The notes under the pieces: generated by a model
The model's input: the letters and a program-made list of their open reading frames with translations, nothing else
What the model was told of the DNA's origin: nothing
The model's database searches: none
Shown here: positions 1-64,000 of the stretch, piece by piece
How the letters are laid out: each line of letters opens with the position of its first letter
Numbering within the stretch: the first letter of the stretch is position 1
DNA from: a virus
Reading direction: 5' to 3' (one strand)
DNA length: 64,000 nt
Virus record (IMG/VR): IMGVR_UViG_3300031920_000359
Made by a program: the position numbers and the translations under genes

Positions 1-28
1 AAAAAGGTTATTAAATAGGTGATATGAA

Positions 29-3000
29 ATGAGTGATAAAATAAATACTATAATGAATGATTCAAAAATATTAGATTTTCAATTAAAGTTTGTTAATATG
101 CTTGATAAGTATCCTTCTGATATGGATAATCTAAATGAAGCAGGATTTGAAGATCTAAATGATAAAATAGGAAGACATTGTTGTGAATGTATCTATTGTG
201 TTAAAATCGATGATGTAATATGTTTTGCACCATTTGGTTATTTGAGAAATACAATAAATAATAATTTAGATTGTTTTATAGAAAGTTGTTGTTTGAAAGA
301 AAAACAAAAGGAAGATTGGGGCAAGCCCATGTTTCCAGATAGGAAAGCGGCAGACGAATTCGTATTTGGATAGAAAGGTGATGTAAATGGATGCATTGAC
401 TGAAGAAGAGATGAATTGGGCAAAATCTTTTTGTGGAGCTGAGAAAAAGGTGTTTTGGCTTTGTATATATCAAATTGCTTTAAATAAACATAGATTACCT
501 TTTATGATGTTTATGAGTGATTAATAATGAGTGAAAAATCTTCTGTTTGGATAGAAAAATATAGACCGACAGAGCTTGAAGAAGTTCAGGGTAGGGAGGA
601 TATTGTTAAGCGATTAGAAGCATATATTAAAAGCGGAAATATGCCGCATATACTCTTTTCTGGTGGTCCTGGAACGGGTAAAACAACAGGGGCAGTTATA
701 CTTGGTATGAAATTGCTTGGTGATAATTTTGGTGATAATTTTACTGAAAAGAATGCATCTGATGAACGTGGCATAGATGTTATAAGAGGCCCAGTGGCAA
801 ATATTGCTGAAACTTTGGCTTTTGGTGATAATGATTTTAGAATCATTTTCCTTGATGAAGCTGATGCCCTAACTTCTGATGCTCAAAGTGCTCTCAGAAG
901 AACTATGGAAAAAAATACAGACAACTGTAGATTTATTTTGTCGTGTAATTATGTTTCAAAGATAATTCCTCCTATTCAATCAAGATGTGCAATATATAGA
1001 TTTGGTAGATTGAATGATGAAGCTGTTAGTAATATGATTAGATATATTGCTAAACATGAAAATCTAAGGATTGAAGATAATGCTATTGTTGCTCTTCTCT
1101 ATGTCGCTGAAGGAGACATGAGGAAAGCAATCAATACTCTGCAAGATGCTTCGCTTTCTGGTGAAATGATTACAGGAGAAAGCATATATCAGATAAGTGG
1201 ATATGCCCAACCTAAGTTCGTTGAAGATATGATTGAATTAGCATATAAAGGCAAGTTTTTGGAAAGTAAAAATAAACTTGATGTTCTTTTAATTGAGGAA
1301 GGTTTTAGTGGTGGAGACATAGTTTATCAAACATACAAACAGTTACTTAATATGGCTTTACCGGCTAAGCTAATGATAGAAATGGTAGGTATTGTTGGTG
1401 AGATTGACTTCAGAGTTAGTGAAGGAGCCAGCGATAAGATACAACTAGATGCTCTATTAGCTCATTTTGCTAAGATAGGAGATAGGTTTAAATGATTAAT
1501 ATATAGGGGTTGATAAATATGAGATATAGTATATATGGAATAAATTATGAAAAAGCTTGTGAATTGATGGTTGAATTAGACAGTTTTGGAATAGAATCTA
1601 ATATTACACAAGGAGGTATTTCTGTTTATCCATATGGGAATGTTGCGTTGGGTTTATTGGAAAGATTATGTATAAAATATGGAACAAGAGCATCACAAGG
1701 AGCAACACCTTTTGAGGAAGATATTATGTCTAAAAAAGATAGGATAAAAGAATTACCTTGTGAATAATAATGATAAACAGCATTAAATATAAAGGGCATC
1801 CTAAATCTGAAACTATTGAATGTGCTGATGATCGAAAGGACGCTGAATTGATAAAAGAATTATTTTATGAAATGTATGACATAATGGTAGGATTGGGTTA
1901 GGATGACTGATACAAAACTAATAACTAAAAAAGAGTTTGAAGATTTTCTTGAAATGCAAGATAGAATTAGAGAACTTGTTGAACTAAAAACTGCTGAATT
2001 GTCTATGATTTTATATGACAAATTACCAGAAGGTGAAATTTGTGGTGTAGATATAGAAGAATCAGAATTTGAATCTGAATGTATTTTCGTTGAATATGAT
2101 ATATATAGTTGTGGTGAAAGATATGCTGATCAATTTCAATTACCATTCGAGTTCTTGTATGATCTTAAATATCCTACTATATATAAACTTGAGCATGACG
2201 AAAAACTACAAAAAATAAAGAAACAAGAAGAGGAAATGAAACGAGAAGATGAAGAACGTGAGAAACGTGAATTTGAAGAAGCTGAAAGAAAAGAATATGA
2301 AAGATTGAAGTTGAAGTATGAATAAAATTATTAAACAAAAACCAATTTGGTTGTGGCAATGCAATTTGATGCAAATAAATGGTTGTATAATTTATTGCAA
2401 TCAATATGTAGAATCTACATCTTGGCGTAATTGTAAACATAGAAAAGTATTATGTAAAATAATTGAAAAAGAAATAGATATATATGATTAGTATAGGTGA
2501 TTGAAATGAAATTAACCCGTGTTGAATTAGATAATATCAGAAAGGCAAATGGGTTTCATAGTGATAATGAAGCATATAAATGGATTTTAGAAACTTTTCC
2601 TGAATCTGTATTTTATGATAATCTTGAAATAATGGAATTACGTAGTGATGTACAAAGTATGTTAGATTTAAAAATAAAAAGGAATGATTAAAAATATGAA
2701 TGTTAAATTTGAACTAAGTCAAATGTATAAACCGACTGGACTTTGTACAATATGTGGCCAACCATACGATGAAAGTTGGTATCAATCTATACATAAAAAA
2801 GATTGTGTAATGACATATAAGGGGAGTGATCACGGGCATAAACAATGTTTAATAGAATATAGAAAATATTATAATTATTATCATAGAAATGAAGAATAGT
2901 GTTTATAATAAAATTGTATAAAAGATAGAAAGGAGTGAATGATATGGCGACAATATGTAAGAAATGTGGTGGATTAATACCTGATGTTGTATTTGGACAC

Positions 3001-3060
3001 CAAAATAGAAATGATTGTAAAAATCACATTAAAAAAAAGAGCACGTTTAAACGACCGGAT
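29..3060 (+). other. Run of small hypothetical ORFs around rfcS (29-373, 1510-1767, 1903-2325, 2497-2691, 2684-2899 and several <60 aa)
   Basis: ORF track plus GGTGA RBS and overlapping stop/start codons; several are Cys-rich; no family recognised. Confidence 0.7.
527..1495 (+). CDS. rfcS: Replication factor C small subunit (clamp loader)
   Basis: WIEKYRP, Walker A GGPGTGKT, NASDERGIDV, LDEAD, SCNY..KII.PIQSRC, GDMRKAIN; euryarchaeal type. Confidence 0.95.
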   Translation: MSEKSSVWIEKYRPTELEEVQGREDIVKRLEAYIKSGNMPHILFSGGPGTGKTTGAVILGMKLLGDNFGDNFTEKNASDERGIDVIRGPVANIAETLAFGDNDFRIIFLDEADALTSDAQSALRRTMEKNTDNCRFILSCNYVSKIIPPIQSRCAIYRFGRLNDEAVSNMIRYIAKHENLRIEDNAIVALLYVAEGDMRKAINTLQDASLSGEMITGESIYQISGYAQPKFVEDMIELAYKGKFLESKNKLDVLLIEEGFSGGDIVYQTYKQLLNMALPAKLMIEMVGIVGEIDFRVSEGASDKIQLDALLAHFAKIGDRFK

Positions 3061-3089
3061 AGATATTTACTTTGAAGAGGTTTGTGGTT

Positions 3090-3590
3090 ATGATTAAAAA
3101 AATAATTTCTGGTGGACAATCGGGGGCGGACTTATTGGCAATTGGTTGGGCAAAAAGAAATGGTATTAAATGTGAACTTAATGTTGAAAAGAATTATACT
3201 CCATTAAATAATGGAATAATACCTTCTGAGATTCCAATACATGTCGTTTCTGGTAAACGAGGTTATAGTGGAGGATGGATTGAAAGACGGCAATATAATA
3301 TTAAACATAGTGACTTCACTTTGATATTTGTGGGAAAAAATATTTATGAAACAAGAGTCTCATTAGGAACTATGACTGATTGTAAAAAAATGGATAAACC
3401 ATTTTCGTATATTACATTAGATACTGTTGATTCAATAGATGTAGGAATTGTGATTGCTTTCTTTGATGAACATAACATTAAAGTTCTTAATATTGCTGGT
3501 GAAAGGTCGTTGAATAGTATTGAACGAGATAAGATGATTAGGTTTTTAAACATGGTTATTTTAGGTGCTGAAATTAATAATTTTGAGTGA
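3090..3590 (+). CDS. SLOG-superfamily protein (MoCo-carrier/YpsA-like nucleotide-binding)
   Basis: KIISGGQSGAD at the N-terminus, R..YNIKHSDFTLIF, VLNIAGER; ATG at 3090 preferred over TTG at 3072. Confidence 0.65.
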   Translation: MIKKIISGGQSGADLLAIGWAKRNGIKCELNVEKNYTPLNNGIIPSEIPIHVVSGKRGYSGGWIERRQYNIKHSDFTLIFVGKNIYETRVSLGTMTDCKKMDKPFSYITLDTVDSIDVGIVIAFFDEHNIKVLNIAGERSLNSIERDKMIRFLNMVILGAEINNFE

Positions 3591-3635
3591 TGAGTGATAT
3601 ACTTATTTAAATTTTTATAATTATATATAATAATA

Positions 3636-3652
3636 GCGAAGGTTTTATATAG
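3636..3652 (+). promoter_or_regulatory. Putative archaeal BRE/TATA promoter
   Basis: GCGAAGGTTTTATATAG in an intergenic gap; resembles sites at 20617, 26203 and 33079. Confidence 0.5.
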
Positions 3653-3680
3653 CTATAGGTAGTATTAAGGGTAAGAAACT

Positions 3681-3720
3681 AAGCAATACGATATACCAAT
3701 TTCCTTGTATCGTATTGCTT
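3681..3720. repeat. Perfect 13-bp inverted repeat (hairpin)
   Basis: AAGCAATACGATA (3681-3693) and TATCGTATTGCTT (3708-3720), 14-nt loop. Confidence 0.9.
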
Positions 3721-4341
3721 GTGGAGCAGATACCAATTTTGTTGTTTTATATGTTTATCTCCTAAACAATGAGTTCACAATAAAATTAGCTGTAATTCCA
3801 AAAAGATAATGAAAAATAAGTATTGAATTAGATGAAATGTCCGTTGTTTCAAAAAATATATCACCAATATATACACAGGCTTTCCTCCTGTACTGGTCAT
3901 GAGTGTAGTGCCATAAGCCATTCCGGACACATCCAATAATTTAATATTTATAAAAATTAATTTAACAGAAAAGGTGAGTAAATGATTTGTGAAGTATTTA
4001 ATGAAATGATGCGATTTGTAGATTATGTTTTTGGTGGCAATAATTCATATAGGTCAAAAATTGAGTTATGGGAAGTTGTATTGATGACAATACTGTTTTT
4101 AATATCTCTTCTTGTTATATCATGGTGGTTAATACCAATTCAATTGTTATTTAAAAAATATGGAAATATGACATTTTATTGTAATAGTAAAAAAGGTGAG
4201 TAGAAATGGTTAAAATAGGGTACACATCGAAAGGAATTGTTTTAATGGGTGAACAGCAAGTTAAAAAGGAAGATATTCCCAAACTAATTGAACAATTGCA
4301 AGAATCAATAGAAGTTTTAGATACGTTATATGACGATTGAC

Positions 4342-4465
4342 TAACGATTCTAAGCCTATTTAAGTCTACTAATTATAAGGTAAGGGTAGGAATAGGTTTA
4401 TACTAAAAAATAGCCTAAATAGTACCTTATTCTTACGATATAAGGCTTTTAAGGGCTTAATTAGG
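4342..4465 (+). repeat. Dispersed ~110-125 bp intergenic repeat, copy A
   Basis: TTTAAGTCTACTAATTATAAGGTAAGGGTAGGAATAGGTTTATA...TAGCCTAAATAGTACCTTATTCTTACGATATAAGGCTTTTAAG, shared with 15695 and 20926. Confidence 0.92.
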
Positions 4466-4504
4466 TAAAAGAAAATAAATAAGGCAATAAAAAAGGTGAT
4501 ATAA

Positions 4505-5876
4505 ATGGGTAAAAATCCAGTAAATGATTATGGTTTAAGCGTTAATGTTCCAAATGCACTAATAGAATGGCATAGGTGTAAAAGTGAAATTAATCAACTT
4601 GTGAAAATACAAGAAGAGCAAGCACGAATAATAGTGGCTGAAATAGATAGTGCGGAAAAAATGGGTTATGATAATAAAGATATTAGAACTTGTATCGGTA
4701 CTGTCACTATTTTTAGTGGTATTTCTTAAGTAAAAAGGTGTGATTAAAATGGGTAAGAAGAATATACATGAAACAAGAATTGGTGCTGAAATGGATGAAA
4801 ATAATGAAAATATAAATCCCGAAATTTTGAAGGAAATGATTGAAGAAGCCAAGAATATTGGTATAACCCCTTGGACTATTTTCTTGAAAGATATTGGTAT
4901 GGTTAAGGTGCTGGATATGACTGGTACAATAAATAGAGCTACAGGAGAACATAAATTATTAGTGCTTGATGATGAAGGTGGTATGTGGCAGATCAAAGAA
5001 GAGTTTATAATTGCACAAAGAAATAATATTATAAAACCCGAAGATTATGAACATTTTAATGAAATGAAGAGACAATCTGAAACAAATACTAAAGAATGGG
5101 AAGATCGTGAGAAAAAATTGGGATTAGATAGTGGTTTTATGTAAATATTGTTGAGGTTTTTATATGAGATTTTCTTTTAAATTTTTTAATTATGAGACTG
5201 GATTTTTTTTGAAAAGGAGATTCAGTTTTAAGGATTTATTTACAAAGGCTAAATCTGATGAAAATTTGGATATTTTGCTTTCGAGTGAAGAAAAAAGTAA
5301 ATGGAAATTAGAATTTGATATTGAAAAAAGAATTCAGGCTATAACTGGTTATAACTTTGAAACAAAAACTTTAGAAGAAGCAGGAACATGTTTATTGAAA
5401 TGGTTATTTAGAGATGTACATACAAATGTTTTACATAATCGAAAGTATTTTGATGCCGTTATGGATGTACCTCTAGAAAACACAGAAAATTGGCGTGAAA
5501 TTTTAGTAAGAAATGATGCAACTGATAAACAAATACAAGTATTTAATACTTGTTGTGGTAATAAACTACAATTTATTATGGAAGAAATATCTACGAAAGA
5601 TTATGAATTATTTGTTCGTGTAATGCATCACTATAAAAAAGATAGTGAATTTAATATATTAATAAAATCAATAGGTGATTTATAATGATTCGTGTGGATG
5701 CAAAAGCAGGAATGGCTTTATTAATTATTTTAAATGTTGATCCTATTTGTAAATTTTGTGGTGTTGAAATAACAGAAGAAAACTTTGGTGGGGCTTTTGG
5801 TAATCCGATTATAGCTTTTTGTAATAGTTTACCTTGCACATTAGAATTTAGTAATGAAGAATATGAGGAAAGGTGA
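4505..5876 (+). other. Four hypothetical ORFs (4505-4729, 4740-5144, 5164-5685, 5685-5876)
   Basis: ORF track, RBS, tight packing; no family recognised. Confidence 0.7.
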
Positions 5877-6034
5877 TTGAAATGTCATGCAAATTTAGTG
5901 AAGTTGATGGAACATGTCAGCTATATGATCCTGGACATGAAAATTTTGGTTGGAAAGATAAAGGTAAGTGCATTTGCGAAGACGATGAAGATCCAGGAAA
6001 TATGTGTGAAGAATACGAAGAAAGGTAATTTAAA

Positions 6035-6451
6035 ATGACTTTAAAACAAGTGTTTATTGTGAATAAAGATTTGAAGATGGGTAAAGGTAAGATAGCCGTT
6101 CAAGTAGCCCATGGTGAAACGTTATATATGAGTGAAATTGGTGCATGCAAATGTGTAGCAATGGTGCATGACTTAGAAGATAAAGAACATCAAATGAAAG
6201 ACAATTTTAAGGAATGGACAAAAGATGGTCTAATGAAGAAAGTTGTTCTAAAAGCAACACAAGATGAAATGTTAATGATAATAGGTGCATTAAAAGCAAT
6301 GAAAAATATAGAAGCTGATGATATATGGTTTGATGTTGTTTTTGATAGGGGTTTGACACAAATACCAGCTGACAGTATGACATGTATCGTTTTTGAACCT
6401 TTAGATGAAGCCGAAGCAGATGCTAGATTTGGATATTTAAAATTGTTGTGA
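6035..6451 (+). CDS. pth2: Peptidyl-tRNA hydrolase, Pth2 type
   Basis: KQVFIVNKDLKMGKGKIAVQVAH, KKVVLK, DRGLTQIP, C-terminal LKLL. Confidence 0.9.
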   Translation: MTLKQVFIVNKDLKMGKGKIAVQVAHGETLYMSEIGACKCVAMVHDLEDKEHQMKDNFKEWTKDGLMKKVVLKATQDEMLMIIGALKAMKNIEADDIWFDVVFDRGLTQIPADSMTCIVFEPLDEAEADARFGYLKLL

Positions 6452-7935
6452 ATGGTGATATCTTGTTGAAATTATGCTATCTTGATGTGTCTGGTAGAAA
6501 CGGAAAGTTTCTTTTTCCAAATATAGATAGTAAAACTTTGAATGAAATTCTAAGTTATAAAGAGTGGACATTTTTTGACTCTTGGTCAGATTCTAGTACA
6601 AAAATCAGTTATCTTACTTTTACTAATACGGATAAAGGTGTCTTGGTTACAACAAAAGATGGTGTTGGCTTTGTTTCAGTTCTGTTAAATCACCTCAAAA
6701 AATTGGGATTTACTGTTTTAAATATGAATGGTAAACCTTTTAACCAGTACGAAAACTGTATAAAAGTTAAATTCCCTATGTTTAAATTTGCTATGCGAAA
6801 TTATCAAAGTAATTGTTGTTTGAAATGGTTGAGAGACGGAATGGGCATAATCAAAGCTCCAACTGGATCAGGTAAAACTATTATGGCTTCATATTTAATG
6901 AAAAACATAGGTTATAAAACATTAATATTGGTGCATACTTTAGATTTGGTTAATATGTGGAAACATAGTTTTGATAAAACATTTGGCTTGTCTTTTGGTA
7001 CTACTATAGGAATCTTTGGAGGAGGTAAAGATATATCTCATGCTATTAATAAAAATATCGTTATTGGAACATACCAATCAGCTTTGAAAGAAGAAAACAT
7101 GAATAAATTGATAGGTGCTGGTTTTGGCTTTGCCTGTTTGGACGAAGTTCACCATATTGCTTGTGACACATTTAAACTTGTTGTGAATGAATTATTTGTT
7201 CCCTGTAAACTTGGTTTGTCTGCTACACCTAGACGCTTGGATGGAAAAGACAATGAAATATTTGCCCTTGTGGATAGTGTGAAAGCTAGTGTTTCGATTC
7301 ATTCATTGATTACTGATAAATTTGTTGTAAGACCTGATTTTTACAATATATCTTGGTTTGACACAGATATACTACGTGAAGTTGATAAAGAAAAAAAAGG
7401 ATTAGCCAAATCACGTAAATTAAAACAACTTTCGTCTTTTTCACCTAAAAAATATGCACTTCTTCTGAAGTTGGTCGAAAAATTTAGACAAGAAAATAAA
7501 ACATTTTTAATCTTTGCCGATTATGTAAAAGCAGCCGAAGCTATTGAATTTGTAATTAATAAATTTATTACAATAAATGATAAAAATTTTAAGATCAAAA
7601 GAGTACAACAAAAAATGTCGTCTGACAAACGATCAGCTGTTTTCAATAAAGTAGGTAAAAAACATAGTGACTACAATGGACTGGTATTCGCAAAACTTGG
7701 TTCGGAAGGCATTGACATTTCAGCTGTCGATTGCATAATAAATTTATCTCCATCTAAATCTCCTGTTACTTTTGCTCAACGAACAGGACGAGCTATGCGA
7801 ATTGCTAAATACAAAGATCACTGCGAAGTATATCAGTTTATGCTCAAAGGTTCAATGGAAGAAGGTTGGGCAGATTTTAGCTTTGACGAATTTAGACAAG
7901 AAAATTTTGTTGCTAAGAATTATGTAATTAGATAG
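6448..7935 (+). CDS. Superfamily 2 helicase (XPB/UvsW-like)
   Basis: APTGSGKT, DEVHH, LSATP, GIDI, QRTGRAMR. Confidence 0.9.
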   Translation: MNGDILLKLCYLDVSGRNGKFLFPNIDSKTLNEILSYKEWTFFDSWSDSSTKISYLTFTNTDKGVLVTTKDGVGFVSVLLNHLKKLGFTVLNMNGKPFNQYENCIKVKFPMFKFAMRNYQSNCCLKWLRDGMGIIKAPTGSGKTIMASYLMKNIGYKTLILVHTLDLVNMWKHSFDKTFGLSFGTTIGIFGGGKDISHAINKNIVIGTYQSALKEENMNKLIGAGFGFACLDEVHHIACDTFKLVVNELFVPCKLGLSATPRRLDGKDNEIFALVDSVKASVSIHSLITDKFVVRPDFYNISWFDTDILREVDKEKKGLAKSRKLKQLSSFSPKKYALLLKLVEKFRQENKTFLIFADYVKAAEAIEFVINKFITINDKNFKIKRVQQKMSSDKRSAVFNKVGKKHSDYNGLVFAKLGSEGIDISAVDCIINLSPSKSPVTFAQRTGRAMRIAKYKDHCEVYQFMLKGSMEEGWADFSFDEFRQENFVAKNYVIR

Positions 7936-8560
7936 GTGCTTGAAATGAAACTGATAAAAAAATCTGAGTTGGAAATACAAAATGATAGTTCTTATAAAAC
8001 AATTATGTTTGATAAACCAGAACATTTTACGCAAGAACAGAATGTGAAAATTATATACAATAAAAAAGAAAATGATGAAACAAAAATTGTTGTTTCAGTT
8101 TGTCGATAATAAAATAGGTGATTGAAAATGGGACTTAAACGTATCAGTAAAATTAATAATAAAAATGGTGATGTAAGAATAACGTATAAATGTACACATT
8201 GTTACAGAACGATATTTACAACACCACCTATTAAAAAAGGTGAATCTTTTGAATTTGATCGTATCACTATACCAAATCATTGTGTCTGTGGAGAAAAACT
8301 TATAGGCGAAATTAAAACAGTTGGACTACTTATTGATGAAATAGAAACTATTATATATGATTGGTAATTAAAAATGAATATTGATGTAAATGAACAATTT
8401 GAATGTGTTGGTATAAACGATCTATATTGTTCTGCTGTAGGATGTATACGTTATTTTCCAAAGGAAAAAGAATTTATGTTGTGCCCTGATTTAAAATTAA
8501 AAGATGAGTATGCTATATTTAAGATGTGATTAGATGCAAATGATTTAAAAATAAGGTGAA

Positions 8561-9007
8561 TTGAAAATGAATGATAAAAATGATAAACTAAATGATATTA
8601 TACAAAAATACTCTGATGTTTATAAAGACAAGGAAATAAAATTTGATAAAATAAATATATTTTTACCAAATTTTATTTGTGATATTGTAAATGAAGGATT
8701 TAATGGTGTTGATCAGGTCAGAATGAGTAAAGGAATATTTATTACTTCAATTGTAGACGATTATTTTGAATATATACAACAGTTATATAATATTAATCCT
8801 TCATTATACGAAGAAGAACGATTAAAATATGTTAGACAACAGTTAGGTATTACAATTATTCCTGAAACTAATGATAAAATTGATGAAATCAAAAAACTAA
8901 TTGGCACTAGTGATAGAGTCGGTGTTGTCAAAAATGCTATAGAACATTATATTAAAACAAAGGATGATATTGTATTATATGAAGATATATTGATGGATGA
9001 TGATTGA
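8561..9007 (+). CDS. Possible tandem ribbon-helix-helix DNA-binding protein
   Basis: Two strand-helix-helix-like segments (KINIFLPNFICDIV...; GITIIPETNDKIDEIKK...VVKNAIEHYI). Confidence 0.35.
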   Translation: MKMNDKNDKLNDIIQKYSDVYKDKEIKFDKINIFLPNFICDIVNEGFNGVDQVRMSKGIFITSIVDDYFEYIQQLYNINPSLYEEERLKYVRQQLGITIIPETNDKIDEIKKLIGTSDRVGVVKNAIEHYIKTKDDIVLYEDILMDDD

Positions 9008-9350
9008 AATGTATGAATTACCAATAATGATATGGTTTAGAAAAAAACTTGGTTTTTTAAAATCAGATGAAATTACAGCAGACAAGGCTGAAACTATGTT
9101 GAAAAAAGAGATAGAGTTACAAGACTGGAAAGATGAAGTTAGTGGTATGTATCTTAAAAATCGTGGTAGTAGATTAAATGAATCACCATTTACGACATAT
9201 TTTTTAGAATATTGCCAATTTTGTACTAATTTTATGCCAAGTAAGTGTTTTACACAAAGTGGTAATATTTATACAGAAGATATTGATAGGTGCACAAAAC
9301 TTAGATTACGAATTAAGTTACTGAAAGAAGCTGAATTAATTGATGGATGA
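8997..9350 (+). CDS. Hypothetical protein, paralog of 9347-9571
   Basis: N-terminal ~48 aa (MMIEMYELPIM.WFRKKLG.LKSDE) nearly identical to the next ORF. Confidence 0.75.
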   Translation: MMIEMYELPIMIWFRKKLGFLKSDEITADKAETMLKKEIELQDWKDEVSGMYLKNRGSRLNESPFTTYFLEYCQFCTNFMPSKCFTQSGNIYTEDIDRCTKLRLRIKLLKEAELIDG

Positions 9351-9571
9351 TGATTGAAATGTATGAATTACCAATAATGACTTGGTTTAGAAAAAAACTT
9401 GGTTATTTAAAATCTGATGAACTTGTTGCTAGGAAAGCTGAAAATATATTGAAAAAAGAGACAGCATTACAAGATTGGAATGAAGAACTATTTCAATTAG
9501 ATAGGTCAGATATTGCACATCCTGGTTTGAGTGCTTTATATGAAATACTAAGTGCTGAAAGGAGAAAATAA
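9347..9571 (+). CDS. Hypothetical protein, paralog of 8997-9350
   Basis: Same N-terminus, unrelated C-terminus. Confidence 0.75.
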   Translation: MMIEMYELPIMTWFRKKLGYLKSDELVARKAENILKKETALQDWNEELFQLDRSDIAHPGLSALYEILSAERRK

Positions 9572-10068
9572 TATGATAGTTAAAAATAGATATAGTAGAT
9601 TTGATAATAATATGTTTGGTATTGATTTAATACCAGAAGTAGATGAAGATCTTGAAATAACTAAACGATTTTATGATGGTGGCATATTTTTACTTGGTTA
9701 TTCATCAAGTGGCACATTAACTTTATCCTTTACAGATTTGATCGATAAACCTTTAAAGCCAAAAATGCAGGTAAAACCTACTGTACCACCAATACCTATT
9801 GTATCTGTTACTACAAGCAAATTAAATCAATCAGATATTGACTTGATAGAAGAGATAATTGATGAAATCGAAAATATTTCTTTGTTAAAAGACATACGAT
9901 GTAGTGACGAAGTTAGTAAAGCGGTAGAAAACCATTTCATTGGTAGACTTATACGTAGATATTCACAGTAACCCCGACTGTAGTAGTTGGTTTACATTGT
10001 AAGTAGAAGCAATTAAAATATTCTACAATACGAAACGAAACTAAACGAATATTAAGAGATGAATAAAT

Positions 10069-11253
10069 ATGGCTAAAACAAAGAAAGCAAATGTGAAAGA
10101 CAACGATGTTGTCTATTTAGAAGGTATTGATAATAGTGAAGTTGAAGCTAAGCTTCAGGAGATATTAGATAATGTAGATTCTGAGATGGAACTTGAAGAT
10201 GCTATCAATTTGTTTGTTAAGAAGGCTAACAGCAAGTATGCAAACGATAGGATAGATACTTCTGAAAAGAGAGCAACATATGCCTTTGGTTTTATTAAAA
10301 CTAAAGTCAAATCAAAGAGGACATTTTCTTCTAAACCAACTATGCCTATTTCTTGTGTCATGCGAAGTGTCAATAGTATAAAAAATAATTATACTAATGT
10401 AACTGAAGCAACAAGAGATATGACAAGCAATGATGACAAGATAGGTATTGCTGGTCCATGGAGAAGATGCGTTGATTGTGGAGCGAGATATGATACAGCC
10501 AGTGAACAATATAAAGGTAAGTGTCACAAATGTGATAGTACGAATAGTGTTACTATGGCTAATCAGGCTGCACCAATTGGTACAAAAGGCATAGTAAATA
10601 GACAGGAAATGAAGGCTGGTGATATTTCAGGATTTAATAAAACGAGAACTACTATATTCGTATATGATTCTGATTCAGAAGAAATGGAAGAAGCTTTCCT
10701 AAGTTTTTCAGGTACACAGCAAGGTCTTTTGAGTAAAGTACAATTAGGTACACCTTTTGATATAAATGTTCAATCAGAAAACATTTATGTTAATGATGTA
10801 ACTAATATTACCTCATATGAAACTACTGGTACATCAAAAATAACGGAATGTTCTATTGAAGACTTCCCTGATATACTCAAGATCTATGATGAAATGGAAC
10901 TAATGAGTTCTGTTGAAGATCTAAATAGTGGTGACTATGCAACATTGTTCCTAGAAGTGGTTGAAGAAGCAAAGCAACCTAAGGAAGGAGGCCGATGGCT
11001 AGTTCAATTTATGGAACCGAATGAAGATCCTGACGTTGAACCTACTTTGTTAGGTGCATACTTTGATGACGAGGACATTGCAAAACAGTTTAGCGAAAAC
11101 GATCACGGTGTCGTCGAGTGTCGGTATTCAGAGAGCGAAGTAACCGTTGGAGGAGAAACAGAGATAAGTACAATAATTAATATTGATGTCGATGTCTGTG
11201 GTCTTCCAGTATTTATACTTGGAGATGATGGTACAAAGTTACTGAGTGCATAG
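10069..11253 (+). CDS. Acidic protein with central Zn finger; possible RPA-like ssDNA-binding protein
   Basis: CVDC...CHKC motif flanked by beta-rich segments; followed by a hairpin terminator; OB-fold assignment is inference. Confidence 0.4.
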   Translation: MAKTKKANVKDNDVVYLEGIDNSEVEAKLQEILDNVDSEMELEDAINLFVKKANSKYANDRIDTSEKRATYAFGFIKTKVKSKRTFSSKPTMPISCVMRSVNSIKNNYTNVTEATRDMTSNDDKIGIAGPWRRCVDCGARYDTASEQYKGKCHKCDSTNSVTMANQAAPIGTKGIVNRQEMKAGDISGFNKTRTTIFVYDSDSEEMEEAFLSFSGTQQGLLSKVQLGTPFDINVQSENIYVNDVTNITSYETTGTSKITECSIEDFPDILKIYDEMELMSSVEDLNSGDYATLFLEVVEEAKQPKEGGRWLVQFMEPNEDPDVEPTLLGAYFDDEDIAKQFSENDHGVVECRYSESEVTVGGETEISTIINIDVDVCGLPVFILGDDGTKLLSA

Positions 11254-11259
11254 AGTTTG

Positions 11260-11290
11260 CATAGGGCATTAGCCCTATGTTTTAATTTTT
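11260..11290 (+). terminator. Hairpin plus T-tract terminator
   Basis: CATAGGGC-atta-GCCCTATG followed by TTTTAATTTTTT. Confidence 0.75.
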
Positions 11291-11322
11291 TGACAATAAA
11301 ATGAATTTAGGTTATGATTTAA

Positions 11323-12135
11323 ATGACATATACAGATGAAAAATTAATTTCAGAATTACAAAGATTTTATGATGAAAATGGAAGAGTTCCAGTTCAATTA
11401 GATATGCAGCTAAAATATGGTTATCCTTCATTTACTACATATATAAATCATTTTAAACCGTTTAATAGCGCTCTTGAAATAATAGGATTTGAAATAAACA
11501 ATAAACATCAAACAGGAACACTAGATGGTACTGAAACTTGCTCTTATTGCGGTTTACGAGCTGATGAAATAATTGGTTTTGAACATTGGCATTATGTTAA
11601 TGATATTAGATATTGTAAAAAACATGGAAATAGTGGTTCAAAAGGAAATCCTGATTATGTAAAGGGTGAACTTGATATTAATAGTTCAGTTGGTCGTGGA
11701 AGAGTAGGAGAAATACTTGTAGTCAAAACACTAGGAATAGGAAAGGAACATGATTATAATCGAATTAGTTGTGGTTACTCATTTGATTTATATAATGAAG
11801 AATTTGGTAGAATAGATGTTAAAACATCGTTATTAAGTTTTGACAATCGTAGTCGTTGGAAATTTAATTTTCAAGATAAATCAGAAATTAAAACTTATAT
11901 TTGCATTGGTTTATCTTTAGACAGAAAATTTGTTCAACACGTTTGGATAGTTCCTAACAAAGGTAAAATCAGAAATTTAATAACTTTTACTGTTTACGAT
12001 ACATATCGTTCATTATCTAATAGAAGGAAATGGGAAGTTGATGCAAATCGGTATGATTATAAATGGCAAACTATGAAACTAGATAATTGTAAAATCATGG
12101 TTGATAAGAATAAACCAGAAATTATTCATACTTGA
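11323..12135 (+). CDS. Free-standing homing-endonuclease-like protein (helical repeat plus PD-(D/E)xK nuclease)
   Basis: YTDEKLISELQRFYDENGRVP...YINHFKPFNSALE repeat type; GRVGE...FDL...IDVKTS nuclease motif. Confidence 0.6.
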   Translation: MTYTDEKLISELQRFYDENGRVPVQLDMQLKYGYPSFTTYINHFKPFNSALEIIGFEINNKHQTGTLDGTETCSYCGLRADEIIGFEHWHYVNDIRYCKKHGNSGSKGNPDYVKGELDINSSVGRGRVGEILVVKTLGIGKEHDYNRISCGYSFDLYNEEFGRIDVKTSLLSFDNRSRWKFNFQDKSEIKTYICIGLSLDRKFVQHVWIVPNKGKIRNLITFTVYDTYRSLSNRRKWEVDANRYDYKWQTMKLDNCKIMVDKNKPEIIHT

Positions 12136-12729
12136 GAAGAGACAAAAACTAATTCAATATAATAAGTTAAGATTGAAATTTAAACAAAAAGTAGGTAAAT
12201 AAATATGAGTATAATTAGAAAAATATTTGGGTATACTTGTTCTATGTGTCATAAAACAATTCAAAAGGGAAACTATGCAAGTTTTATGTATGGAAAAGGA
12301 CATCTATGTATTGACTGTATTATCAAACCAGAAAGTAATTGGGGTAATATTAGAACAAGGGAAAAATACTTTGAATATGTGGGAAAACCTGATTCAAGAG
12401 AAGAATGGAATATAAAGTTAGAAAAATTAGGCTATCCATCAATGTCAAGACTTAAATGGTTTATATATCATGGATTGGATTAATTAATGTTAAAAGTAGG
12501 TAAAATAATAAAATAGGTGATAATAATGGAAATAGATAAATCAGAAATATTATATATGGTGAAAATATCATCACAAGAATTAGCTGATATACGAAGATGT
12601 ATTACAAAAGTAAATGATAAAAACTTATTTGATGATGATAAACAAAAACATAGGTGTCGTGAAATATCTACACAAATAATAATTGATACAAAGGAACCTG
12701 CTCCAATTGTAATAGATAGGTGATTAAAT

Positions 12730-13791
12730 ATGTTTATAGATGAGATAAAAAAGAAGTATGAATCTGAATTGTTGAAGAAGAAAAATGTTGTTGGTGTAAT
12801 GACAGCATTTAAGATTGAAAAAGGACATAAGACTAAAACATCGAGTATAACTTGTTTGGTTGAAAAGAAAATACCTATGATGAAACTTGAGGCAAAAGAT
12901 ATTATACCAAAAGAGATTGATGGTGTATTTACAGATGTCATAGAAGTTGGTGAAATAAAGGCTTTGATTCATATACCTTTTATAGATGATGTAAATAATG
13001 ACAGTTTAATTGACAGAAAAAGTAGGATTAGACCTGCTCCTATGGGTACATCTGGAGGACACTATAAAATAACGGCCGGTACTAATGGTGAACTTTTATT
13101 AATCGATGGTGATATTTGTATAGGTACTAATAATCATGTTGCCGCATTGTCGAATCATGCTGAACTTGGTGATCCTTATTTACAACCTGGCTCCCATGAT
13201 GGAGGTAAACTTCCAAATGATCTAATCGGCTATTTATATAAATATGAACCTATAAACTTTGTCGGTACACCAAGTAAGTGTAAAGTCGCAGGGACAATTG
13301 TAAACATGTGTAATCTTGTAGCGATGGTCTTTGGTCGTAAAACAAGACTAAATGCTTTTTATAGTAAAAATAATGTACCTAATCTAGTTGATGCTGCTGC
13401 AGTTATAGTCATTAATCAAAAAGATATATTGACTAAAATATTAAATATTGGAATACCCAAAGGAGTAGGAAAAGCACATATTGATACGTTGGTTCAAAAA
13501 TCAGGCAGAACAACTGGCCACACAAAAGAAGCTCTAGTGACATCTATCGATGCTACTATAAACGTTAGCTATGGTGAAGGTAAAATGGCATTATTTACAG
13601 ATCAAATATTAATTTCTAAACCAGGTTTTTCTGCAGGCGGAGATAGTGGTAGTTTAGTATTAAATATGGGTGGTTTTGCCGTTGGTAAACTATTTGCTGG
13701 TAGTGATCAAGTTACGATAGCTAACCATATTGATGATTATTTAAAAGCATTAGACGCAACGTTAATAACTGATGTAACAAATAGCGGATAA
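12730..13791 (+). CDS. Trypsin-like serine protease (Nal1-like)
   Basis: Catalytic triad TNNHV / VDAA / GGDSGS; N-terminal NVVGV...IPKEIDGVFTDVIEVG domain. Confidence 0.8.
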   Translation: MFIDEIKKKYESELLKKKNVVGVMTAFKIEKGHKTKTSSITCLVEKKIPMMKLEAKDIIPKEIDGVFTDVIEVGEIKALIHIPFIDDVNNDSLIDRKSRIRPAPMGTSGGHYKITAGTNGELLLIDGDICIGTNNHVAALSNHAELGDPYLQPGSHDGGKLPNDLIGYLYKYEPINFVGTPSKCKVAGTIVNMCNLVAMVFGRKTRLNAFYSKNNVPNLVDAAAVIVINQKDILTKILNIGIPKGVGKAHIDTLVQKSGRTTGHTKEALVTSIDATINVSYGEGKMALFTDQILISKPGFSAGGDSGSLVLNMGGFAVGKLFAGSDQVTIANHIDDYLKALDATLITDVTNSG

Positions 13792-14177
13792 GTGATTAAG
13801 TATGAATAAAATAGAATTAAATATAGAAGATTTGATAACAAAGGATGTAGCAAGTAAGTTGTTAGAAACTATATCTATGGAAGATAGGCAACGAATATTG
13901 GAGGCTTCATTAATTAAAACTCTTGATAGTGTGTTGAATTCATTTCAAGTAGAAAGAGTTATAAAAGCTGATGTTGAAAAATATATGGCCGAATATTTGC
14001 AGAATGTCGATGTCCAAAAAAGAATTAAATTAGCTACGATTAAAAATGTTGACATACTAATGGATGGTGTAGTGAATGCAGTAGTAATCGGTGCACAGGA
14101 ACGATTGCAAAATACTTATGCAAAACTAGTCAAACAAGGTGAGGTTTAGTATTATAGTAATATGTAGGTGATTAGAA

Positions 14178-14372
14178 ATGACAATGATAAAAGTAGATAT
14201 ATTTAGGCCATCAGGTAAACATGATAGTACTGAATATATGGACATACCAGATGGTATAGATGATAATGATATTCGTGCTTATATTAGAATCAATGCTAGA
14301 ATGCGAAATACTACTTATTTGTTTAATGGATTAGAATATGATGTGTCATATTTAGTACACATAGGTGATTAG
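14178..14372 (+). CDS. 64-aa hypothetical protein, tandem paralog 1
   Basis: IFRPSGK...ARMRNTTYLFNGLEYDV..LVHIGD. Confidence 0.75.
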   Translation: MTMIKVDIFRPSGKHDSTEYMDIPDGIDDNDIRAYIRINARMRNTTYLFNGLEYDVSYLVHIGD

Positions 14373-14374
14373 AA

Positions 14375-14569
14375 ATGACAAAACTAAGTGTCCAAATATT
14401 TAAACCATCAGGCAAATGGTATACAAATGAAGACATAGAAATACCGGATCGTATTAAAGATTTCAATATAGCTGATTATATTGAACAACATGCAAGAATA
14501 AGAAATGCAACATATTTGTTTACTGGACTAGAATATGAAGTTCCACAATTAGTACACGTAGGTGATTAG
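14375..14569 (+). CDS. 64-aa hypothetical protein, tandem paralog 2
   Basis: IFKPSGK...ARIRNATYLFTGLEYEV..LVHVGD. Confidence 0.75.
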   Translation: MTKLSVQIFKPSGKWYTNEDIEIPDRIKDFNIADYIEQHARIRNATYLFTGLEYEVPQLVHVGD

Positions 14570-14571
14570 AA

Positions 14572-14889
14572 ATGGAAAGTAAAATTGAGAATGTTATATC
14601 TGATAAAGTAAAACAAGAATATGAAAGACAACTTAAAAAGCTTCAAAGTCAAGCTACGAGAAGTTGTGAAGATTTAAAATCTTGTTATGAATCTACTCTT
14701 GAAACATTGCAGCAACTTAAATTAGTAGATGCAACAATATTTGATTTCTTTGAAAGAACAAATGGTAATATTAGAATTGTTGGTCATACTACTACATTTA
14801 GTGATAAATTAAATATACGTTCATATAATCAGGCGGACTTGATAAATGATAACGGAATAAGACTTAAAAAAATACAAAATATAAAATAA
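14572..14889 (+). CDS. Hypothetical coiled-coil protein, possibly frameshifted at an A7 run
   Basis: ORF track; the -1 frame continues to TAG at 14925-14927. Confidence 0.65.
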   Translation: MESKIENVISDKVKQEYERQLKKLQSQATRSCEDLKSCYESTLETLQQLKLVDATIFDFFERTNGNIRIVGHTTTFSDKLNIRSYNQADLINDNGIRLKKIQNIK

Positions 14890-14911
14890 TATTAATGGCT
14901 ATTGAAGAAGA

Positions 14912-14960
14912 CGAACAAGATAAATAGTATCTTGTTTTATCTATCTTTTTAATTTTTTAT
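14912..14960 (+). terminator. Hairpin plus T-tract terminator
   Basis: AACAAGATA-aatag-TATCTTGTT followed by T-rich sequence. Confidence 0.7.
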
Positions 14961-15388
14961 AAATATAATTGATGTGATTATTGTGGGTTTTGGAAAAAGA
15001 AAAGTAAAACAAAATGTTAGTAAAAAGGAACATAAAGATGAATCTAAATCTAGTGAATCGAATAAACTTATTGAAAACAAAAGCAAAAAACTTGTTAATA
15101 AAGATAGTTGTATTGATAGTAATAATAGTGGTGTCGATGGTAGTAGTAATATCTCTAATATTGGCTTAAAAGAACAAAGAACTTTAAATTTCATGAAAAA
15201 AGCAGGTAAAAATAAAAGCTCAAATATATTATTGTTTGGCGTTACAAAAAAAGCCAAATTAGAATTATTTATTCATAATTTAAAACTATTACATCCAAAA
15301 ATGCCAGATTTTTGGCTTGAAAATGAAATTAATAAATTCAAAAAGAAGTTTAGTATTAAAGACAATAAATAAGATTAGGTGATTAAGA

Positions 15389-15697
15389 ATGGTATATAAA
15401 ACAATAAAAGTGGCTAAAGAAATTATGGAACCACATAGATATTGTGACATCTGCGGTAATGAAATTAATATTAATCTCGCTTGTAATACAGCAAGATGTA
15501 GCTACTGCGGAAGAGATCTATGTGAAGATTGTATCGGTAATGAAGAAGATACTTCTGGTGATTATCGATTTGTTTTTTGTAAAGATTGTTGGAATATAGG
15601 GGAAAGTTATAGACCTGAAATTGATGAACTACACACAAAAATCAATGAATTATACGAAGAATGGCAGGGTAAATGTAAAGAAAACAGCATTGAATAA
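15389..15697 (+). CDS. Zinc-finger protein
   Basis: CDIC, CSYC, CEDC and CKDC pairs. Confidence 0.7.
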   Translation: MVYKTIKVAKEIMEPHRYCDICGNEININLACNTARCSYCGRDLCEDCIGNEEDTSGDYRFVFCKDCWNIGESYRPEIDELHTKINELYEEWQGKCKENSIE

Positions 15698-15813
15698 CGA
15701 TTTAAAACCTATTTAAGCCTACTAATTATAAGGTAGGGCAGGAATAGGTTTATAGTATAAAGTAGGCTTCTATAGGGCTTAACGTTACGATATAAGCCTT
15801 TTAAGGGGTTAAT
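15695..15813 (+). repeat. Dispersed intergenic repeat, copy B (most diverged in its central-3' part)
   Basis: TAACGATT..AA.CCTATTTAAGCCTACTAATTATAAGGTAGGGCAGGAATAGGTTTATAGTA...TTACGATATAAG.CTTTTAAG. Confidence 0.9.
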
Positions 15814-16039
15814 TCGATAGATTTTAGATATAAGAAACAGACAAATAAAATAATAAATGGAATGGTGGTTTAAATGAATGATATTTTTGAAATCGAAGAG
15901 ATAATTAGACAAGGGGATGAATGGAATTATTATAATGAGTCTAAAACTAATTATCTTAAAGCTATGGCAAAAACTCAGTTGCTAATCCTTAAAGAACTAC
16001 GTGAAATGAGGAAATAATAGGGTAATATTTATTAAATAG

Positions 16040-16585
16040 GTGTTTGCTATGTCATTTGGTAAAAAAACAACAAAGAAGGCTTCTGCAAAAACAATTAAGT
16101 CTAAGCCCGTTGATAAAATTCGTGATAATCTTATCTCTGAACGGATCAAAGGAATAGTTAATTGTACTGATGCAGGATGTTGTCCCATTGAATATATACA
16201 TAAGAAAATGTCAGGAGTAAAAAACATTGAAGATCATATTAAAATATGTTCTAAACAAAATAATTTTATATTACACCGAGGTTGGGTCTATAACAAATTT
16301 TGGACTATTGAAGACTTAAATGAAATATCAAATGATAAAATTATTGTTGATGATTTTGATGGTGATAATTCTAAAATAGATAATGACTTATTAGTAAAGC
16401 TAACAGCTTTATATCAAAGAGAAAACGAACCCATAAAAGTAACATGGTTTGAAGGATTAATTAACAGAGGAGCATTACATATAACAGAAAAAGAGTTATG
16501 GCAATCTCTTGAACGTTTGATGCGCTCAGGTAAAATCTATGAACCACGCATCGGCGAATTTGCCCCTACATTTGATAGTATTTAG
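16040..16585 (+). CDS. Protein with C-terminal winged-helix (MCM/RPA32 C-terminus-like)
   Basis: ELWQSLERLMRSGKIYEPRIGEF. Confidence 0.5.
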   Translation: MFAMSFGKKTTKKASAKTIKSKPVDKIRDNLISERIKGIVNCTDAGCCPIEYIHKKMSGVKNIEDHIKICSKQNNFILHRGWVYNKFWTIEDLNEISNDKIIVDDFDGDNSKIDNDLLVKLTALYQRENEPIKVTWFEGLINRGALHITEKELWQSLERLMRSGKIYEPRIGEFAPTFDSI

Positions 16586-17202
16586 TAAAGGAAGTGATTA
16601 GAAATGAATAAACTTGACTATAAAAATTTTAGAGATAGATATTGTGGAGAATGCATACCAGCAATTTCATATTTATGTTGTCAATCAGAAGAAGAGATAG
16701 ATGAATGTATAATATATATGACAGAAACAGAAGAATATTCTAAAGTAACACATAATAAAAAGAGGTGATTATAAATGGCTGAAGTAATGAGTGCTAAATG
16801 CACAGTATGTGGTAAAATATTTGAAGGTAAAAATTGTGTTCAAAAAGCTGAAGAACATGAAAAAATACCTGTTGAAAAAACAATACATGAAATTGGTGAT
16901 ATATTAGTATATCCTAAACGTGATGGTAATTTTAATGTATATATAATATCAATGGTCTATATTGGTGAGTATGAACACAAGCAAGTATATTATGGTTGTA
17001 ATGATCATGAAAATATGTTTAAGTTACAAATCAATAACGTAGATGGAGTTAGAATAGTAGACAAAGAAGATTTACTAAATAATCCATATTATACTGATTT
17101 GAGACATAAGGTAATGGAATTATGGATACATAATTTATTTGGACATTTGTCAAATAGTATGGATCATTATGGCATAGATAACATCATAGGTTATGAAAGA
17201 AG

Positions 17203-17985
17203 GTGATTAAATTGTATGCTACGACAATAATAGATAGTTCTGCCATGAAGGCTTGGGAACGAGCCATGAATTTCGTGGCAAAAAGTCCTGAAAGATTAAA
17301 ATTTGGTGGGGGAACGGAAGTGAAGCATGCTTATGACAGCCAAGTTTCAATAATTCTTGATGAAAATGCTATCAATGAATTGCTAAATGAACAATGGCAT
17401 CCATCAGATCCATTTTGCAGTGTAGATCGTGTCAAAGCATATAAAGAAGAATACAAGAAAGGTTTTGATGCTTCTAAATTTGATTATACATATAGGGATA
17501 GACTTGAAAATGCCTTCGATCGGGCTTGTTATAATCAAATAAATCAAATAGATATACTGCGAGAAGGATTACAAAAACAAATTGATGAACAAATGGGGTC
17601 AAATCGAAATATTGCTATATTGTTTAATCCAATTATTGATAATTTTTCAGGTAAAGCAATACCTTGTTTAAATGAAATCCTTATCAGATGGGAAAAAGAA
17701 AACTATTGTTCCGTTCATACAACTTTTAGAAGTCATGATCTTGCTTCGGCTTGGAATTCTAATATGTTAGCACTCACTGAATTTATAAATGAAGAAATAG
17801 TTAAACCTTGTGATTGTAAAATACTTTATTGGAGTGAACACAATTATTCGTTGCATATTTACGACTATGATCAATTTGTTGTAGAAAATATGATTGTTAT
17901 AAATAGAAATCCAGCTTTGTCTCTTCTACAAGTAAAGTACGATAACATTGTTTCAGGTAATATTAACAGGTTTGATTGGCAATAA
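17203..17985 (+). CDS. thyA: Archaeal-type thymidylate synthase or dUMP-modifying enzyme
   Basis: FDYTYRDRL, catalytic IPCL, FRSHD...N, SLHIYD. Confidence 0.8.
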   Translation: MIKLYATTIIDSSAMKAWERAMNFVAKSPERLKFGGGTEVKHAYDSQVSIILDENAINELLNEQWHPSDPFCSVDRVKAYKEEYKKGFDASKFDYTYRDRLENAFDRACYNQINQIDILREGLQKQIDEQMGSNRNIAILFNPIIDNFSGKAIPCLNEILIRWEKENYCSVHTTFRSHDLASAWNSNMLALTEFINEEIVKPCDCKILYWSEHNYSLHIYDYDQFVVENMIVINRNPALSLLQVKYDNIVSGNINRFDWQ

Positions 17986-18329
17986 ATATGACATTAATGA
18001 TTGGTAGAAAAGTGTTGCTCCAAACAGTGAGGATACTTGAGCTGTTTGACAAGTATCCTCAATTTAAAAATATGAATACAAGAATTGATATAATGACCTA
18101 TCAATTTGGTGAATTTGTTAAATATTTTAAAATTTATGCAAAGGCATATGGACATTTGAATGATGGATATACTGCTGAAGCAAGAGTATGCTTAGCAAGC
18201 CTCTTAATCCAAATAGAAATGTTTTGTATTGCAAAAGGTTGGGACATTAATGTTCTACGGAATGAAGGATATGAACATCTTCTCGATAAGATTGAAGAGG
18301 TCGAAGCAAAGAACGGTGAGATGATTTAA
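17976..18329 (+). CDS. MazG-like all-alpha NTP pyrophosphatase fold (degenerate acidic motifs)
   Basis: YQFGEF...EARVCLASLLIQIEMFCIAKGWDI resembles EExGE...ELAD.l..l..la...g.Dl. Confidence 0.4.
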   Translation: MAINMTLMIGRKVLLQTVRILELFDKYPQFKNMNTRIDIMTYQFGEFVKYFKIYAKAYGHLNDGYTAEARVCLASLLIQIEMFCIAKGWDINVLRNEGYEHLLDKIEEVEAKNGEMI

Positions 18330-18330
18330 A

Positions 18331-18891
18331 ATGAAAATTGGAACTAAGAGTTTACTATTTGGTTGCCATCAATTTATGTTGCATCCTATTTATACATATG
18401 TAGCTTGGAGAAAATTATATAACGAATTTCCAAGTTTGGGTGAAACGGTTGCCATTGTTATACATGATTGGGGATACTTTGGTAAACCAAATCTAGATGG
18501 TGATGAAGGAGAAAAACACCCTGAATGGGCAAGTAATATTTTTGAAAAAATAGGTATTTATATACGAAATAACATACACTTTAATTCTGGAAATTATTTT
18601 TTTGAATTGTCTGAACTTTGTTTATATCACAGCAGATTTTATGCTAAAAGATATGAACGAAAACCATCTAAACTATGTTGGGCAGATAAATATGGAACAA
18701 CACTATATGGTAAATATTTATGGTCTTTTCTTGCCGTAATAAGTGGTGAACTAAAAGAATATATGACTAATGATAAATATGAAATATATTATAAAGGAGC
18801 AGAAGATGATGGTACATTTTTATGGTTTACAGAATATGTAAAATTTATAACACCAGTTATAAAAGAAAATGTTAAAAAGCGTAAGAAGTGA
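18331..18891 (+). CDS. HD-domain phosphohydrolase
   Basis: HQ..LHP, IHDWGY, KHPE, YHSR, WADK. Confidence 0.65.
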   Translation: MKIGTKSLLFGCHQFMLHPIYTYVAWRKLYNEFPSLGETVAIVIHDWGYFGKPNLDGDEGEKHPEWASNIFEKIGIYIRNNIHFNSGNYFFELSELCLYHSRFYAKRYERKPSKLCWADKYGTTLYGKYLWSFLAVISGELKEYMTNDKYEIYYKGAEDDGTFLWFTEYVKFITPVIKENVKKRKK

Positions 18892-18897
18892 TTATAA

Positions 18898-20331
18898 ATG
18901 GCTTTCACTGAAAAATATAGACCTCAAATATTGAAAGATGTTGTTGGGCATCAACAACATTTGACTTTTATATCTAATTGGGCTAAAGAATGGGAAAATG
19001 GTATACCAAAGATAAGAGCTTTGATTTTTTATGGCCCACCAGGAATTGGTAAAACGACTATAGCTCATGCGTTGGCTAATGAAATGAAATGGGAAGTAGT
19101 TGAGCTTAATGCAAGCGATACTAGGACAGCAGGAGCTATACAAAGAACAGCTGGTTCTGCTAGCAAATCGATGTCATTGGATTCGGCATATAGAAGAAAA
19201 CTAATTGTATTAGATGAAGCGGATAATTTACATGGTAATAGTGACCGTGGTGGAAGTCGTGCAATAATTAATATAATAAAAGAAACATTGCAACCTATTA
19301 TACTTATTGTCAATGACTTTTACAAACTCGATACTTTATTAAAATCATTGTGTAAAAGTTTGCAATTTAAAAATGTCAATGAAATAGATATTTCAAAATT
19401 ATTAGTTCGTATATGTGAAAATGAAAACATAGAAATTGAAGAAAAAGCAGTTAAATATATATCAAAAAATTCTAACGGTGATGTAAGAGCAGCAGTAAAT
19501 GATCTAGAGAGTATTTGTGCAAACAAAAAAGAAGTTAATTATAATGATATTACAAATATAAAAAATGATAATGATGAATCAAATTTTAACCAAAGGAACA
19601 TTTCTGAAACAGTATTTACGTTTGTAGATAAAGTCTTGAACGGCAATGTAAACATAAATGAAATTTTAGAATTATCTGGTAACATAGATGAAAATCCAGA
19701 ATCAACTATTCATTGGTTAGATGAAAATATACCTTTGACATATAAAGATACAAACGAATTATATGAAGCTTATAATTTATTATCAAAAGCTGACCTGTTT
19801 CTTGGTCGAGTTCATAAGAGACAAAATTATTCGTTGTGGAAATATGCAAATACATTAATTTGTGGCGTGGGTAGCGTTGGTAAAACTAATTCTGGCTTTG
19901 TTCGATATTCTCCTCCTAAATATTGGAGCAAACTTAAACAAAGTAAACCTAGCCGAAATATCAAAAACTCAATTGCTTTGAAAATAGGTAGCATTTGTCA
20001 TGTATCAAGTAGAAAAGTTCTCTCTGATATGTTGGGGCTTATCAAAAAATTGATGCAAAATGAAGAATATTCAATACTTATAGCTTTTGAATTAGATTTT
20101 ACAAAAGATGAACTAGCATATTTGTTCAATTGTAAGTCCAACTCAAAAAAAGTTACAACAATTATCGATATTGTTTTAAAACTCAAAGAAGATGATACAG
20201 AAATAGACAATATTAAAATAAATAATATCAATACAGATGAATTGGTAACTTCGATTAACGACAATGCGATTAAAAGTAAAATCAAGAATAAAGTCAAAAG
20301 CAAACAACAGATGATTTTAGATGACTTTTAA
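18898..20331 (+). CDS. rfcL: Replication factor C large subunit
   Basis: TEKYRP, GPPGIGKTT, VELNASDTR, LDEADNL..DRGG, GDVRAAVNDL, RRQNY-like KRQNYSLWKYA. Confidence 0.92.
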   Translation: MAFTEKYRPQILKDVVGHQQHLTFISNWAKEWENGIPKIRALIFYGPPGIGKTTIAHALANEMKWEVVELNASDTRTAGAIQRTAGSASKSMSLDSAYRRKLIVLDEADNLHGNSDRGGSRAIINIIKETLQPIILIVNDFYKLDTLLKSLCKSLQFKNVNEIDISKLLVRICENENIEIEEKAVKYISKNSNGDVRAAVNDLESICANKKEVNYNDITNIKNDNDESNFNQRNISETVFTFVDKVLNGNVNINEILELSGNIDENPESTIHWLDENIPLTYKDTNELYEAYNLLSKADLFLGRVHKRQNYSLWKYANTLICGVGSVGKTNSGFVRYSPPKYWSKLKQSKPSRNIKNSIALKIGSICHVSSRKVLSDMLGLIKKLMQNEEYSILIAFELDFTKDELAYLFNCKSNSKKVTTIIDIVLKLKEDDTEIDNIKINNINTDELVTSINDNAIKSKIKNKVKSKQQMILDDF

Positions 20332-20616
20332 TATATAAGTTAAAACAAATAAAGGAGATAGATAAGATGAATAAATTTACAGATCAAATTGAAGACACTG
20401 AGAATAGAGTTGAATCATTGTCCAAAATAAAAAGAGAATCAGATAGAACAGTAACATGTCTAAATAAAATTGTTGCTGATCATATAACAGCAAGGGACAA
20501 TGAAATCAAAAAAGGCAAAACATTGCAAAATAATATTAATAAATTAAAACGTAAGCTTGAAAAACTCAGAGAATTAGAGTAATTTGGATACTCTATAAAG
20601 CTTATTATAAAGAAAA

Positions 20617-20633
20617 TCGAAAATTATATATAC
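20617..20633 (+). promoter_or_regulatory. Putative BRE/TATA promoter upstream of RHH gene
   Basis: TCGAAAATTATATATAC. Confidence 0.5.
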
Positions 20634-20695
20634 TATAGGCTATATAGAGTATCTATAACCTTTATATATATTATTTTTTAATAACAGGACTAAAT

Positions 20696-20878
20696 ATGAG
20701 TAAAAGTAATTTTTTAAAAACAAATAATGTAACAGTTACATTATCTGATAAAGATAAAACAAAACTTAATCAATTAGCTAATGCTGATCAAAAAAGTCTT
20801 GCTGAATGGTTGAGAGACCAAATTACGATACAATATTTTGTTAATTATGAACAAACTGCAGTAGAGTCAGCAACATAA
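20696..20878 (+). CDS. Ribbon-helix-helix (CopG-like) regulator
   Basis: VTVTLSDKDKTKLNQLANADQKSLAEWLRDQI. Confidence 0.65.
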   Translation: MSKSNFLKTNNVTVTLSDKDKTKLNQLANADQKSLAEWLRDQITIQYFVNYEQTAVESAT

Positions 20879-20925
20879 ATCGACGTTTATTAATATCTTT
20901 AATAAGTAATTTAAATTTAAAGCGT

Positions 20926-21030
20926 TTTAAGCCTACTAATTATAAGGTAAGGGTAAGAATAGGTTTATAGTATAATATAGCCTAAATAGTACCTTATTCT
21001 TACGATATAAGGCTTTTAAGCTCTTAATTA
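20926..21030 (+). repeat. Dispersed intergenic repeat, copy C
   Basis: TTTAAGCCTACTAATTATAAGGTAAGGGTAAGAATAGGTTTATAGTATAATATAGCCTAAATAGTACCTTATTCTTACGATATAAGGCTTTTAAG. Confidence 0.92.
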
Positions 21031-21057
21031 GATAGATTACAAAAGAAGGAAATACAA

Positions 21058-21417
21058 ATGACAGAATATAAAACGAATACACACGAAGAATCAATGGCCT
21101 TATCCCTACAGGCATATGAAGCTAGATGTTTAGCTTGGATAGATGAGTTCAACAACGGTCAGATGATTAAAGTAGAATCGAATATGGATTGTCCCATACA
21201 TTTTTGGGTAGTAAGCAATAAGAAGATATGTTATCATGAATTCATACCCAATACAGCATTTTGTAAAATATGTGGTAAACCTTGCTGTCCTGAGTGTTTC
21301 AGTCATGGGGTACATCAAATGAGTAGAGTTACTGGATATGTAGGCAACGTAGATAGTTGGAACGCAGGTAAACAACAGGAATTTAAGGACAGAGATAGAT
21401 TCACCACATTCGGTTAA
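21058..21417 (+). CDS. Stand-alone NrdD C-terminal (Zn ribbon plus glycyl-radical loop) protein
   Basis: C..C...CC..C followed by MSRVTGYVGNVDSWNAGKQQEFKDR, the class III RNR C-terminal signature. Confidence 0.75.
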   Translation: MTEYKTNTHEESMALSLQAYEARCLAWIDEFNNGQMIKVESNMDCPIHFWVVSNKKICYHEFIPNTAFCKICGKPCCPECFSHGVHQMSRVTGYVGNVDSWNAGKQQEFKDRDRFTTFG

Positions 21418-21909
21418 TATAAAATCAAAAGGATAAAGTAATAGGTGCCCTTATGAAAAAGTTAAATGTTTTAAAGTTAAAACTAAAAAAATGGTCGCTA
21501 TTTGATTATATATTTTGTGCACCAGGAACATTAGTAGTTGGTGCCATGTTATACTTTTTGTTAGTTATAGCTATAACTATGCCTGCCGAATTTATCATTG
21601 CGGTTTTAATGATTATTGCTTGCTTTGTAGGAATAGTAAGCATATTTACTTTAGGCTTGAAAATAGTAGAAATATTTAACGAATTTTAAGTTTATTTGAA
21701 AAAGGTGAACAATATGAAAGTTGAAATGAAAGAATATAATAATGAAGTTTTTGGTATAGATTTAATTGTTGAAGATCCGAATGAGCAAGATATAGTACAA
21801 CGATTTTGGAATGGTGGAGTTAAAATAAATGGCATTACAAATTGCAATAAATTACATTTAACATTTAAGGATTTAGTAAACAAATAAAAAATTGAATTAA
21901 AAAAGAGGT

Positions 21910-22365
21910 TTGATTAATATGACCGATTTACCTTTCAGAATGAAATTTAAAGCCACAGGCTGGGATAAAGAATTAGAATTTGAACCATTTAAGAAGATTA
22001 ATATCTTTGTTGGCGAAGATCTTGGATCTATAGATGAATTATTTATTCAGCTAGAAAAAAAAGATTTGTTTATAACAGATATGCATTTAGGTAGTAATTG
22101 GTATTATAAAAAAATTGAATGTGTAATGTCGAAATTTTTAGAAGATGTTATCGCTTCTGATTTAACAATGTTTGCTTATGTAAATTCACTAGAAATTATA
22201 GGTGCATTTCCTAAGATTATTAAACAGTTGAAGCTTGAAGATGATTTTCAATTAATAAGAATCGGTAAGGACACAAGGAAATCAACAAGAGGAGATCCAA
22301 TAGCAACATATATTTCATGTGAAGCATTAGCTACCATGCTTGAAATGGGTTTAGAAGTGAGATAG
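21910..22365 (+). CDS. Degenerate, internally deleted ABC/AAA_21-type ATPase-like protein
   Basis: FKKINIFVGEDLGS (Walker A without GKS/T) and FAYVNSLEII (THS.E-like). Confidence 0.3.
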   Translation: MINMTDLPFRMKFKATGWDKELEFEPFKKINIFVGEDLGSIDELFIQLEKKDLFITDMHLGSNWYYKKIECVMSKFLEDVIASDLTMFAYVNSLEIIGAFPKIIKQLKLEDDFQLIRIGKDTRKSTRGDPIATYISCEALATMLEMGLEVR

Positions 22366-22556
22366 ATATACAACAGGTGAGTAAAATGGAAGCAGTAATT
22401 GAAAACACGATGAGATTTATTAATTTAGATTATTTAAGAAGAAGAATTTCAGGTTCTGAATTTAATAATTTAAATTTAAAATATTTACCTTTATTACAAC
22501 AAGAAATTGCTTTAATATTGCAAAATGTTGATACTTCAAAAAGTAAATTTAAATAG

Positions 22557-23420
22557 GTGAGTGAAATGGGATTTGGAACTAGTGGTAATACTAAGAAAGT
22601 TGATATTGAAGAACTTGGTGAAATGGCCGATGAAATAGAAGATGAAGATGAATGTTCTAGTATTTTGCTTATTGGTGAAAGCGGCACAGGAAAAACTGTG
22701 ATCGCAGTTGGAGGAAAGTTCAATAAACTCGATGAAAATGGAAACAAAGTTCCTGTTGATATTAGTGGTTTTCCTCTACCCATGGCTATACTTAATTTAG
22801 AAATGGGAGTAAAAATCAAAAAGCTTAATCCTGAAACGAGAAAACAAATAAAAATTTTTAAGCAAACAGAAATAGATGACATAATTACAATTTTAGAAGG
22901 CATTAGAGACGCCAATGATGAATTATATGAAAACGATGAACCAATTATGTACAAAACAGTTGTCATTGATGGAATTCATAACATGTGGGAGAAGATAAAG
23001 GGGAATATGTGCATAGTCAAGGCTAAACAAAATAACACTTCAATTGTTAAATCATTAGGTTCTGGTAAAGGTAACAATCTAAACAAAATAACACCTGAAG
23101 GTACAGAATATGTTCCTGCAAATTCTTTGTGGAATACTATAGAACAATTGATAATAGATATTAAACGTCATTCTTATGTAATATCCACAGTTGGTCGAGA
23201 ACGCTCTGAATGGGGCAAAAAAGTAAATTACAAAATTTTAGGACATCAAAACATACAGAAAATATTTGATATTTGGGGATTATGTGAATCAACTGAAACG
23301 CATATACTAGGAAAAGGAGATCATAAACGATATTTCTTTACAGCCAAACGAGTCCGAGATGGTATTAGTGGTATTAAAATAGAAGATTTTTGCTATGATA
23401 AATTAGAAGAACTGTATTAG
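22557..23420 (+). CDS. RecA-like P-loop ATPase (AAA_24/Sak4-like recombination protein)
   Basis: ILLIGESGTGKT, TVVIDG. Confidence 0.7.
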   Translation: MSEMGFGTSGNTKKVDIEELGEMADEIEDEDECSSILLIGESGTGKTVIAVGGKFNKLDENGNKVPVDISGFPLPMAILNLEMGVKIKKLNPETRKQIKIFKQTEIDDIITILEGIRDANDELYENDEPIMYKTVVIDGIHNMWEKIKGNMCIVKAKQNNTSIVKSLGSGKGNNLNKITPEGTEYVPANSLWNTIEQLIIDIKRHSYVISTVGRERSEWGKKVNYKILGHQNIQKIFDIWGLCESTETHILGKGDHKRYFFTAKRVRDGISGIKIEDFCYDKLEELY

Positions 23421-23700
23421 ATAGGTGATAAAATATGATAGAAAAAGCAAACGAAAAGAAATTCAAATATTTAACTGAAGATGATCAGAGGTATTTTAAA
23501 GCCAGTTTAGAACATAACAAAGAATTAATAATAAAATTATCTGCTTTATAGGTGATATAAAATGTTATTATATAAGTTATTATTCAAAAGACATGAACTA
23601 ACGCAATCTGACATCGATCTTACAATTGGTTACATTGGTGGCTGTATTACAACAGCAATAGTGATAAAAATATTATAATATAAATTGTAGGTGATATGAT

Positions 23701-24183
23701 ATGGACAATCAAGAAATTAAACAACTTATATATGATAAGTCTTTGAAACATGGTAATTTTATATTGTCAGATGGTAATAAATCATCATATCTTTTTGATA
23801 TAATGGAATTAATACAAAAAGAAGAATTTATAATTGTGTTTAAAAAATTTATAAAACATGAATCATTTCTTGTTGGAATAGAATTTGGAGGTTCGATATT
23901 GGCTGCTATGAGTGGTAAACCATTTGCTTTAATTCGTAAAGATGGAACGATATATGGCAAAATACCCAAAGAATATTCATTAATAGATGATGTAATAACA
24001 ACTGAAAAAAATATGAGACAAGCTTTACGTGAATTAACTTTTAATAACGATTTATATGTACCAAGAAATAATATTGTGATTGTTGATAGAAGAAATTACA
24101 ACACAATGTTTTATAGTAGTCTAAATCCATTACATTTACACATCGAATCTATGTATAAATACAACCAAGGTGATATGATATGA
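23701..24183 (+). CDS. Orotate phosphoribosyltransferase-like type I PRTase
   Basis: GNFILSDGNKSSYLFD, GIEFGG, LIRK, LIDDVITT. Confidence 0.7.
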   Translation: MDNQEIKQLIYDKSLKHGNFILSDGNKSSYLFDIMELIQKEEFIIVFKKFIKHESFLVGIEFGGSILAAMSGKPFALIRKDGTIYGKIPKEYSLIDDVITTEKNMRQALRELTFNNDLYVPRNNIVIVDRRNYNTMFYSSLNPLHLHIESMYKYNQGDMI

Positions 24184-25296
24184 ATATGAATGGTGAAAAA
24201 ATTGGATATAAAAAAGCTTGGAAAGTTTGTAAGTGTGGTTCGAAAATATTTTTTAATGTTTATAGACCGACAAGTGTTCCTGATTTATGTAATAAATGTC
24301 AAGAAATTGCTAACATGAAGCAAACTAAATTACATGAATTTGATGGTAGTCAAAAAGAGATACATCATTTTGATAGTAATGAACATATAGAAATAACAAA
24401 TGAGTTTAGATTTGGAACACTCGTGTATATTAAAGATAACGAGTTTCAATATTTGTATGGAAATAATGAATATATTCAAATCGAAATTGATGCATTAAAC
24501 TTAAATAGTACTTTAACTAGTTATTTACGTATTTATGATAGAAAATTGTCTTGTGAGGAATTAAAAAAGCTCAAATACTTTATGATAGGCAAGAAGGAGA
24601 AATTATATGATAATAAAGACCATAGATGAACTTATTACATTTTATAAAGGCCATACTGATATGGTTTTGCAATATATGGAAATAAGTCCACAAATTGGTA
24701 TAAAACTAACTGAATTTGAAATTATCAATATATTGAAAACTGTCACAAAATTATATGTAGAAGTAGCTGAAGAACTAAAAACAACATTAGAAGGTGATGA
24801 ATAATGGTAGAACTTGAAACAGTACAAGAATTATGTGAATGTTTAGCAGACAAATTGGGAATATATGGAAATGGTCCAAAATTTGATGTTCATTCAGATA
24901 ATTGTAAATGTAGAATATGCTTCGTGACGACAATGGAAGATAGAATAAGAGAAGCAGTCGAAAACGACAAATATTTGAATGCAATTGAAGATGATAAATT
25001 TTATTAAGATAGGTGAATTATATGTCAGAAGATTCAAAGGAAACCGCTAAAAAAGGCAAATATGATAAAAATATTTTGTCAAGTGGTCATGATACATACG
25101 TATCTGTCTGTCCTTATTGTTATGCCTGTGTCACATCAGTAGAAACTGACACGAAAAATAGATATAAGTTTTGGTGTCCAAGATGCAAAGAAACCGTTGT
25201 ACCTAAAACGATGAGTTTACTTGAAAGAAAATGTCTTAATGTTAATATATTAAGAAAGAAAAAATATGAACTTGGACTAAATAAAATAAATAATAG

Positions 25297-26151
25297 GTGA
25301 GTAGTATGAATGATGATGTAATAGATGAGACGATTACTTTTGTGATGGATATAAAACATTTGAGAAATGTAACCATTGCTATGTCGGAACTGAAAAAAGA
25401 TTCAAAGTCTTCTGGTAAAGCAAGTAAAGAAAAGAAAAGTAGAACACTGACTCTTGAATGTTACGCCGATTTTATTAGGATAAAAGATACTGATGCTAGT
25501 AATGTTCTGGGTTTATCATTTGATTTAGATAGTGAACTTATAAATGATTATACGAATAGTTTAAAAGATGATGAAACTGTTAAGGTTGTAATTGATTTAG
25601 ATAAATTGATTGAGGCAATTAGCGACATAGAAGGATCTGTTAATTTCGACATTGATATTAAGAATAAAAAACTACTTGTTTGGTCTAGTTATTACAACTA
25701 TAAATTAAGTTTCAAAGTCGATAAAACAGCTGTGAAATTACCAGGTGCTACAAATAAATCATCTGTTGATTTGGAAGGCGAACAATTATATACTATATTG
25801 AAAAAATGTTCAAGCATACATAAATTTATTGTAATAACAACTAAAGGGGCAGAAGAAGATGAAGATTTTCTTTTGAACTTTGTTTCTAAAGAGCAAGGAA
25901 CAAATGATAGTATTAAAATAGAGCTTGATGAATTCAATGTATTAGATTCTGATAGTTTGAAAGAAAATACTAACGTTGTGATAGACACAGCAGCAACAGG
26001 CTTAGTTGATGTGCTTAAAACAACTGTTAAAAGTGCAAAAGTTGTTAAGCTATTGTTAGAAAACGAAAAACCTGTTGTGATAACTTATCAAATGATAGAA
26101 GGACACGGCAATACTAAAATAGTCATAGCACCACGAGCAATAGAAACTTAG
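25297..26151 (+). CDS. pcn: Divergent PCNA sliding clamp
   Basis: IRIKDTDASNVL, IDLDKL..AI, KPVVITY, C-terminal IAPR. Confidence 0.75.
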   Translation: MSSMNDDVIDETITFVMDIKHLRNVTIAMSELKKDSKSSGKASKEKKSRTLTLECYADFIRIKDTDASNVLGLSFDLDSELINDYTNSLKDDETVKVVIDLDKLIEAISDIEGSVNFDIDIKNKKLLVWSSYYNYKLSFKVDKTAVKLPGATNKSSVDLEGEQLYTILKKCSSIHKFIVITTKGAEEDEDFLLNFVSKEQGTNDSIKIELDEFNVLDSDSLKENTNVVIDTAATGLVDVLKTTVKSAKVVKLLLENEKPVVITYQMIEGHGNTKIVIAPRAIET

Positions 26152-26180
26152 AAGTAGTTTTTAACTACTTTTATATTTTT
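26152..26180 (+). terminator. Hairpin plus T-tract terminator after pcn
   Basis: AAGTAGTT-ttt-AACTACTT then TTATATTTTT. Confidence 0.7.
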
Positions 26181-26202
26181 AATAAGTAAATAGTATTAAC
26201 TA

Positions 26203-26219
26203 TAAATACTTATATATAC
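26203..26219 (+). promoter_or_regulatory. Putative TATA promoter
   Basis: TAAATACTTATATATAC, with ACTTATATA recurring three times downstream. Confidence 0.45.
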
Positions 26220-26266
26220 TTATATAACTAATATAGAGTTACTTATATAACTAAGGAGCAAATCAA

Positions 26267-26437
26267 ATGAAAGGAATCAAAAGTATTTTAATACAATTAA
26301 CATATGAAGAATATAAAATAGCAATCAAGTATAAAGATACACACAATAAACCAACATGGAAAGAAATGATGTTAGATTATATTACCATAAAAAATTCAAT
26401 GGATAAGATAGAATCAAAAGAATATAAGGGGATTTAA
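26267..26437 (+). CDS. 56-aa RHH-like small DNA-binding protein (below ORF-track cutoff)
   Basis: Hand translation MKGIKSILIQLTYEEYKIAIKYKDTHNKPTWKEMMLDYI...; AAGGAG RBS. Confidence 0.45.
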   Translation: MKGIKSILIQLTYEEYKIAIKYKDTHNKPTWKEMMLDYITIKNSMDKIESKEYKGI

Positions 26438-26862
26438 AATGATAAACGCATTGGATAATACTGGTTATAGTGAAAATGAATATGATCAAATGAGTTATAG
26501 GAAAAAAGCAATTTTATTATTAGAATGTGGTGAATGGACAATAGAAAAACGTAAAAAAATTGAAATACTGAAAGAACAAAGTTTGGATTCACCGTGCGAA
26601 GAATATCGAAAAATTTATTGTGAAAATTGTCGTTTATTTATACCTAATAAGAACGATACTGTCAAATGTAAAGCATTAAGTGATGAAATAGTAAATTGTA
26701 TAAAAATAAGAAAATTTATTGATGAATAAATCATGTAATATGATTTACAAATTAATTATTGTTTTAAATTAATAATAGCTATACACGTATACCTTGGGGT
26801 TTCTGCTTTTGTAAAGGATAAATAATGAAACATTGTTTTAATGTAATAAATGGTGACTTGAA

Positions 26863-28167
26863 TTGATACAAAAAAAATTTTTTGGGAAAAAATTAAAGGG
26901 AAATGACGATAAAGAAAAACAAAGCACAATAGATAAACAAATTTCCGAAAAAAAATTAGGTAATGATTCGACTCCTTCCGATATTGCAAACTTTGTAATT
27001 AAGTCTGTAAAAAAAAATAATGGTAATTTAACTTTAAGCGACAACAGTTTGATTTATTATGATAAATCTCGTATTGAAGATAAAAAAGGTACAAAAATAA
27101 AAATAAATAATATTATTAGAAATATCATAAATGAATTAGATATTATAGCAAAAAAAAGTTTTTTCACCGAAGTTTTTGAAATAATGACAGAAAAAATATA
27201 TGAAAAAATAGAGTCAAAAAAAGTAAAGTCATTTGAAAAAGCAAAAAAATATGTTGATTTAAACAAAGATGAAAATTCAGAATATATATTACCTTCAAAT
27301 GAAGGTATTGTATTTGGTACATTCGATGAAATAATAGGGTATGATAAAGTAAAACAAGAAGTAATGGAAGACTTAATTTTTTGGATAAAATTTCCAGATA
27401 CATACAAAAGAAGAAATGCTAAAAAAAATGTAGGCTCGCTTTTTTATGGTATTAGTGGAACAGGTAAGAGTGCTACAGCATTGGCATTTAAAAAAGAATT
27501 AGAAAAAAAAGGTTTTGATTTTGATTATGTTTACGTACAAACGCAAGAATTAGCCAGTGGACAAATATCTGAGTCAGCAGCTAAAATATCAGATTTTATT
27601 TCACATATACGTAAAAATAAAAAACCCGTGTTACTTTTAATGGATGAAATTGACTATTTATGTAAAAGAAGAAATGATCAAGCGTTCGTAACAGAAAGAA
27701 CAACTGAATTTTTAAAACAATTAGGTAGTAATTATGACAATAATAATTTCTATATAATTGGCACTACAAATAAACCAGAAACAATAGATGAAGCAATGCT
27801 AGAAAATGTAAGATTAACAAGAAAATATTTGTTTAATGTTCCTAATTTAGATGAAAGAGAAGCATTTGTCGAAAAATTTATTACAAATAATGACTTAAAT
27901 ATTGAAATAAAAACAAATGAGGAAGATTTAATTAATATTATTGCTAAAAATACAGAAAATTTTACGGGAGCTAAATTTAATGAACTTCTTGTAAATTGTA
28001 TTCATTTATTAAACAGAAAAGAACTAAATGAAGAAGAAAGTATTATTGAAACGAATGAATTATTTGAAATATTAGCAGACATTAAACCAAAAAGAGAAAT
28101 TACAAAACAAATAAGAGCACTCAAACAATGGAATGCACAAAAAAAGATAGACATTTTTAAAAAATAA
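26863..28167 (+). CDS. AAA+ ATPase (CDC48/Vps4/FtsH clade-like) with unrelated N-terminal domain
   Basis: IIGYDKVKQEV, YGISGTGKS, LLMDEID, IIGTTNKPETIDEAM..RL, FNVPN. Confidence 0.85.
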   Translation: MIQKKFFGKKLKGNDDKEKQSTIDKQISEKKLGNDSTPSDIANFVIKSVKKNNGNLTLSDNSLIYYDKSRIEDKKGTKIKINNIIRNIINELDIIAKKSFFTEVFEIMTEKIYEKIESKKVKSFEKAKKYVDLNKDENSEYILPSNEGIVFGTFDEIIGYDKVKQEVMEDLIFWIKFPDTYKRRNAKKNVGSLFYGISGTGKSATALAFKKELEKKGFDFDYVYVQTQELASGQISESAAKISDFISHIRKNKKPVLLLMDEIDYLCKRRNDQAFVTERTTEFLKQLGSNYDNNNFYIIGTTNKPETIDEAMLENVRLTRKYLFNVPNLDEREAFVEKFITNNDLNIEIKTNEEDLINIIAKNTENFTGAKFNELLVNCIHLLNRKELNEEESIIETNELFEILADIKPKREITKQIRALKQWNAQKKIDIFKK

Positions 28168-28169
28168 GC

Positions 28170-28420
28170 ATTTTAACTTAATTTTTTATTTTTACGTAAA
28201 TAAAAAGTTTAAAAGAGGTCTACTGCTATCGGTTTTTTTAACTCTCTAAAGAGAACTCTAAAACCCTATATAAAAAATATTTTTTTTTCGTATCTATAAT
28301 AGAAAATAAAAAAACGCTTTGGGGTAAATCGACTATCGGTTTAGAGAGTTAAAAAAACCGATAGCAGTAGACCTCTTTTAAACTTTTTATTTACGTAAAA
28401 ATAAAAAATTAAGTTAAAAT
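28170..28420. repeat. Perfect 81-bp inverted repeat with 89-bp spacer
   Basis: 28170-28250 is the exact reverse complement of 28340-28420 (checked base by base). Confidence 0.95.
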
Positions 28421-28546
28421 AAAAATCGCTAGCTAGAGCCTTCATTTTTAAAAAAATAAACTAATTACTAAAAAATCTCTTACTAAAAATCTTTTATAAG
28501 GCCTACTGCTAGCGGTTTCTATACCTGCTAATAGTAGGTATAAACC

Positions 28547-28758
28547 AAAAGTTCTAACTAATAGTTAGAAAAAGCTAGAAAAAATTGAAAAGTTCTAACT
28601 AATAGTTAGAAAAAATTGAAAAGTTCTAACTAATAGCTAGAGAAAACTAGAAAAAATTGAAAAGTTCTAACTAATAGCTAGAGAAAATCAAAAAAGTTCT
28701 AACTAATAGTTAGAAAAAGCTAGAAAAAATTGAAAAGTTCTAACTAATAGCTAGAGAA
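28547..28758. repeat. Six palindromic boxes AAAAGTTCTAACTAATAG(T/C)TAGA (iteron/operator-like)
   Basis: GTTCTAACTAATAG cores start at 28551, 28592, 28623, 28664, 28696 and 28737. Confidence 0.95.
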
Positions 28759-28974
28759 CACTATAAAATTATATTATAAGAGCATCGAAATAGTAAAGAT
28801 TTAACTAGTAATTAATAGGATATAGCCTATTTTTAATAAGTTTTTTAATCAATTAATTAAAATTTTTTATAAGCAATATAATTAGTATAGGTAAGTTTAA
28901 GTACTATTAGATACTATATAGACTAAGATAAAATACTTAATTTACATAAAAGATAATAAGGTTGTGACTAGTAA

Positions 28975-29883
28975 TTGGTTGGCACTAATGTAAAAATAGA
29001 AAAATTCGTTCTTGATTATTTTAAACAAGTTAATTATGGCAGTGACATAAAAAAAAATGAACATATATATGATATTTTAATGGCTTGTTCTTACACCTCT
29101 GATAATAATATATTAGACAAAGAAATGTTAACTTTATATTTTAAAGACAAACAATTAAGCTTAATAAAAGAAAAACAAAAAAAGTTAGGTTATGAAGGTA
29201 ATTTCAATAGATTTGTTAGATATGCCTTATTTGATTTTTTTATGGTAAAACATAATATGACTTTATCCAATAAATTCTTTGATAAACTTATAGATTATGA
29301 TAAATTTAATCTACTATTGGAAAAATGTAAAAATGAATTAATTAATGGGGAATATACTTCTTATGATATTGATTTATTAAGAAATAATAAAAAATATGAA
29401 GAATTTTTTAATGAGGATGAACTTAATGATGTTAAAGAAGAAATAGATTTTAATCTTGATTATTTAGAACATGATATGTTAACATTTTTAGCTTGTGAAT
29501 TTATACAAGAAAATAAATATTCTGAATTAATTGGATTAGCTACGGACGGAGAAGATCTTGAAAATATAGTTCCAGATGTTAATACTTTTTATTATTTATT
29601 TTTATACTATGCATTCATGCTTGATCATGAAGATTTAGATATTGATGAAATATTTGATGAAACTGATGAACATATTGATAGTTTGCTAGAAAAATATACA
29701 TTTGAAAAGATTATTAAACACAACAAAAATAAAGGCGTTGTTGATATTAATGAAATATTTGATGAAGAATGTCTTTTGTATTTAAAATCGAATGAACTTA
29801 TAGATTTTGATGAATATTTAAAATTAGATGAAGAACCTGATATTGGTGAAGCATCTAACGATGAAAGTGATGATTTAAAATAA
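28975..29883 (+). CDS. Acidic hypothetical protein next to the repeat region
   Basis: ORF track, TTG start; no motif recognised. Confidence 0.7.
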   Translation: MVGTNVKIEKFVLDYFKQVNYGSDIKKNEHIYDILMACSYTSDNNILDKEMLTLYFKDKQLSLIKEKQKKLGYEGNFNRFVRYALFDFFMVKHNMTLSNKFFDKLIDYDKFNLLLEKCKNELINGEYTSYDIDLLRNNKKYEEFFNEDELNDVKEEIDFNLDYLEHDMLTFLACEFIQENKYSELIGLATDGEDLENIVPDVNTFYYLFLYYAFMLDHEDLDIDEIFDETDEHIDSLLEKYTFEKIIKHNKNKGVVDINEIFDEECLLYLKSNELIDFDEYLKLDEEPDIGEASNDESDDLK

Positions 29884-29897
29884 TATGGTCGATTATA

Positions 29898-30584
29898 ATG
29901 TTTAAAAGTAATATTGGCGAAAAAAAGGTACAGGATTTAATTAATGACGTTTCAGATGAAGAAGAAAAAGTTTCTAAGGAAGCTTTGCAAACTAAATATT
30001 CTAAACCTGATATGATTAAAGCTGTTAAACAATTGACTACTCAATCAATTAATGATAAAAAAGAATTATTAAATTTACAAAATAAAATAGATGAAATAGG
30101 TGAACCAAAGATGGATGACAAAGATATAAAGATACTCAAGCAGGATATAAGTGAACTTTTTGATGATAAACTTGATAAAAAATTTGCAGGGCTAGAAGAT
30201 GATTTGAAAACTATTAAAGAAAGTAATGCAAAGGTATGTACTAGTGGAGATTGCTTTGCTGATAAACTTGATGATCTTGATAAAAAGATAGTCGCTATGG
30301 GAAACACCAAAGAAGATGTTAATGATCTTAAATCAAGTTTTGGTAATGACATTACTGGTATAACTGATTCAATTACAACGATGGATGAACGTTTTAACAC
30401 ATCTATTTCTGGAATGGAGGCTAAACTTAAAGAAACGTGCACAGGTATAGATTGCATTAAGGAGAGATTTGAAGAAGAAGATGATACAGTTAAATGTCCT
30501 GCTTGTGAAAATATGTTTTCATTATCTGCAAATACAGTAGGAAGTACGATAGTTTGTCCAGAATGCAAAACAATACTTGAGTAA
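29898..30584 (+). CDS. Coiled-coil protein with C-terminal Zn ribbon
   Basis: Heptad-rich body; CPAC...CPEC. Confidence 0.7.
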   Translation: MFKSNIGEKKVQDLINDVSDEEEKVSKEALQTKYSKPDMIKAVKQLTTQSINDKKELLNLQNKIDEIGEPKMDDKDIKILKQDISELFDDKLDKKFAGLEDDLKTIKESNAKVCTSGDCFADKLDDLDKKIVAMGNTKEDVNDLKSSFGNDITGITDSITTMDERFNTSISGMEAKLKETCTGIDCIKERFEEEDDTVKCPACENMFSLSANTVGSTIVCPECKTILE

Positions 30585-30609
30585 CTTTATAATAATTAGG
30601 TGAGCAAAT

Positions 30610-31032
30610 ATGTCTAATGAATTTTTAAAGGAAGCATTAACTAATATGAGTTGTAATAACTGTAAATCTGATGATAAAGATATAAAAACTGATTTAGCTA
30701 AGGCTTTTGAACGTATTACTAAACGTATTGTTGATGATGGTGTTAACTTAGGTAAAGCAACGATGAAATTTGTTGATAATACAAAATATGAAGAGTTTGA
30801 ATGTCATGGATGCTGTGGAAACGGATGGATTGAAAATAGTCTTGGTGAAATTAAGATTTGTCCTATCTGTAATGGTCATGGTGTAATAAACAAAGAAAAA
30901 GTTTGTGAACACAAAATAGTATGTCCTTGTCCTTCATGTCCTGATCTAACAAGTGCTCCTTCATATCCTTTTTCTGCGATAACTTATTGCTGTACATGTG
31001 ACACTAATACATCAATGAATAAGACACTTTAG
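30610..31032 (+). CDS. Protein with DnaJ-type Zn finger
   Basis: CHGCCGNG...CPICNGHG (CxxCxGxG pairs). Confidence 0.6.
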   Translation: MSNEFLKEALTNMSCNNCKSDDKDIKTDLAKAFERITKRIVDDGVNLGKATMKFVDNTKYEEFECHGCCGNGWIENSLGEIKICPICNGHGVINKEKVCEHKIVCPCPSCPDLTSAPSYPFSAITYCCTCDTNTSMNKTL

Positions 31033-31058
31033 ATGTCTTAGTAAGGATGTGTTGAATA

Positions 31059-32027
31059 GTGAAACAACTTCGTATTAAAGAGGGACAAGGTGATATATTA
31101 CCTAGCGTTGTTTCTCCTGATATTATTGAGCAACAAGTTATTCCAGAAACTAATTTTGTTACACGAGAACAATTTGATGTTGGCCTCGACACTATTGTTG
31201 GTAAAATTGCAAATAGATTTGAATCTAAAAATGCTTTTACTCCAGAAGTACAGGGAGTAATTAAAGCAGTTGATCAAGTCAAAGATTTGACAACGGCACT
31301 AAAAGACCCTGTTTCTATAGGAATAGAAAGTGGTATATCAAATCTAGTTGATAGTGTTATGAACAATGCTTTTACTAATATGCAAGGCGGACAACAAGCA
31401 CCACAAGAACCACCTCTTAAAAATACACTTGCTAAGATTGCTATAAATAATTTAACAGGGGAAAGTTCACCTTTACCGCAACTGTTAGATGCTCTAACTA
31501 ACATATTAGGTAAAGACAAAGTTAGAGATGGTTATGATGCAGGCATGGGTTATATCGAAAAACAACAAAATCAAAATAATTTACCTAATACCGTATTACA
31601 ATTAGATGAAACTAAACAAGAAGATGTTGTTGTTTATGCTCAATTACAAGGTTATAGTGATATACAATATGCTCAAGAAATGCTTATTGAACATAAAAGA
31701 AGGTTGTATGGTGAAATAGAGGAATATCAAAAAATACAACAAGGAGGACAGCAAGCAGCTGTCGTTGAACCTGTTGCAAAAGAACAGTATGTAGAGCAAC
31801 CTGTTGTAGAGCAACCTGTTGTAGAGCAACCTGTTGTAGAGCAACCTGTTGTAGAGCAACTTGTTGCAGAAGAAGAACCTGTAATGAAAGCAAATAAAGT
31901 AGTGGTATTACATAGTAAACCAAGAAAACTTAAAGTTGCAGAAGATAAGGTAAAACAAGATATAGATAATAATGATGATAATGAACTTGTGGATATTGAT
32001 AGTATAATGGATGAATTAGGTGAGTAA
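31059..32027 (+). CDS. Helical protein with EQPVV tandem repeat
   Basis: ORF track; 15-bp repeat at 31791-31865. Confidence 0.75.
   Translation: MKQLRIKEGQGDILPSVVSPDIIEQQVIPETNFVTREQFDVGLDTIVGKIANRFESKNAFTPEVQGVIKAVDQVKDLTTALKDPVSIGIESGISNLVDSVMNNAFTNMQGGQQAPQEPPLKNTLAKIAINNLTGESSPLPQLLDALTNILGKDKVRDGYDAGMGYIEKQQNQNNLPNTVLQLDETKQEDVVVYAQLQGYSDIQYAQEMLIEHKRRLYGEIEEYQKIQQGGQQAAVVEPVAKEQYVEQPVVEQPVVEQPVVEQPVVEQLVAEEEPVMKANKVVVLHSKPRKLKVAEDKVKQDIDNNDDNELVDIDSIMDELGE
31791..31865 (+). repeat. In-frame 15-bp tandem repeat x5
   Basis: GTAGAGCAACCTGTT x4 perfect plus GTAGAGCAACTTGTT. Confidence 0.95.
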
Positions 32028-32484
32028 AATGACAAAGAAAAAAATACTTAAGATAGTTGGTACAGATGTTGATGAACTGAAAAATATTGTCGGAGGAGTT
32101 TTCGATGATAAGTTTCAAGAACAAAAAGATATAGAAAAGAAAAAAGAACATATAAATAAGTTGTTGAAAAAAGATGAGTTAAAACAGAAGTTAAACGAAC
32201 AAAATATAGATGCAAAAATAGAAAAAATAAATGAACCTATTGTAACTGAAGTTAAAGAGCCTGTTATAAATAAACATAGTTGTCCGTCTTGTCAATCTAA
32301 GTTTAAGAAAGTAGCTGATAATTTTGAAGTTTGTGAAGGCTGTGGCACTATAGATATGACGATAAAAAAAGGGCAAAAACTCTTAATTTGTGATAAATGT
32401 GGTGGAATAATTCCCGAATCATTTGTTGGCACCGGTCAAAACTGTCCTCATTGTGGTAGCACAGGTGCACATTGGGCTAAATAA
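32020..32484 (+). CDS. Lys-rich protein with double Zn ribbon
   Basis: CPSC, CEGC, CDKC and CPHC pairs. Confidence 0.7.
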   Translation: MSKMTKKKILKIVGTDVDELKNIVGGVFDDKFQEQKDIEKKKEHINKLLKKDELKQKLNEQNIDAKIEKINEPIVTEVKEPVINKHSCPSCQSKFKKVADNFEVCEGCGTIDMTIKKGQKLLICDKCGGIIPESFVGTGQNCPHCGSTGAHWAK

Positions 32485-32956
32485 TTAAAAATACGAATGT
32501 TTAGGTGATAACATTGGCAAATAAAGAAGTTAATAAACAAATTAAATTCGAAGATGCGAATAAGACTGCAAATAAATTTGTCGATATTATTGCTCCCACA
32601 TTTGGATTAAAAATTGGAATTAAAACTATTATTAAAACTAGATTGAAATTAGTTAATGATGAAGAACTTAGGACATGTTTAACTGATGTTCTAAAATTTT
32701 TGGCGACTGAATATAAAAAGTAGTTTAGTTGTATTTAGGTGATATAATTGGAAATTACAACAGAAAAAAGACTAAGAGGAGAAACAGTACGACCGGCATT
32801 ATCTCTTTGTCGTACTATATGGGAATTTTTTTGTTTGAAATATCCAGTAAATGAACATCGAAACGAAATTATTGAAAACTTGATAGTTGAACAATTAGAA
32901 AATGAAATAATTGTTCCCCCTAATATGGACTTTAAATTACCATAGTTTAATGCTAA

Positions 32957-33016
32957 CTTTGTCTTTTTTTGCTTTGTCTTCTTTTGCTTTGTCTTTTTTT
33001 TGCTTTGTCTTTTTTC
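32957..33016 (+). terminator. Four tandem (G)CTTTGTCTTTTTT units; T-tract terminator array
   Basis: Direct repeats with oligo-T just upstream of the putative late promoter. Confidence 0.6.
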
Positions 33017-33078
33017 TACGTTTCCCTATATAATAGATTCCCTAATAGTCTAATATAGTCTAATATAGTCCGATTCTT

Positions 33079-33092
33079 AGCGTTATATATAG
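33079..33092 (+). promoter_or_regulatory. Putative promoter of the structural operon
   Basis: AGCGTTATATATAG after the terminator array. Confidence 0.45.
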
Positions 33093-33517
33093 TTATAGCC
33101 CTTAGTAACTACTATAGATAGACCTATAGAAAATAGGAACAATCTTAATTATAACAATTAAAGGAGACATGAATTGAGTTATTGTCCGTTATGTGCGCCA
33201 CAAGTTGGTATAAGTGATGATGGTGAATGGGTTATTGTGAGATTTTTTCCAAAATCGGAAATTGATCAGGCTACTCTTCAAACACGTTTATATGAACTTG
33301 AAACAGGAATGCATATAATCAGAGAAGGATGGTTTAAAGGGTTTGAAAAAATAGATGAAAATATTTTGCTCTATGAACAAATACATTCTTATGATGATTG
33401 GACAGTAAAACACATGTTGGATAGTGACGAAATAGAACAAGAAATGGAAATTGCTACTCGGTATCTTTAAATGTTATAAAATTAATTTAATTAAATAAAC
33501 AATGGAGATGAAAGAAT

Positions 33518-33736
33518 ATGGTAAAAGTTTCAGGTAAAAGCTTGATGAGTGGTTTTTATATTAGAAGGGCTCCTTCAGGTGGATATTCTTTTTCTGCTAA
33601 ACCAGAAAAATATCCAGCTACTCCTCAACAGAAGAGAATTAAAGCATATGCAGCTGAATGTGGCATAAAGAAAGGAATCAGCAAAAATGAGTTGCAAGCA
33701 GGTATGGCGTGCATGAAAGAAAAGTTCAGCAAATAA
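33518..33736 (+). CDS. Small basic protein; candidate genome-condensing nucleoprotein
   Basis: 72 aa, K/R-rich, YIRRAP...PATPQQKRIKAYA; strong GGAG RBS; first of the GC-richer structural genes. Confidence 0.45.
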   Translation: MVKVSGKSLMSGFYIRRAPSGGYSFSAKPEKYPATPQQKRIKAYAAECGIKKGISKNELQAGMACMKEKFSK

Positions 33737-33761
33737 TTATCTATTATAAGGAGCGATTTAA

Positions 33762-34349
33762 ATGGTAGATATAACGCAAGCAACGATGAAAGGTGGTGTT
33801 ATGGATTGTCTCCAGGCCACACTTCATCAGGATAATATTCCAACCTACTTGGGCATCGGCGGAGGGCTGATTGCTGGTAATATGGTTGGTAAGAAAATAG
33901 AAGACATTTATAATGATACTAAAGAAGTTGGTGAAGTTCCTGATAGATGGGTACAGCTTATAGCGAGAACCACAGGAAGGTTACTAACATCGGGTATGGT
34001 CTGTGCTTTAGCAGGAAGTGCTGATGGTGAAATGAAAGAGGGTTTACAAATGGCCGCTGTCGGTTCTGTTGGTTTTGTAGCAGTCGATATAATACGTGAA
34101 CTAACTAAACCTGATGTAGGAGAAGAAGCATCTTGGATTGTTGATTATTTGACACTTCAGGGTAGACCAACTACACGTAGAGCAGTACCTAGAAGCAGAC
34201 TTGTAAATAGAGAGTCAAGGCAAATGGCACTTGAGAATAGGTCTCCTGTTAGAACACCAAGACCGGTAGCTATGCAAGGTAGACCCGCAATGGAATCTGC
34301 TGCATTAGCTCCACAGCCGCTAATGCGAACAGCCTCTTTGAGGATTTAA
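33762..34349 (+). CDS. Membrane-associated virion protein with Arg-rich tail
   Basis: Gly-rich hydrophobic helices (YLGIGGGLIAG; AAVGSVGFVAV) and an Arg/Pro-rich C-terminus. Confidence 0.5.
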   Translation: MVDITQATMKGGVMDCLQATLHQDNIPTYLGIGGGLIAGNMVGKKIEDIYNDTKEVGEVPDRWVQLIARTTGRLLTSGMVCALAGSADGEMKEGLQMAAVGSVGFVAVDIIRELTKPDVGEEASWIVDYLTLQGRPTTRRAVPRSRLVNRESRQMALENRSPVRTPRPVAMQGRPAMESAALAPQPLMRTASLRI

Positions 34350-34371
34350 ATATATAATAATATAAATATAG

Positions 34372-34872
34372 GTGAATGAAATGAATGTAAGAGAAAAAGC
34401 TGAAGCTGCAATGGTTAAAGCTGAACAAGATGCAGTAGATTATGTTAATGCTGCAGGGTTTAATACAACGTCTATACGTGACCTTAGACCAGACGACCTT
34501 AAGGACTTTACTTGTGGTACAGGCGGTACTTCCAAAACTATGGGAGAAAATGATTTAACCGTAGCTACAGGAACTACAGAGAATACACTTGCTACTGATA
34601 TTCTGAATAACGAATCATATGTTATTGAGGGTATATATCTTCCCGCAGTAACTGGTATCACAACTAGTTACGTAAGCATGTTTATCGGTGACGCTAAACA
34701 GAGATGGTTCCGTGGTGCAAAAGTAACCGCTGAACCAAATAGCACATTTTACTTTGATGCTCCTTTGGTGGTTAAACCAAGCGAAACTATCAAGATTAAG
34801 TTCTTGACAAGTGCAGCTAGTGCAACTCATCCGATCGAGATAATTGGTAAGAAAGTCAAAGGTCAAGCATAA
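34372..34872 (+). CDS. Candidate single-jelly-roll major capsid protein
   Basis: Helical N-arm then alternating beta strands (YVIEGIYL, YVSMFIG, FYFDAPLVVKPSETIKIKF, IEIIGKKV); C-ending codons more frequent than in flanking genes; position in operon. Confidence 0.5.
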   Translation: MNEMNVREKAEAAMVKAEQDAVDYVNAAGFNTTSIRDLRPDDLKDFTCGTGGTSKTMGENDLTVATGTTENTLATDILNNESYVIEGIYLPAVTGITTSYVSMFIGDAKQRWFRGAKVTAEPNSTFYFDAPLVVKPSETIKIKFLTSAASATHPIEIIGKKVKGQA

Positions 34873-34891
34873 GCACAAAGGAGCGATTTAA

Positions 34892-35473
34892 ATGGCAAGT
34901 ATAGACGAAATGAATTTTGTTACTGCCTTTTATGCTCCTGGTGTCGTTGGTGGTAACGCAGAAGATAATTTACCAGTTAATTACCCAGAAATACAAGAAC
35001 TTCTGGGTGGTTTACATATTGCAACAAATGCAGCAGGTACACTATTAGATCCAACACCATTGGTTGTAAAAGCAACAACGGCTACTCCTGGTGCAGGTTT
35101 TATAAGTCTCAGTGATGGAAACACTTTTAGACTTGGAACAGCAGCTGATATATTAACTAGATTAGTTATATGTTATAAAGCAGTTTCAGGTGTAAATGAT
35201 AAAAAACTAATAACTGCTATATTTGTTCCTGGTGCAGTAGCTGTTGATGTTGCACAAGATTTACCAACATATTATCCTGAAATAGATTATGTAATTGGTG
35301 GTGTGCATATGGAAGTAACTACTGATGATGTTGTTAGAGTTGAATTAGCAGGAGCTGTCCCAACAGGCACATTAGGTTCAGGATATGTATCTAAATCTGT
35401 CGGTAATGCTATTATAATGGGCGATCAGTGTACTACTTCTACTTTGGTAGTGTTAACATATAGGGCGGTGTAA
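34892..35473 (+). CDS. Virion protein with two copies of a ~97-aa beta domain
   Basis: LPxxYPEIxxxxGG...GxG(F/Y)xS...GN...Y(K/R)AV twice. Confidence 0.65.
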   Translation: MASIDEMNFVTAFYAPGVVGGNAEDNLPVNYPEIQELLGGLHIATNAAGTLLDPTPLVVKATTATPGAGFISLSDGNTFRLGTAADILTRLVICYKAVSGVNDKKLITAIFVPGAVAVDVAQDLPTYYPEIDYVIGGVHMEVTTDDVVRVELAGAVPTGTLGSGYVSKSVGNAIIMGDQCTTSTLVVLTYRAV

Positions 35474-35475
35474 AT

Positions 35476-35787
35476 ATGGCTGAAATAAGTGGAGTTAAGT
35501 CTATGACCGTTACTTGGTCGCCATATGCAAACAAAGCTGTTCCAGCTGATGTACCTATTGATACAGCGTTTGATTTACCTGTAGGATTTCCTGAAATTCA
35601 GGCACTAATTGGTGGAGAACAAATGGCACAAGCAGCAGGAGAATATACAGTAATACCCTTAGTTGCAGCGGTTCCGACAACCACATTAGGTACTGGATAT
35701 ATGTCTCAAGTTGATGGTAATAGTATCAAAATGGGCGACATTAATCAAATCAAAGATACAGTATCTATAACATATAGATATGTGTAA
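35476..35787 (+). CDS. Virion protein with a third copy of the same domain
   Basis: LPVGFPEIQALIGG...LGTGYMSQVDGNSIKMGD...TYRYV. Confidence 0.65.
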   Translation: MAEISGVKSMTVTWSPYANKAVPADVPIDTAFDLPVGFPEIQALIGGEQMAQAAGEYTVIPLVAAVPTTTLGTGYMSQVDGNSIKMGDINQIKDTVSITYRYV

Positions 35788-35835
35788 CTTGATCAATAGC
35801 ATTTAAGTATAGATAGACGAACAACAAAATACTGT

Positions 35836-35875
35836 TAGGATGGTATATTTATGTATCATCCTATAATTTTTTTTA
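35836..35875 (+). terminator. Hairpin plus T-tract terminator closing the core structural operon
   Basis: TAGGATGGTATA-ttta-TGTATCATCCTA then ATTTTTTTT. Confidence 0.7.
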
Positions 35876-35880
35876 ATTAT

Positions 35881-35920
35881 TATTAGTTTTTATTAGATTT
35901 TATTAGTTTTTATTAGTTTT
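35881..35920 (+). repeat. 10-bp tandem repeat x4
   Basis: TATTAGTTTT TATTAGATTT TATTAGTTTT TATTAGTTTT. Confidence 0.9.
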
Positions 35921-35980
35921 TATTGAATTATTATATAGTTATTAATCAAAATATACCGATAACAAAAAGAGGTGTAAAAT

Positions 35981-36913
35981 ATGACAATATATTCAGCGGA
36001 ACCAGATGGTTATAACATTAAGATTGGCCATAATTTATATGAAGTAGAACTTGGAAATTATTTTCATGTTACAGATAAAAAGAATTTTCAAGTAAAGAAA
36101 GACCAAATATTGACAGCAGGAGAAAATGTGCAGTCAATACAACTTACTGAGTTAAAATCTTCAATATCAGAAGTGTATTGGATTGAAAGTATTATTTTAA
36201 TGAATAATATTAAGTTATGGATGAGATATAGAGATAAAGAATTGTTTTCGACTAACACTACGTCATATCTTGATTTTGATATGAGTAATATAGTTTCACC
36301 ATTTAATATTAATAAATGGATGTTTAATTATACTCCTACTATGGAAATGACAGAAAATGCTAACTTAGCAGTAACTGCAAGTGTACATTTTAAAGGCATT
36401 ACCTTTGAAGTTAAACAGTACAAAGAAGACAGAGAAGAAGATAAAAAAATAATTGACGATATAATGGCAGGTAAAGTCAAGTGTTGGAATGTGAGAGGAT
36501 AATTGAGGAGATGATTATAAATGAGTGAAGGATTGACAATTTTACCATATTATAAAAATGAAGCTACTGGAACTATGGAACCTTGGGAAGGTAGAGACGC
36601 AGTAGATAATTATATTACAACTGATGAAGTAGATTGTACAAATGTGGGTACAGATGTAGTCGTAGCTATTACTAGTGGTTTTAAAGGCTATGTTACTTTT
36701 TTAAGTATGTATAATTCGAATGCAGCAGCTCAAACATTTGTTCTTGAAGATACTAGTGGCATTAAAAAGACACTAACGATAGGTACTCTTGAAACGGTAA
36801 CTTGGATTGGTGAAAATCCATTTATAGTACTATCTGCTGGTAATGTTACAGGTACAGCAGGAACAGGAAATCATATACAGGTCACAATGACATACTTTGA
36901 AAGAAAGGCATAA
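35981..36913 (+). CDS. Two small beta-rich (jelly-roll-like) structural proteins (35981-36502, 36521-36913)
   Basis: Alternating hydrophobic strand pattern; location in the structural module. Confidence 0.4.
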
Positions 36914-36960
36914 TCATATTAATTTATGATTATATTTTTTATAATAAAAGGTGATTAAAT

Positions 36961-37881
36961 ATGGCACTAATAAGTAAAGCTAATCAAAGTGCGTTGGGTA
37001 TTGCTGAAGGTAGTATTGAGTTAGACCAAATTGAGGATATTACTGATGGTGAGATAGTAGTTGGTAGTGCAGCAAATGTACCTACAGCAGTGGCACTATC
37101 AGGAGATGTTGCTATTATTAACAGCGGAACATCTACTATTCAAGAAGGTGCTGTCGAAGATTCAATGATAGAAGCTCTCGCTAGTGGTGAACTCATAATT
37201 GGTGTTGATGGTACAGCAGCAAATAATGCTAAAGTTACTACTTCTGGTGATGCTATTATAGCAAACGATGGTGCAGTTACTATTCAAGAAGGTGCTGTCG
37301 AAGATAGTATGATCGAGGGATTAACTGCTGGGCAGATTATTCTTGGAGTAGATGGAACAGCAGCTAATAATTTAAAGGCAGTATTCTCTGGTGATGTTAC
37401 AATGGATGCTACTGCGGCAGTAACAATTGGTGCTGGTGTAGTCGATGAAGCAATGTTAGTAGTACCATCAGGCGATGGGTTAAATGCTAAAAGAATTGCT
37501 AGAGCAACATATGATTTTACAGTCGATGGTGGTGCAATTAGTACAATTGGTCTAGGTACTATTTTACCTGATAATGCTGTTGTTACAAGAACTTGGTACG
37601 AAGTTATTACAACATTAACTAGTAATGCAGGTAATGATGCAGGATCAGTATCTTTTGATATACCCGTCGATGATGTAGCAGGTTTAGTTGCAGCAACTGT
37701 AATTAGTGCTGGCGGCGATATTTGGGATGCTGGATATCACGAAGGCATTCAAGATGGAACGGCAGCTGCTTTTGCGGTAAAAACTACCGGAGCAAGAGAA
37801 TTATCGGTAACAATTGCAGTCGAAGCTATCGATGCAGCAGGTATAGTTGTGTTCTTCTGTGAATACGTAGTTACTGAATAA
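36961..37881 (+). CDS. Fibre/spike-like protein with shaft repeats
   Basis: TIQEGAVEDSMIE.L..G..I.GVDGTAANN.K...SGD repeated; C-terminal beta domain. Confidence 0.55.
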   Translation: MALISKANQSALGIAEGSIELDQIEDITDGEIVVGSAANVPTAVALSGDVAIINSGTSTIQEGAVEDSMIEALASGELIIGVDGTAANNAKVTTSGDAIIANDGAVTIQEGAVEDSMIEGLTAGQIILGVDGTAANNLKAVFSGDVTMDATAAVTIGAGVVDEAMLVVPSGDGLNAKRIARATYDFTVDGGAISTIGLGTILPDNAVVTRTWYEVITTLTSNAGNDAGSVSFDIPVDDVAGLVAATVISAGGDIWDAGYHEGIQDGTAAAFAVKTTGARELSVTIAVEAIDAAGIVVFFCEYVVTE

Positions 37882-38666
37882 TAGATAAACGTTTGACTTG
37901 ATTGGGGTTATGTTAGGTTTCGATTTGCTCACCTATTATATATTTAAAAATTCCAAAGCATAGCCCTATCATACTATTATAATTATTTAAATTAAGGTGA
38001 TTAATTATGACATTTGATCCAACTAAAGAATATCATTTAACTCATGTTTCAGAACATGAAGTTACATACTTTGAATATAAATTAAGTGAAGCCATAACAT
38101 TAATAGCCGATTATCTTGATGAGTCAAGAAAAGAAACAGTAGAAATTATACTTGATAGATGTGACACCGAAAATATAAGTTTGGCTGTACTTGAAATGAT
38201 AACTTATATGTATGCTGATGTTGCCTCAAAATTAGAAGACGTAAATAAATATTTATATGATTGATAAATTTTATATAGTTTAAGGTAATTAATTATGGAA
38301 ACTATTTGGCTTGAAATTGATGGTAGTGAAATGATGGCTACTGATTTTGCTGTCTTTTTAGAATTTTTGAGTGCTTATCATATGAAATATACGTCTTATT
38401 ATAGTGAAGATGAAAAAATAGTCATGGAAGTTGTTGGTGATATTACTAAACCCTTCAATAGAAGTTTAGCTTCACTTATGTATAGTCATCCTATTAGCGA
38501 ATTACATGAAAAACCTTATCTTTCTGATATTGATTTAATAGATGAAATAAGTAGTACTTAAATTAATTTAACTATTTATTATGAAAACTGTTGTATTGCC
38601 TGATTGGACTTACTTGATTATAATGTTTATGTTAATTATAGGTAGTAGTAAATTGTAGGAGATTGA

Positions 38667-39626
38667 TTGATGATAACGCCGAATCTTTTGTTTAGTTCAA
38701 AATTTGATGATGATGTAGTAATTAGTGAGCCATATATTGAAAATGGTGTATGGAAGCAAAAAGTTAATGGAATAGAGATTGTAAGTAATTATGATTGGGC
38801 TACTGATTTTCCTGGTAATAGTGGTTTGAATTATTTTAATTATGATGTTAATTCTGATAAAGTTTTAAGTAATTATGTTGAGACTAATATTGAAACTGTT
38901 ACAGATAACCAAGGCAATGAAATAAAAGCTTTACATCAAGTAGTAAAAATGGATGATCCTGGTAATGCAGGTATTACACAAAATCAATATAATGTTTTCC
39001 CTGTTGATGATGAAACTATGGGAAATTTGAAATATTTATATATGAGTTATGATATTAAATTACAAGAAAATCTAATTGATGTTTTATCTCAGCGTATCTT
39101 AATGGAGTGGGATAATACTGATTATCGTTGGAGCTTATATATTGTTAAAGATATAACGGGAACTCCTGTTTGGCATCTTCAAGGTGAAACGATAGAAGGT
39201 GGTGAAGTTATTATAGATTGGACTGAAAATAATAATAACGTTACTGTGCCGGTTGGTGAATTTTTTAAACTTGAAATATTTTGGAAACATAGTAGCGATG
39301 TAGACGGTCGAATATGGGTTGCTGTAAATGGAGTAGATGTTTTCTATCATAGAGGAACAAATAAGATTGACCATAAAATTGGTGTGTGGAATCCTATTAA
39401 AATGTTAGGTTCATTAGAATTAGGCTTACAAGAACAATGGATTACTAATGTTGAAATATGGGATGATATACCACTATCTGAAGTAAAAGAAGAAAGTAAC
39501 TTGCTTTTATATGCAGCACTTGCTGGTCTTGGATTACTAATATGGACAAATGACAATGACTATGATGAAGAGTATGAAGAAAGAAAACGAAAAGCTGCTA
39601 GAGCAAAGAAAAAAAGTAGGAGCTGA
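38667..39626 (+). CDS. Concanavalin/polysaccharide-lyase-like domain protein with C-terminal TM anchor
   Basis: FKLEIFWKHSSDVDGRIWVAVNG; LLLYAALAGLGLLIW plus basic tail. Confidence 0.5.
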   Translation: MMITPNLLFSSKFDDDVVISEPYIENGVWKQKVNGIEIVSNYDWATDFPGNSGLNYFNYDVNSDKVLSNYVETNIETVTDNQGNEIKALHQVVKMDDPGNAGITQNQYNVFPVDDETMGNLKYLYMSYDIKLQENLIDVLSQRILMEWDNTDYRWSLYIVKDITGTPVWHLQGETIEGGEVIIDWTENNNNVTVPVGEFFKLEIFWKHSSDVDGRIWVAVNGVDVFYHRGTNKIDHKIGVWNPIKMLGSLELGLQEQWITNVEIWDDIPLSEVKEESNLLLYAALAGLGLLIWTNDNDYDEEYEERKRKAARAKKKSRS

Positions 39627-39631
39627 ATAGT

Positions 39632-40396
39632 ATGATAAAAGATCAAGACATAGAGTTTCTTGTTAATAATCATATGTTAGATAAACATACGCATTTAGAT
39701 AACTTATTAGCTGCAAATGTCACGGTTTTACTTGAAATAAAAGATAAAATGAAAGACATTTCTTTTGATGCAAGTGAAATAGGTGATATCAATGTTGCAG
39801 TAGACCTCGATGCACTAATAGCACGTATTGATGAAGGCATTATTACTTTTTCAAATGACAATAAATATTATGGTAGTTTAGTTGGTAGCGAAGGCTACGC
39901 ATTAGGTTCTGCTGATGTAAATGGTATGGTTAGTGTGATGGTAGGAACTAATGCCTATCCTTGTATAGCAAAGGAAAATATTTTAAAATTTGAAAAAGTT
40001 GCACTAATTGGTGGTACTGATGATGAACCACATGTTATTTCAGCTTTTAAAGGTGTTAGAACTAATGAAGTCGATGGGTTGTTGAATTATTCGATAACAA
40101 ATACACTAACACATTTTTCTAATATTGTTGATGATATTAAATTTGGTATAGTAACTCTTCATGTTGCAAATACTTTAGACCAAGATGTAGTCATACAAAT
40201 GAGAGGCAACATTTTAAATTCTAGAGAAGGAGCAATTGAAATGGGAACATCGTTTACAGTTTTATCTTCGAATTATGCAGCTAGAACCATAACTACAGTA
40301 GGCGATGGTTGGATGCCATACGTTTACTTTGAAGCAACTTGTGCTACAGCTCCAACAAGCGGAAACATAACAGGCAAGTTCTCAATGCGAACATAA
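39632..40396 (+). CDS. Structural protein, helical N-terminus plus beta-sandwich
   Basis: ORF track; strand pattern. Confidence 0.5.
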   Translation: MIKDQDIEFLVNNHMLDKHTHLDNLLAANVTVLLEIKDKMKDISFDASEIGDINVAVDLDALIARIDEGIITFSNDNKYYGSLVGSEGYALGSADVNGMVSVMVGTNAYPCIAKENILKFEKVALIGGTDDEPHVISAFKGVRTNEVDGLLNYSITNTLTHFSNIVDDIKFGIVTLHVANTLDQDVVIQMRGNILNSREGAIEMGTSFTVLSSNYAARTITTVGDGWMPYVYFEATCATAPTSGNITGKFSMRT

Positions 40397-40433
40397 TTAA
40401 TATGATTAATATAAGTTATTGAGGTGATATGAA

Positions 40434-42206
40434 ATGGGAACTACTTATTATATTGATTGGGAGAACGGTGACGATGCAAATGATGGTATCACTAAAGATA
40501 CTCCCTGGCAGCGAGCACCAGGGATGCGTGGTTGTTGGGTAGGGGATACTGGTGGCAACGCCAATGCTAAACGAATTGCAGGTGGTGTCGCTGGAGACCA
40601 ATTCATTCTTAAAGGTGGTGTAACTTGGCCCAAAGAAGCACTCTCATGGGACTGGTATTTCGGATCAGGAACAGAAGCCGACCCTATTTATTTCGGTGTT
40701 GATCTGACATGGTACTCCGGTGCTTCATGGTCACGACCAATATTAGATGTTCAAGGGACTGAAACCAATATGAGTCCCGAAGGTATTGTGTCTATGATGC
40801 GCGCATATGGAAATCGGCATGTCATTGATAATATTGAGTTTACAGGTGTTGCTCAACTGCATGGTGGAAATAATGGCTATGGTGCTACAATGTTATCTCA
40901 TGGTACGTCTTCGCCATCAGGCGGTGAGATTAAAAACTGTTACTTCCATGGGTGGTCACATGGACCAACAACTGCCGGTATATGGGATTCTGGTGTAGAT
41001 GCAGGGCAAATTGCAGGAGATAATTCTAGAGTTATCAACACTGGTACAATAGGTGGAGAGCCCGACTTTGATCTGAAGGTACATCACAATGTAATCGATG
41101 GGTCTGATACCACTGGTGATATGATACAGGCGTATCGGGGGTCTGCCGGACATTTCTATAACAACTATATTGGGTACACATCTAACGGTATTATTACAGT
41201 TAATCTTGGTTATGTTTGGGGGAACACCTTCGATCATATAGCAGTAAATGATACAAATAAAACATGCCCCGGATATCCTGATGGATATTTCTCTTTTTGT
41301 TGTAGTATGCATGGGAATGGGATTGAAACCTATGGGACACAGTATCCGATCTATAACAACCTATTTTCATCTATAGGGGGTGGATCCAATTTAATCCTGT
41401 ACCCAACAGCCTTGGATACTACATACATTTTCAACAATGTTATTTATAATGACACTAATTGTACGATGCAACTTGGAGCGCAGTCTATGACTGAAGATAA
41501 TATCGCTGGATATTATATTTTTAACAATACAATACAAAATAGTTTTTATGGATGTACTATAAGTGGTCCTGCACAAACCTATGAATTTTCATTTAGTACA
41601 ATCCAGAATAATCACGTGATTGGTTCACCATATCTGGATGATAGCTTAATCGCCATGGTAGCAACAACTCTAATAGTGATTCCTAACATTGAACACACGC
41701 CTGAAGAGGCAACCAGCGCAGGATATGCTTCATCCGGAACATATCCATATCTACCTCCAGCGGGAGGAGTAACCGTTGGGGCTGGTACGAATTTGCAAAG
41801 TATCGCAGCAGGAATTCCCTCCACAATAATATCAGATGCAGCAACGGCAGCGTTGAGTGATACGTCCTGTGGGGTCGAGTACGATGCAATCAATCATATT
41901 ATTATTGGTCAAAAAAGAACTCCAATAGTAAGGGGTTCTGTTTGGGACATTGGTGCTTATGAATACGAAACACCCTCTGTCGCTTGTGAAAATGTAATTT
42001 GTGATGACATATGTGATGGTACTACTAGATATTATAACGGAATCTGCGATCCTGAAACAGGTGAATGTCTTTACGCTTTTGAAGAAAATTCAATAGATTG
42101 TGGATATATCCCGCCTGATGAACCCATAGAAGAAACACCTATTATGACTTATGTTATGATTGGTGGTATTGGTTTAACATTGTTAAGTATACTTAGTAAG
42201 AAATAG
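40434..42206 (+). CDS. Parallel beta-helix (pectin-lyase-like) protein with Cys cassette and tail anchor
   Basis: YYIDWENGDDANDG, xHHNVID-type repeats, WDIGAYEY, CENVICDD cassette, YVMIGGIGLTLLSILSKK. Confidence 0.75.
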   Translation: MGTTYYIDWENGDDANDGITKDTPWQRAPGMRGCWVGDTGGNANAKRIAGGVAGDQFILKGGVTWPKEALSWDWYFGSGTEADPIYFGVDLTWYSGASWSRPILDVQGTETNMSPEGIVSMMRAYGNRHVIDNIEFTGVAQLHGGNNGYGATMLSHGTSSPSGGEIKNCYFHGWSHGPTTAGIWDSGVDAGQIAGDNSRVINTGTIGGEPDFDLKVHHNVIDGSDTTGDMIQAYRGSAGHFYNNYIGYTSNGIITVNLGYVWGNTFDHIAVNDTNKTCPGYPDGYFSFCCSMHGNGIETYGTQYPIYNNLFSSIGGGSNLILYPTALDTTYIFNNVIYNDTNCTMQLGAQSMTEDNIAGYYIFNNTIQNSFYGCTISGPAQTYEFSFSTIQNNHVIGSPYLDDSLIAMVATTLIVIPNIEHTPEEATSAGYASSGTYPYLPPAGGVTVGAGTNLQSIAAGIPSTIISDAATAALSDTSCGVEYDAINHIIIGQKRTPIVRGSVWDIGAYEYETPSVACENVICDDICDGTTRYYNGICDPETGECLYAFEENSIDCGYIPPDEPIEETPIMTYVMIGGIGLTLLSILSKK

Positions 42207-42238
42207 GATTGAAATATATAAATTATTGAGGTAAGAAA

Positions 42239-42787
42239 ATGGGAAAATTGAAACCTTTGTCAGAAGACTTGGTTGGAGTTGATATTGATGGTAAAGATGC
42301 TATTACTGCAAATGCTTTTATATATGGACAAGAATCAAGTGGAATATCACATCCTGTGCATGTTGATAATAATGGGGATATTATAATATCAGGTTCTTCT
42401 GGTACTACTGTTTATGGTGATAAAATTCCTACTGCCTCTTGTGCGGCGGGAGCAGCAATTCAATTTGATATTACTTCATTTTATGATTTAGTTACATTAA
42501 ATCAAGTAGGTATTACGCAATTAGTTGCCGGAACTTATAACTATACCCTTGAAATATGGGAAAAAGATTCTGGGGGATATACACCAGGTACTTATACTGA
42601 CCATTATTTAAAGATATTCAGTCGAGATATTGACGTTAGAGAATACCGTGAAAACATTGATATGGGATTACTTTATCGTGACAGAGATGCTACAGGAGAA
42701 TTACATATGAGAATAATAAATACTGCCGCACCATTAGGTACAACGTCAGCTTTTAATATAAGCATAGTCGGCACAATATCTGGATAA
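42239..42787 (+). CDS. Beta-rich structural protein
   Basis: ORF track; strand pattern. Confidence 0.5.
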   Translation: MGKLKPLSEDLVGVDIDGKDAITANAFIYGQESSGISHPVHVDNNGDIIISGSSGTTVYGDKIPTASCAAGAAIQFDITSFYDLVTLNQVGITQLVAGTYNYTLEIWEKDSGGYTPGTYTDHYLKIFSRDIDVREYRENIDMGLLYRDRDATGELHMRIINTAAPLGTTSAFNISIVGTISG

Positions 42788-42822
42788 GAGACTAAGTAGA
42801 AAAATACGATAACATAAGAGGT

Positions 42823-44505
42823 TTGATAAATATGACTGATTATTATGTAAAAAATGGCGGGAATGATGGTGATAGTGGACTAAGTGATGCTGAAGCATGG
42901 GAAACTATTACTCATATGAATAGTATAAATTTTGCAAACAATGATATTATTAATTTAAAACGCAATAGTATTTTCATTGATGCAACATTAACATTAAATT
43001 CTACTGTTGTAGGACGAAGTGGAATTACTGTACAAGACTATGGTATTGGAAATAAACCGTGGATTAATGGTAATTTTGTGCAACCAATCAAGATAGTTCA
43101 TGTCTTGATTAATCTAACATTAAAAAATATAGATATAAGTGGGCAAGATTGGTTAGTAACAAAGGGAGATAATATTGATTTAGATAATATAAATGGTATA
43201 GTTTTAGATGGAATTGAAGGAAATGGTTGGTATAATTATAAGGGAGTCAATCAGGGCAAAAACGCTATTACAATGGCCTATTGTTCTGGACATATAGAAA
43301 TTAAAAATTGTAATTTATATAATTGGGGATTGCTTACATTGCCAGTAAGTGGTGGCACAGATTATTGTGCGATACATTTATCACAACACGATAATGGAAT
43401 ATTGTTAATTCATAACAACATTGCACATGATTTACAAGCAGATGCTGTTCAAAGACAATTTTGTTCTGCACCAATGGAATTATATCATAATACATTTTAT
43501 AATTGTGGTGAAAATTGTTACGATGATAAAGGAAGTGAAAATTCAAAAATTTATGAAAATAATTTTTATCGTGATCTTGATTTTACTGGCCCAGGACAAC
43601 ATGAAGGATTTTTAGTGACATATCATGGAGAAGTTACAACTGAATCAAAAAATCATGAGCTTTATAATAATTATTTTTCAGATACCGAATTTCCTGCTGT
43701 TTGGATATCTGGTTTATTAGTGGCAAATATTAACAATATAGATATACATCATAATTATATTTTAAATTGTGCTTCAGCATTTAAAATAGGAAGCAACACT
43801 AACAATGTATCAATTTATAATAATTGTATTAATGGAACGTTTGGTGTTGGTGGTAGATTTTATTATGAAAACAATGCAAATTTAGGCATAAAGGTATATA
43901 ATAATACGTTTTATAGTGAAAATCAAATGAGTTATGGTGTTTGGTTACAATATTCAAATGCTGAGTTTATTAATAATATTTTTTATATGAATGATTCAAA
44001 CTCTTATTTATTATATAAAATAGCAGGAAACCCAACATTATCAAATAATATTTGGTATAATAATGCAAATACAGATTATTTATATTGGGAAGGTACTGTT
44101 TATACTGTATCACAACTAGCAAATTGGCTTACACAAGGACATTCAGAAGAACAATTTACTAATCCTCTTTTTGTTAATATAACAAATAATGATTTTAATT
44201 TACAAGCTACTTCACCTGCAAAAGATGCTGGCGTTGATGTCGGGCTACCTTTTGTTGGTGTAGCTCCTGATATAGGGGCTATTGAATATGGACTATCAGA
44301 TCCATGTGAAAATGTAATTTGTGATGATATATGTGTTGGAACCACTAGATATCATAGTGGTGTCTGTATTGATGGAGAATGTCTTTATGCTTTTGAAGAA
44401 AACTCAGAAGAATGTGGATATATATCAGAAGGATTATCAACAACGCAGTATCTTATGATAGGTGGAGTAGGAATAGCTTTGTTAAGTTTGCTTAGTAAGA
44501 AATAG
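42823..44505 (+). CDS. Parallel beta-helix protein with Cys cassette and tail anchor
   Basis: YYVKNGGND..SG, many I.NN.F repeats, PDIGAIEY, CENVICDD cassette, YLMIGGVGIALLSLLSKK. Confidence 0.8.
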   Translation: MINMTDYYVKNGGNDGDSGLSDAEAWETITHMNSINFANNDIINLKRNSIFIDATLTLNSTVVGRSGITVQDYGIGNKPWINGNFVQPIKIVHVLINLTLKNIDISGQDWLVTKGDNIDLDNINGIVLDGIEGNGWYNYKGVNQGKNAITMAYCSGHIEIKNCNLYNWGLLTLPVSGGTDYCAIHLSQHDNGILLIHNNIAHDLQADAVQRQFCSAPMELYHNTFYNCGENCYDDKGSENSKIYENNFYRDLDFTGPGQHEGFLVTYHGEVTTESKNHELYNNYFSDTEFPAVWISGLLVANINNIDIHHNYILNCASAFKIGSNTNNVSIYNNCINGTFGVGGRFYYENNANLGIKVYNNTFYSENQMSYGVWLQYSNAEFINNIFYMNDSNSYLLYKIAGNPTLSNNIWYNNANTDYLYWEGTVYTVSQLANWLTQGHSEEQFTNPLFVNITNNDFNLQATSPAKDAGVDVGLPFVGVAPDIGAIEYGLSDPCENVICDDICVGTTRYHSGVCIDGECLYAFEENSEECGYISEGLSTTQYLMIGGVGIALLSLLSKK

Positions 44506-44520
44506 GATTAGTGATATCAG

Positions 44521-45207
44521 ATGGCGGGACTTGTAGTTAAAAATAATATTGAAAGTTTGGTAGTAAATGCTCCGTTGGCTGCTGGAGTACTTACTTTAAA
44601 TGTTACAGCTGGAACTGGTGTTAGATTTCCTGCTACATTTCCGTATCGTATAACTATATGGGATGAAGTTACTTATCCTGATCCTACTGATGATTCAAAT
44701 ATGGAAGTTGTGCATTGTACTAATCGAGTGGTTGACGCTTTAACTATTACTAGAGCAGCTGAAAGTACGACTGATGTATCACATGCAGCAGGTTCGAGAG
44801 CATCAATGTTAATTACTGCAGCACATTTTAATGATCCTACTTATGGTCTTCAATCTCAAATTGATGCTATTACTTGCCAAAAAGAAACTTTGACAAAAAC
44901 TAACGATTATACTATCGTATCAGATGATTTGTGTAAATCTTTAAGAATGAATTCAGCAATTGCTAAAACTTTTACGTTTCCTTCCGTTGGTGCAACGGAT
45001 GACGGAATGAGAATTACCCTTATAAAAATTGGTGCAGGTCGGCTTACTTTACAAATGGTAGATACGGATAAAATACACAATTCTTCTGCTACAGGGACAA
45101 TGTATAACGAAGAGGCAGCAGAAATATTTGCTCGTGTTGACGCAGAGTATTGCCACACCACAACTACTTGGAACGTACTTGCATCAGGTACTTGGATAAC
45201 AACATAG
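44521..45207 (+). CDS. Fibre/baseplate-like structural protein
   Basis: TLTITRAAESTT...H.AG and TLTKTNDYTI...TFTFP motifs typical of virion fibre proteins. Confidence 0.45.
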   Translation: MAGLVVKNNIESLVVNAPLAAGVLTLNVTAGTGVRFPATFPYRITIWDEVTYPDPTDDSNMEVVHCTNRVVDALTITRAAESTTDVSHAAGSRASMLITAAHFNDPTYGLQSQIDAITCQKETLTKTNDYTIVSDDLCKSLRMNSAIAKTFTFPSVGATDDGMRITLIKIGAGRLTLQMVDTDKIHNSSATGTMYNEEAAEIFARVDAEYCHTTTTWNVLASGTWITT

Positions 45208-45245
45208 ATATACCAATAAATCTTAGTTTTGAGAGGAAATGAACT

Positions 45246-46778
45246 ATGTCAAATATGAGAGTAACCCATATGTTATATACTGATGCAGCTGCTCCTCCTC
45301 CTGTAACTGCTTTTATTTCTGTTTGGGATACGTCAACCACATATACCGGTTCAAGTGCTGCAGACCAAGTTAAGTTACCTCTTGAACTTAGTGGAAATTA
45401 TAATTTTACAGTAGATTGGGGTGATACAAATTCTGATACTATTACAATTTGGAATGAAGCTGCAACAACTCATACTTATGCAGTTCCTGGTATATATACA
45501 ATATCAATTGAAGGAACTATTACTGGATGGAGATTCAATAACGGAGGAGACGATAGGAAAATTACTGATGTAACAAATTGTGGATGTTTAAATGTTGGTA
45601 ATAATGATAGTTACTTCCAGGGTTGTTCAAACCTTGTTTGGACAGCAACTGATGCATTAGATACAACTGGTACAACTAATATGTACCAAATGTTTTATAG
45701 TGCTCGTGTTTTTAATGGTGATATAGATAATTGGGATGTATCAAGTGTAACCGATATGGATAGTATGTTTTATTATGCTTTTGATTTTAATCAAGATATT
45801 GGTGGTTGGGATGTATCAAGTGTAACAAATATGGATAATATGTTTTATTTTGCTGAAATGTTTAATCAAGATTTAGATTCTTGGGATGTATCAAATGTTT
45901 TAACAATGAAATTTATGTTTAGTTATGCACTTACCTTTAATGGTAATATAAGTTCTTGGGCTGTATCAAGTGTTACATTAATGCCTGCAATGTTTAATGA
46001 TGCTTTTGATTTTAATCAAGATATTGGTGGTTGGGATGTATCAAGTGTAACAAATATGGATAATATGTTTGCTGGTGATATTGCATTCAATCAAGATATA
46101 AGTTCTTGGGTTGTATCCAGTGTAATAAGTATGGATGGTATGTTTGCTAGCACTATTGCATTCAATCAAGATATAAGTTCTTGGGATGTATCAAGTGTTG
46201 CATCAATGCATGGTATGTTTGATAGTGCAACAGCATTTAATCAAAATATCGGCGGTTGGAATGTTGGATTAGTTACAAATATGGATTATATGTTTTTGGG
46301 AGCAACATTATTTAATCAGAATATTGGTGGTTGGAACATATCAAATGTTACAACAATGAATAGAATGTTCCGTGATGCTATTGCATTTAATCAAGATATT
46401 GGAAGTTGGAATGTTGGATTAGTAACAGATATGGATTATATGTTTTATGGTGCAACATTATTTAATCAGAATATTGGTGGTTGGAATGTTGGATTAGTTA
46501 CAGATATGGAACATATGTTTGAAAATGCTATTGCTTTTGACCAAGATATAGGTGGTTGGGATATAACATCATTATTATATGCTTTAAATATGTTTACAGG
46601 TATTGCACTTTCAACAGCAGACTATGATGCTCTTTTAATTGGTTGGGAAGCACAAGTAGAACAACCAAATGTTACATTTAGTGGTGGTAATAGTACATAT
46701 AATGCTGGAGCTCCTGCTACAGCAAGAGCAGCTTTGGTGGCTAATGGTTGGGTTATAACTGATGGTGGGCAAGTATAA
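45246..46778 (+). CDS. BspA/DUF285-type repeat surface protein with PKD-like N-terminus
   Basis: Twelve 25-aa F(N/D)QDIGGWDVSSVTNM..MF-type units; VDWGD...HTY. Confidence 0.9.
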   Translation: MSNMRVTHMLYTDAAAPPPVTAFISVWDTSTTYTGSSAADQVKLPLELSGNYNFTVDWGDTNSDTITIWNEAATTHTYAVPGIYTISIEGTITGWRFNNGGDDRKITDVTNCGCLNVGNNDSYFQGCSNLVWTATDALDTTGTTNMYQMFYSARVFNGDIDNWDVSSVTDMDSMFYYAFDFNQDIGGWDVSSVTNMDNMFYFAEMFNQDLDSWDVSNVLTMKFMFSYALTFNGNISSWAVSSVTLMPAMFNDAFDFNQDIGGWDVSSVTNMDNMFAGDIAFNQDISSWVVSSVISMDGMFASTIAFNQDISSWDVSSVASMHGMFDSATAFNQNIGGWNVGLVTNMDYMFLGATLFNQNIGGWNISNVTTMNRMFRDAIAFNQDIGSWNVGLVTDMDYMFYGATLFNQNIGGWNVGLVTDMEHMFENAIAFDQDIGGWDITSLLYALNMFTGIALSTADYDALLIGWEAQVEQPNVTFSGGNSTYNAGAPATARAALVANGWVITDGGQV

Positions 46779-46811
46779 GTTATTATAAATAAATTATTAT
46801 GAGGTATTATT

Positions 46812-47249
46812 ATGGCAGGAAAGAATACGTTTGGAATTGATTTGACTGAAGAATTGAAAACACCACCGCCTATTGGTGGAACTACTCCTTCGACAGTTGC
46901 AGCAACGACAGTTAATACTGATATGCTTATTGAAACTGTTAAAGCACATGGAACTATAGCAACGGGTACAGAAGATTTTGATCTTGATAATGGCCCATAT
47001 CATACAGTTACAGCCGGTGGTGACTTTACAATAACATTTTCTAATTGGATAGCTTCAGGAGAGGTAGTTTCAATTACAATTAAATTAATTAACGCTGGTG
47101 CTCATACTATTACTTGGCCAGGAACAGTCGATTGGCCTAGTGGCACTGAACCATCTTGGACAGCAGCAGGTACAGATTTTGCTATATTATTTTCAGAAGA
47201 TGGTGGTACAACCATTTATGGAAAACGTTCAATGACAGACGTCAAATAG
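46812..47249 (+). CDS. Fibre-associated structural protein
   Basis: ITWPGTVDWPSGTEPSWTAAGTD motif typical of virion fibre proteins. Confidence 0.5.
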   Translation: MAGKNTFGIDLTEELKTPPPIGGTTPSTVAATTVNTDMLIETVKAHGTIATGTEDFDLDNGPYHTVTAGGDFTITFSNWIASGEVVSITIKLINAGAHTITWPGTVDWPSGTEPSWTAAGTDFAILFSEDGGTTIYGKRSMTDVK

Positions 47250-47457
47250 TATTTAGTATTATTAAATAGTGAGGTAGTGTATAATGTTTAATCATGCTAG
47301 ATTTAATATGATTAAGTTTAATAGTAAAATTGAAATTCCTATTACACCAACAACATTTGAATCTACTTATGACATAGGAATAACAAGAAGTTCAGTTTGG
47401 TTAGAAAAAATTGTTAGAAGACAATAATTAAATATTAATGATAAAAGGTGATGATTT

Positions 47458-48288
47458 ATGACATTTGGAGTAGATGATAAGGGACAGACAAGAGCTGAGT
47501 ATTGGTTAAGTAAGATATATCCTTTTGTAACGACAAGTGGTGGAACTGCCTTTTATGGTGTTATTACTACTGCTAATACAACTACAAACTTTAAAGTGGC
47601 TTCACTAGTAGGTATGGGTACTGATTTATTAAATGATGCTTATTATTGTCAAATAATACAAGCAGGTTCTGCGGCTCCTGAGGGGGAGTTTCAAAAAGTA
47701 TCTGCCTATGATACTTCTGATGGTGATATAACTGTTGGAGCAGCATTTACTGTAGCACCTGCTATTAACGATTATGTACTCATTCTTCACGAATCAGTTG
47801 TAGCAGCAATAGCAAATTCCACAGATAACTTATTCATGAAAGATGTAGTTGGTAATAAAACCGATACATCAGCTATTCCAAGTGCAACTACTTCAATTGT
47901 TGCAATGGTAAAAAGGGTATATGATACAGCAATTGGTATAGCAACTTCATTATTAACATTAACTGAAACTGGTGGTACTATTACAACTGATGGTACAGAA
48001 CAGAATGTATATATAAATAATGCTCCCGTTGGTGTTTTTTCACCAAGAATAGTTCAAATAGATTTTACAAATCAAACAGCAGGAGAAACAGCAATTGTCA
48101 GAGAATATTATCGTATAATATCTGGTGGTAATTTAATCATGTTAGATGAAGTAACATTTGCAGGAGTTCAAGATCCATTATTAAGAAATGTAGGATTAGA
48201 AGACAACAGATTTGGTGTCCAAGTTACAATCGAAAAAACAGTCGGAGCTAACAGAGATTACGATTACGAAGCTGTTTATAAAGTGTGA
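47458..48288 (+). CDS. Structural protein with C-terminal jelly-roll-like domain
   Basis: C-terminal ~110 aa shares strand pattern with 49079 and 52094. Confidence 0.45.
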   Translation: MTFGVDDKGQTRAEYWLSKIYPFVTTSGGTAFYGVITTANTTTNFKVASLVGMGTDLLNDAYYCQIIQAGSAAPEGEFQKVSAYDTSDGDITVGAAFTVAPAINDYVLILHESVVAAIANSTDNLFMKDVVGNKTDTSAIPSATTSIVAMVKRVYDTAIGIATSLLTLTETGGTITTDGTEQNVYINNAPVGVFSPRIVQIDFTNQTAGETAIVREYYRIISGGNLIMLDEVTFAGVQDPLLRNVGLEDNRFGVQVTIEKTVGANRDYDYEAVYKV

Positions 48289-49013
48289 GGTTACAAAGTA
48301 TGAGTTCATATGGTTACGATTTGATACCTGAAAATGAAGATATGCTACTTGATTTACCTTTTTATGAAGATATAGGTACAATAACAAGAGATCAAGCTAA
48401 ACCTCATCATCAAGATGTAGATTTAATCTTAACTCCAACTTGGGATAGTGTAGCTAGTGGATTAGGTGTAATTACTCTTGATGGTTTAACAAATGAATAT
48501 CTTAACTTAGCAAATGCTAACTGTGTTGACTTAGATTTTACAATAGGTGATTATAGTATTGGAGGCTGGATGAACTGGTCATCTGGTGATTTATCACAAA
48601 TAATACTTGGTAGATATGAACTTGATGTTAGTGGTTGGGAAGTATATTTAACTGAAACAGGAGCACTTCGTTATTTAAGTTTGCGACATCATCATGCTGC
48701 TGGTACAGCAGTAAGAACTGCATGCTACTCGTTAGGCTGGACACAAAATACTTGGTGTTTCTTTGGTATTAGTCGAAGTGGCATAGCAGCAATACATTAT
48801 AAAAACGGTGTTGCTTTAACTACAACACATAGTGTTGGTGGATTAGAAGATATAGAAACATGTGCTGAAGACTTAGCCATTGGAATAAGATATACAAAAG
48901 ATGCTAATCGTTACAAAGGTTCTCAGTGGAGACCAAGAATATGGAACAAAAGTCTTACAGCAAACGAATGGCTAAACATATTTGAAAGAGAAAGAGATTT
49001 CTTCGGTGTTTAA
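48285..49013 (+). CDS. LamG/concanavalin A-like domain protein
   Basis: DYSIGGW, W.FF...R, YKNGV, IWNKSLTANE; ATG at 48300 is a likely alternative start. Confidence 0.8.
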   Translation: MRLQSMSSYGYDLIPENEDMLLDLPFYEDIGTITRDQAKPHHQDVDLILTPTWDSVASGLGVITLDGLTNEYLNLANANCVDLDFTIGDYSIGGWMNWSSGDLSQIILGRYELDVSGWEVYLTETGALRYLSLRHHHAAGTAVRTACYSLGWTQNTWCFFGISRSGIAAIHYKNGVALTTTHSVGGLEDIETCAEDLAIGIRYTKDANRYKGSQWRPRIWNKSLTANEWLNIFERERDFFGV

Positions 49014-49078
49014 ATTATTAGTATTTAAATTATTGGTGTTTAAACTAACAATATTAAAAATATAGAAGGTATATAATT

Positions 49079-49501
49079 ATGATAGATGAGTTGGGTAGAA
49101 TAAATGAGATAAAGGCAAAAACTGACCAATTGAATTCGGCGTTTGGAACTTCTACACTAAACGATGCAAATACATCAGATATAATTGTTCCAACAACGTT
49201 GCCTGCAAACGTTCACATTATATTTGATATTAGTAATATAGTTGTAGCTGCTGATGATTTTGATATTGAAGTTAAAGTAGGTGTTGCTGCATCGGAACGA
49301 GTAATTGCATATTATAATATAACTTCTGATGGAGCAGATACTACTATAGATAAAGGAAGTGGCACAGGTTCAGTTGTAAAGCAACGTAAAATTGATATTT
49401 CAGATATTTTAGTCTATGAAAGTGAACAATTAATAGTTGAATTGACAAAGAATGGAGCTACAGATAGAGATGTTGTATATAAATATACCTATGGGGTGTG
49501 A
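49079..49501 (+). CDS. Beta-rich structural protein (MIDE family)
   Basis: MIDELGRI start shared with 52094 (MIDEIGKI). Confidence 0.5.
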   Translation: MIDELGRINEIKAKTDQLNSAFGTSTLNDANTSDIIVPTTLPANVHIIFDISNIVVAADDFDIEVKVGVAASERVIAYYNITSDGADTTIDKGSGTGSVVKQRKIDISDILVYESEQLIVELTKNGATDRDVVYKYTYGV

Positions 49502-49504
49502 ACA

Positions 49505-50656
49505 ATGGAAGATAATATCCCAGTAGCTGGAGGAGGATTATCCAATGTTGTTGATGATACTACTCCTCAACTTGGTGGTGCTCTTGATGCTAATGATTTT
49601 CAAGTTAAATGGTCAAAAGGTGCAGATGTTGCAAGTGCAAATGCTTTACCTATCTTAGCTGATGGAAATTATTTTGATGTAACTGGTGTAACAACAATTA
49701 CTAGTATTAACACAATGGGTATAGGAACATTAGTTTGTCTTCATTTTGATGGAATCTTACAAATAACTCATAATGCAACAGATTTAATTTTGCCTACAAC
49801 AGCAGATTTAACTACAGCAGCAGGCGATGAAGCAATATTTGTTGAATACGATACTGGAGATTGGCGATGTACTAATTATTCCAAAGCAGACGGTACACCA
49901 TTAGCAGGTGGTGGAGGAATGTCTAACTTAGTTGAAGATGTTACTCCTCAACTTGGTGGCGACCTCGATATGAATGGTCATAATATAGGGGGAAACACTG
50001 AAGTTCAAATAGATGATGCTGTTGCTACAAAACATACTCAAGGAACTGATACAGCACTTGGTGCTCAAGCTGAAAATCTTAATATGAACACACATAAAAT
50101 GGTTGGTGTAGTTGATCCAACGACAGACCAAGAAGCAGCAACAAAAAAGTATGTTGATGATAACGAAGGAATTGCTGCTGTTGTTGATGATACATCACCT
50201 GAGTTAGGTGGACAGCTTGTTGTACACGAATTTGATGTAAAATTAGATTCTCTTTTATCTGCTGATGGTAAGTATAGTGGAATTACTTGTGATGGTGTTC
50301 TTGGTGCAACTCTTGCTTTTGGTGATTTAGTATATTTAAATACTACTGATCAAAGATGGGAACTTGCAGACGCTGACGCTGAAGCTACAGCAGGAGATGT
50401 TATGCTTGCCCTCGTTTTAGAAGCAGGTAATGACGGTGATACAAAGCTTTTGTTATTACAAGGGTTTATAAGAGAAGATGATTGGAATTTTACTTCTTAT
50501 GGGCAAGCAATGTTTGTGGGACTTACTGCAGGGGACATAACACAAGATGTGTCAAGTTATACTACAGGAGATATTGTTAGAGTTATAGGTCATGCAAGTA
50601 CATTTGCTGACCAAATATATTTTAATCCAGACGGAACATGGCTAGAGGTAACATAA
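49505..50656 (+). CDS. Fibre-like protein with repeated VxDxTPQLGG motif
   Basis: VVDDTTPQLGG, VEDVTPQLGG, VVDDTSPELGG. Confidence 0.6.
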   Translation: MEDNIPVAGGGLSNVVDDTTPQLGGALDANDFQVKWSKGADVASANALPILADGNYFDVTGVTTITSINTMGIGTLVCLHFDGILQITHNATDLILPTTADLTTAAGDEAIFVEYDTGDWRCTNYSKADGTPLAGGGGMSNLVEDVTPQLGGDLDMNGHNIGGNTEVQIDDAVATKHTQGTDTALGAQAENLNMNTHKMVGVVDPTTDQEAATKKYVDDNEGIAAVVDDTSPELGGQLVVHEFDVKLDSLLSADGKYSGITCDGVLGATLAFGDLVYLNTTDQRWELADADAEATAGDVMLALVLEAGNDGDTKLLLLQGFIREDDWNFTSYGQAMFVGLTAGDITQDVSSYTTGDIVRVIGHASTFADQIYFNPDGTWLEVT

Positions 50657-50882
50657 AATGATTGAAATAACAGAAAATTGTCAACACACTGAAATACTTA
50701 TACGAAAACTTAGACCTAAACTCGATGTAAGTCCTAATGGAATAGTTGTAAATCAATGTTCAAATTGTGGAATGATTGAAGCTAGGTATAAAGAAAAGTT
50801 AGAATTCAATGAATGTGGTTGGGTAACTGCTTATAATAATGATAAAAAATTAAATCCAGTTAATTGTAAATAGGAGTATATT

Positions 50883-51863
50883 ATGTCTAGAATATTTATA
50901 GATGGATTTGAAAGTGGTGATCATGATCTTTGGGATGCTGAAAATAATGCAACAGTAGTATCAAGTGCTGGTCTTGATATGGATGGAGATTATTGTTTAG
51001 ATTTAGTTGCTAATACTGAATATTTAAGTAAAAATATAACTGCTACTGATGAAATGTATTTTGCTTTTCTATATCGACCAACTATAGCTACATCATATCA
51101 AATCTTAAGTGTTTTTAATGGAACTAATTCATTAATACATTTTATACGTACAAGTGTTAAAAATATTAATGTATATCAGAGTGGAACATCACTAATGGTG
51201 TCTGGAAGCGCTTTATTATATGTTAACACAACTTATCTAATTGAAGCATATTTTAAACTTGCTGATTCTAATGGAAGAGTCGTTATAAAAATAAACAATA
51301 TTACTGATATAGATTATACAGGCGATACTAAATCAGGAGCACATACTCAATTTGATAGAGTTAGATTAGGTTATGGAGCATCTGCTCAGTTTGTTACAAA
51401 TGCTTATTTTGATAACTTTATTATGGATGACTCTGATTGGATAGGTAATACAAAAATTCAAGCTCTTGTTCCAGCAGGAATAGGAAATACTACAGATTGG
51501 ACTCCTTCTACTGGAGCTAATTGGGAATGTGTTGATGAAATTCCTGCAAATGATGCTGATTATGTAAGTATTAATGTTATAGATAAAATTGACACATATA
51601 CTACTAGTAATTTGGCAGGTACTATCGAAAGCGTTAAGTGTGTTCAAATTCAAGCAAGAGCTAAAACTGATGGTGCACCCACGCCAACAAATATAAAATT
51701 AGCAGTGCGTAGTGGAGGCACTGATTATGTAAGCGGTGATAATTTAGTTCCATCAACAGAAAAAAGTTTTTCATATCTTTGGGAAAATAATCCCGCTGAT
51801 GCTGCCGCATGGGAAGAAGCAGATGTAAATGCAATGGAAATAGGAATAAAATCGGCGACATAA
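50883..51863 (+). CDS. Lectin-like beta-sandwich virion protein
   Basis: FIDGFESG, YLIEAYF...GRVVIKIN, YFDNFIMDD. Confidence 0.5.
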   Translation: MSRIFIDGFESGDHDLWDAENNATVVSSAGLDMDGDYCLDLVANTEYLSKNITATDEMYFAFLYRPTIATSYQILSVFNGTNSLIHFIRTSVKNINVYQSGTSLMVSGSALLYVNTTYLIEAYFKLADSNGRVVIKINNITDIDYTGDTKSGAHTQFDRVRLGYGASAQFVTNAYFDNFIMDDSDWIGNTKIQALVPAGIGNTTDWTPSTGANWECVDEIPANDADYVSINVIDKIDTYTTSNLAGTIESVKCVQIQARAKTDGAPTPTNIKLAVRSGGTDYVSGDNLVPSTEKSFSYLWENNPADAAAWEEADVNAMEIGIKSAT

Positions 51864-52093
51864 ATTATGACTGATATAAGAAGTTCTCAGAATATTGCTC
51901 AAGTTGAGTGGGAAAGATCATACATAGATGTGTTTCAGAATATTGCTCAAGTTGAATGGACTGAAACACCATCTGGTTGGACTGGAAAAATTAATTCAAT
52001 AACAAATCCAGCTAAAATAAATGGTGTAGCAGTAGCAGATATAGCCTCAGTTATGGGTCATTAAAAATAGATAATATCGAAGGAAATATAACT

Positions 52094-53494
52094 ATGATAG
52101 ATGAAATTGGTAAAATAGATAAACTTATCAGTAATTTGGCTGGTTTTGAATTAGTTAGTTCAGAAAACTTACCGAATGATACTGCTGAAAATACTATCAT
52201 AGAAATTACTACTAGTTCAAGGCAAAAACTTGATTCTATATGGTTAGATTTTGTAAACTTAGTTCAAGATGTAACAATTAAAGTCTATCACAAAATTGAT
52301 GGTGCAAATTATCGACAATATGATGAATATTCTTGGTCAGTAACAGAAGAAGATGGTATATTAATAAGTAATGTTACAATAAATAACGATTGGAAATTAA
52401 CAGTTACATCAACTATTGCACAAGGTTCAATATTAGCAATACCATATAATTATATCATTACCCAAATGGAGTAATAGTTATGCCAGAATATCCAAGAAGT
52501 CCATTTAATAAAGAATATAAATATCCAACATCAATGACTAATGATACAACTTGGACTAATGTTATCCCTCCTGGGTATATGCTTGAATCAGTCGTATTAG
52601 TCGAATCTGCTGGTAATGTTCCAACTTTAAATTTAGGAACATCTGCTGGAGCAAGTGATGTATTTTCACAACAGGCAATGATTGCATCAGATATTACAGT
52701 ACTTGTAGTTAATAAAGTATTTAGTATGTTATCCAGTCAGACATTATATCTTAATGATGATGGAATAGGTACTTGGAATAGTGCAAGCCTAACAGCTATT
52801 TTACTAATGAAAAGAGCAATGATATAAACAAAGTTGAAAGGGAGATATAATGGTAACCGAAACAAAAACAATTTCTAATTCACTTAACCTAAAAGCAGGA
52901 ACAGTGTTTACTCCACCACTAAAATTTACAGACGGTGTAGCACTTACAACACCTGAAACTGGGGCAATAGAGTTTCATGACAGTAGGTTTTATATTACAA
53001 ACAAAAGTATAAGAAAAGCAATAGACAGAACATCTGATGTTGCAACAGAAACTATAACTGTAGCCAATACCACAATCGAAACCATTATGTGGACTGGAGT
53101 AATGCCTGCAAACAGTCTTGTTGCAAAAAACTTCCTTAAGTTCCATGCTGATGGTGTTGTTTCAAATGATGGATCAGCAGCTGCAGCAGACCAAATTACA
53201 ATTAGAGTGAGAGTAGGTGGTGTGGAAAAGGCTATCTTGACTCCAGCGACAAAAGCATTGTCCAATGATAACTGGAATATGAACGCTAATGCTACGCAAA
53301 GGACAATTGGTATAGCAGGATCAAGAGCGGTACATATTGATTTGCAGATAGATGATGTAAAATCTTCAGTTGTTGGTGTAGCAGCAATCGATACTACTGC
53401 CAACATGAATGTAACTGTTACTGCTCAATGGGGCAGTGCTAAAGTAACAAATACAATAAGCATGTACCAAGCTTTTATGGAATATAAAAACTAA
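52094..53494 (+). CDS. Three beta-rich structural proteins (52094-52474, 52480-52827, 52850-53494)
   Basis: Strand patterns; location in the structural module. Confidence 0.5.
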
Positions 53495-53528
53495 GCAAAT
53501 CAATAAACATTTATATAGGACTTTTAAA

Positions 53529-54887
53529 ATGAAAACGAGAATATTATTTATAGTATTAGCAATGTTATTGCTAATAATACCAGCTAATGCAACGTTGGTA
53601 GAAGATTGGCCAATGGGAAAAACAAACGTAATTCCTAATGATACAATAGGAATAATGTATGATTTTGAAGAAGGTAGTAATTGTGAAGTTCCATTTAAGA
53701 ATCAATATCCTGAAGTAGCTAAATTCCTGACAGTTCCGTCTACTCAGTTAGGTATGGGAGATAATCTACCTTCGTATGTTACTGTTGGTGGTTCAATGTG
53801 TGGTACTACAAGATGTTATATGAATATTTACCCTTCTAGTGGAGGAATAGATTGGATATACATTGTAAATAATCGAAGCGCATTTGCACCTGTTCAATTC
53901 AGTGACGGAACTTATGGTGGATTGTTTCCAGGTGAAGGTTGGCCAGGTCAAAAAGCTTCAATCGAATTTAAAGAAAATATAAATTACATATCATTTTTAG
54001 CAAGTACAGGAAATGATCTTCGAGTCAGATTATTTAATGCACAAGGTAATTCATATAATTTAATTCATTCAGATACAATACATGTAAATTATTATAGAAC
54101 AAATGGAGAACCAAGCAACTTTACACAATTTTCAATTAATACTGGAAATGTAGACATCGACAGAATGGAATTATATGGTCCATTCAACGCTTGGCATATA
54201 GACGATTTAATAGTTGGAACATCATTTGTAGAACAAACACCAAATCCCACACAAAAACCTACTCCAAATCCAACACCAAAGCCTACTCCACCACCAACTC
54301 CAGCACCGACTCCAGCACCGACTCCAGAATCTGAACCATATACGGATTATACTTATGTTGCAGAGAATGCAATAAAACTGATTGGTGAAGAGTATCAAGA
54401 ACACATGTTGGGATATGATTATACTTCAATGGAATATATGAAAGTTGAAATATTTGGATATTTAATGGACTTTTGGAATCCAGTCACAAAATCATTTGAA
54501 TATGGTAGTGGAATAAGCGATGAAGGATTAATTATCTGGTCATATAACCAACCTTATTTTAATGATGATGGAAACAAAGATTTAATAAAATGGTGTACAT
54601 CAGAAGGGATGAAAAAACACGACTTCACAATCGAAGTAGATACTCTTGATATTCGACCTAGCGATGTATTTTTCATTGATAGTAATAATGATGATAGAGC
54701 AGATACAATAGGTATGGTTATAAAATCAGATGTTGGAGGAACAAATATTATAATATCAGAAGAAGGATATGGTGTTCACACAAAATATAGCCATATCATA
54801 GAATCTACCCCAGGATTCATGGGATATTTCAGATTACCTGAAAAAATAAATGGTGGTCACAATCCAATTCCAAAATCCAACAAGTAA
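53529..54887 (+). CDS. Secreted protein: signal peptide, beta domain, Pro/Thr linker, degenerate NlpC/P60-like domain
   Basis: MKTRILFIVLAMLLLIIPANA; PTPAPT linker; A.KLIGEEY...SDEGLIIWSY...RPSDVFF...DTIGMV. Confidence 0.55.
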   Translation: MKTRILFIVLAMLLLIIPANATLVEDWPMGKTNVIPNDTIGIMYDFEEGSNCEVPFKNQYPEVAKFLTVPSTQLGMGDNLPSYVTVGGSMCGTTRCYMNIYPSSGGIDWIYIVNNRSAFAPVQFSDGTYGGLFPGEGWPGQKASIEFKENINYISFLASTGNDLRVRLFNAQGNSYNLIHSDTIHVNYYRTNGEPSNFTQFSINTGNVDIDRMELYGPFNAWHIDDLIVGTSFVEQTPNPTQKPTPNPTPKPTPPPTPAPTPAPTPESEPYTDYTYVAENAIKLIGEEYQEHMLGYDYTSMEYMKVEIFGYLMDFWNPVTKSFEYGSGISDEGLIIWSYNQPYFNDDGNKDLIKWCTSEGMKKHDFTIEVDTLDIRPSDVFFIDSNNDDRADTIGMVIKSDVGGTNIIISEEGYGVHTKYSHIIESTPGFMGYFRLPEKINGGHNPIPKSNK

Positions 54888-54921
54888 AAATAACTAATAA
54901 GTAAGAATAACTAAGGAGTAA

Positions 54922-55461
54922 ATGAACATGAGAAAAATAATAAGTATTTTAATGATATTGATGTTAATAGGTGTAGCATCAGCAGCGGTCTATGTAACAA
55001 CTAATCCAGAAGCAAGAGCATTCTTTACCCGAAACCAACCAGGGCCAGATGTATCCCCAATTGTAACAATGTTTAATAGCCCAACAGGATGGTCTAATAG
55101 TGTTGATTTTGGTACAATGGAGTCAAACTATTTTGAAAAGCAATTGAGTCATAGAAACATCGATGCATCAAATTTCACAGGTATTATAAGATTCGATGTC
55201 GAATGTGCAGAAGGATTGGTTGATAATGGAGCAGGTGGAATAAAAGATTTTGCAGATTTAGTTTACAACCATCCTAACTTAAATTCATATTCGTGTAATA
55301 ATGAATCCTGTGTTGAACGAATATCGAGTACAAAAATCACAGTTATACCAACGAATGAAACTTTTACATTTGTACCAGATGAACTAGTATTATCAAGCAT
55401 GAAGATTGAATTCATCGATATGGCATATGGTGATTATACAGTTACAGTATATGTAGAATAA
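54922..55461 (+). CDS. Secreted hypothetical protein
   Basis: Signal peptide MRKIISILMILMLIGVASA. Confidence 0.65.
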   Translation: MNMRKIISILMILMLIGVASAAVYVTTNPEARAFFTRNQPGPDVSPIVTMFNSPTGWSNSVDFGTMESNYFEKQLSHRNIDASNFTGIIRFDVECAEGLVDNGAGGIKDFADLVYNHPNLNSYSCNNESCVERISSTKITVIPTNETFTFVPDELVLSSMKIEFIDMAYGDYTVTVYVE

Positions 55462-55511
55462 TAAATTGAAAGGATGAATTTAAAATATAGCAAACTAAAT
55501 GAGGGTATAAT

Positions 55512-56813
55512 ATGGAATTTATTGCAAAACAACTAACTACTACCACAGATTCAAAGAGATTTCCTAAATTTAAAATATATGAAAATAAAATATATTATGT
55601 TTGGAACGAATATGATGTAGATGATTTTGCACAGATTTGGTTTGCTACATCAAATTTAGATGGTTCTGAGTTTATTAAAACACAATTAACTAATTATACA
55701 ATAAGTTCACTAGAACCTGAATTTTATATTTATAATAATTTAATGTATATAACATGGCACGCTTTTGAAGAAACAACTACTAAAAATCAAATATATATTG
55801 CATCTGTGCAATTGGATGGTTCAAATTTAACAATTTTATATAACACGACTCATTCAAATGGAGCGAGAAGACCAAAAATTGCAGTAAAGAACGATATAAT
55901 ATATTTAGCATACGAAGCGAGCTATTATAATGGAACTTATTATCATCACATGATGAGGGGAAAGTTAAACTTAGATGGTACTAATTTTAGTTCTATAGCA
56001 GCATCATCTAGTCCAAATGAAGTAGTATATAATGTAGAACTTTTTGTACCAAAAGACCCAATTGATACTAAGATTTATTATATATGGACCAGACGATATT
56101 TTATCGGTGATCCAGCCGGTGTACATATATGGTCAGCCGATGATGATTTATCTAATTTTACCAACATAGAATATATAGCCAACAAAACATCAAGAAATTT
56201 ATATGTAGTAGGTACTATATTATATTTTAGCATCAGTGGACTTTTTTGTAAAATTAACACAGATGGAAGTAATTATGAAGAACTATTATCACGTAGTTTT
56301 TCAATATTTCAAATAACAGATGATCTTGTAGACTTTGCCATTTCAAATCAAACAAGTTCTGATTATCCAACAAAAACATATCAATTATTATCAGCTTTTT
56401 ATAATATAAGCACAGAAGAATATTCTGAAACAGAATTAGCAAATGAACTTGTTACGGGCTTTAATGATAATATAAATTTACAATTTACTGAAAATAATAA
56501 CGATTTATATTATGTTTGGCAACAATATGATGAAAATAATAGATATCAGATATGGTTAGGTATATTAAGCGATGATTTACCAAATCTCTGTGAAAATGTA
56601 ATATGTGATGAATTCTGTGATGGTACAACTAGATATTATAATGGAATCTGTAATCCTGAAACAGGTGAATGTTTATATGATGTTGAAGAAAACTCTGAAG
56701 ATTGTGGATATATACCACCTGATGAACCTAAAACATCATCATTTCCTTGGTGGATGTTAGGTTTCTTACTATTACTACGTAATGATGACGATGAAAAGAC
56801 ATATAGAAGATAA
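55512..56813 (+). CDS. Beta-propeller-like protein with Cys cassette and tail anchor
   Basis: Repeated IYYVW/QIW..S..DG blades; CENVICDE cassette; FPWWMLGFLLLL. Confidence 0.65.
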   Translation: MEFIAKQLTTTTDSKRFPKFKIYENKIYYVWNEYDVDDFAQIWFATSNLDGSEFIKTQLTNYTISSLEPEFYIYNNLMYITWHAFEETTTKNQIYIASVQLDGSNLTILYNTTHSNGARRPKIAVKNDIIYLAYEASYYNGTYYHHMMRGKLNLDGTNFSSIAASSSPNEVVYNVELFVPKDPIDTKIYYIWTRRYFIGDPAGVHIWSADDDLSNFTNIEYIANKTSRNLYVVGTILYFSISGLFCKINTDGSNYEELLSRSFSIFQITDDLVDFAISNQTSSDYPTKTYQLLSAFYNISTEEYSETELANELVTGFNDNINLQFTENNNDLYYVWQQYDENNRYQIWLGILSDDLPNLCENVICDEFCDGTTRYYNGICNPETGECLYDVEENSEDCGYIPPDEPKTSSFPWWMLGFLLLLRNDDDEKTYRR

Positions 56814-56836
56814 AAAGCCATATAGGTGTTATATAA

Positions 56837-57718
56837 ATGAATTCTTTACAAGTAGGTACTAGTTTCAATCAATATGATTGGTGTAACGCACAAATTAAAT
56901 GTGGTGATATACTAGATGTAGCGTGTTCAGAATTTATAGATGATGGCACAGGTATAACAGTTTATTTTTTATATAATGCTACAGGTTGTGATTATATATC
57001 AAAAAGCAACTTAGTTATTAGTATAAAACCAAGTGGTAGTACAAAATGGAAAATCTGGGAAACATATGAAATACCTGAAAATGAAGGATTTACTTACAAA
57101 GCAATAGAAATTATAGATGGAACAAATAATGAATTTAAAGTTACATATAAAGAAATAACCAAATATTTCAATGTAATAGAATATTGTCCAGAAATTGATT
57201 GCTATGAAATTAGTTTAGAAAAAAATCAATGTTATCAAGGTGACACCATATACGTAGAGATTATAAACTGTTTCACAATAAATGAAGACGTCAATTGGTA
57301 TCATGAATGGTTTATAGATGGTATACAAATAGATAATAACACAAGACATTATATTATTCAAACTAATAATTTAAGTATAGGTGAACACACAATTTCAGCA
57401 AGAGCATTAACCTATTGTGGAACAAGTTCTGAATTATTATCCACACTATTTATAGTAGATAATCCAAGCGACTATTGTGATGAAACAACATGTGATAATT
57501 ATACTTTATATTCACTCAAAGGAGTATGGGATACTAACTATAACACAGTAGCATGTATAAAAGATGTTTTACTAAAAGAAAACTCAATAGAATGTGGATA
57601 CGAAGAATCAGAAGACCCAGAAGATCCAGAAGATCCAGAATTAGAAGATACCTATTATCTTAAATTTGTTGCATACTCTACTTTAGCTCTTGCAACAATA
57701 AGAATGCTGCGTGATTAA
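56837..57718 (+). CDS. Ig/PKD-like tail-anchored protein
   Basis: WFIDG...GEHTISARA; related Cys linker ending ENSIECGY; C-terminal TM. Confidence 0.6.
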   Translation: MNSLQVGTSFNQYDWCNAQIKCGDILDVACSEFIDDGTGITVYFLYNATGCDYISKSNLVISIKPSGSTKWKIWETYEIPENEGFTYKAIEIIDGTNNEFKVTYKEITKYFNVIEYCPEIDCYEISLEKNQCYQGDTIYVEIINCFTINEDVNWYHEWFIDGIQIDNNTRHYIIQTNNLSIGEHTISARALTYCGTSSELLSTLFIVDNPSDYCDETTCDNYTLYSLKGVWDTNYNTVACIKDVLLKENSIECGYEESEDPEDPEDPELEDTYYLKFVAYSTLALATIRMLRD

Positions 57719-57761
57719 AAAAATAAAATTATTAAGAAAAATTAAGAAGGAGAAATAAGTA

Positions 57762-58583
57762 ATGCCATGTATACCACAATATTATATAAGAGTAGGTAAT
57801 TACTATGATGACAGTTGGGGAGGAGCAGTGCAACTTGTTGATGTTACTTTTGATTTAAGTTTAGCAATGCTCAATGTTTATACCCCATTTGGTACCTATG
57901 AAGATAATATTCAAATAAATAAAAATAGTAGTAAAAGTTTTACTGATGGAACAAAAGTATATACTATATATGTTGGAAACATATTACGAGACCCCGATAG
58001 TGCAAATTATTTTGCACAATTATATATGTGTTATGAAGATGTAGTAAACCAAGAAGAAGGATTCCTTGTAATGGAAGAGTTTACATTTTTAGATGAAAAT
58101 AATATTATAATAGATAAAGCTCTTTCTGGAGAAATTGTTCATGCAAATTTTGTAGTAAAAAATCTAGGTGGCATAGAAGATAAATTTTGGGTTATTGTTA
58201 ATATAGGGTCAAATGTTGTATATAATAATACGTTTATTCTTGAACTAAATCAACCTGGAGATATAACTAAAACTATTATAACAGATTCTTGGACAATGCC
58301 AAATGAGGCAACAGAATTAACTATATCTTTAAACCATTTAAATTCAACAGGCTTAACATACACAGAAGATAATCGTTATGAAAAAATGTTATTACATGAA
58401 GATGATATTCCATGTGTTCCTAATTGGCAATGCGAATATCCACTAAATGGTTATGAAGAAGATGGCTGTGGAAGTAGAAGAGAAAACGATTATTGTTTAC
58501 CAATAGAAAAAACTAGTAACAACTCATATCTCATATTAGGCGGTTTAGGTTTAGCATTATTAGCAACGATGAGTAAAAAATAA
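57762..58583 (+). CDS. Tail-anchored protein (S-layer-like/CARDB-like domains)
   Basis: VKNLGG..D; CVPNWQCE...DGCG; YLILGGLGLALLATMSKK. Confidence 0.6.
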   Translation: MPCIPQYYIRVGNYYDDSWGGAVQLVDVTFDLSLAMLNVYTPFGTYEDNIQINKNSSKSFTDGTKVYTIYVGNILRDPDSANYFAQLYMCYEDVVNQEEGFLVMEEFTFLDENNIIIDKALSGEIVHANFVVKNLGGIEDKFWVIVNIGSNVVYNNTFILELNQPGDITKTIITDSWTMPNEATELTISLNHLNSTGLTYTEDNRYEKMLLHEDDIPCVPNWQCEYPLNGYEEDGCGSRRENDYCLPIEKTSNNSYLILGGLGLALLATMSKK

Positions 58584-58596
58584 AGGTGAGATATAA

Positions 58597-58773
58597 ATGT
58601 TTGATACAACAAATCCTCTATGGTTACCCGCAGGTAGTGTAAGAGCAATATTAGCTCTTGGTGTCGTTACGACATATTCGTATGTTTGTGTTACAACAGA
58701 AAATTATGAAGCTTTAGGTTTAGTTGCAGTAATGGTTATGCAAAACTATTTCCACAAGAAAGAAACCACATAA
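58597..58773 (+). CDS. 58-aa two-TM holin-like membrane protein (below ORF-track cutoff)
   Basis: Hand translation MFDTTNPLWLPAGSVRAILALGVVTT...LGLVAVMVMQNYFHKKETT; GGTGA RBS. Confidence 0.55.
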   Translation: MFDTTNPLWLPAGSVRAILALGVVTTYSYVCVTTENYEALGLVAVMVMQNYFHKKETT

Positions 58774-58790
58774 AATGAGGTAATATTACT

Positions 58791-59456
58791 ATGAAACAAA
58801 TTTGTGCATCAGATTTACATTTAGGTTATGAAAGAGCCAACTATGATAAAATATGCAAACTATTCGATATAGCTAAAGATAAATCTGATGAACTTATTTT
58901 ATGTGGTGATACCTTTGACCTTTGGCGATACCCTGTATCAAAAATAGACAAAACAACAATGATAGGATTCAAAGATTGTTTAAATAAACTAAAAGAAACA
59001 GCTAATGAAATACCTGTAAAAATAATAACAGGAAATCACGATTATAATTTACAAAAAGTTTGGAAGAATCTAAGAAAAGACTACAACGTTGAAATAACAG
59101 ATAGTTTTTATCAAGGAAATATTTATTATACACACGGCTGGCAATTCGATATAAAGCAAAGATTAGGTAGTTTTGCTTATTCATGGATAATAGATAAATT
59201 TCCTTATTTTTATCAAAAATTATTTAAAACGCCTGTTCAAATGGGTTTAATAAAAGATGATAAATTTAATTTTTTTATTGAAAAAGTACATCATGAAGCA
59301 GAAAAATTTGCTATTAATAATACTTTAAAATATGTAGTTATGGGACATACCCATATACCAACAATATTCAATAAAGTAATTAATTGTGGTGATTTTATAG
59401 ATTCATGTAGTTATGTAGTTATCAAAGACAAAAAAATCGAAATGAGGTATATTTAA
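58791..59456 (+). CDS. Calcineurin-like metallophosphoesterase
   Basis: SDLHLG, GDTFD, GNHD, THG, GHTH. Confidence 0.9.
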   Translation: MKQICASDLHLGYERANYDKICKLFDIAKDKSDELILCGDTFDLWRYPVSKIDKTTMIGFKDCLNKLKETANEIPVKIITGNHDYNLQKVWKNLRKDYNVEITDSFYQGNIYYTHGWQFDIKQRLGSFAYSWIIDKFPYFYQKLFKTPVQMGLIKDDKFNFFIEKVHHEAEKFAINNTLKYVVMGHTHIPTIFNKVINCGDFIDSCSYVVIKDKKIEMRYI

Positions 59457-59457
59457 A

Positions 59458-60096
59458 ATGGATAATATAACTTTAGCCACAATTGCTAATTCTGTTGAAC
59501 AAATAAACAAAAGACTTGATGATTTACATAATAGATGTAATGAAACAAATGCAACGCTTAGATTATTAATAACAGAAAACAATAATTCACACAGCGATTT
59601 AAATAGAAAAATAGACCAAGCTTGTCGATTAATAGCAAAAGTTGATAAAGACTCATCAGTTTGTTCACAAAAACTAGACGACCATTTAAAACACCATAAA
59701 AAAGAAGACAATAGAGCAAACATAAACGGAGTAAAGATTACAAGTATGGTAGGTAATTTTATCAGCGCAGCAATAGCAGCTACAGCAGTTTTATATTCAA
59801 CAGGAACAATTTAAAATTATTGATGATAACTATGAAAAAATAAAAGGTAGTGATAATAAATGTATGACAGAAATCTAAAAGATGGACAACAAGTCGGATG
59901 GCAAGAAGGCGGAAGAGGACTAAATCAAGTAGACGAATGTAGAAATCCGACAGAATACATTCAAAGATTTGATGCAACAAATACATATCAATTAAGTGAT
60001 GATATTGGAGAAGAACCAACAGATTGCACGACCAAGTTTCTATTAATAATCGGAGCAGGATTAGTATTATTAAAATTAATAAACAAAAAGGAGTAA
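59458..60096 (+). CDS. Coiled-coil plus TM protein (59458-59814) and small tail-anchored protein (59860-60096)
   Basis: Heptads with C-terminal hydrophobic helix; FLLIIGAGLVLLKLINKKE. Confidence 0.6.
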
Positions 60097-60105
60097 TGAT
60101 ATATA

Positions 60106-62445
60106 ATGGTAGAATGTAGCGATGAAGCAAATATTTGGATAGGAGAAACAAGGGTAGATAACTTTGGGGGAGAAATACAACTAATTGATATAGCTGTTGA
60201 TTTAGAATCTTGTTATGTTAATATAGAAACCCCTTGGGGTGACTCTTATTCAGGGATCGAAATAAACAAAGGAAACTCCAAAACATATACTAGTAACGGA
60301 AAAACATATTCAGTACATATAGTCTCGCTCCATGATACTACTTGGGGATATGCGGCAAGAATATATACTTGTTACGACTTTGTCGAATATTTAGATACAA
60401 CATTATCTATGAGATATGACAGCTCTGAAAGCCAACTAGTAGAAGAAGGTAAAATTGCTTTTGACTTATCGTTAAAAGATGAAAACAATGTTGTTTTAGT
60501 GTATAGTGTTGATATGTACATAAATAATGTATATGAACGAACAATATATCCTGATGATAAATATATACATTACATAACACCTGAAGAATTAGGTAACACA
60601 CTTACGTTCCAAGTAAAATTTGATGGTTTAGGTGTATATAATGCTTCTCAATCAAGCACTGTGTCAGTAACTATACCTAGTAAATCAGAAACTAATTTAA
60701 GCATAATTGCAGACAAAACTAATATTGTTATAAATGAAACAGTAACTTTTACTGGCACATTAAAAGATGATAGTAACAATATACTACCGAACCAGGGTAC
60801 ACTATATTTAGTATATAAAGGAACAGATGGTTCATATGGTTATGTATTAGACAAAGATGGATATAAAATAATTGCAAGCACAGACTCAAGTGGTAATTAT
60901 TATAGACCATGGGAAGCAACAGAAGATTATTTAGAACAGTCTATATATGCAATTTGGTATGAAGGTAGTGATGATTACAATAGTAGTTATAGTCCTAATA
61001 TCACACTTAATATTTCATTAGATGAATGTATTCAAAATATAAAAATACAAGACCAAGATTATAATCCTGTCGAAAATGTAACAATAACAATAGATAGTGT
61101 TATTGAAACAACAGATATTGATGGTTTAGTGTCGTTTACTTTAATAAGAGATGTAGAATATACTGTATATAAATCATATGGAGATTATTCTGGTGACGAT
61201 GTAATAATAGGATGTAAATTAGACCCACAAATATTACATATTGTTACACAAGAATTTGCAGTAACTGGATTAGAATTATCACAATTTGTTTTTGAAGACC
61301 GAACAGTAGTAAGAGCCGATGTTGCCGCAACTGGAACAGGTTCATATAGAATTAAAATAGATGGTGTTCTTGAATGGGGATCACATAACTATCCAGAAGA
61401 AACTTCTGTTGATATTTATGATCTAACACTAGCAAACCATACAATATGTGCAGATACTATATGTAAAGACATTGATTTAAGCGAACCAGTTCCTAAATGT
61501 ATTGATTATTTAACACAAGAAGAGTGTGAAGACAATGATTGTTATTGGTGGTCTGATAATACTTGTCAATCTTCACCAGAAGGAACAACTGATTATTTAG
61601 ATATTTATATTAAACCATATTCATGGTATGATGATAAATATGAAGAAGCTTTAAATTCAGCACTAATTTTAATTACAGATTTAAGTGGCAAAGTTACAAA
61701 CTATATGTCAGACATAACAGGATATGAATATAATGGTGTTGATATATTAGAAGATACAAACAAAAATATAATAATTGTTCGTATATATCTAAAAGATATA
61801 AATGAAGCAGCGTTAGTCGCACCTCTTGTTATAGCAGGACTCGCAGTCGTTACTGGAGCAGTACTAATTGGTATTGGTTTTGTTATAGGCACAAGTCTAA
61901 ACCCTTTTAGTAGTGACGATGTTAAAAATCTCGTTGCAGAGATTGTTAAAAACGCTAAGATAGATGCATATGAACATGCCTATGATATTGATAAATCAGT
62001 AGCAACTAGTTTAATAGAATGTTTAGAAACAATAGAAACTTGTGAAGATAGTTTAACTTGTTTTGAAAACAATGGAGTAACACCTTCTGTAGAGAACCAA
62101 ATGGAAGCATTAGTTGCATATGAAACAGTAGTAGATGCTGCTTATACCGGAGCTGCTGACATATTTGATAACGAAGAATTTGAAACAATTTCAGCAGCGA
62201 CAATAGCACGACTTGAACTTGTAATAACAAAACTAGAAGAAGCAACCATAACACCAGAAGGAGCTGCTTGCGAAGCTAGTAATATTGTAGATGATAGTAT
62301 TGATGATTTAGAAGATATAATAATAGAAGACTGTGTCTTTGATATGTTTGGTGAATGTATAGTAACCAAAAGTGCATTAAACACAATGCTATTAATAGGA
62401 GCAGGTGCCGCAGCTTTAATAGGTTATTCAGCAATCAAGAAATAA
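60106..62445 (+). CDS. Large Ig-like repeat protein with internal and C-terminal TM segments
   Basis: N-terminal domain paralogous to 57762; Ig-like TFTGTLKD..TDSSGNY; Cys linker; MLLIGAGAAALIGYSAIKK. Confidence 0.65.
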   Translation: MVECSDEANIWIGETRVDNFGGEIQLIDIAVDLESCYVNIETPWGDSYSGIEINKGNSKTYTSNGKTYSVHIVSLHDTTWGYAARIYTCYDFVEYLDTTLSMRYDSSESQLVEEGKIAFDLSLKDENNVVLVYSVDMYINNVYERTIYPDDKYIHYITPEELGNTLTFQVKFDGLGVYNASQSSTVSVTIPSKSETNLSIIADKTNIVINETVTFTGTLKDDSNNILPNQGTLYLVYKGTDGSYGYVLDKDGYKIIASTDSSGNYYRPWEATEDYLEQSIYAIWYEGSDDYNSSYSPNITLNISLDECIQNIKIQDQDYNPVENVTITIDSVIETTDIDGLVSFTLIRDVEYTVYKSYGDYSGDDVIIGCKLDPQILHIVTQEFAVTGLELSQFVFEDRTVVRADVAATGTGSYRIKIDGVLEWGSHNYPEETSVDIYDLTLANHTICADTICKDIDLSEPVPKCIDYLTQEECEDNDCYWWSDNTCQSSPEGTTDYLDIYIKPYSWYDDKYEEALNSALILITDLSGKVTNYMSDITGYEYNGVDILEDTNKNIIIVRIYLKDINEAALVAPLVIAGLAVVTGAVLIGIGFVIGTSLNPFSSDDVKNLVAEIVKNAKIDAYEHAYDIDKSVATSLIECLETIETCEDSLTCFENNGVTPSVENQMEALVAYETVVDAAYTGAADIFDNEEFETISAATIARLELVITKLEEATITPEGAACEASNIVDDSIDDLEDIIIEDCVFDMFGECIVTKSALNTMLLIGAGAAALIGYSAIKK

Positions 62446-62606
62446 GATGTATTGTCATCTTATTCTTTTGGCAATGAGGAATGATTAATTATGCAATGGT
62501 ATGAAAAAGTGGCTTTGTATGCAGCATTTGGGTATACAATGTTCAAATTTTATGATATAATAGGATATTTCAAAGAACAAAATAATGATGAATCGGAGTT
62601 ATTAGA

Positions 62607-63107
62607 ATGACGATAGCAATTAGAGTCGAAGAAACAAAAAATGTATCGACAATTTTAAAGAAAGGAATTAAAGGTAAGAAACATCGTGAACATCCTATAG
62701 CAAAAGAATTTGAAAAAACCACATTTTTATATCCAATTGACGGTTTAGATCAACATTTACACTTTTGGCCAAAAAACGCAAAAATGAAAGATATAAATAT
62801 TGATGATAATACTTATGTTATAGCAGATGTAGATAATTGTTTTGTGGGAGATTTATATTTAGAAGATAAACCAAAAGAATATCTCGATAATACTACAAGT
62901 TTAAAAAAATATACAGAAAAGAAAGGTTCTTCAAGATATGAATTTGAAGAACCTGAAATTGTATGTACTAATGATATAAATCAAAATAAAATATTAGGAA
63001 CAATGTCGTTTACAAAACTAGACGCAGTTTATAAAAAGTGTAAAAAACTTGGTGGTAATCAATATACATGTATCGAATTAGGAATTAAAGAACATATAAA
63101 AAAATAA
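62607..63107 (+). CDS. Hypothetical protein, possible ADP-ribosyltransferase-like fold
   Basis: R...KNVSTILKKGI and EPEIV...DI; weak. Confidence 0.25.
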   Translation: MTIAIRVEETKNVSTILKKGIKGKKHREHPIAKEFEKTTFLYPIDGLDQHLHFWPKNAKMKDINIDDNTYVIADVDNCFVGDLYLEDKPKEYLDNTTSLKKYTEKKGSSRYEFEEPEIVCTNDINQNKILGTMSFTKLDAVYKKCKKLGGNQYTCIELGIKEHIKK

Positions 63108-63112
63108 TATTA

Positions 63113-63364
63113 GTGAGGAATAACATGACTGAAAAAACTATATGTGATATGATATGTGAAAATATAATAGATGAACGAGATGCTGAACCAGAATATATGA
63201 AGTTAGTTAAAGCTTTACATAAAGAAGCTTATCCTGAAGAAGCAATTGCGATTGAACAATTAATAATCACAGACGAGAAAAAGCATATGGAATATCTCAA
63301 AACCTTAAACGTTTCTCATGATTGTAAATGTCCAGGAGTAGTCGTTATTCCTAAAGGGAAATGA
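63113..63364 (+). CDS. Short ferritin-like (two-helix di-iron half) protein
   Basis: DERDAEPEY and DEKKH motifs. Confidence 0.6.
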   Translation: MRNNMTEKTICDMICENIIDERDAEPEYMKLVKALHKEAYPEEAIAIEQLIITDEKKHMEYLKTLNVSHDCKCPGVVVIPKGK

Positions 63365-63370
63365 TATAAA

Positions 63371-64000
63371 ATGTCCGTTGTAATTAGTAGACCGATTGAT
63401 AGACATGAAAAGAAACCTGCAACCAAGATAACTAATGATTGGTGTCAAGACGTGGTTGATAGCATGCTCTGTGGAGGACTGTCAGTATATGACCTTTCAG
63501 GAAATTTTAATAGAGAACAACTAGAATATGCACTTGCTGACCCAAACGTTGATATGTTTGTTCATTATGGTCACGGAATCAATTCTTGTCTATTAGGGCA
63601 TGACAACGCTTGTATATTAGATGGCTTTAATGTAGAACTATTAAAAAACAAGGTTATTGTTTCAATAAATTGTGATTCAGCCGACGATTTTGGGGTTCAA
63701 TGTATCGAAGCAGGAGCATTAGCTTATATTGGTTATGACGAGAAAGTTTATATCAAGTATAACCAAGCTAAACTACCATATGCAGGTTTTAAAGAAAGTA
63801 ACAATGCTTGGAACACATTAATGTGTGCTGGTGATTTGATAACTATAGGTCAAGCATTCAACGCTATGATAAACGTATATAACGATTGGAAAACCATTTA
63901 TGCAACAAATGGGTTTCCAGAAATAGCTGAATGTCTAGACAAATCGCTTCAATCATTAATAATATTAGGCGATGAAACAGTATATCTACCAATAATGGAA
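63371..64000 (+). CDS. Peptidase C25 (gingipain/caspase-fold) protein, running off the window end
   Basis: Hand translation: MSVVISRP...FVHYGHG...SINCDSA...GALAYIGY; no stop before 64000. Confidence 0.7.
   Translation, partial: MSVVISRPIDRHEKKPATKITNDWCQDVVDSMLCGGLSVYDLSGNFNREQLEYALADPNVDMFVHYGHGINSCLLGHDNACILDGFNVELLKNKVIVSINCDSADDFGVQCIEAGALAYIGYDEKVYIKYNQAKLPYAGFKESNNAWNTLMCAGDLITIGQAFNAMINVYNDWKTIYATNGFPEIAECLDKSLQSLIILGDETVYLPIME

Follow-up and report, generated by a model that had tools for sequence, protein, structure and literature searches.

A reused intergenic cassette combining a TATA-like box with a potential stem-loop in an archaeal virus-like element from marine sediment

How one non-coding sequence of about 125 nucleotides (nt) came to fill three separate intergenic gaps of a viral genome, and what it does there, is the question raised by this locus. 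The gaps lie in a window of 64,000 nt (the whole stretch of DNA analysed here), an archaeal virus-like element from marine sediment. The window has a GC content of ~30% and encodes an XPB-like helicase together with both RFC subunits, small and large, of archaeal type (Rep_fac_C domain), and its closest named RFC-L relatives belong to the Methanosarcinales (~45% identity). Its sequence is present in marine-sediment DNA runs only, and no RNA run contains it. A preliminary description proposed that a single intergenic, non-coding unit is used repeatedly on one strand and that it carries a TATA-like box and can form a stem-loop, and our analysis supports this core. We consider the cassette to be, on balance and from its sequence, probably a portable archaeal virus promoter/leader with a hairpin, spread by recombination.

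Three copies of one cassette

Exact block matching, a repeat finder and a profile search all agree on the three same-strand copies between co-directional genes listed in the preliminary description (copies A, B and C; Table 1). Both blocks that it had claimed to be shared by all copies occur exactly three times each in 64 kb, with no mismatches and always on the + strand, and dinucleotide-preserving shuffles contain no matches to them. The repeat finder returned a single three-copy family of 109 nt, in which the ungapped identity is 93% for A versus C and 66% for A versus B, and a profile of all cassette homologues matched copies A, B and C alone in the window. The copies occupy entire intergenic gaps between co-directional + strand ORFs, contain no conserved ORF on either strand and are spaced 11.4 and 5.2 kb apart, all within the replication module. 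The right block (alignment columns 97-126) is the best-conserved cassette segment in the window's subclade (67-100%) and is presumed to comprise the 5′ leader and the 3′ arm of the palindrome described below.

Table 1 Coordinates of the cassette copies, their elements and the adjoining genes in the window
Feature	Position	Strand	Remarks
Cassette copy A	4343-4469	+	nhmmer E 3.6e-29; exact shared blocks
Cassette copy B	15696-15825	+	nhmmer E 1.1e-25; site kept in relatives
Cassette copy C	20913-21039	+	nhmmer E 1.3e-28
Left shared block	A 4359; B 15712; C 20926	+	
Right shared block	A 4433; B 15785; C 21000	+	
Conserved right block, TTACGATATAAGG.. to ..CTTAATTAG	A 4433-4464; B 15785-15816; C 21000-21031	+	exact matches
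TATA-like box GGTTTATA	A 4395-4402; B 15747-15754; C 20962-20969	+	in A, at palindrome apex
Inferred start zone	A 4424-4428; B ~15776-15780; C ~20990-20994	+	archaeal promoter geometry, ~26 nt past TATA centre
Four nested helices of A	4350-4357/4453-4460; 4363-4367/4443-4447; 4383-4388/4423-4428; 4394-4401/4410-4417	+	
Nested helices of C	A coordinates + 16567	+	
Own long hairpin of B	15695-15787	+	-36.5 kcal/mol, z -3.96, 0/200 shuffles
Flanks of copy A	44-aa ORF 4206-4340 upstream; 74-aa ORF 4505-4729 downstream	+	
Upstream of copy B	102-aa ORF 15389-15697	+	stop codon overlapped by 5′ end of B
Downstream of copy B	47-aa ORF 15874-16017, then 181-aa gene 16040-16585	+	181-aa gene conserved
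Upstream of copy C	60-aa ORF 20696-20878	+	weakly RHH-like, sub-threshold RHH_1
Downstream of copy C	119-aa NrdD-tail gene 21058-21417	+	Pfam NRDD match

Promoter-like features

The TATA-like box of each copy is GGTTTATA; of its six + strand occurrences in the window, three lie inside the cassette copies. It shares alignment columns with the TATA of the cassettes of three relatives (L008/L010/L019), whereas in L003, L004/L015, L012 and L006 it is absent from these columns and looser A/T-rich boxes lie a few nt away, making the exact TATA assignment uncertain. An A/T-rich box is present at or near the same columns in every relative.

We infer start zones for the three copies (Table 1) from archaeal promoter geometry and from the likeness of the box and the stretch after it to the promoter predicted for a neighbouring RNA candidate. 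On the contig L014/L008, the part of the cassette between TATA and start is a close match to the predicted promoter of that virus's structured-RNA candidate, which is covarying, and the window homologue of this candidate has a TATA at 3643-3651, ~26-30 nt ahead of a 5′ hairpin that is conserved. The arrangement of the cassette's left half (AAGNCTA .. TAAGGG .. TTTATA) recurs in the long gap at the C-like site of L012 and L006, where it sits 35-45 nt ahead of a start codon with a ribosome-binding site. Compared with 218 kb of coding sequence, cassette words are nearly restricted to gaps: TTAAGCC occurs 8 times in gaps versus 0 in coding sequence, TAAGCCT 9 versus 1 and AGGGCTT 9 versus 1. Among the sites listed, which comprised all but 52 weaker promoter-like ones, no sigma-70 promoter-like site falls within copies A, B or C, and such sites are no commoner than chance (112 versus 118.5 expected in shuffles). 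No terminator-like site was called in the copies, and no run of five or more Ts follows the hairpin. Promoter activity is predicted for the cassette from its sequence and position.

A long palindrome in one subclade

Members of the window's subclade carry the cassette as a long imperfect palindrome in which compensatory changes occur; cassettes of the other clade lack this symmetry. RNAalifold found 25 pairs in the subclade copies, with 89% of cells paired, eight pairs changed on both sides and 0 of 500 shuffles reaching the observed value on four of five measures, figures that describe seven copies from three to four related viruses and a structure derived from the same sequences. Folded singly, A and C give weak z scores (-2.06 and -1.57). 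The 9-bp pairing AAGCCTACT/AGTAGGCTT earlier attributed to B is real and forms part of a strong hairpin of its own (Table 1), with a symmetry centre displaced ~17-20 nt towards the 5′ side relative to A and C. The pairings quoted in the preliminary description all exist as sequences, but those of C are not all nested: ATAAGGTA/TACCTTAT and GTAAGAATA/TATTCTTAC cross and share TAT, and hence cannot coexist and represent mutually exclusive alternatives. The fold with support consists of four nested helices (Table 1).

Beyond the subclade, the four folded cassettes of the other clade behave like shuffled sequence (z -0.27 to +0.85; -14 to -17 kcal/mol), despite which they keep sequence, length and position, and RNAalifold finds 0 conserved pairs across the family (10-copy alignment). 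Rfam gave no match at the gathering score over the window and none at E ≤ 1 over 3550-4520, which covers A. Covariance, put forward earlier as a check, thus appears as compensatory changes in the window's subclade but not as a family-wide RNA structure, and the zero count of family-wide pairs leaves the earlier alternative of a structured non-coding RNA weak.

The palindrome could also be read as an RNA element in long polycistronic transcripts that has no promoter of its own, the hairpin serving as an attenuator, a processing site or a stabiliser of the 3′ end of the upstream message. Terminators are absent upstream of the copies, which makes read-through into them likely, and compensatory changes keep four helices, among them the apical one, which in L003/L004 overwrites the TATA columns. 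The + strand also folds 3.5-10.8 kcal/mol better than the - strand in 7/7 subclade copies, although its G excess (GC skew +0.2 to +0.4) alone favours G-U pairs. An element acting as RNA is, however, difficult to reconcile with the lack of pairs conserved across the family and of an Rfam match, with the different hairpin centre of B, and with other-clade cassettes that are maintained while folding no better than shuffles; we regard it as unlikely.

Distribution and mosaicism

At site B, a gapless homologue of ~125 nt is present in 8/8 fetched relatives with the site covered, at the same syntenic site (L003, L004, L006, L008, L010, L012, L019 and partly L017). It is kept across viruses with RFC-L only 57-69% identical to that of the window and is always followed by a conserved ~180-aa gene. 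All 13 non-redundant copies lie on the gene strand, begin at the stop codon of the preceding gene or a few nt from it, and end 19-49 nt ahead of the next start codon. Extra copies occur only in the window and one relative (L004/L015), and the A-type copies of these two are at non-equivalent junctions. The closest relative, L001, has no cassette before the NrdD-tail gene, that is, at site C.

Copies of the cassette are mosaics, both within a virus and between related ones. The copy L015A (L015 2000-2125), a clear chimera, joins the cassettes of two viruses: it resembles L003a (95%) over columns 21-58 and L004a/b (89-100%) over columns 59-126; it switches parent near column 58-62, and B diverges from A and C from column ~62. 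The small genes adjoining the cassettes vary between relatives, as the preliminary description had suggested checking, but gene turnover is high throughout these virus genomes, so that it need not be enriched beside cassettes. Mosaic and chimeric cassettes and variable adjacent genes are compatible with the proposed role as a recombination joint; no contig in three runs joins two cassettes, contigs being prone to drop rare forms.

Correia elements of Neisseria are MITE-like intergenic insertions that carry promoter-like sequence, and the cassette might similarly be a MITE-like non-autonomous mobile element that entered intergenic DNA and carries its promoter-like sequence incidentally. In keeping with this, copy number is raised only in the subclade with the palindromic cassette, new copies occupy non-equivalent junctions, and in L015A and L004b the palindrome has terminal inverted words (CTAAT.TAAGCC / GGGCTTAATTAG). 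Yet filled and empty junctions reveal no target-site duplication, the repeated unit extends 3′ beyond the inverted words (..ATAGATTTTAG is common to several copies), and 13/13 non-redundant copies face the same way at a set distance from the next start codon. Vertical conservation of the B copy, moreover, extends to every relative, neither the window nor the loci examined have an evident transposase, and the mosaic copies fit homologous recombination. Such an origin seems to us very improbable, and the non-autonomous mobile unit suggested earlier, lacking target duplications and clean ends, is disfavoured.

Among A, B and C the flanking blocks are 92-95% alike, whereas between genomes the figure falls to 39-66%, a pattern that co-evolution with a genome-specific binding factor would produce. 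The cassette might be chiefly a DNA operator array, in which palindromic AAG-N-CTT-type words flanking the TATA bind a dimeric virus regulator that co-switches three units, and TAAGNCT-type words do occur at fixed columns on both arms. Candidate regulators would be the ~180-aa protein, whose gene invariably follows the B cassette and which has weak winged-helix leads (atlas scores <0.9; structure model pLDDT 57; no PDB homologue by profile search), and the weakly RHH-like 60-aa protein whose gene precedes site C (RHH_1 16.9 bits, cut-off 20.5). Neither candidate, however, has a significant DNA-binding domain match, and recent copying or gene conversion explains the within-genome likeness equally well. 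We judge an operator array to be an improbable chief function; it is compatible with the promoter/leader reading rather than exclusive of it.

Comparison with known elements

By analogy, the cassette belongs to a known kind of element, represented by the intergenic repeats of HF2, the HGTV-1 motif and the PeSLs of T4-type phages. MITE-like transposons were also considered and are disfavoured: the shared sequence reaches beyond the inverted words, the orientation is single and filled versus empty junctions show no duplications.

HF2 and other haloferacalesviruses carry intergenic repeats of class I (58 bp) and class II (29 bp), conserved in position among relatives and established as promoters by reporter assays and primer extension (TATA at -26), with further tests by mutagenesis; virus-encoded factors binding them were proposed, not shown (PMC8707807). 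Like these repeats, the cassette is a repeated non-coding archaeal virus sequence with an A/T-rich TATA-like box, lies in gaps heading long co-directional gene blocks of the early/middle region and is conserved in sequence and relative position among related viruses. Unlike them, it is ~2 times longer, with a long leader and, in one subclade, an imperfect palindrome; it occurs just three times in 64 kb; it comes from a host lineage and virus group with no relation to HF2; and its promoter role is predicted, whereas that of the HF2 repeats is experimentally proven.

In the haloarchaeal myovirus HGTV-1, a conserved motif of a TATA box and an inverted repeat precedes many ORFs, including most of those on one genome arm, and, as summarised in PMC3950731, has been compared explicitly with PeSLs, with proposed roles in transcription control and genome shuffling. 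Both elements combine an archaeal virus TATA-like region with an inverted repeat, but the HGTV-1 motif precedes most ORFs of one arm, whereas the window has three copies 5-11 kb apart.

PeSLs combine strong sigma-70 -35/-10 promoters with G/C-rich terminator hairpins, number ~50 per genome in hyperplastic regions, where each directly precedes an ORFan, and recombine with one another to give indels, replacements and mini-circles (PMC2839356, PMC4122927). The cassette resembles them as a composite intergenic unit spanning the interval between the stop codon of the upstream gene and the ribosome-binding site of the downstream one, with a promoter-like box overlapped by a stem-loop, reuse within the genome, association with variable small genes and apparent recombination between copies. 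The PeSL analogy drawn earlier holds for a reused, mosaic TATA/stem-loop cassette, but not for abundance and placement, as three copies in 64 kb lie within the replication module, do not flank single ORFans and show no cassette-to-cassette joints in contigs of the three runs. The promoter, too, would be of the archaeal TATA type, and the hairpin is long, A/T-rich, imperfect and without a T-run.

A model for the promoter/leader cassette

As a portable promoter/leader, the module would consist of an upstream arm in which AAGNCT and TAAGGGTAA words occur, a central TATA-like box, an initiation zone ~26 nt 3′ of the TATA centre and a conserved ~40-nt leader that extends into a 64-95-nt 5′ UTR with a GGTGAT-type ribosome-binding site at its end. 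At the cassettes, host RNA polymerase and TBP/TFB would initiate transcription of three replication-module gene blocks, from 4505, 15874 and 21058. The B-site copy would be ancestral in the entire virus group. In the window's subclade, the arms would have turned complementary, so that read-through RNA from the upstream gene, or the DNA itself, could form a long imperfect hairpin around the TATA, which may attenuate or process upstream transcripts or present symmetric sites to a regulator. There, the module would also have been copied to new intergenic sites, homologous recombination exchanging it between copies and between co-infecting viruses. With a start at the predicted place, the promoter's own transcript would carry the 3′ arm only, and the hairpin would then matter only through read-through RNA or DNA extrusion. 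The model builds on the repetition, position, conservation, mosaicism and subclade covariation observed above, and adds to them a predicted promoter activity, predicted starts, a putative hairpin function and a putative binding protein.

A bolder version, which we rate as a long shot, holds that an ordinary promoter became a long palindrome in the subclade and could thereby copy itself to new sites and swap halves between co-infecting viruses, with exchange at the hairpin apex, where L015A switches parent and B diverges from A and C. If true, a hairpin-driven template-switch or cruciform-resolution route would spread and rewire archaeal virus promoters, as a transposase-less 'promoter MITE'.

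Implications

Almost nothing is known about the transcription signals that uncultured archaeal viruses use, and a cassette kept at one site group-wide and copied further in some members offers a concrete, testable promoter/leader. In the window, the cassettes mark three probable transcription-unit heads in the replication module. Exchange of regulatory modules has already been proposed for the PeSLs of T4-type phages and for HGTV-1; extending this known theme, the mosaic copies indicate that related archaeal viruses exchange non-coding regulatory modules, and not genes alone.

Three copies of an intergenic cassette

The preliminary description reported a three-copy intergenic repeat in the window, and a search for its shared blocks, a repeat finder and a profile built from all homologues confirmed this claim, placing the copies (A, B and C) on the same strand between co-directional ORFs (see the table). 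Each of the two shared blocks has exactly three matches in the window, all on the + strand with 0 mismatches in a search allowing up to three, and none occurred in 100 shuffled sequences. The repeat finder returned one three-copy family of 109 nt, and the profile detected no further copies in the 64 kb. The cassettes make up whole gaps between + strand ORFs: their 5′ ends lie at the upstream stop codon or no more than a few bases from it (45 nt past it for C), and their 3′ ends lie 19–49 nt ahead of the next start codon. A and C are 89–93% alike and have a 44-nt exact stretch in common, whereas B resembles them at 92% in the left third and 83–87% in the right third, but at only ~60% in the middle.

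Coordinates of the cassette copies and of the upstream structured-RNA candidate
Feature	Sequence	Position	Strand	Remark
Cassette copy A	window	4343–4469	+	profile from all homologues
Cassette copy B	window	15696–15825	+	profile from all homologues
Cassette copy C	window	20913–21039	+	profile from all homologues
Extra copy	L004	13464–13589		after homologue of the window's 71-aa gene, roughly C position
Extra copy (L015A)	L015	2000–2125		near A position
Structured-RNA candidate	window	3643–3950	+	about 290–470 nt
Structured-RNA candidate	L014	7897–8451
Structured-RNA candidate	L015	1194–1622
Structured-RNA candidate	L016	630–990

A coding function was rejected, as every one of the six frames contains stops and neither strand has an open or conserved frame. 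Logan unitigs are broken inside A (4424–4439) and C (20991–21006), as expected from the exact repeat; an assembly artefact was rejected because the gene order on both sides of the copies matches that of relatives, indicating that the copies are not a misjoin. An origin of replication or packaging site was set aside, given that three copies lie on the same strand within operon gaps and that an inverted-repeat region at 28168–28974 looks far more like an origin. The window also contains a tandem 197-nt duplication that yields two 64-aa paralogues (14165–14558), a 149-nt repeat with copies 350 nt apart (8989–9487) and eleven 75-nt tandem units within a 510-aa ORF (45636–46610).

Genomic context

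The GC content of the window is ~30%, its GC skew is positive and every gene lies on one strand. Among the encoded proteins are both RFC subunits, small and large, of archaeal type, as well as an XPB-like helicase, an AAA ATPase and a protease-like protein. The RFC large subunit (RFC-L) has ~24 unnamed metagenomic relatives at 56–75% identity, followed by Methanosarcinales proteins at ~45%, and the runs containing window DNA derive from marine sediment only. We therefore treat the window as an uncultured archaeal virus-like element, whose promoters would be expected to be of the TATA/BRE rather than the sigma-70 type. A bacterial promoter/terminator reading was rejected, as a sigma-70 scan gave no enrichment and none of the listed sites fell in the copies. 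Within the replication module, the only clean terminator-like site (11259–11290) lies directly 3′ of a 394-aa gene and consists of a 9-bp G/C-containing hairpin with a T-rich tail behind it. Public phage genomes gave no DNA match to the cassette or to the first 24 kb of the window, and IMG/VR yielded neither exact cassette words nor relatives by protein search. No tRNA and no Rfam match were found; the matching sequencing runs are DNA only, and the runs searched contained no transcript evidence.

Conservation in related viruses

Relatives were represented by the syntenic contigs of nine related RFC-L genes, three of them extended upstream; the one JGI locus found duplicates contig L003. At site B, the gap holding copy B, the profile search found a cassette homologue, nearly gapless over ~125 nt, in every relative covering the site (L003, L004/L015, L006/L016, L008/L014, L010, L012 and L019, with slashed names standing for one virus; L017 is cut by the contig end). 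It lies after a homologue of a 102-aa ORF and always precedes a conserved ~180-aa gene (window 16040–16585), whose product has homologues in all relatives at 65–70% identity. A regulator identity for this protein was not upheld: Pfam gave nothing significant, a PDB profile search gave nothing, the AlphaFold model was poor (pLDDT 57), and the atlas leads, all below 0.9, were winged-helix only, a fold at which the secondary structure also hints. Just upstream of copy C, a 60-aa ORF (20696–20878) has sub-threshold ribbon-helix-helix (CopG) similarity, with counterparts in the same place in L008 (12745–12966) and L010 (12691–12897).

Extra copies occur among relatives only in the L004/L015 virus. 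The A-type junctions are not equivalent, as the cassette follows the homologue of a 74-aa gene in L015 and precedes that gene in the window. In L001, the closest relative (75% identity for RFC-L, 79% for the NrdD-tail gene), the profile search found no cassette at site C ahead of the NrdD-tail gene, where a different 324-nt gap lies; the C-like position in other relatives likewise holds a long gap of different sequence. In L012 and L006, these gaps contain AAGNCTA, TAAGGG and TTTATA, in this order, 35–45 nt ahead of the start codon. In L008 (~12510–12560), L010 (~12450–12500) and L019 (~12265–12315), the long gap that follows the homologue of the 71-aa gene contains a fragment similar to a tRNA 3′ half (T-arm GGCAGGTTCAAGTCCTGCC), perhaps left over from a tRNA gene or representing an attachment site. 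ACGAAAC-type repeats precede a conserved ~400-aa gene at 9972–10068 of the window and occur in other gaps of the clade, the word being gap-enriched (14 occurrences in gaps against 7 in coding sequence totalling 218 kb). The XPB-like helicase is ~977 aa with an intein in L003 (1–953) and L008 (447–3380), and 495 aa without an intein in the window (6448–7935).

Predicted promoter and upstream RNA candidate

A conserved candidate structured RNA, for which RNAalifold gives 53 pairs (13 compensatory), lies in the 391-nt gap just upstream of A (3591–3981); it lacks an Rfam match even at E ≤ 1 and may be a new virus-encoded ncRNA. The candidate has a TATA box of its own (3643–3651). Its 16-bp 5′ hairpin contains six pairs that covary, its 3′ domain includes a long-range helix, and its central insert is variable. 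The box lies about 26–30 nt 5′ of the covarying hairpin, as would be expected for a promoter of the archaeal type. On the single contig L014/L008, the TATA-to-start stretch of this candidate is a close match to the B cassette core, and the window copies A, B and C carry GGTTTATA at the same alignment columns. From this likeness to the predicted promoter of the RNA candidate, transcription would be expected to start near 4427, 15779 and 20994, and the predicted leaders would be 64–95 nt long, ending in GGTGAT-type ribosome-binding sites. Counting against a promoter, L003, L004/L015, L012 and L006 have no good TATA at those columns, only looser A/T boxes nearby.

Folding and covariation

RNAalifold predicts 0 pairs over all ten aligned copies, and a family-wide RNA structure was rejected, but in the subclade formed by A, B, C, L003a, L004a, L004b and L015A it predicts four nested helices (25 pairs), with 89% of cells paired and changes on both sides in 8 pairs. 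On four of five measures the observed value was never reached in 500 shuffles, for a test involving few, related sequences and a structure derived from those same sequences; sliding the 3′ partners reduced the paired cells to 30–54%. Fold energies are −28 to −38 kcal/mol (z −1.5 to −4) for the subclade copies, and −12 to −17 kcal/mol for the cassettes of the other clade, which is no better than for shuffles. The + strand folds better than the − strand in every case, as a G-rich + strand would favour anyway. The hairpin centre of B differs from that of A and C, and two of the three pairings originally quoted for C are mutually exclusive.

Mosaicism and small-gene turnover

Segment identities revealed that cassette copies are alike within a genome and unlike between genomes: at columns 21–58, A, B and C are mutually 92–95% identical, as against 39–66% to other viruses. 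There are two variants of the 5′ end and two of the middle, occurring in all four combinations. L015A is 95% identical to L003a at columns 21–58, where it is 53% identical to its own genome's copies, and 89–100% identical to L004a/b at columns 59–126, making it a clear chimera. The mosaic forms and this chimera indicate that cassettes recombine within and between viruses.

As regards the suggestion that the cassette may act as a joint for shuffling small genes, the cassettes are mosaic and their small neighbours differ between relatives. No cassette-to-cassette joints were found in the contigs of the source and related runs, which drop rare forms; the odd joints listed (7584>18769 and 4848>16333) do not involve the cassettes and are of low depth or flanked by short sides. 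Directly 3′ of the B cassette lie 0–2 small ORFs, often unrelated between relatives. In a related strain from another sediment run, 220 nt just upstream of A (3969–4188) are missing, including most of a 73-aa ORF (3982–4203), a homologue of which lies elsewhere, after the helicase, in L008/L014; this ORF is a small gene that moves. Unmatched small genes are frequent throughout these genomes, so turnover at the cassettes cannot be called concentrated.

Relationship to known elements

The interpretation first offered, a promoter/stem-loop cassette akin to the promoter-early stem-loops (PeSLs) of T4-type phages, is partly supported. Each PeSL pairs a sigma-70 promoter with a terminator-type hairpin; ~50 occur per genome, and their recombination shuffles ORFans and yields mini-circles (PMC2839356). 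The window cassette differs from them in promoter type and in copy number and distribution, and probably also in its hairpin, with no terminator-like site listed in the copies. The intergenic repeats of HF2 are experimentally proven promoters with TATA at −26, are conserved in position among relatives and head very long transcripts (PMC8707807), and HGTV-1 has a motif pairing a TATA box with an inverted repeat, which has been compared to PeSLs (PMC3950731). By analogy, the window cassette appears most like the HF2 repeats and the HGTV-1 motif in its working.

Follow-up and report, generated by a model that had tools for sequence, protein, structure and literature searches.

The 64-kb stretch of viral DNA analysed here (the window; 64,000 nt of a 77-kb source contig) has all of its genes on the plus strand, and the first-pass annotation was right in stating that the genes on both sides of the inverted repeat described below share one strand. 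The left block, referred to as the replication side, has archaeal-type replication genes for the small and large RFC subunits, both above the NCBIfam equivalog cut-offs, and for a divergent sliding clamp (PCNA), and it also encodes an SF2 helicase and a PTH2 peptidyl-tRNA hydrolase. We infer an archaeal host for this archaeal-type, uncultivated virus from marine sediment. The last gene of the block encodes an AAA ATPase (Table 1), which matched Pfam AAA (E 3.5e-22) and the NCBIfam CDC48 and CdvC models (E ~1e-21), and for which VCP/CDC48 D2 gave the best PDB matches (E ~1e-31). An assignment of this ORF as Orc1/Cdc6 was rejected, its score against the orc1/cdc6 model being 25 bits versus a cut-off of 181. 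Within the 64-kb window, to which all gene-content negatives refer (~13 kb of the source contig lies outside it), profile searches recognised no Rep or Orc1/Cdc6 gene near the repeat, and the scanned ORFs yielded no telomere resolvase, protelomerase or protein-primed polymerase (Pfam, PHROG and NCBIfam), no capsid, portal or terminase match and, among those of at least 120 aa, no site-specific recombinase.

Gene content noted at 6035-6451, 3072-3590, 21058-21417, 45246-46778 and 58791-59456 comprises the PTH2-type hydrolase, a protein with a cpYpsA SLOG domain, the C-terminal part of an anaerobic ribonucleotide reductase as a stand-alone fragment, a protein of DUF285 repeats (E 4e-165) and a phosphoesterase of the calcineurin-like kind. 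Phage records contained neither near-identical DNA for the window nor a match for its predicted ribbon-helix-helix (RHH) protein. IMG/VR gave no match to the AAA, RFC large-subunit or RHH proteins or alignments, the contigs of GTDB representative genomes gave none to the RHH alignment, and a scan of JGI metagenomes returned nothing but a contig that was already known. The virus lineage and the box motif described below are new; the element itself is of a familiar type, that of inverted boxes serving as operator or origin in the control region of a virus.

The AAA gene is followed by a gap of 807 nt (28168-28974) between the replication genes and the block of genes that comes after them. It is the largest non-coding stretch of the window, the next largest being 391 nt, and contains 77% A+T. 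The inverted repeat, four copies of a box motif, a tandem iteron array and the window's least stable duplex all lie in this gap (Table 1).

Table 1 Features of the control region and its flanking genes (positions in the window)
Feature	Position	Strand	Description and basis
AAA ATPase gene	26863-28167	+	Classical clade, CDC48/CdvC-like; last gene of the replication-side block
Arm 1	28170-28250	+	47 nt of A/T-rich flank with T-runs, box and 11 nt
Box 1	28217-28239	+	GGTCTACTGCTATCGGTTTTTTT; exact pattern; PWM 31.6 bits
Spacer	28251-28339		73% A+T
BRE/TATA-like motif in spacer	about 28251-28279		From comparison with L003-L005
C-run/G-run short remnant in spacer	28264-28266 / 28321-28324		From comparison with L003-L005
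T9 run in spacer	28280-28288
Partial box at spacer/arm 2 edge	28330-28345	+
Arm 2	28340-28420	-	Perfect inverted partner of arm 1
Box 2	28351-28373	-	Same sequence as box 1; PWM scan
Box 3	28419-28441	-	Diverged and weaker, AGGCTCTAGCTAGCGATTTTTAT on the minus strand; PWM 22.6 bits; absent from the first-pass annotation
Box 4	28500-28522	+	GGCCTACTGCTAGCGGTTTCTAT; pattern and PWM
Near-palindrome	28524-28538		CCTGCTAATAGTAGG; a similar one in L005 at 2757-2771
Tandem array	28547-28773		Six 19-bp palindromic iterons (TTCTAACTAATAGTTAGAA and variant) with A-tracts between; repeat search
Least stable duplex at 150-800-bp scale	28780-28970		Candidate unwinding element, also leader of the downstream gene
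First downstream gene	28975-29883	+	302-aa protein; N-terminal 95 residues model as single-chain tandem RHH

The inverted repeat in the sampled DNA

A repeat search over the 64-kb window recovered the perfect inverted repeat that had been reported from the sequence, with two arms of 81 nt each, 100% complementary and 89 nt apart. Arm 1 starts 3 nt past the stop codon (28165-28167) of the AAA gene, and a further, 43-nt copy of the inner arm (74%) corresponds to box 4 and its flank. As a single strand, a 271-nt stretch folds with -88.6 kcal/mol, compared with -23.9 +/- 3.5 kcal/mol for shuffles (z = -18.7). A MITE or transposon was rejected as its identity, there being no further copy of arm or box in 64 kb and no direct duplication in the flanks (...ATAAGC / AAAAAT...). 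The spacer had been described as A/T-rich. At 73% A+T, however, it is no richer than its surroundings, and it is not the least stable DNA locally: its instability falls in the 95th-99th percentile, according to the window size used, and the minima lie at 28660-28960 and elsewhere. Over the 64-kb window these minima start at 28809 (150 bp), 28660 (300 bp) and 28721 (800 bp). The sequence AAAAAATATTTTTT at 28272-28285 lies off the dyad centre (~28295).

Evidence on depth came from Logan contigs (k=31) built from the source run. The sequence occurs in one marine-sediment sample, which is filed twice (X1 = X2); both entries are the same sample, probably the source of the assembly, and thus do not provide independent support. 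In the k=31 graph, the left-flank contig ends at 28199 with a depth of 18.3, the arm is a single 81-nt unitig at a depth of 30.9 (~2x the flank depth), a 149-nt unitig (28221-28369) comprising the spacer and 30 nt of each arm has a depth of 15, and the right-flank contig runs from 28391 onward at a depth of 13. The doubled depth of the arm unitig together with four full-depth junctions indicates that the arm occurs twice in copies identical at the k-mer level, and the full depth of all junctions argues against a chimera. Although the sequence comes from one sample only and was assessed from contigs, an assembly or amplification artefact in the form of an inverted chimera is highly improbable, given the full depth of the spacer as well as the junctions, an arm depth close to the sum of the two flanks and a layout found in the same order in relatives that come from different samples. 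The inverted repeat is genuine DNA. The graph alone is also compatible with two hairpin termini and, because the 81-nt arm is longer than k, the spacer unitig is compatible with either orientation of the spacer. In run X1, a contig of low depth (~4-5x versus ~15x) matches 28278-28313 of the spacer and diverges past 28313, and may represent either a minor structural variant or a chance match to unrelated A/T-rich DNA.

Boxes, iterons and the adjacent RHH-like protein

Each arm carries one 23-bp box, GGTCTACTGCTATCGGTTTTTTT. A pattern search with its 16-nt form CTACTGCTATCGGTTT confirmed the earlier statement that the box occurs in both arms and once more downstream, with matches at 28220 (+) and 28355 (-) and a third with one mismatch at 28503 (+); these three matches compare with 0.48 expected in 64 kb, and none was found outside the gap. 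With a PWM for the 23-bp box, four sites were detected (boxes 1-4), all inside the gap and none elsewhere in the 64 kb. In the relatives, 2-5 boxes in both orientations occupy the same gap and only 2 weak matches occur in ~100 kb of their other DNA, a result that is informative solely through the absence of matches elsewhere since the PWM was trained on these very regions. Box-to-box spacing is 68-134 bp, wider than in classical RHH operators. The hexamer CCTACT was considered as a half-site common to boxes, iterons and the cassettes described below, and was ruled out as too frequent to be meaningful.

Downstream of the boxes, the six iterons are phased with a 41/31-nt spacing and adjoin the easily melted stretch, and an iteron-type origin is expected to have at least four phased iterons in such a setting. 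The iteron region next to the inverted repeat is therefore a probable origin of iteron type. It resembles lambda ori and the oriV of pSC101, P1 and F in having phased palindromic iterons of ~19 bp (four to six), A-tracts, an adjoining A/T-rich stretch that melts easily and a separate inverted repeat near the gene of a DNA-binding protein. It departs from those systems in that no initiator of the Rep, O, DnaA or Orc1 kind can be recognised, the box of its inverted repeat is not clearly a half-iteron, and its host is archaeal by inference. GC and AT skew, followed across the window, showed no inflection at the repeat, and this flat skew is little informative because all genes are on one strand.

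The first downstream gene encodes a 302-aa protein, gp28975, in which Pfam RHH had no significant match and left faint hints. An AF2 model built on a 27-sequence alignment had a mean pLDDT of 59, and its residues 1-95 (pLDDT 74-86) form beta-alpha-alpha twice. In an unbiased VIA-align search, the structure neighbours of this N-domain were single-chain or tandem RHH DNA binders. The F-plasmid relaxosome chain 9f0x_E ranked first (Z 9.2 over 91 aligned residues), followed by Arc in single-chain form (Z 6.8), DndE, AvtR (Z 6.3) and VirC2, so that the domain can be described as TraY/AvtR-like. Residues ~150-228, in the low-confidence part of the model, gave weak winged-helix-like matches. All 27 homologues conserve the two strands that are predicted to read DNA, NVKIEKF and TLYFTDEQL. 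As these strands are as conserved as the box while the iterons vary, the box would be likelier than the iterons to be the RHH target. On the same grounds, gp28975 would be the best candidate reader of the boxes.

AvtR, the tandem-RHH regulator of an archaeal lipothrixvirus, represses its own gene, binds imperfect inverted repeats and protects ~100 nt between promoters (PMC5569661). The arrangement in the window is similar to the operators of AvtR (AFV6), SvtR (SIRV1) and CopG/ORF56: a predicted RHH gene directly follows the non-coding region, several imperfect or inverted copies of the presumed site surround a BRE/TATA-like promoter motif, and the RHH domain is modelled as a single-chain tandem, as in AvtR. 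In contrast to those systems, gp28975 has a further, structurally unassigned part of ~200 residues, the boxes are not adjacent to each other, and iterons lie alongside as a second class of repeats.

The control region in relatives

A protein search of sediment and cold-seep assemblies found five homologue clusters of the AAA ATPase (50-77% identity) and 26 of gp28975 (49-60% identity), whose gene keeps a constant position, always first after the control region and followed by a gene for a ~230-aa coiled-coil protein. L003-L005 share the AAA gene with the window. In L008, L011/L012 and L017 (D5-type relatives), a D5_N/DUF5906 primase-helicase gene (L008 7500-9155, L011 7563-9227, L017 7285-8823) stands in place of the AAA gene, with no detectable similarity between the AAA ATPase and the D5-like primase-helicase. 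The order of box, TATA-like motif and iterons is common to L003, L004, L005, L008, L011 and L017. At six loci, a purine-rich AAC and TATA-like motif lies ~10-25 nt 3' of the T-run of a (+) box, with the caveat that TATA-like strings are frequent in A/T-rich DNA. Iterons follow in every relative, and their sequence differs from virus to virus.

The perfection of the arms is not shared. In a frame of 81 nt (47 nt of flank, the box and 11 nt), the window pair is 100% identical, versus 30-59% in 34 other pairs, which comprise the other box pairs of the window genome and those of six relative loci and in which the similarity is located in the box. A comparison with L001, the closest relative (77% identity in the AAA protein), made to tell which of the two arms is ancestral, gave similarity not above that of shuffles. 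Outer complementarity around the boxes is weak in L003-L005, which have a different, inner palindrome. It is imperfect and 100-150 nt long, with arms of 37-53 nt that are 73-79% complementary and near-perfect C-run/G-run cores of 15-24 bp; two positions are compensatory between L003 and L004/L005. Of this inner palindrome the window keeps the CCC/GGGG remnant alone, and in the D5-type relatives no long inverted repeat was found beyond the boxes. The compensatory changes hint at selection for hairpin potential, which would be unexplained by an operator model. What all these viruses have in common is thus the set of boxes with its promoter-like motif and iterons, and not the 81-bp perfection.

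Two side observations concern the gene content of the relatives and a second palindromic element. L001 has a nicotinate/nicotinamide phosphoribosyltransferase gene (NAMPT_N, NAPRTase; 2845-4161) in its replication-side block. A family of quasi-palindromic cassettes of ~110 bp with the core GGTAAGGGTAGGAATAGG ... CCTTATTCTTAC occurs in the window at 4342-4465, 15695-15813 and 20926-21030, and counterparts in the D5-type relatives (e.g. GTAGGGATAGAATAGG...AAAACGTAGGTCACAA; L008 9190-9300, L011 9270-9385, L017 9340-9450) lie right after the primase-helicase gene, upstream of the boxes. Its presence in both the window and the D5-type relatives makes the cassette a second conserved palindromic element of the virus group.

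The long hairpin could act in RNA, where read-through from the AAA gene would place it at the end of the early transcript and terminate or stabilise that transcript, or give rise to a small RNA. The position of arm 1 right after the stop codon, its T-runs and the location of the inner palindrome of L003-L005 just 3' of the TATA-like motif fit such a transcript-level element. However, Rfam gave nothing above threshold, only miRNA-hairpin noise, a transcript from the promoter-like motif between the arms would include one arm only, and the hairpin is not conserved in the D5-type relatives, which together leave this explanation with a low probability.

Perfect arms around a BRE/TATA-like motif that aligns with those of relatives might also form an invertible promoter, in which recombination between the arms would flip the 89-bp spacer and switch transcription from rightward to antisense. 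The k=31 graph would accommodate both orientations. In the relatives, however, the arms are imperfect and the orientation is single and fixed, the C-run always standing to the left of the G-run, as assembled in the window; 89 bp is very short for synapsis, and no recombinase was found in the scanned ORFs of at least 120 aa. We consider an invertible promoter improbable.

The first-pass annotation had also proposed that the repeat represents the joined ends of a linear genome with terminal inverted repeats. Such ends might be hairpins or a cos-like site, and their junction might be due to circularisation in the assembly or to the sequencing of a replicative form. Two flanks entering one 2x arm and a 1x loop would fit two hairpin termini equally well, and eleven relative contigs end or start within ~500 nt of the region. 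Six contigs stop 86-513 nt past the AAA gene, and six start 62-248 nt ahead of the downstream gene. The arrangement of inverted sites ahead of a first late gene whose product binds DNA resembles lambda cosB and Nu1, which also counts for this proposal. Hairpin telomeres or concatemer junctions of poxviruses, ASFV, chloroviruses and rudiviruses similarly have perfect arms around a partly self-pairing, A/T-rich centre of ~90 nt, and their k-mer graph would look identical to that obtained here. The contig breaks (L001-L006, L010, L013-L016 and L018), however, fall in tandem iterons and repeated boxes, which break assemblies anyway, and are therefore assembly breaks and not termini. Moreover, unlike at those telomeres, relatives with imperfect arms read through the region, and imperfect arms cannot arise by hairpin read-through. 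In L003-L005 the assembly continues from the AAA gene across the palindrome and reaches the iterons, L011/L012 (L012 being a single Logan contig) and L017 cross the homologous region free of gaps, and on the 108-kb scaffold of L008, where an N gap interrupts the iterons, the region is found at 44-65 kb. The full depth of the spacer, a layout colinear across lineages and the lack of a terminase, protelomerase, resolvase or protein-primed polymerase in the scanned ORFs also speak against joined ends. The proposal is not supported, and we give it little credence.

Function of the boxes and history of the perfect arms

Another proposal from the first pass was a cruciform origin, in which the inverted boxes would bind an initiator, the spacer would melt and the arms would form hairpins or a cruciform in the manner of HSV oriL. 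That origin is a perfect palindrome of 144 bp with inverted UL9 boxes around an A/T centre; the likeness is a resemblance and implies no homology. As in oriL, a long perfect palindrome with inverted initiator-type boxes in its arms lies between gene blocks. Phased palindromic iterons, six in number, and the window's least stable DNA lie next to it, the region follows replication genes (in relatives, the D5-like primase-helicase gene), and the AAA-type relatives keep their imperfect palindrome there, with compensatory changes in its C-run/G-run stem. Archaeal chromosomal origins (ORB/DUE) are likewise intergenic, with inverted repeated boxes adjoining an AAA-family gene, and G-runs stand beside a weak box in the relatives. 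Unlike in oriL, the centre is 89 bp long, asymmetric and not specially A/T-rich, the flanking genes are co-directional and no UL9-like protein is present; in contrast to archaeal chromosomal origins, the neighbouring ATPase is CDC48/CdvC-like and not Orc1/Cdc6, the box has no evident ORB dyad and the G-run polarity relative to the box differs.

What stands of the proposal is that an origin role of the wider region is plausible, given the phased iterons and the least stable DNA downstream. The cruciform part fares less well: the spacer is no stability minimum and does not stand out as an unwinding element, a spacer of 89 bp disfavours cruciform extrusion, the D5-type relatives have no long inverted repeat and no long hairpin potential, the skew has no break at 28.3 kb and no Orc1/Cdc6 or Rep gene was recognised nearby. 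A palindromic origin of this kind is thus unlikely, though a tenable minority reading. Equally tentative is its widest form, that palindrome, boxes and iterons constitute the origin of a previously undescribed lineage of large archaeal viruses, with a virus-encoded tandem-RHH protein as origin-binding factor and arms that would form hairpins once unwound, so that an archaeal virus would have a palindromic origin like oriL.

On balance, and with a probability that we place a little above even, the boxes serve as operator or auxiliary sites around a promoter-like motif, beside a probable iteron-type origin, and the arms have recently been made perfect. The boxes would be putative sites for a sequence-specific protein, for which the RHH protein is the best candidate, and the two in the arms would stand on either side of the spacer's rightward promoter-like motif. 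In that role they may regulate the downstream module, the neighbouring iteron-type origin or both. Within this reading, a mainly transcriptional operator takes somewhat less than half of the weight, an integral origin element a clearly smaller share, and other roles the remainder.

The perfect arms would have resulted from one recent intramolecular copying between two boxes that were already inverted, by template switching or gene conversion, that is, quasi-palindrome correction, which is an established mechanism. The low identity of equivalent frames and the relatives that read through the region point to recent copying and not to terminal repeats joined by assembly. The first-pass annotation had taken the perfect identity to imply homogenisation or a recent origin, which is borne out by the contrast between the window pair and all 34 others; on this comparison, the 81-bp identity is most likely a recent, lineage-specific event and not a conserved functional property.

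By itself, the perfect repeat means little beyond a clean natural case of a quasi-palindrome made perfect. The box and iteron region accounts for the assembly breaks of these viruses, and such systematic contig breaks could be misread as genome termini. Of wider use is the defined grammar of the non-coding region, in which a conserved box is combined with a promoter-like motif, with iterons and with the predicted RHH gene alongside, and which yields DNA and protein reagents for testing how gene blocks are switched or replication starts in such viruses.

Follow-up and report, generated by a model that had tools for sequence, protein, structure and literature searches.

Introduction

Tail-anchored membrane proteins occur in eukaryotes, bacteria, and archaea, with insertion of the Get3/TRC40/ArsA or YidC type; they lack a signal peptide and carry one span in the last ~40 residues, with the bulk of the protein N-terminal to it. 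Pleolipovirus-type spikes are type I proteins with a cleavable signal and a C-terminal anchor, and they are exported through the host membrane. PGF-CTERM/archaeosortase signals and the related Heimdall-CTERM, GlyGly-CTERM, and LPXTG signals are built from three C-terminal parts: a motif, an apolar helix, and a basic end. For jelly-roll, internal-membrane viruses of the SPV1, P23-77, and HCIV-1/SH1 type, we know of no described series of membrane-anchored adhesins. In vaccinia virus, whose virion membrane forms in the cytoplasm, the attachment protein H3 is tail-anchored and displayed on that membrane (PMC6336343), and archaeal virion envelopes can be thinner than the host membrane (PMC5517147). 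Here, we compare these systems with a series of C-terminally anchored proteins from a large uncultured virus of marine sediment, many relatives of which share the pattern.

Results

Anchored proteins without export signals

The window analyzed is the whole 64,000-nt stretch of this virus. All eight reading frames listed in the original prediction are present, at 38667-62445:

38667-39626, + strand: 319 aa, signal-less; span at aa 279-294 (nt 39501-39548, 16 residues)
40434-42206, + strand: 590 aa, beta-helix-like N-terminus; six-Cys cassette at nt 41985-42107; anchor at nt 42141-42197, followed by KK and matching the motif pattern
42823-44505, + strand: right-handed beta-helix protein, 557 aa counted from the ATG at 42832; cassette at nt 44305-44421; anchor at nt 44449-44496, then KK
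55512-56813, + strand: 433 aa, weakly GH43-like head; cassette at nt 56589-56711
56837-57718, + strand: 293 aa; divergent cassette at nt 57476-57601; 12-residue hydrophobic end at nt 57665-57700
57762-58583, + strand: 273 aa; anchor at nt 58524-58574, followed by KK and matching the motif pattern
59860-60096, + strand: 78 aa; hydrophobic core at nt 60037-60072, extended by K-L-I-N to nt 60084
60106-62445, + strand: 779 aa; CYWW module at nt 61498-61566; internal Gly/Ala-rich hydrophobic segment of 31 residues at nt 61807-61899; anchor at nt 62383-62436, then KK

A protein was counted as tail-anchored if it had a single span with roughly 40 residues or fewer C-terminal of it. Six of the eight (38667, 40434, 42823, 57762, 59860, and 60106) have a credible C-terminal span of this kind, of 16-19 residues followed by 2-25 more. 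The claim that all eight end in a hydrophobic helix plus a charged tail therefore holds for these six but not for 55512 and 56837, whose 10 and 12 hydrophobic residues are too few to cross a bilayer. KK lies at or near the end of five proteins: in 40434, 42823, 57762, and 60106, an uncharged span of 16-19 residues runs into KK and the stop codon, and in 59860 a span of 16 residues in all, with one internal Lys, is followed by KKE. The 25-residue tail of 38667 is first acidic, then basic. The doubtful span of 55512 (nt 56748-56777) precedes an acidic and basic tail of a type that recurs in P0112. That of 56837 is doubtful in the window copy, and its orthologues (L020:8722-9993 and L023:9198-9953) carry full G-x-G anchors with KK. 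The original list lacked a ninth tail-anchored protein:

59458-59814, + strand: 118 aa; coiled coil and 18-residue hydrophobic C-terminus at nt 59758-59811, with no basic end

Signals, like spans, were called by hydrophobicity thresholds rather than by a trained predictor. Over the first 35 residues, the most hydrophobic 12-residue stretch scores at most 1.23 in all eight proteins, whereas it reaches 3.60 and 3.04, respectively, in two contrast cases:

53529-54887, + strand: 452 aa; classical cleavable signal with an A-N-A site; no C-terminal anchor
54922-55461, + strand: 179 aa; classical signal with an A-S-A site; no C-terminal anchor

Neither of these two has an orthologue in the related contigs. 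The predicted division between eight proteins without a Sec signal and two with one, the latter with A-x-A cleavage sites, was thus borne out. Cryptic N-terminal signals, which would have spoken against the prediction, were not found either: all eight frames are already maximal, making upstream extension impossible, in 19 homologues of 60106 conservation of the N-terminal domain starts at residue 2, and residues 2-48 of the relative P0037 align with residues 26-72 of the pectate lyase PelN, just past the position of a would-be signal.

The bodies of the eight had also been described as extracellular-type folds with Cys-rich linkers. In keeping with this are the head of 42823, which matches Pfam Beta_helix (PF13229, E 2.8e-11), the cassettes of 40434, 42823, and 55512, and the divergent one of 56837. 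Host-recognition-type heads, adhesin- or enzyme-like, on a C-terminal anchor without an export signal suggest that the virus may mount them from the cytoplasmic side on a lipid membrane in its particle.

Cys-rich stalks and anchors in signal-bearing relatives

The Cys-rich linker is a domain of ~46 residues that contains six conserved Cys and closes with C-G-Y and then P-P-D/E; it corresponds to no Pfam family, is unnamed, and is defined here. A search with its profile yielded 355 representative proteins at E <= 1e-3. The best 149 of these 355 contain 390 copies of the domain and include 68 signal-less proteins with an anchor and 51 signal-bearing proteins. Because the cassette is also found in the latter, we regard the stalk as an exoplasmic-type module. 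One signal-bearing cassette protein, P0026, is a Nanoarchaeota protein.

The charges flanking the span, approximately -3 N-terminally and +2 C-terminally, are alike in the signal-less and signal-bearing groups. Signal-less proteins have shorter uncharged spans (median 16 residues) than signal-bearing ones (median 21; p 1.2e-9, and 2.6e-8 once tails were clustered), and a strict motif (Y-h-h-h-G-G-h-G...KK) occurs in 16 of the 68 signal-less proteins and in 0 of 20 that bear a signal, statistics that are not fully independent since the search profile took in anchor columns and motif-bearing matches are relatives. The signal-less anchors are a distinct class of short spans: the module is present in signal-bearing proteins, and the shorter span and the motif are restricted to signal-less ones.

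Such short spans, whose small-residue face is of the kind usual in packed helices, would also suit a C-terminus that lies outside lipid altogether, as a docking or oligomerization helix plugging trimeric fibers and spikes into an all-protein capsid or vertex complex. The heads are of fiber or spike type, the neighboring gene product 44521 matches tail-fiber families, and no lipid-related gene was seen, all in keeping with this alternative. We nevertheless consider it unlikely. The signal-bearing relatives continue, after the same stalk-linker position, with standard membrane anchors and with a tail of sorting type, the combination of acidic flank, apolar span, and dibasic end is a membrane-type signature in both groups, and the tail is common to many head families, even to a 78-aa protein with hardly any head.

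Conservation and genomic context

At least six further metagenome contigs encode orthologues in which the anchors are kept and signals are missing, and on L020, L022, L023, L026, and L098, anchors are retained across unrelated heads. In distant pairs, the amino acids of the anchors are conserved and the codons differ. The orthologue of 38667 (L022:5871-6830, 73% identity) keeps both the span and the charged tail, that of 59860 (L020:8252-8704) has a G-containing anchor with NKK at its end, and P0030 on L098, which shares 45% identity with 42823 across 555 residues, is also signal-less. The absence of signals and the presence and conservation of the anchors are established by this analysis.

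The largest protein of the series, 60106, consists in order of an N-domain (paralogous to that of 57762), an Ig-like region, the four-Cys CYWW module, an alpha/beta domain, the hydrophobic segment, a helical bundle, and the anchor; a fold search with its core gave no match. Both hydrophobic segments are kept, and a signal is absent, in 19 of 19 homologues, and relatives bear PEGA, CarboxypepD_reg, and Ig-like domains. If the internal segment spans a membrane, it places the head and KK on the same side, which counts against a tail-anchor topology.

The tail-anchored genes sit in a late module with genes for a fiber-like protein, LRR proteins, lectins, and the conserved jelly-roll protein described below. 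Orthologues of the 118-aa coiled-coil protein are conserved in all relatives and adjoin a Metallophos gene in L020, L022, and L023 (54-58% identity); together with a 60106-family protein, these form a conserved cluster. Such a cluster could be an egress or membrane-remodeling unit, and tail-anchor topology leaves heads cytoplasmic by default, as would be expected if the proteins worked in the infected cell, on the inner side of the host membrane (at assembly sites or in egress or exclusion, for example), and were not particle parts. We think this quite unlikely, given that both the six-Cys stalks and the heads (beta-helix, lectin, Ig-like, and PEGA) are of surface and adhesion type and come with signals in cellular proteins, and that fast swapping of heads on a constant anchor is typical of host-recognition proteins.

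The C-terminal motif

Five tails had been said to fit a common motif. Only 40434, 42823, and 57762 fit the original regular expression exactly, with 59860 and 60106 one position off each; all five KK tails do align on [YFT][LVM][MIL][IL][GI]G.G, with its G-x-G core. At the codon level, the pattern of the three-member motif occurs at 3 sites, those three only, against 0.00 expected (100 shuffles). This shared motif may reflect inheritance of one shuffled C-terminal module and not recognition as an address.

A motif, an apolar helix, and a basic cluster at the extreme C-terminus also make up the layout of signals cut by a host sortase-like enzyme (archaeosortase, exosortase, or rhombosortase), and the tails could be read as such signals or as marks of an unconventional route to the cell surface. 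The Gly-Gly core recalls the GlyGly-CTERM signal, which we take to count for this reading, as do weak "choice-of-anchor Q" domain matches adjoining the cassette. We judge it very improbable. Every such substrate needs an N-terminal signal, which is missing here and in the relatives, and no Pfam or NCBIfam sorting model matched the 40-residue tails at E up to 10, or the whole proteins, so the motif does not correspond to a known archaeosortase or host sorting signal in these collections. Signal-bearing control proteins do give weak matches below the curated cutoffs, P0029 to PGF-CTERM (E 5.7e-4, 19.5 bits against a 24.5-bit cutoff) and P0150 to Heimdall-CTERM (E 5e-3). No sortase-like family was matched by the portion of window proteins scanned against Pfam, and a hydrophobicity scan of all plus-strand frames of at least 50 residues showed no polytopic membrane protein of sortase size.

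An annotation artifact (wrong starts, frameshifts, or chance hydrophobic ends), which the TTG start codons of two frames and two very short tails might favor, is largely refuted and hardly credible, as the frames cannot be extended, other reading frames hold no alternative tails, N-termini and anchors are conserved over independent assemblies from several studies, and the motif count far exceeds the shuffled one.

A jelly-roll neighbor

Upstream of the series lies a further protein relevant to virion type:

34372-34872, + strand: candidate single-jelly-roll capsid protein; N-terminal helix and eight-stranded sandwich

It is highly conserved (~165 aa; 34 homologues at 50-86% identity), and its AlphaFold2 model (pLDDT 90.9) is a confident jelly roll. 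VIA-align gave Z scores of 7.3 for SPV1 (6oj0_T), 7.3 for P23-77 VP17, and 6.7 for HCIV-1, with cellular jelly rolls and carbohydrate-binding modules scoring equally; influenza hemagglutinin heads were the only entries among the Foldseek matches listed. The modeled resemblance to capsid proteins of membrane-containing viruses, at Z about 7, is not decisive. Terminase, portal, and HK97 capsid protein were not recognized among the scanned proteins of the window, which covers all but ~13 kb of the 77-kb contig; tailed-virus genes may lie in those ~13 kb.

Discussion

The explanation that we favor, with confidence that is about evenly balanced, is that the virus builds a virion membrane in the cytoplasm and that these proteins are tail-anchored in it, by analogy with H3 of vaccinia. 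The virus would be large, tailless, and probably archaeal, and the proteins would be structural components of it, synthesized in the cytoplasm without a signal peptide. The last 16-19 residues, with their aromatic start, small-residue G-x-G face, and KK end, would insert post-translationally into a lipid membrane that is incorporated into the virion intracellularly. Outward of that membrane would then lie the acidic linker, the six-Cys stalk, and a head of beta-helix depolymerase-like, lectin-like, or Ig-like type, with the dibasic end pointing to the genome side; the heads may serve in host recognition and the Gly face in oligomerization. The stalk-linker-anchor unit may be a shuffled module from type I cell-surface proteins, from which this virus lineage would have lost the signal peptide and shortened the span.

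The original interpretation, an undescribed envelope-display system based on a virus-specific tail anchor, is supported in part: neither cryptic signals nor a known sorting signal came to light, the anchors are conserved, and their short spans form a distinct class. Its central elements (a lipid membrane in the virion, heads that face first the cytoplasm and later outward, and a motif acting as a specific address) are putative. Vaccinia H3 offers a precedent for the idea. Further points weigh against our favored explanation. By the tail-anchor route, KK (in 38667, also the 25-residue charged tail) must cross the membrane, contrary to the positive-inside rule, and should the membrane be enclosed by a capsid shell, heads of 500 residues would have to pass through that shell.

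Compared with known systems, the proteins share the three-part C-terminus with PGF-CTERM-type signals, and signal-bearing members of the cassette family carry tails that weakly match those models; the window proteins differ in having no signal peptide, no model match, a shorter span, and no sortase-like match among the proteins scanned. With jelly-roll, internal-membrane prokaryotic viruses, the virus shares a gene content that appears tailless (among proteins scanned) and, in 34372, an N-terminal helix and jelly roll whose model aligns over nearly its full length with the SPV1 capsid protein, P23-77 VP17, and an HCIV-1 chain. That structural likeness is one of common fold only; the genome here is three to four times larger, and no packaging ATPase was recognized among the proteins scanned. 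Pleolipovirus-type spikes are similar in their large ectodomain, C-terminal span, and very short inner tail and, for the 60106 family, in an internal apolar segment and helical domain, but the present proteins have no cleavable signal and the 60106 core has no fold match.

Vaccinia H3 and other mature-virion tail-anchored proteins (PMC6336343) are likewise signal-less; their C-terminus is anchored in a viral membrane that forms cytoplasmically, and their N-terminal domain is exposed. The membranes of vaccinia, a eukaryotic virus, derive from the ER, whereas the membrane here is putative, and the likeness is one of analogy. Relative to tail-anchored membrane proteins in general, whose signal-less design they share, the proteins described here are virus-encoded, number six to nine per genome, carry large heads of the adhesin or enzyme type on six-Cys stalks, which are usually exoplasmic, and bear a conserved signature of aromatic residue, G-x-G, and KK on a putative insertion route.

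Tail anchors and absent N-terminal signals

The original prediction listed eight proteins, named here by the start coordinates of their genes, as tail-anchored and devoid of an N-terminal export signal. Hydrophobic C-terminal spans of 16–19 residues were present in six of them, including 38667, but the apolar ends of 55512 and 56837 fell short of this.

C-terminal ends of tail-anchored proteins in the window
40434, 42823, 57762, 60106: uncharged span of 16–19 residues, then directly KK and the stop codon
59860: 16-residue span including an internal Lys, then KKE
38667: 16-residue span, then a 25-residue tail, acidic at first and strongly basic after
55512, 56837: just 10 and 12 apolar residues, respectively
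59458-59814: a ninth tail-anchored protein, absent from the original list

The absence of signals was borne out, with no hydrophobic N-terminal segment in any of the eight and with all frames already maximal, for which reason cryptic upstream starts were rejected. Frameshifted tails were likewise rejected, as other frames hid no alternative tails. The two proteins named for contrast, 53529 and 54922, do have textbook signals with A-x-A sites. Related contig L024 encodes at least one anchored protein of the same lineage with a classical signal, and the absence of signals is therefore specific to the signal-less anchored proteins. The longest frame of 42823 begins with TTG, and the database protein (557 aa) begins with the ATG at 42832, directly before a Y-Y-V beta-helix start motif; this ATG is the likelier true start.

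The regular expression claimed for five tails fitted only three exactly, though its G-x-G core aligns all five. A codon-level version of the motif matched just three sites in the window and none in 100 shuffles. Recent copying links the anchors of 40434 and 42823, which share 80% nucleotide identity. Anchor pairs further apart keep their amino acids with different codons. The tail of 55512 (56748-56810) comprises P-W-W, about eight apolar residues, a run of Asp, and then a basic stretch, and is near-identical in P0112, a metagenomic protein unrelated to 55512; it thus represents a second, conserved kind of tail and not a decayed anchor. A known sorting signal was rejected, as no Pfam or NCBIfam sorting model matched these tails at E up to 10, and control proteins gave weak matches below cutoff.

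A six-Cys stalk cassette

The Cys-rich linkers noted in the original prediction proved to be a domain of ~46 residues with six conserved Cys and a C-G-Y end, often followed by P-P-D/E. This cassette matched no Pfam or NCBIfam model.

Cassette copies in the window
41985-42107: six-Cys cassette
44305-44421: six-Cys cassette
56589-56711: six-Cys cassette

When the C-terminal module of 42823 was used in a word-based search, only the window's own proteins were recovered, and an exhaustive profile search was needed to reach relatives. With the profile of cassette plus anchor, 355 representative proteins passed E ≤ 1e-3, of which 113 also passed E ≤ 1e-10; cassettes often stood in tandem, with up to 10 copies in an array. 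The 149 best hits were then classed by hydrophobicity thresholds.

Signal and anchor classes, by hydrophobicity thresholds, of the 149 best cassette hits
No signal, C-terminal anchor: 68
Signal and anchor: 20
Signal only: 31
Neither signal nor anchor: 23
Unclassed, first residue not Met: 7

Cassettes were found in secreted, type I, PGF-CTERM-like, and signal-less proteins. The signal-bearing members include one from Nanoarchaeota, one whose tail matches PGF-CTERM weakly (E 5.7e-4, under the curated cutoff), and another with a still weaker match to Heimdall-CTERM (E 5e-3). On this evidence, the cassette behaves like a stalk that archaeal surface proteins carry on the exoplasmic side.

The two anchored classes differed in span. 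The uncharged span had a median of 16 residues in signal-less and 21 in signal-bearing proteins (p = 1.2e-9), and the difference held after clustering of tails (43 versus 20 clusters, p = 2.6e-8). Flank charges were similar in both, at roughly -3 N-terminal to the span and +2 C-terminal to it. The strict motif was present in 16 of the 68 signal-less anchored proteins and none of the 20 signal-bearing ones. The set behind these comparisons was retrieved with a profile that included anchor columns, and its motif-bearing hits are mutually related. P0037, a member of the family, aligns through its residues 2-48 with the pectate lyase PelN (residues 26-72), just past the expected signal position. 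Spans of 21 and 16 residues within one domain family offer a natural experiment on the choice of membrane-insertion route.

Conservation on related contigs

Synteny with the window, varying in degree, was found on L018/L022, L020/L021, L023, L024, L026, and L098, contigs from other assemblies. L020, L022, L023, L026, and L098 encode orthologues or module-sharing proteins without signals and with same-type anchors at the end. Orthologues of 56837 have full anchors, and an orthologue of 38667 has the charged tail. The tail-anchor feature is real and conserved. Neither 42823 nor 40434 had relatives in IMG/VR or GenBank phages, the PHROGs library had no family for the seven tail-anchored proteins scanned, among which 59860 was not included, and an IMG/VR scan with the codon-level motif returned 14 unrelated tails and no family. 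Adjoining tail-anchored beta-helix genes in relatives, we also observed a 2141-aa beta-helix/DUF2341 giant protein (L024:797-7222) and an 896-aa glycosyltransferase-methyltransferase fusion (L098:7294-9984).

The 60106 family and its gene cluster

The 60106 protein (60106-62445) has 19 homologues on other assemblies. Pattern scans of IMG/VR, GTDB genomes, and JGI contigs did not find the family. All 19 start only a few residues from a conserved Cys, lack a signal, and keep an internal Gly/Ala-rich segment (~30 residues) and a C-terminal G-x-G anchor with a dibasic end. Variable Ig/PEGA-type heads are mounted on a conserved core made up of a four-Cys CYWW module, an alpha/beta domain, the apolar Gly/Ala-rich segment, a helical bundle of which two sequence variants exist, and the anchor. 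The core was modelled with AlphaFold2 (pLDDT 75) as the alpha/beta domain and a confident helical bundle, and the model had no significant structural match in PDB or BFVD. A class-I-fusion-like assignment of 60106 is speculation, as is a role in fusion or penetration.

Within the lineage, the gene cluster with the strongest conservation spans 58791-62445 in the window and recurs on L018, L020, L023, L024, and L026. It encodes a calcineurin-like phosphoesterase, a 118-aa coiled-coil tail-anchored protein, in some cases a further small tail-anchored protein, and the 60106-family protein, and may be an entry or egress unit. Neither the six-Cys cassette nor the 60106 family carries an annotation, and both are new, widespread protein families.

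Genome setting and virion type

The window, which comes from a marine sediment metagenome, covers 64 kb of a contig 77,161 bp long, has a G+C content of ~30%, and carries essentially all genes on the + strand; Logan contigs lengthen it by merely ~0.1 kb upstream and 1.2 kb downstream. Replication proteins of archaeal/eukaryotic type (RFC small and large subunits, helicase, and AAA proteins) occupy the first 28 kb, and the nearest viral RFC is from haloarchaeal tailed viruses (38% identity). A late module rich in fibre-, lectin-, LRR-, and beta-helix-type proteins begins at ~29 kb. No terminase, portal, or HK97 capsid protein was recognised among the late-module proteins scanned (64 of ~77 kb of the contig).

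Late-module proteins
34372-34872: jelly-roll protein (163-166 aa)
34892-35473: 193-aa protein, a tandem duplication of the domain forming the adjacent 103-aa protein
35476-35787: 103-aa protein
44521-45207: protein without an anchor, 90-93% identical in relatives; tail-fibre families known from tailed phages (phrog_8469, E 3.7e-10) match it over the N-terminal 100-140 residues, and no tail genes were recognised among those scanned

The jelly-roll protein has 50-86% identity to 34 metagenomic proteins on contigs of up to 48 kb, and its confident model (pLDDT 91) consists of an N-terminal helix and a jelly roll. Foldseek returned influenza haemagglutinin heads only. Exhaustive structural comparison gave Z 7.3 to the Sulfolobus polyhedral virus 1 capsid protein over nearly the full length, Z 7.3 to P23-77 VP17, and Z 6.7 to an HCIV-1 chain, with cellular carbohydrate-binding and DOC jelly rolls scoring equally. 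All three viruses contain membranes. The modelled fold is consistent with, but no proof of, a candidate major capsid protein of single-jelly-roll type. The 193-aa and 103-aa proteins, with a P-E-I...I-G-G motif in both copies, could be capsomer and vertex proteins.

Host

An archaeal host is favoured on sequence grounds, because of the archaeal replication genes and the archaeal signal-bearing cassette proteins. For the RFC small subunit, the closest Atlas clusters were scattered over many archaeal phyla and were uninformative on host lineage. One homologue of the capsid-like 34372 is deposited under a Patescibacteria bin. A genome-collection scan with the cassette pattern gave 71 loci, mostly in Myxococcota, and real cassettes in one only, JAGLZA010000188.1 from a WOR-3 bacterial bin. 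This locus (L076) is a virus-like stretch with small genes, including a dockerin-like cassette protein and P0038, which has three cassettes, no signal, and a C-terminal anchor; it is either mis-binned or a hint of the host.

Proposed display on a virion membrane

The original prediction proposed that the proteins are inserted with their heads in the cytoplasm and face outward only on a virion membrane formed inside the cell. Tail-anchoring onto such a membrane is the most economical reading, since the heads and stalks are surface-type, signals are consistently missing, the short spans form a class of their own, the anchor stays constant while heads are freely exchanged, and the genes sit in the late module. 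As a display mechanism this is plausible, yet unproven. It would place heads and stalks on the outside and the basic end on the inside. A span this short would be suited to insertion after translation or to a thin viral membrane; in the archaeal virus AFV1, the envelope has half the thickness of the host membrane (PMC5517147). There are difficulties: KK, and the long charged tail of 38667, would need to cross the membrane; with an internal membrane, large heads would need to pass the capsid shell; and the second apolar segment of 60106 complicates its topology.

Two rival readings are that the C-terminal helix serves for protein-protein docking in a lipid-free particle, or that the tail-anchored proteins act at the host membrane only. 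A sortase-type or unconventional export signal is poorly supported, as is an annotation artefact.

Building on virion-membrane display, we offer tentatively, and with more doubt than belief, a broader picture: a widespread, uncultured lineage of large tailless jelly-roll viruses in anoxic sediments that would mount its whole host-recognition set (depolymerase-like beta-helices, lectins, and Ig-like adhesins) from the cytoplasm on an intracellular virion membrane, through one conserved short anchor with an aromatic residue, a G-x-G face, and KK. Type I cell-surface modules would have become tail-anchored by deletion of the signal and shortening of the span. The 60106 family, with its head, internal apolar segment, helical bundle, and anchor, would be a penetration or fusion protein of unprecedented fold. 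If true, this would explain Sec-independent loading of large surface proteins onto a membrane built intracellularly by a virus, and the combination of a missing signal, a six-Cys stalk, a 16-residue G-x-G span, and KK would provide a signature by which viruses that contain membranes, and the proteins with which they bind receptors, could be found in metagenomes.

Our literature search turned up no publication about tail-anchored proteins in archaeal viruses, and the virus groups described in an Asgard-virus preprint differ from the virus studied here (10.1101/2021.07.29.453957). In function, the nearest precedent is vaccinia H3. This attachment protein binds heparan sulfate, has a tail anchor but no signal, and is displayed on the membrane of the mature virion (PMC6336343). 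The anchored proteins of the window are distinctive in their large adhesin heads and defined stalk module and, if the proposed display holds, would be a prokaryotic or archaeal counterpart to the tail-anchored attachment proteins of poxviruses.
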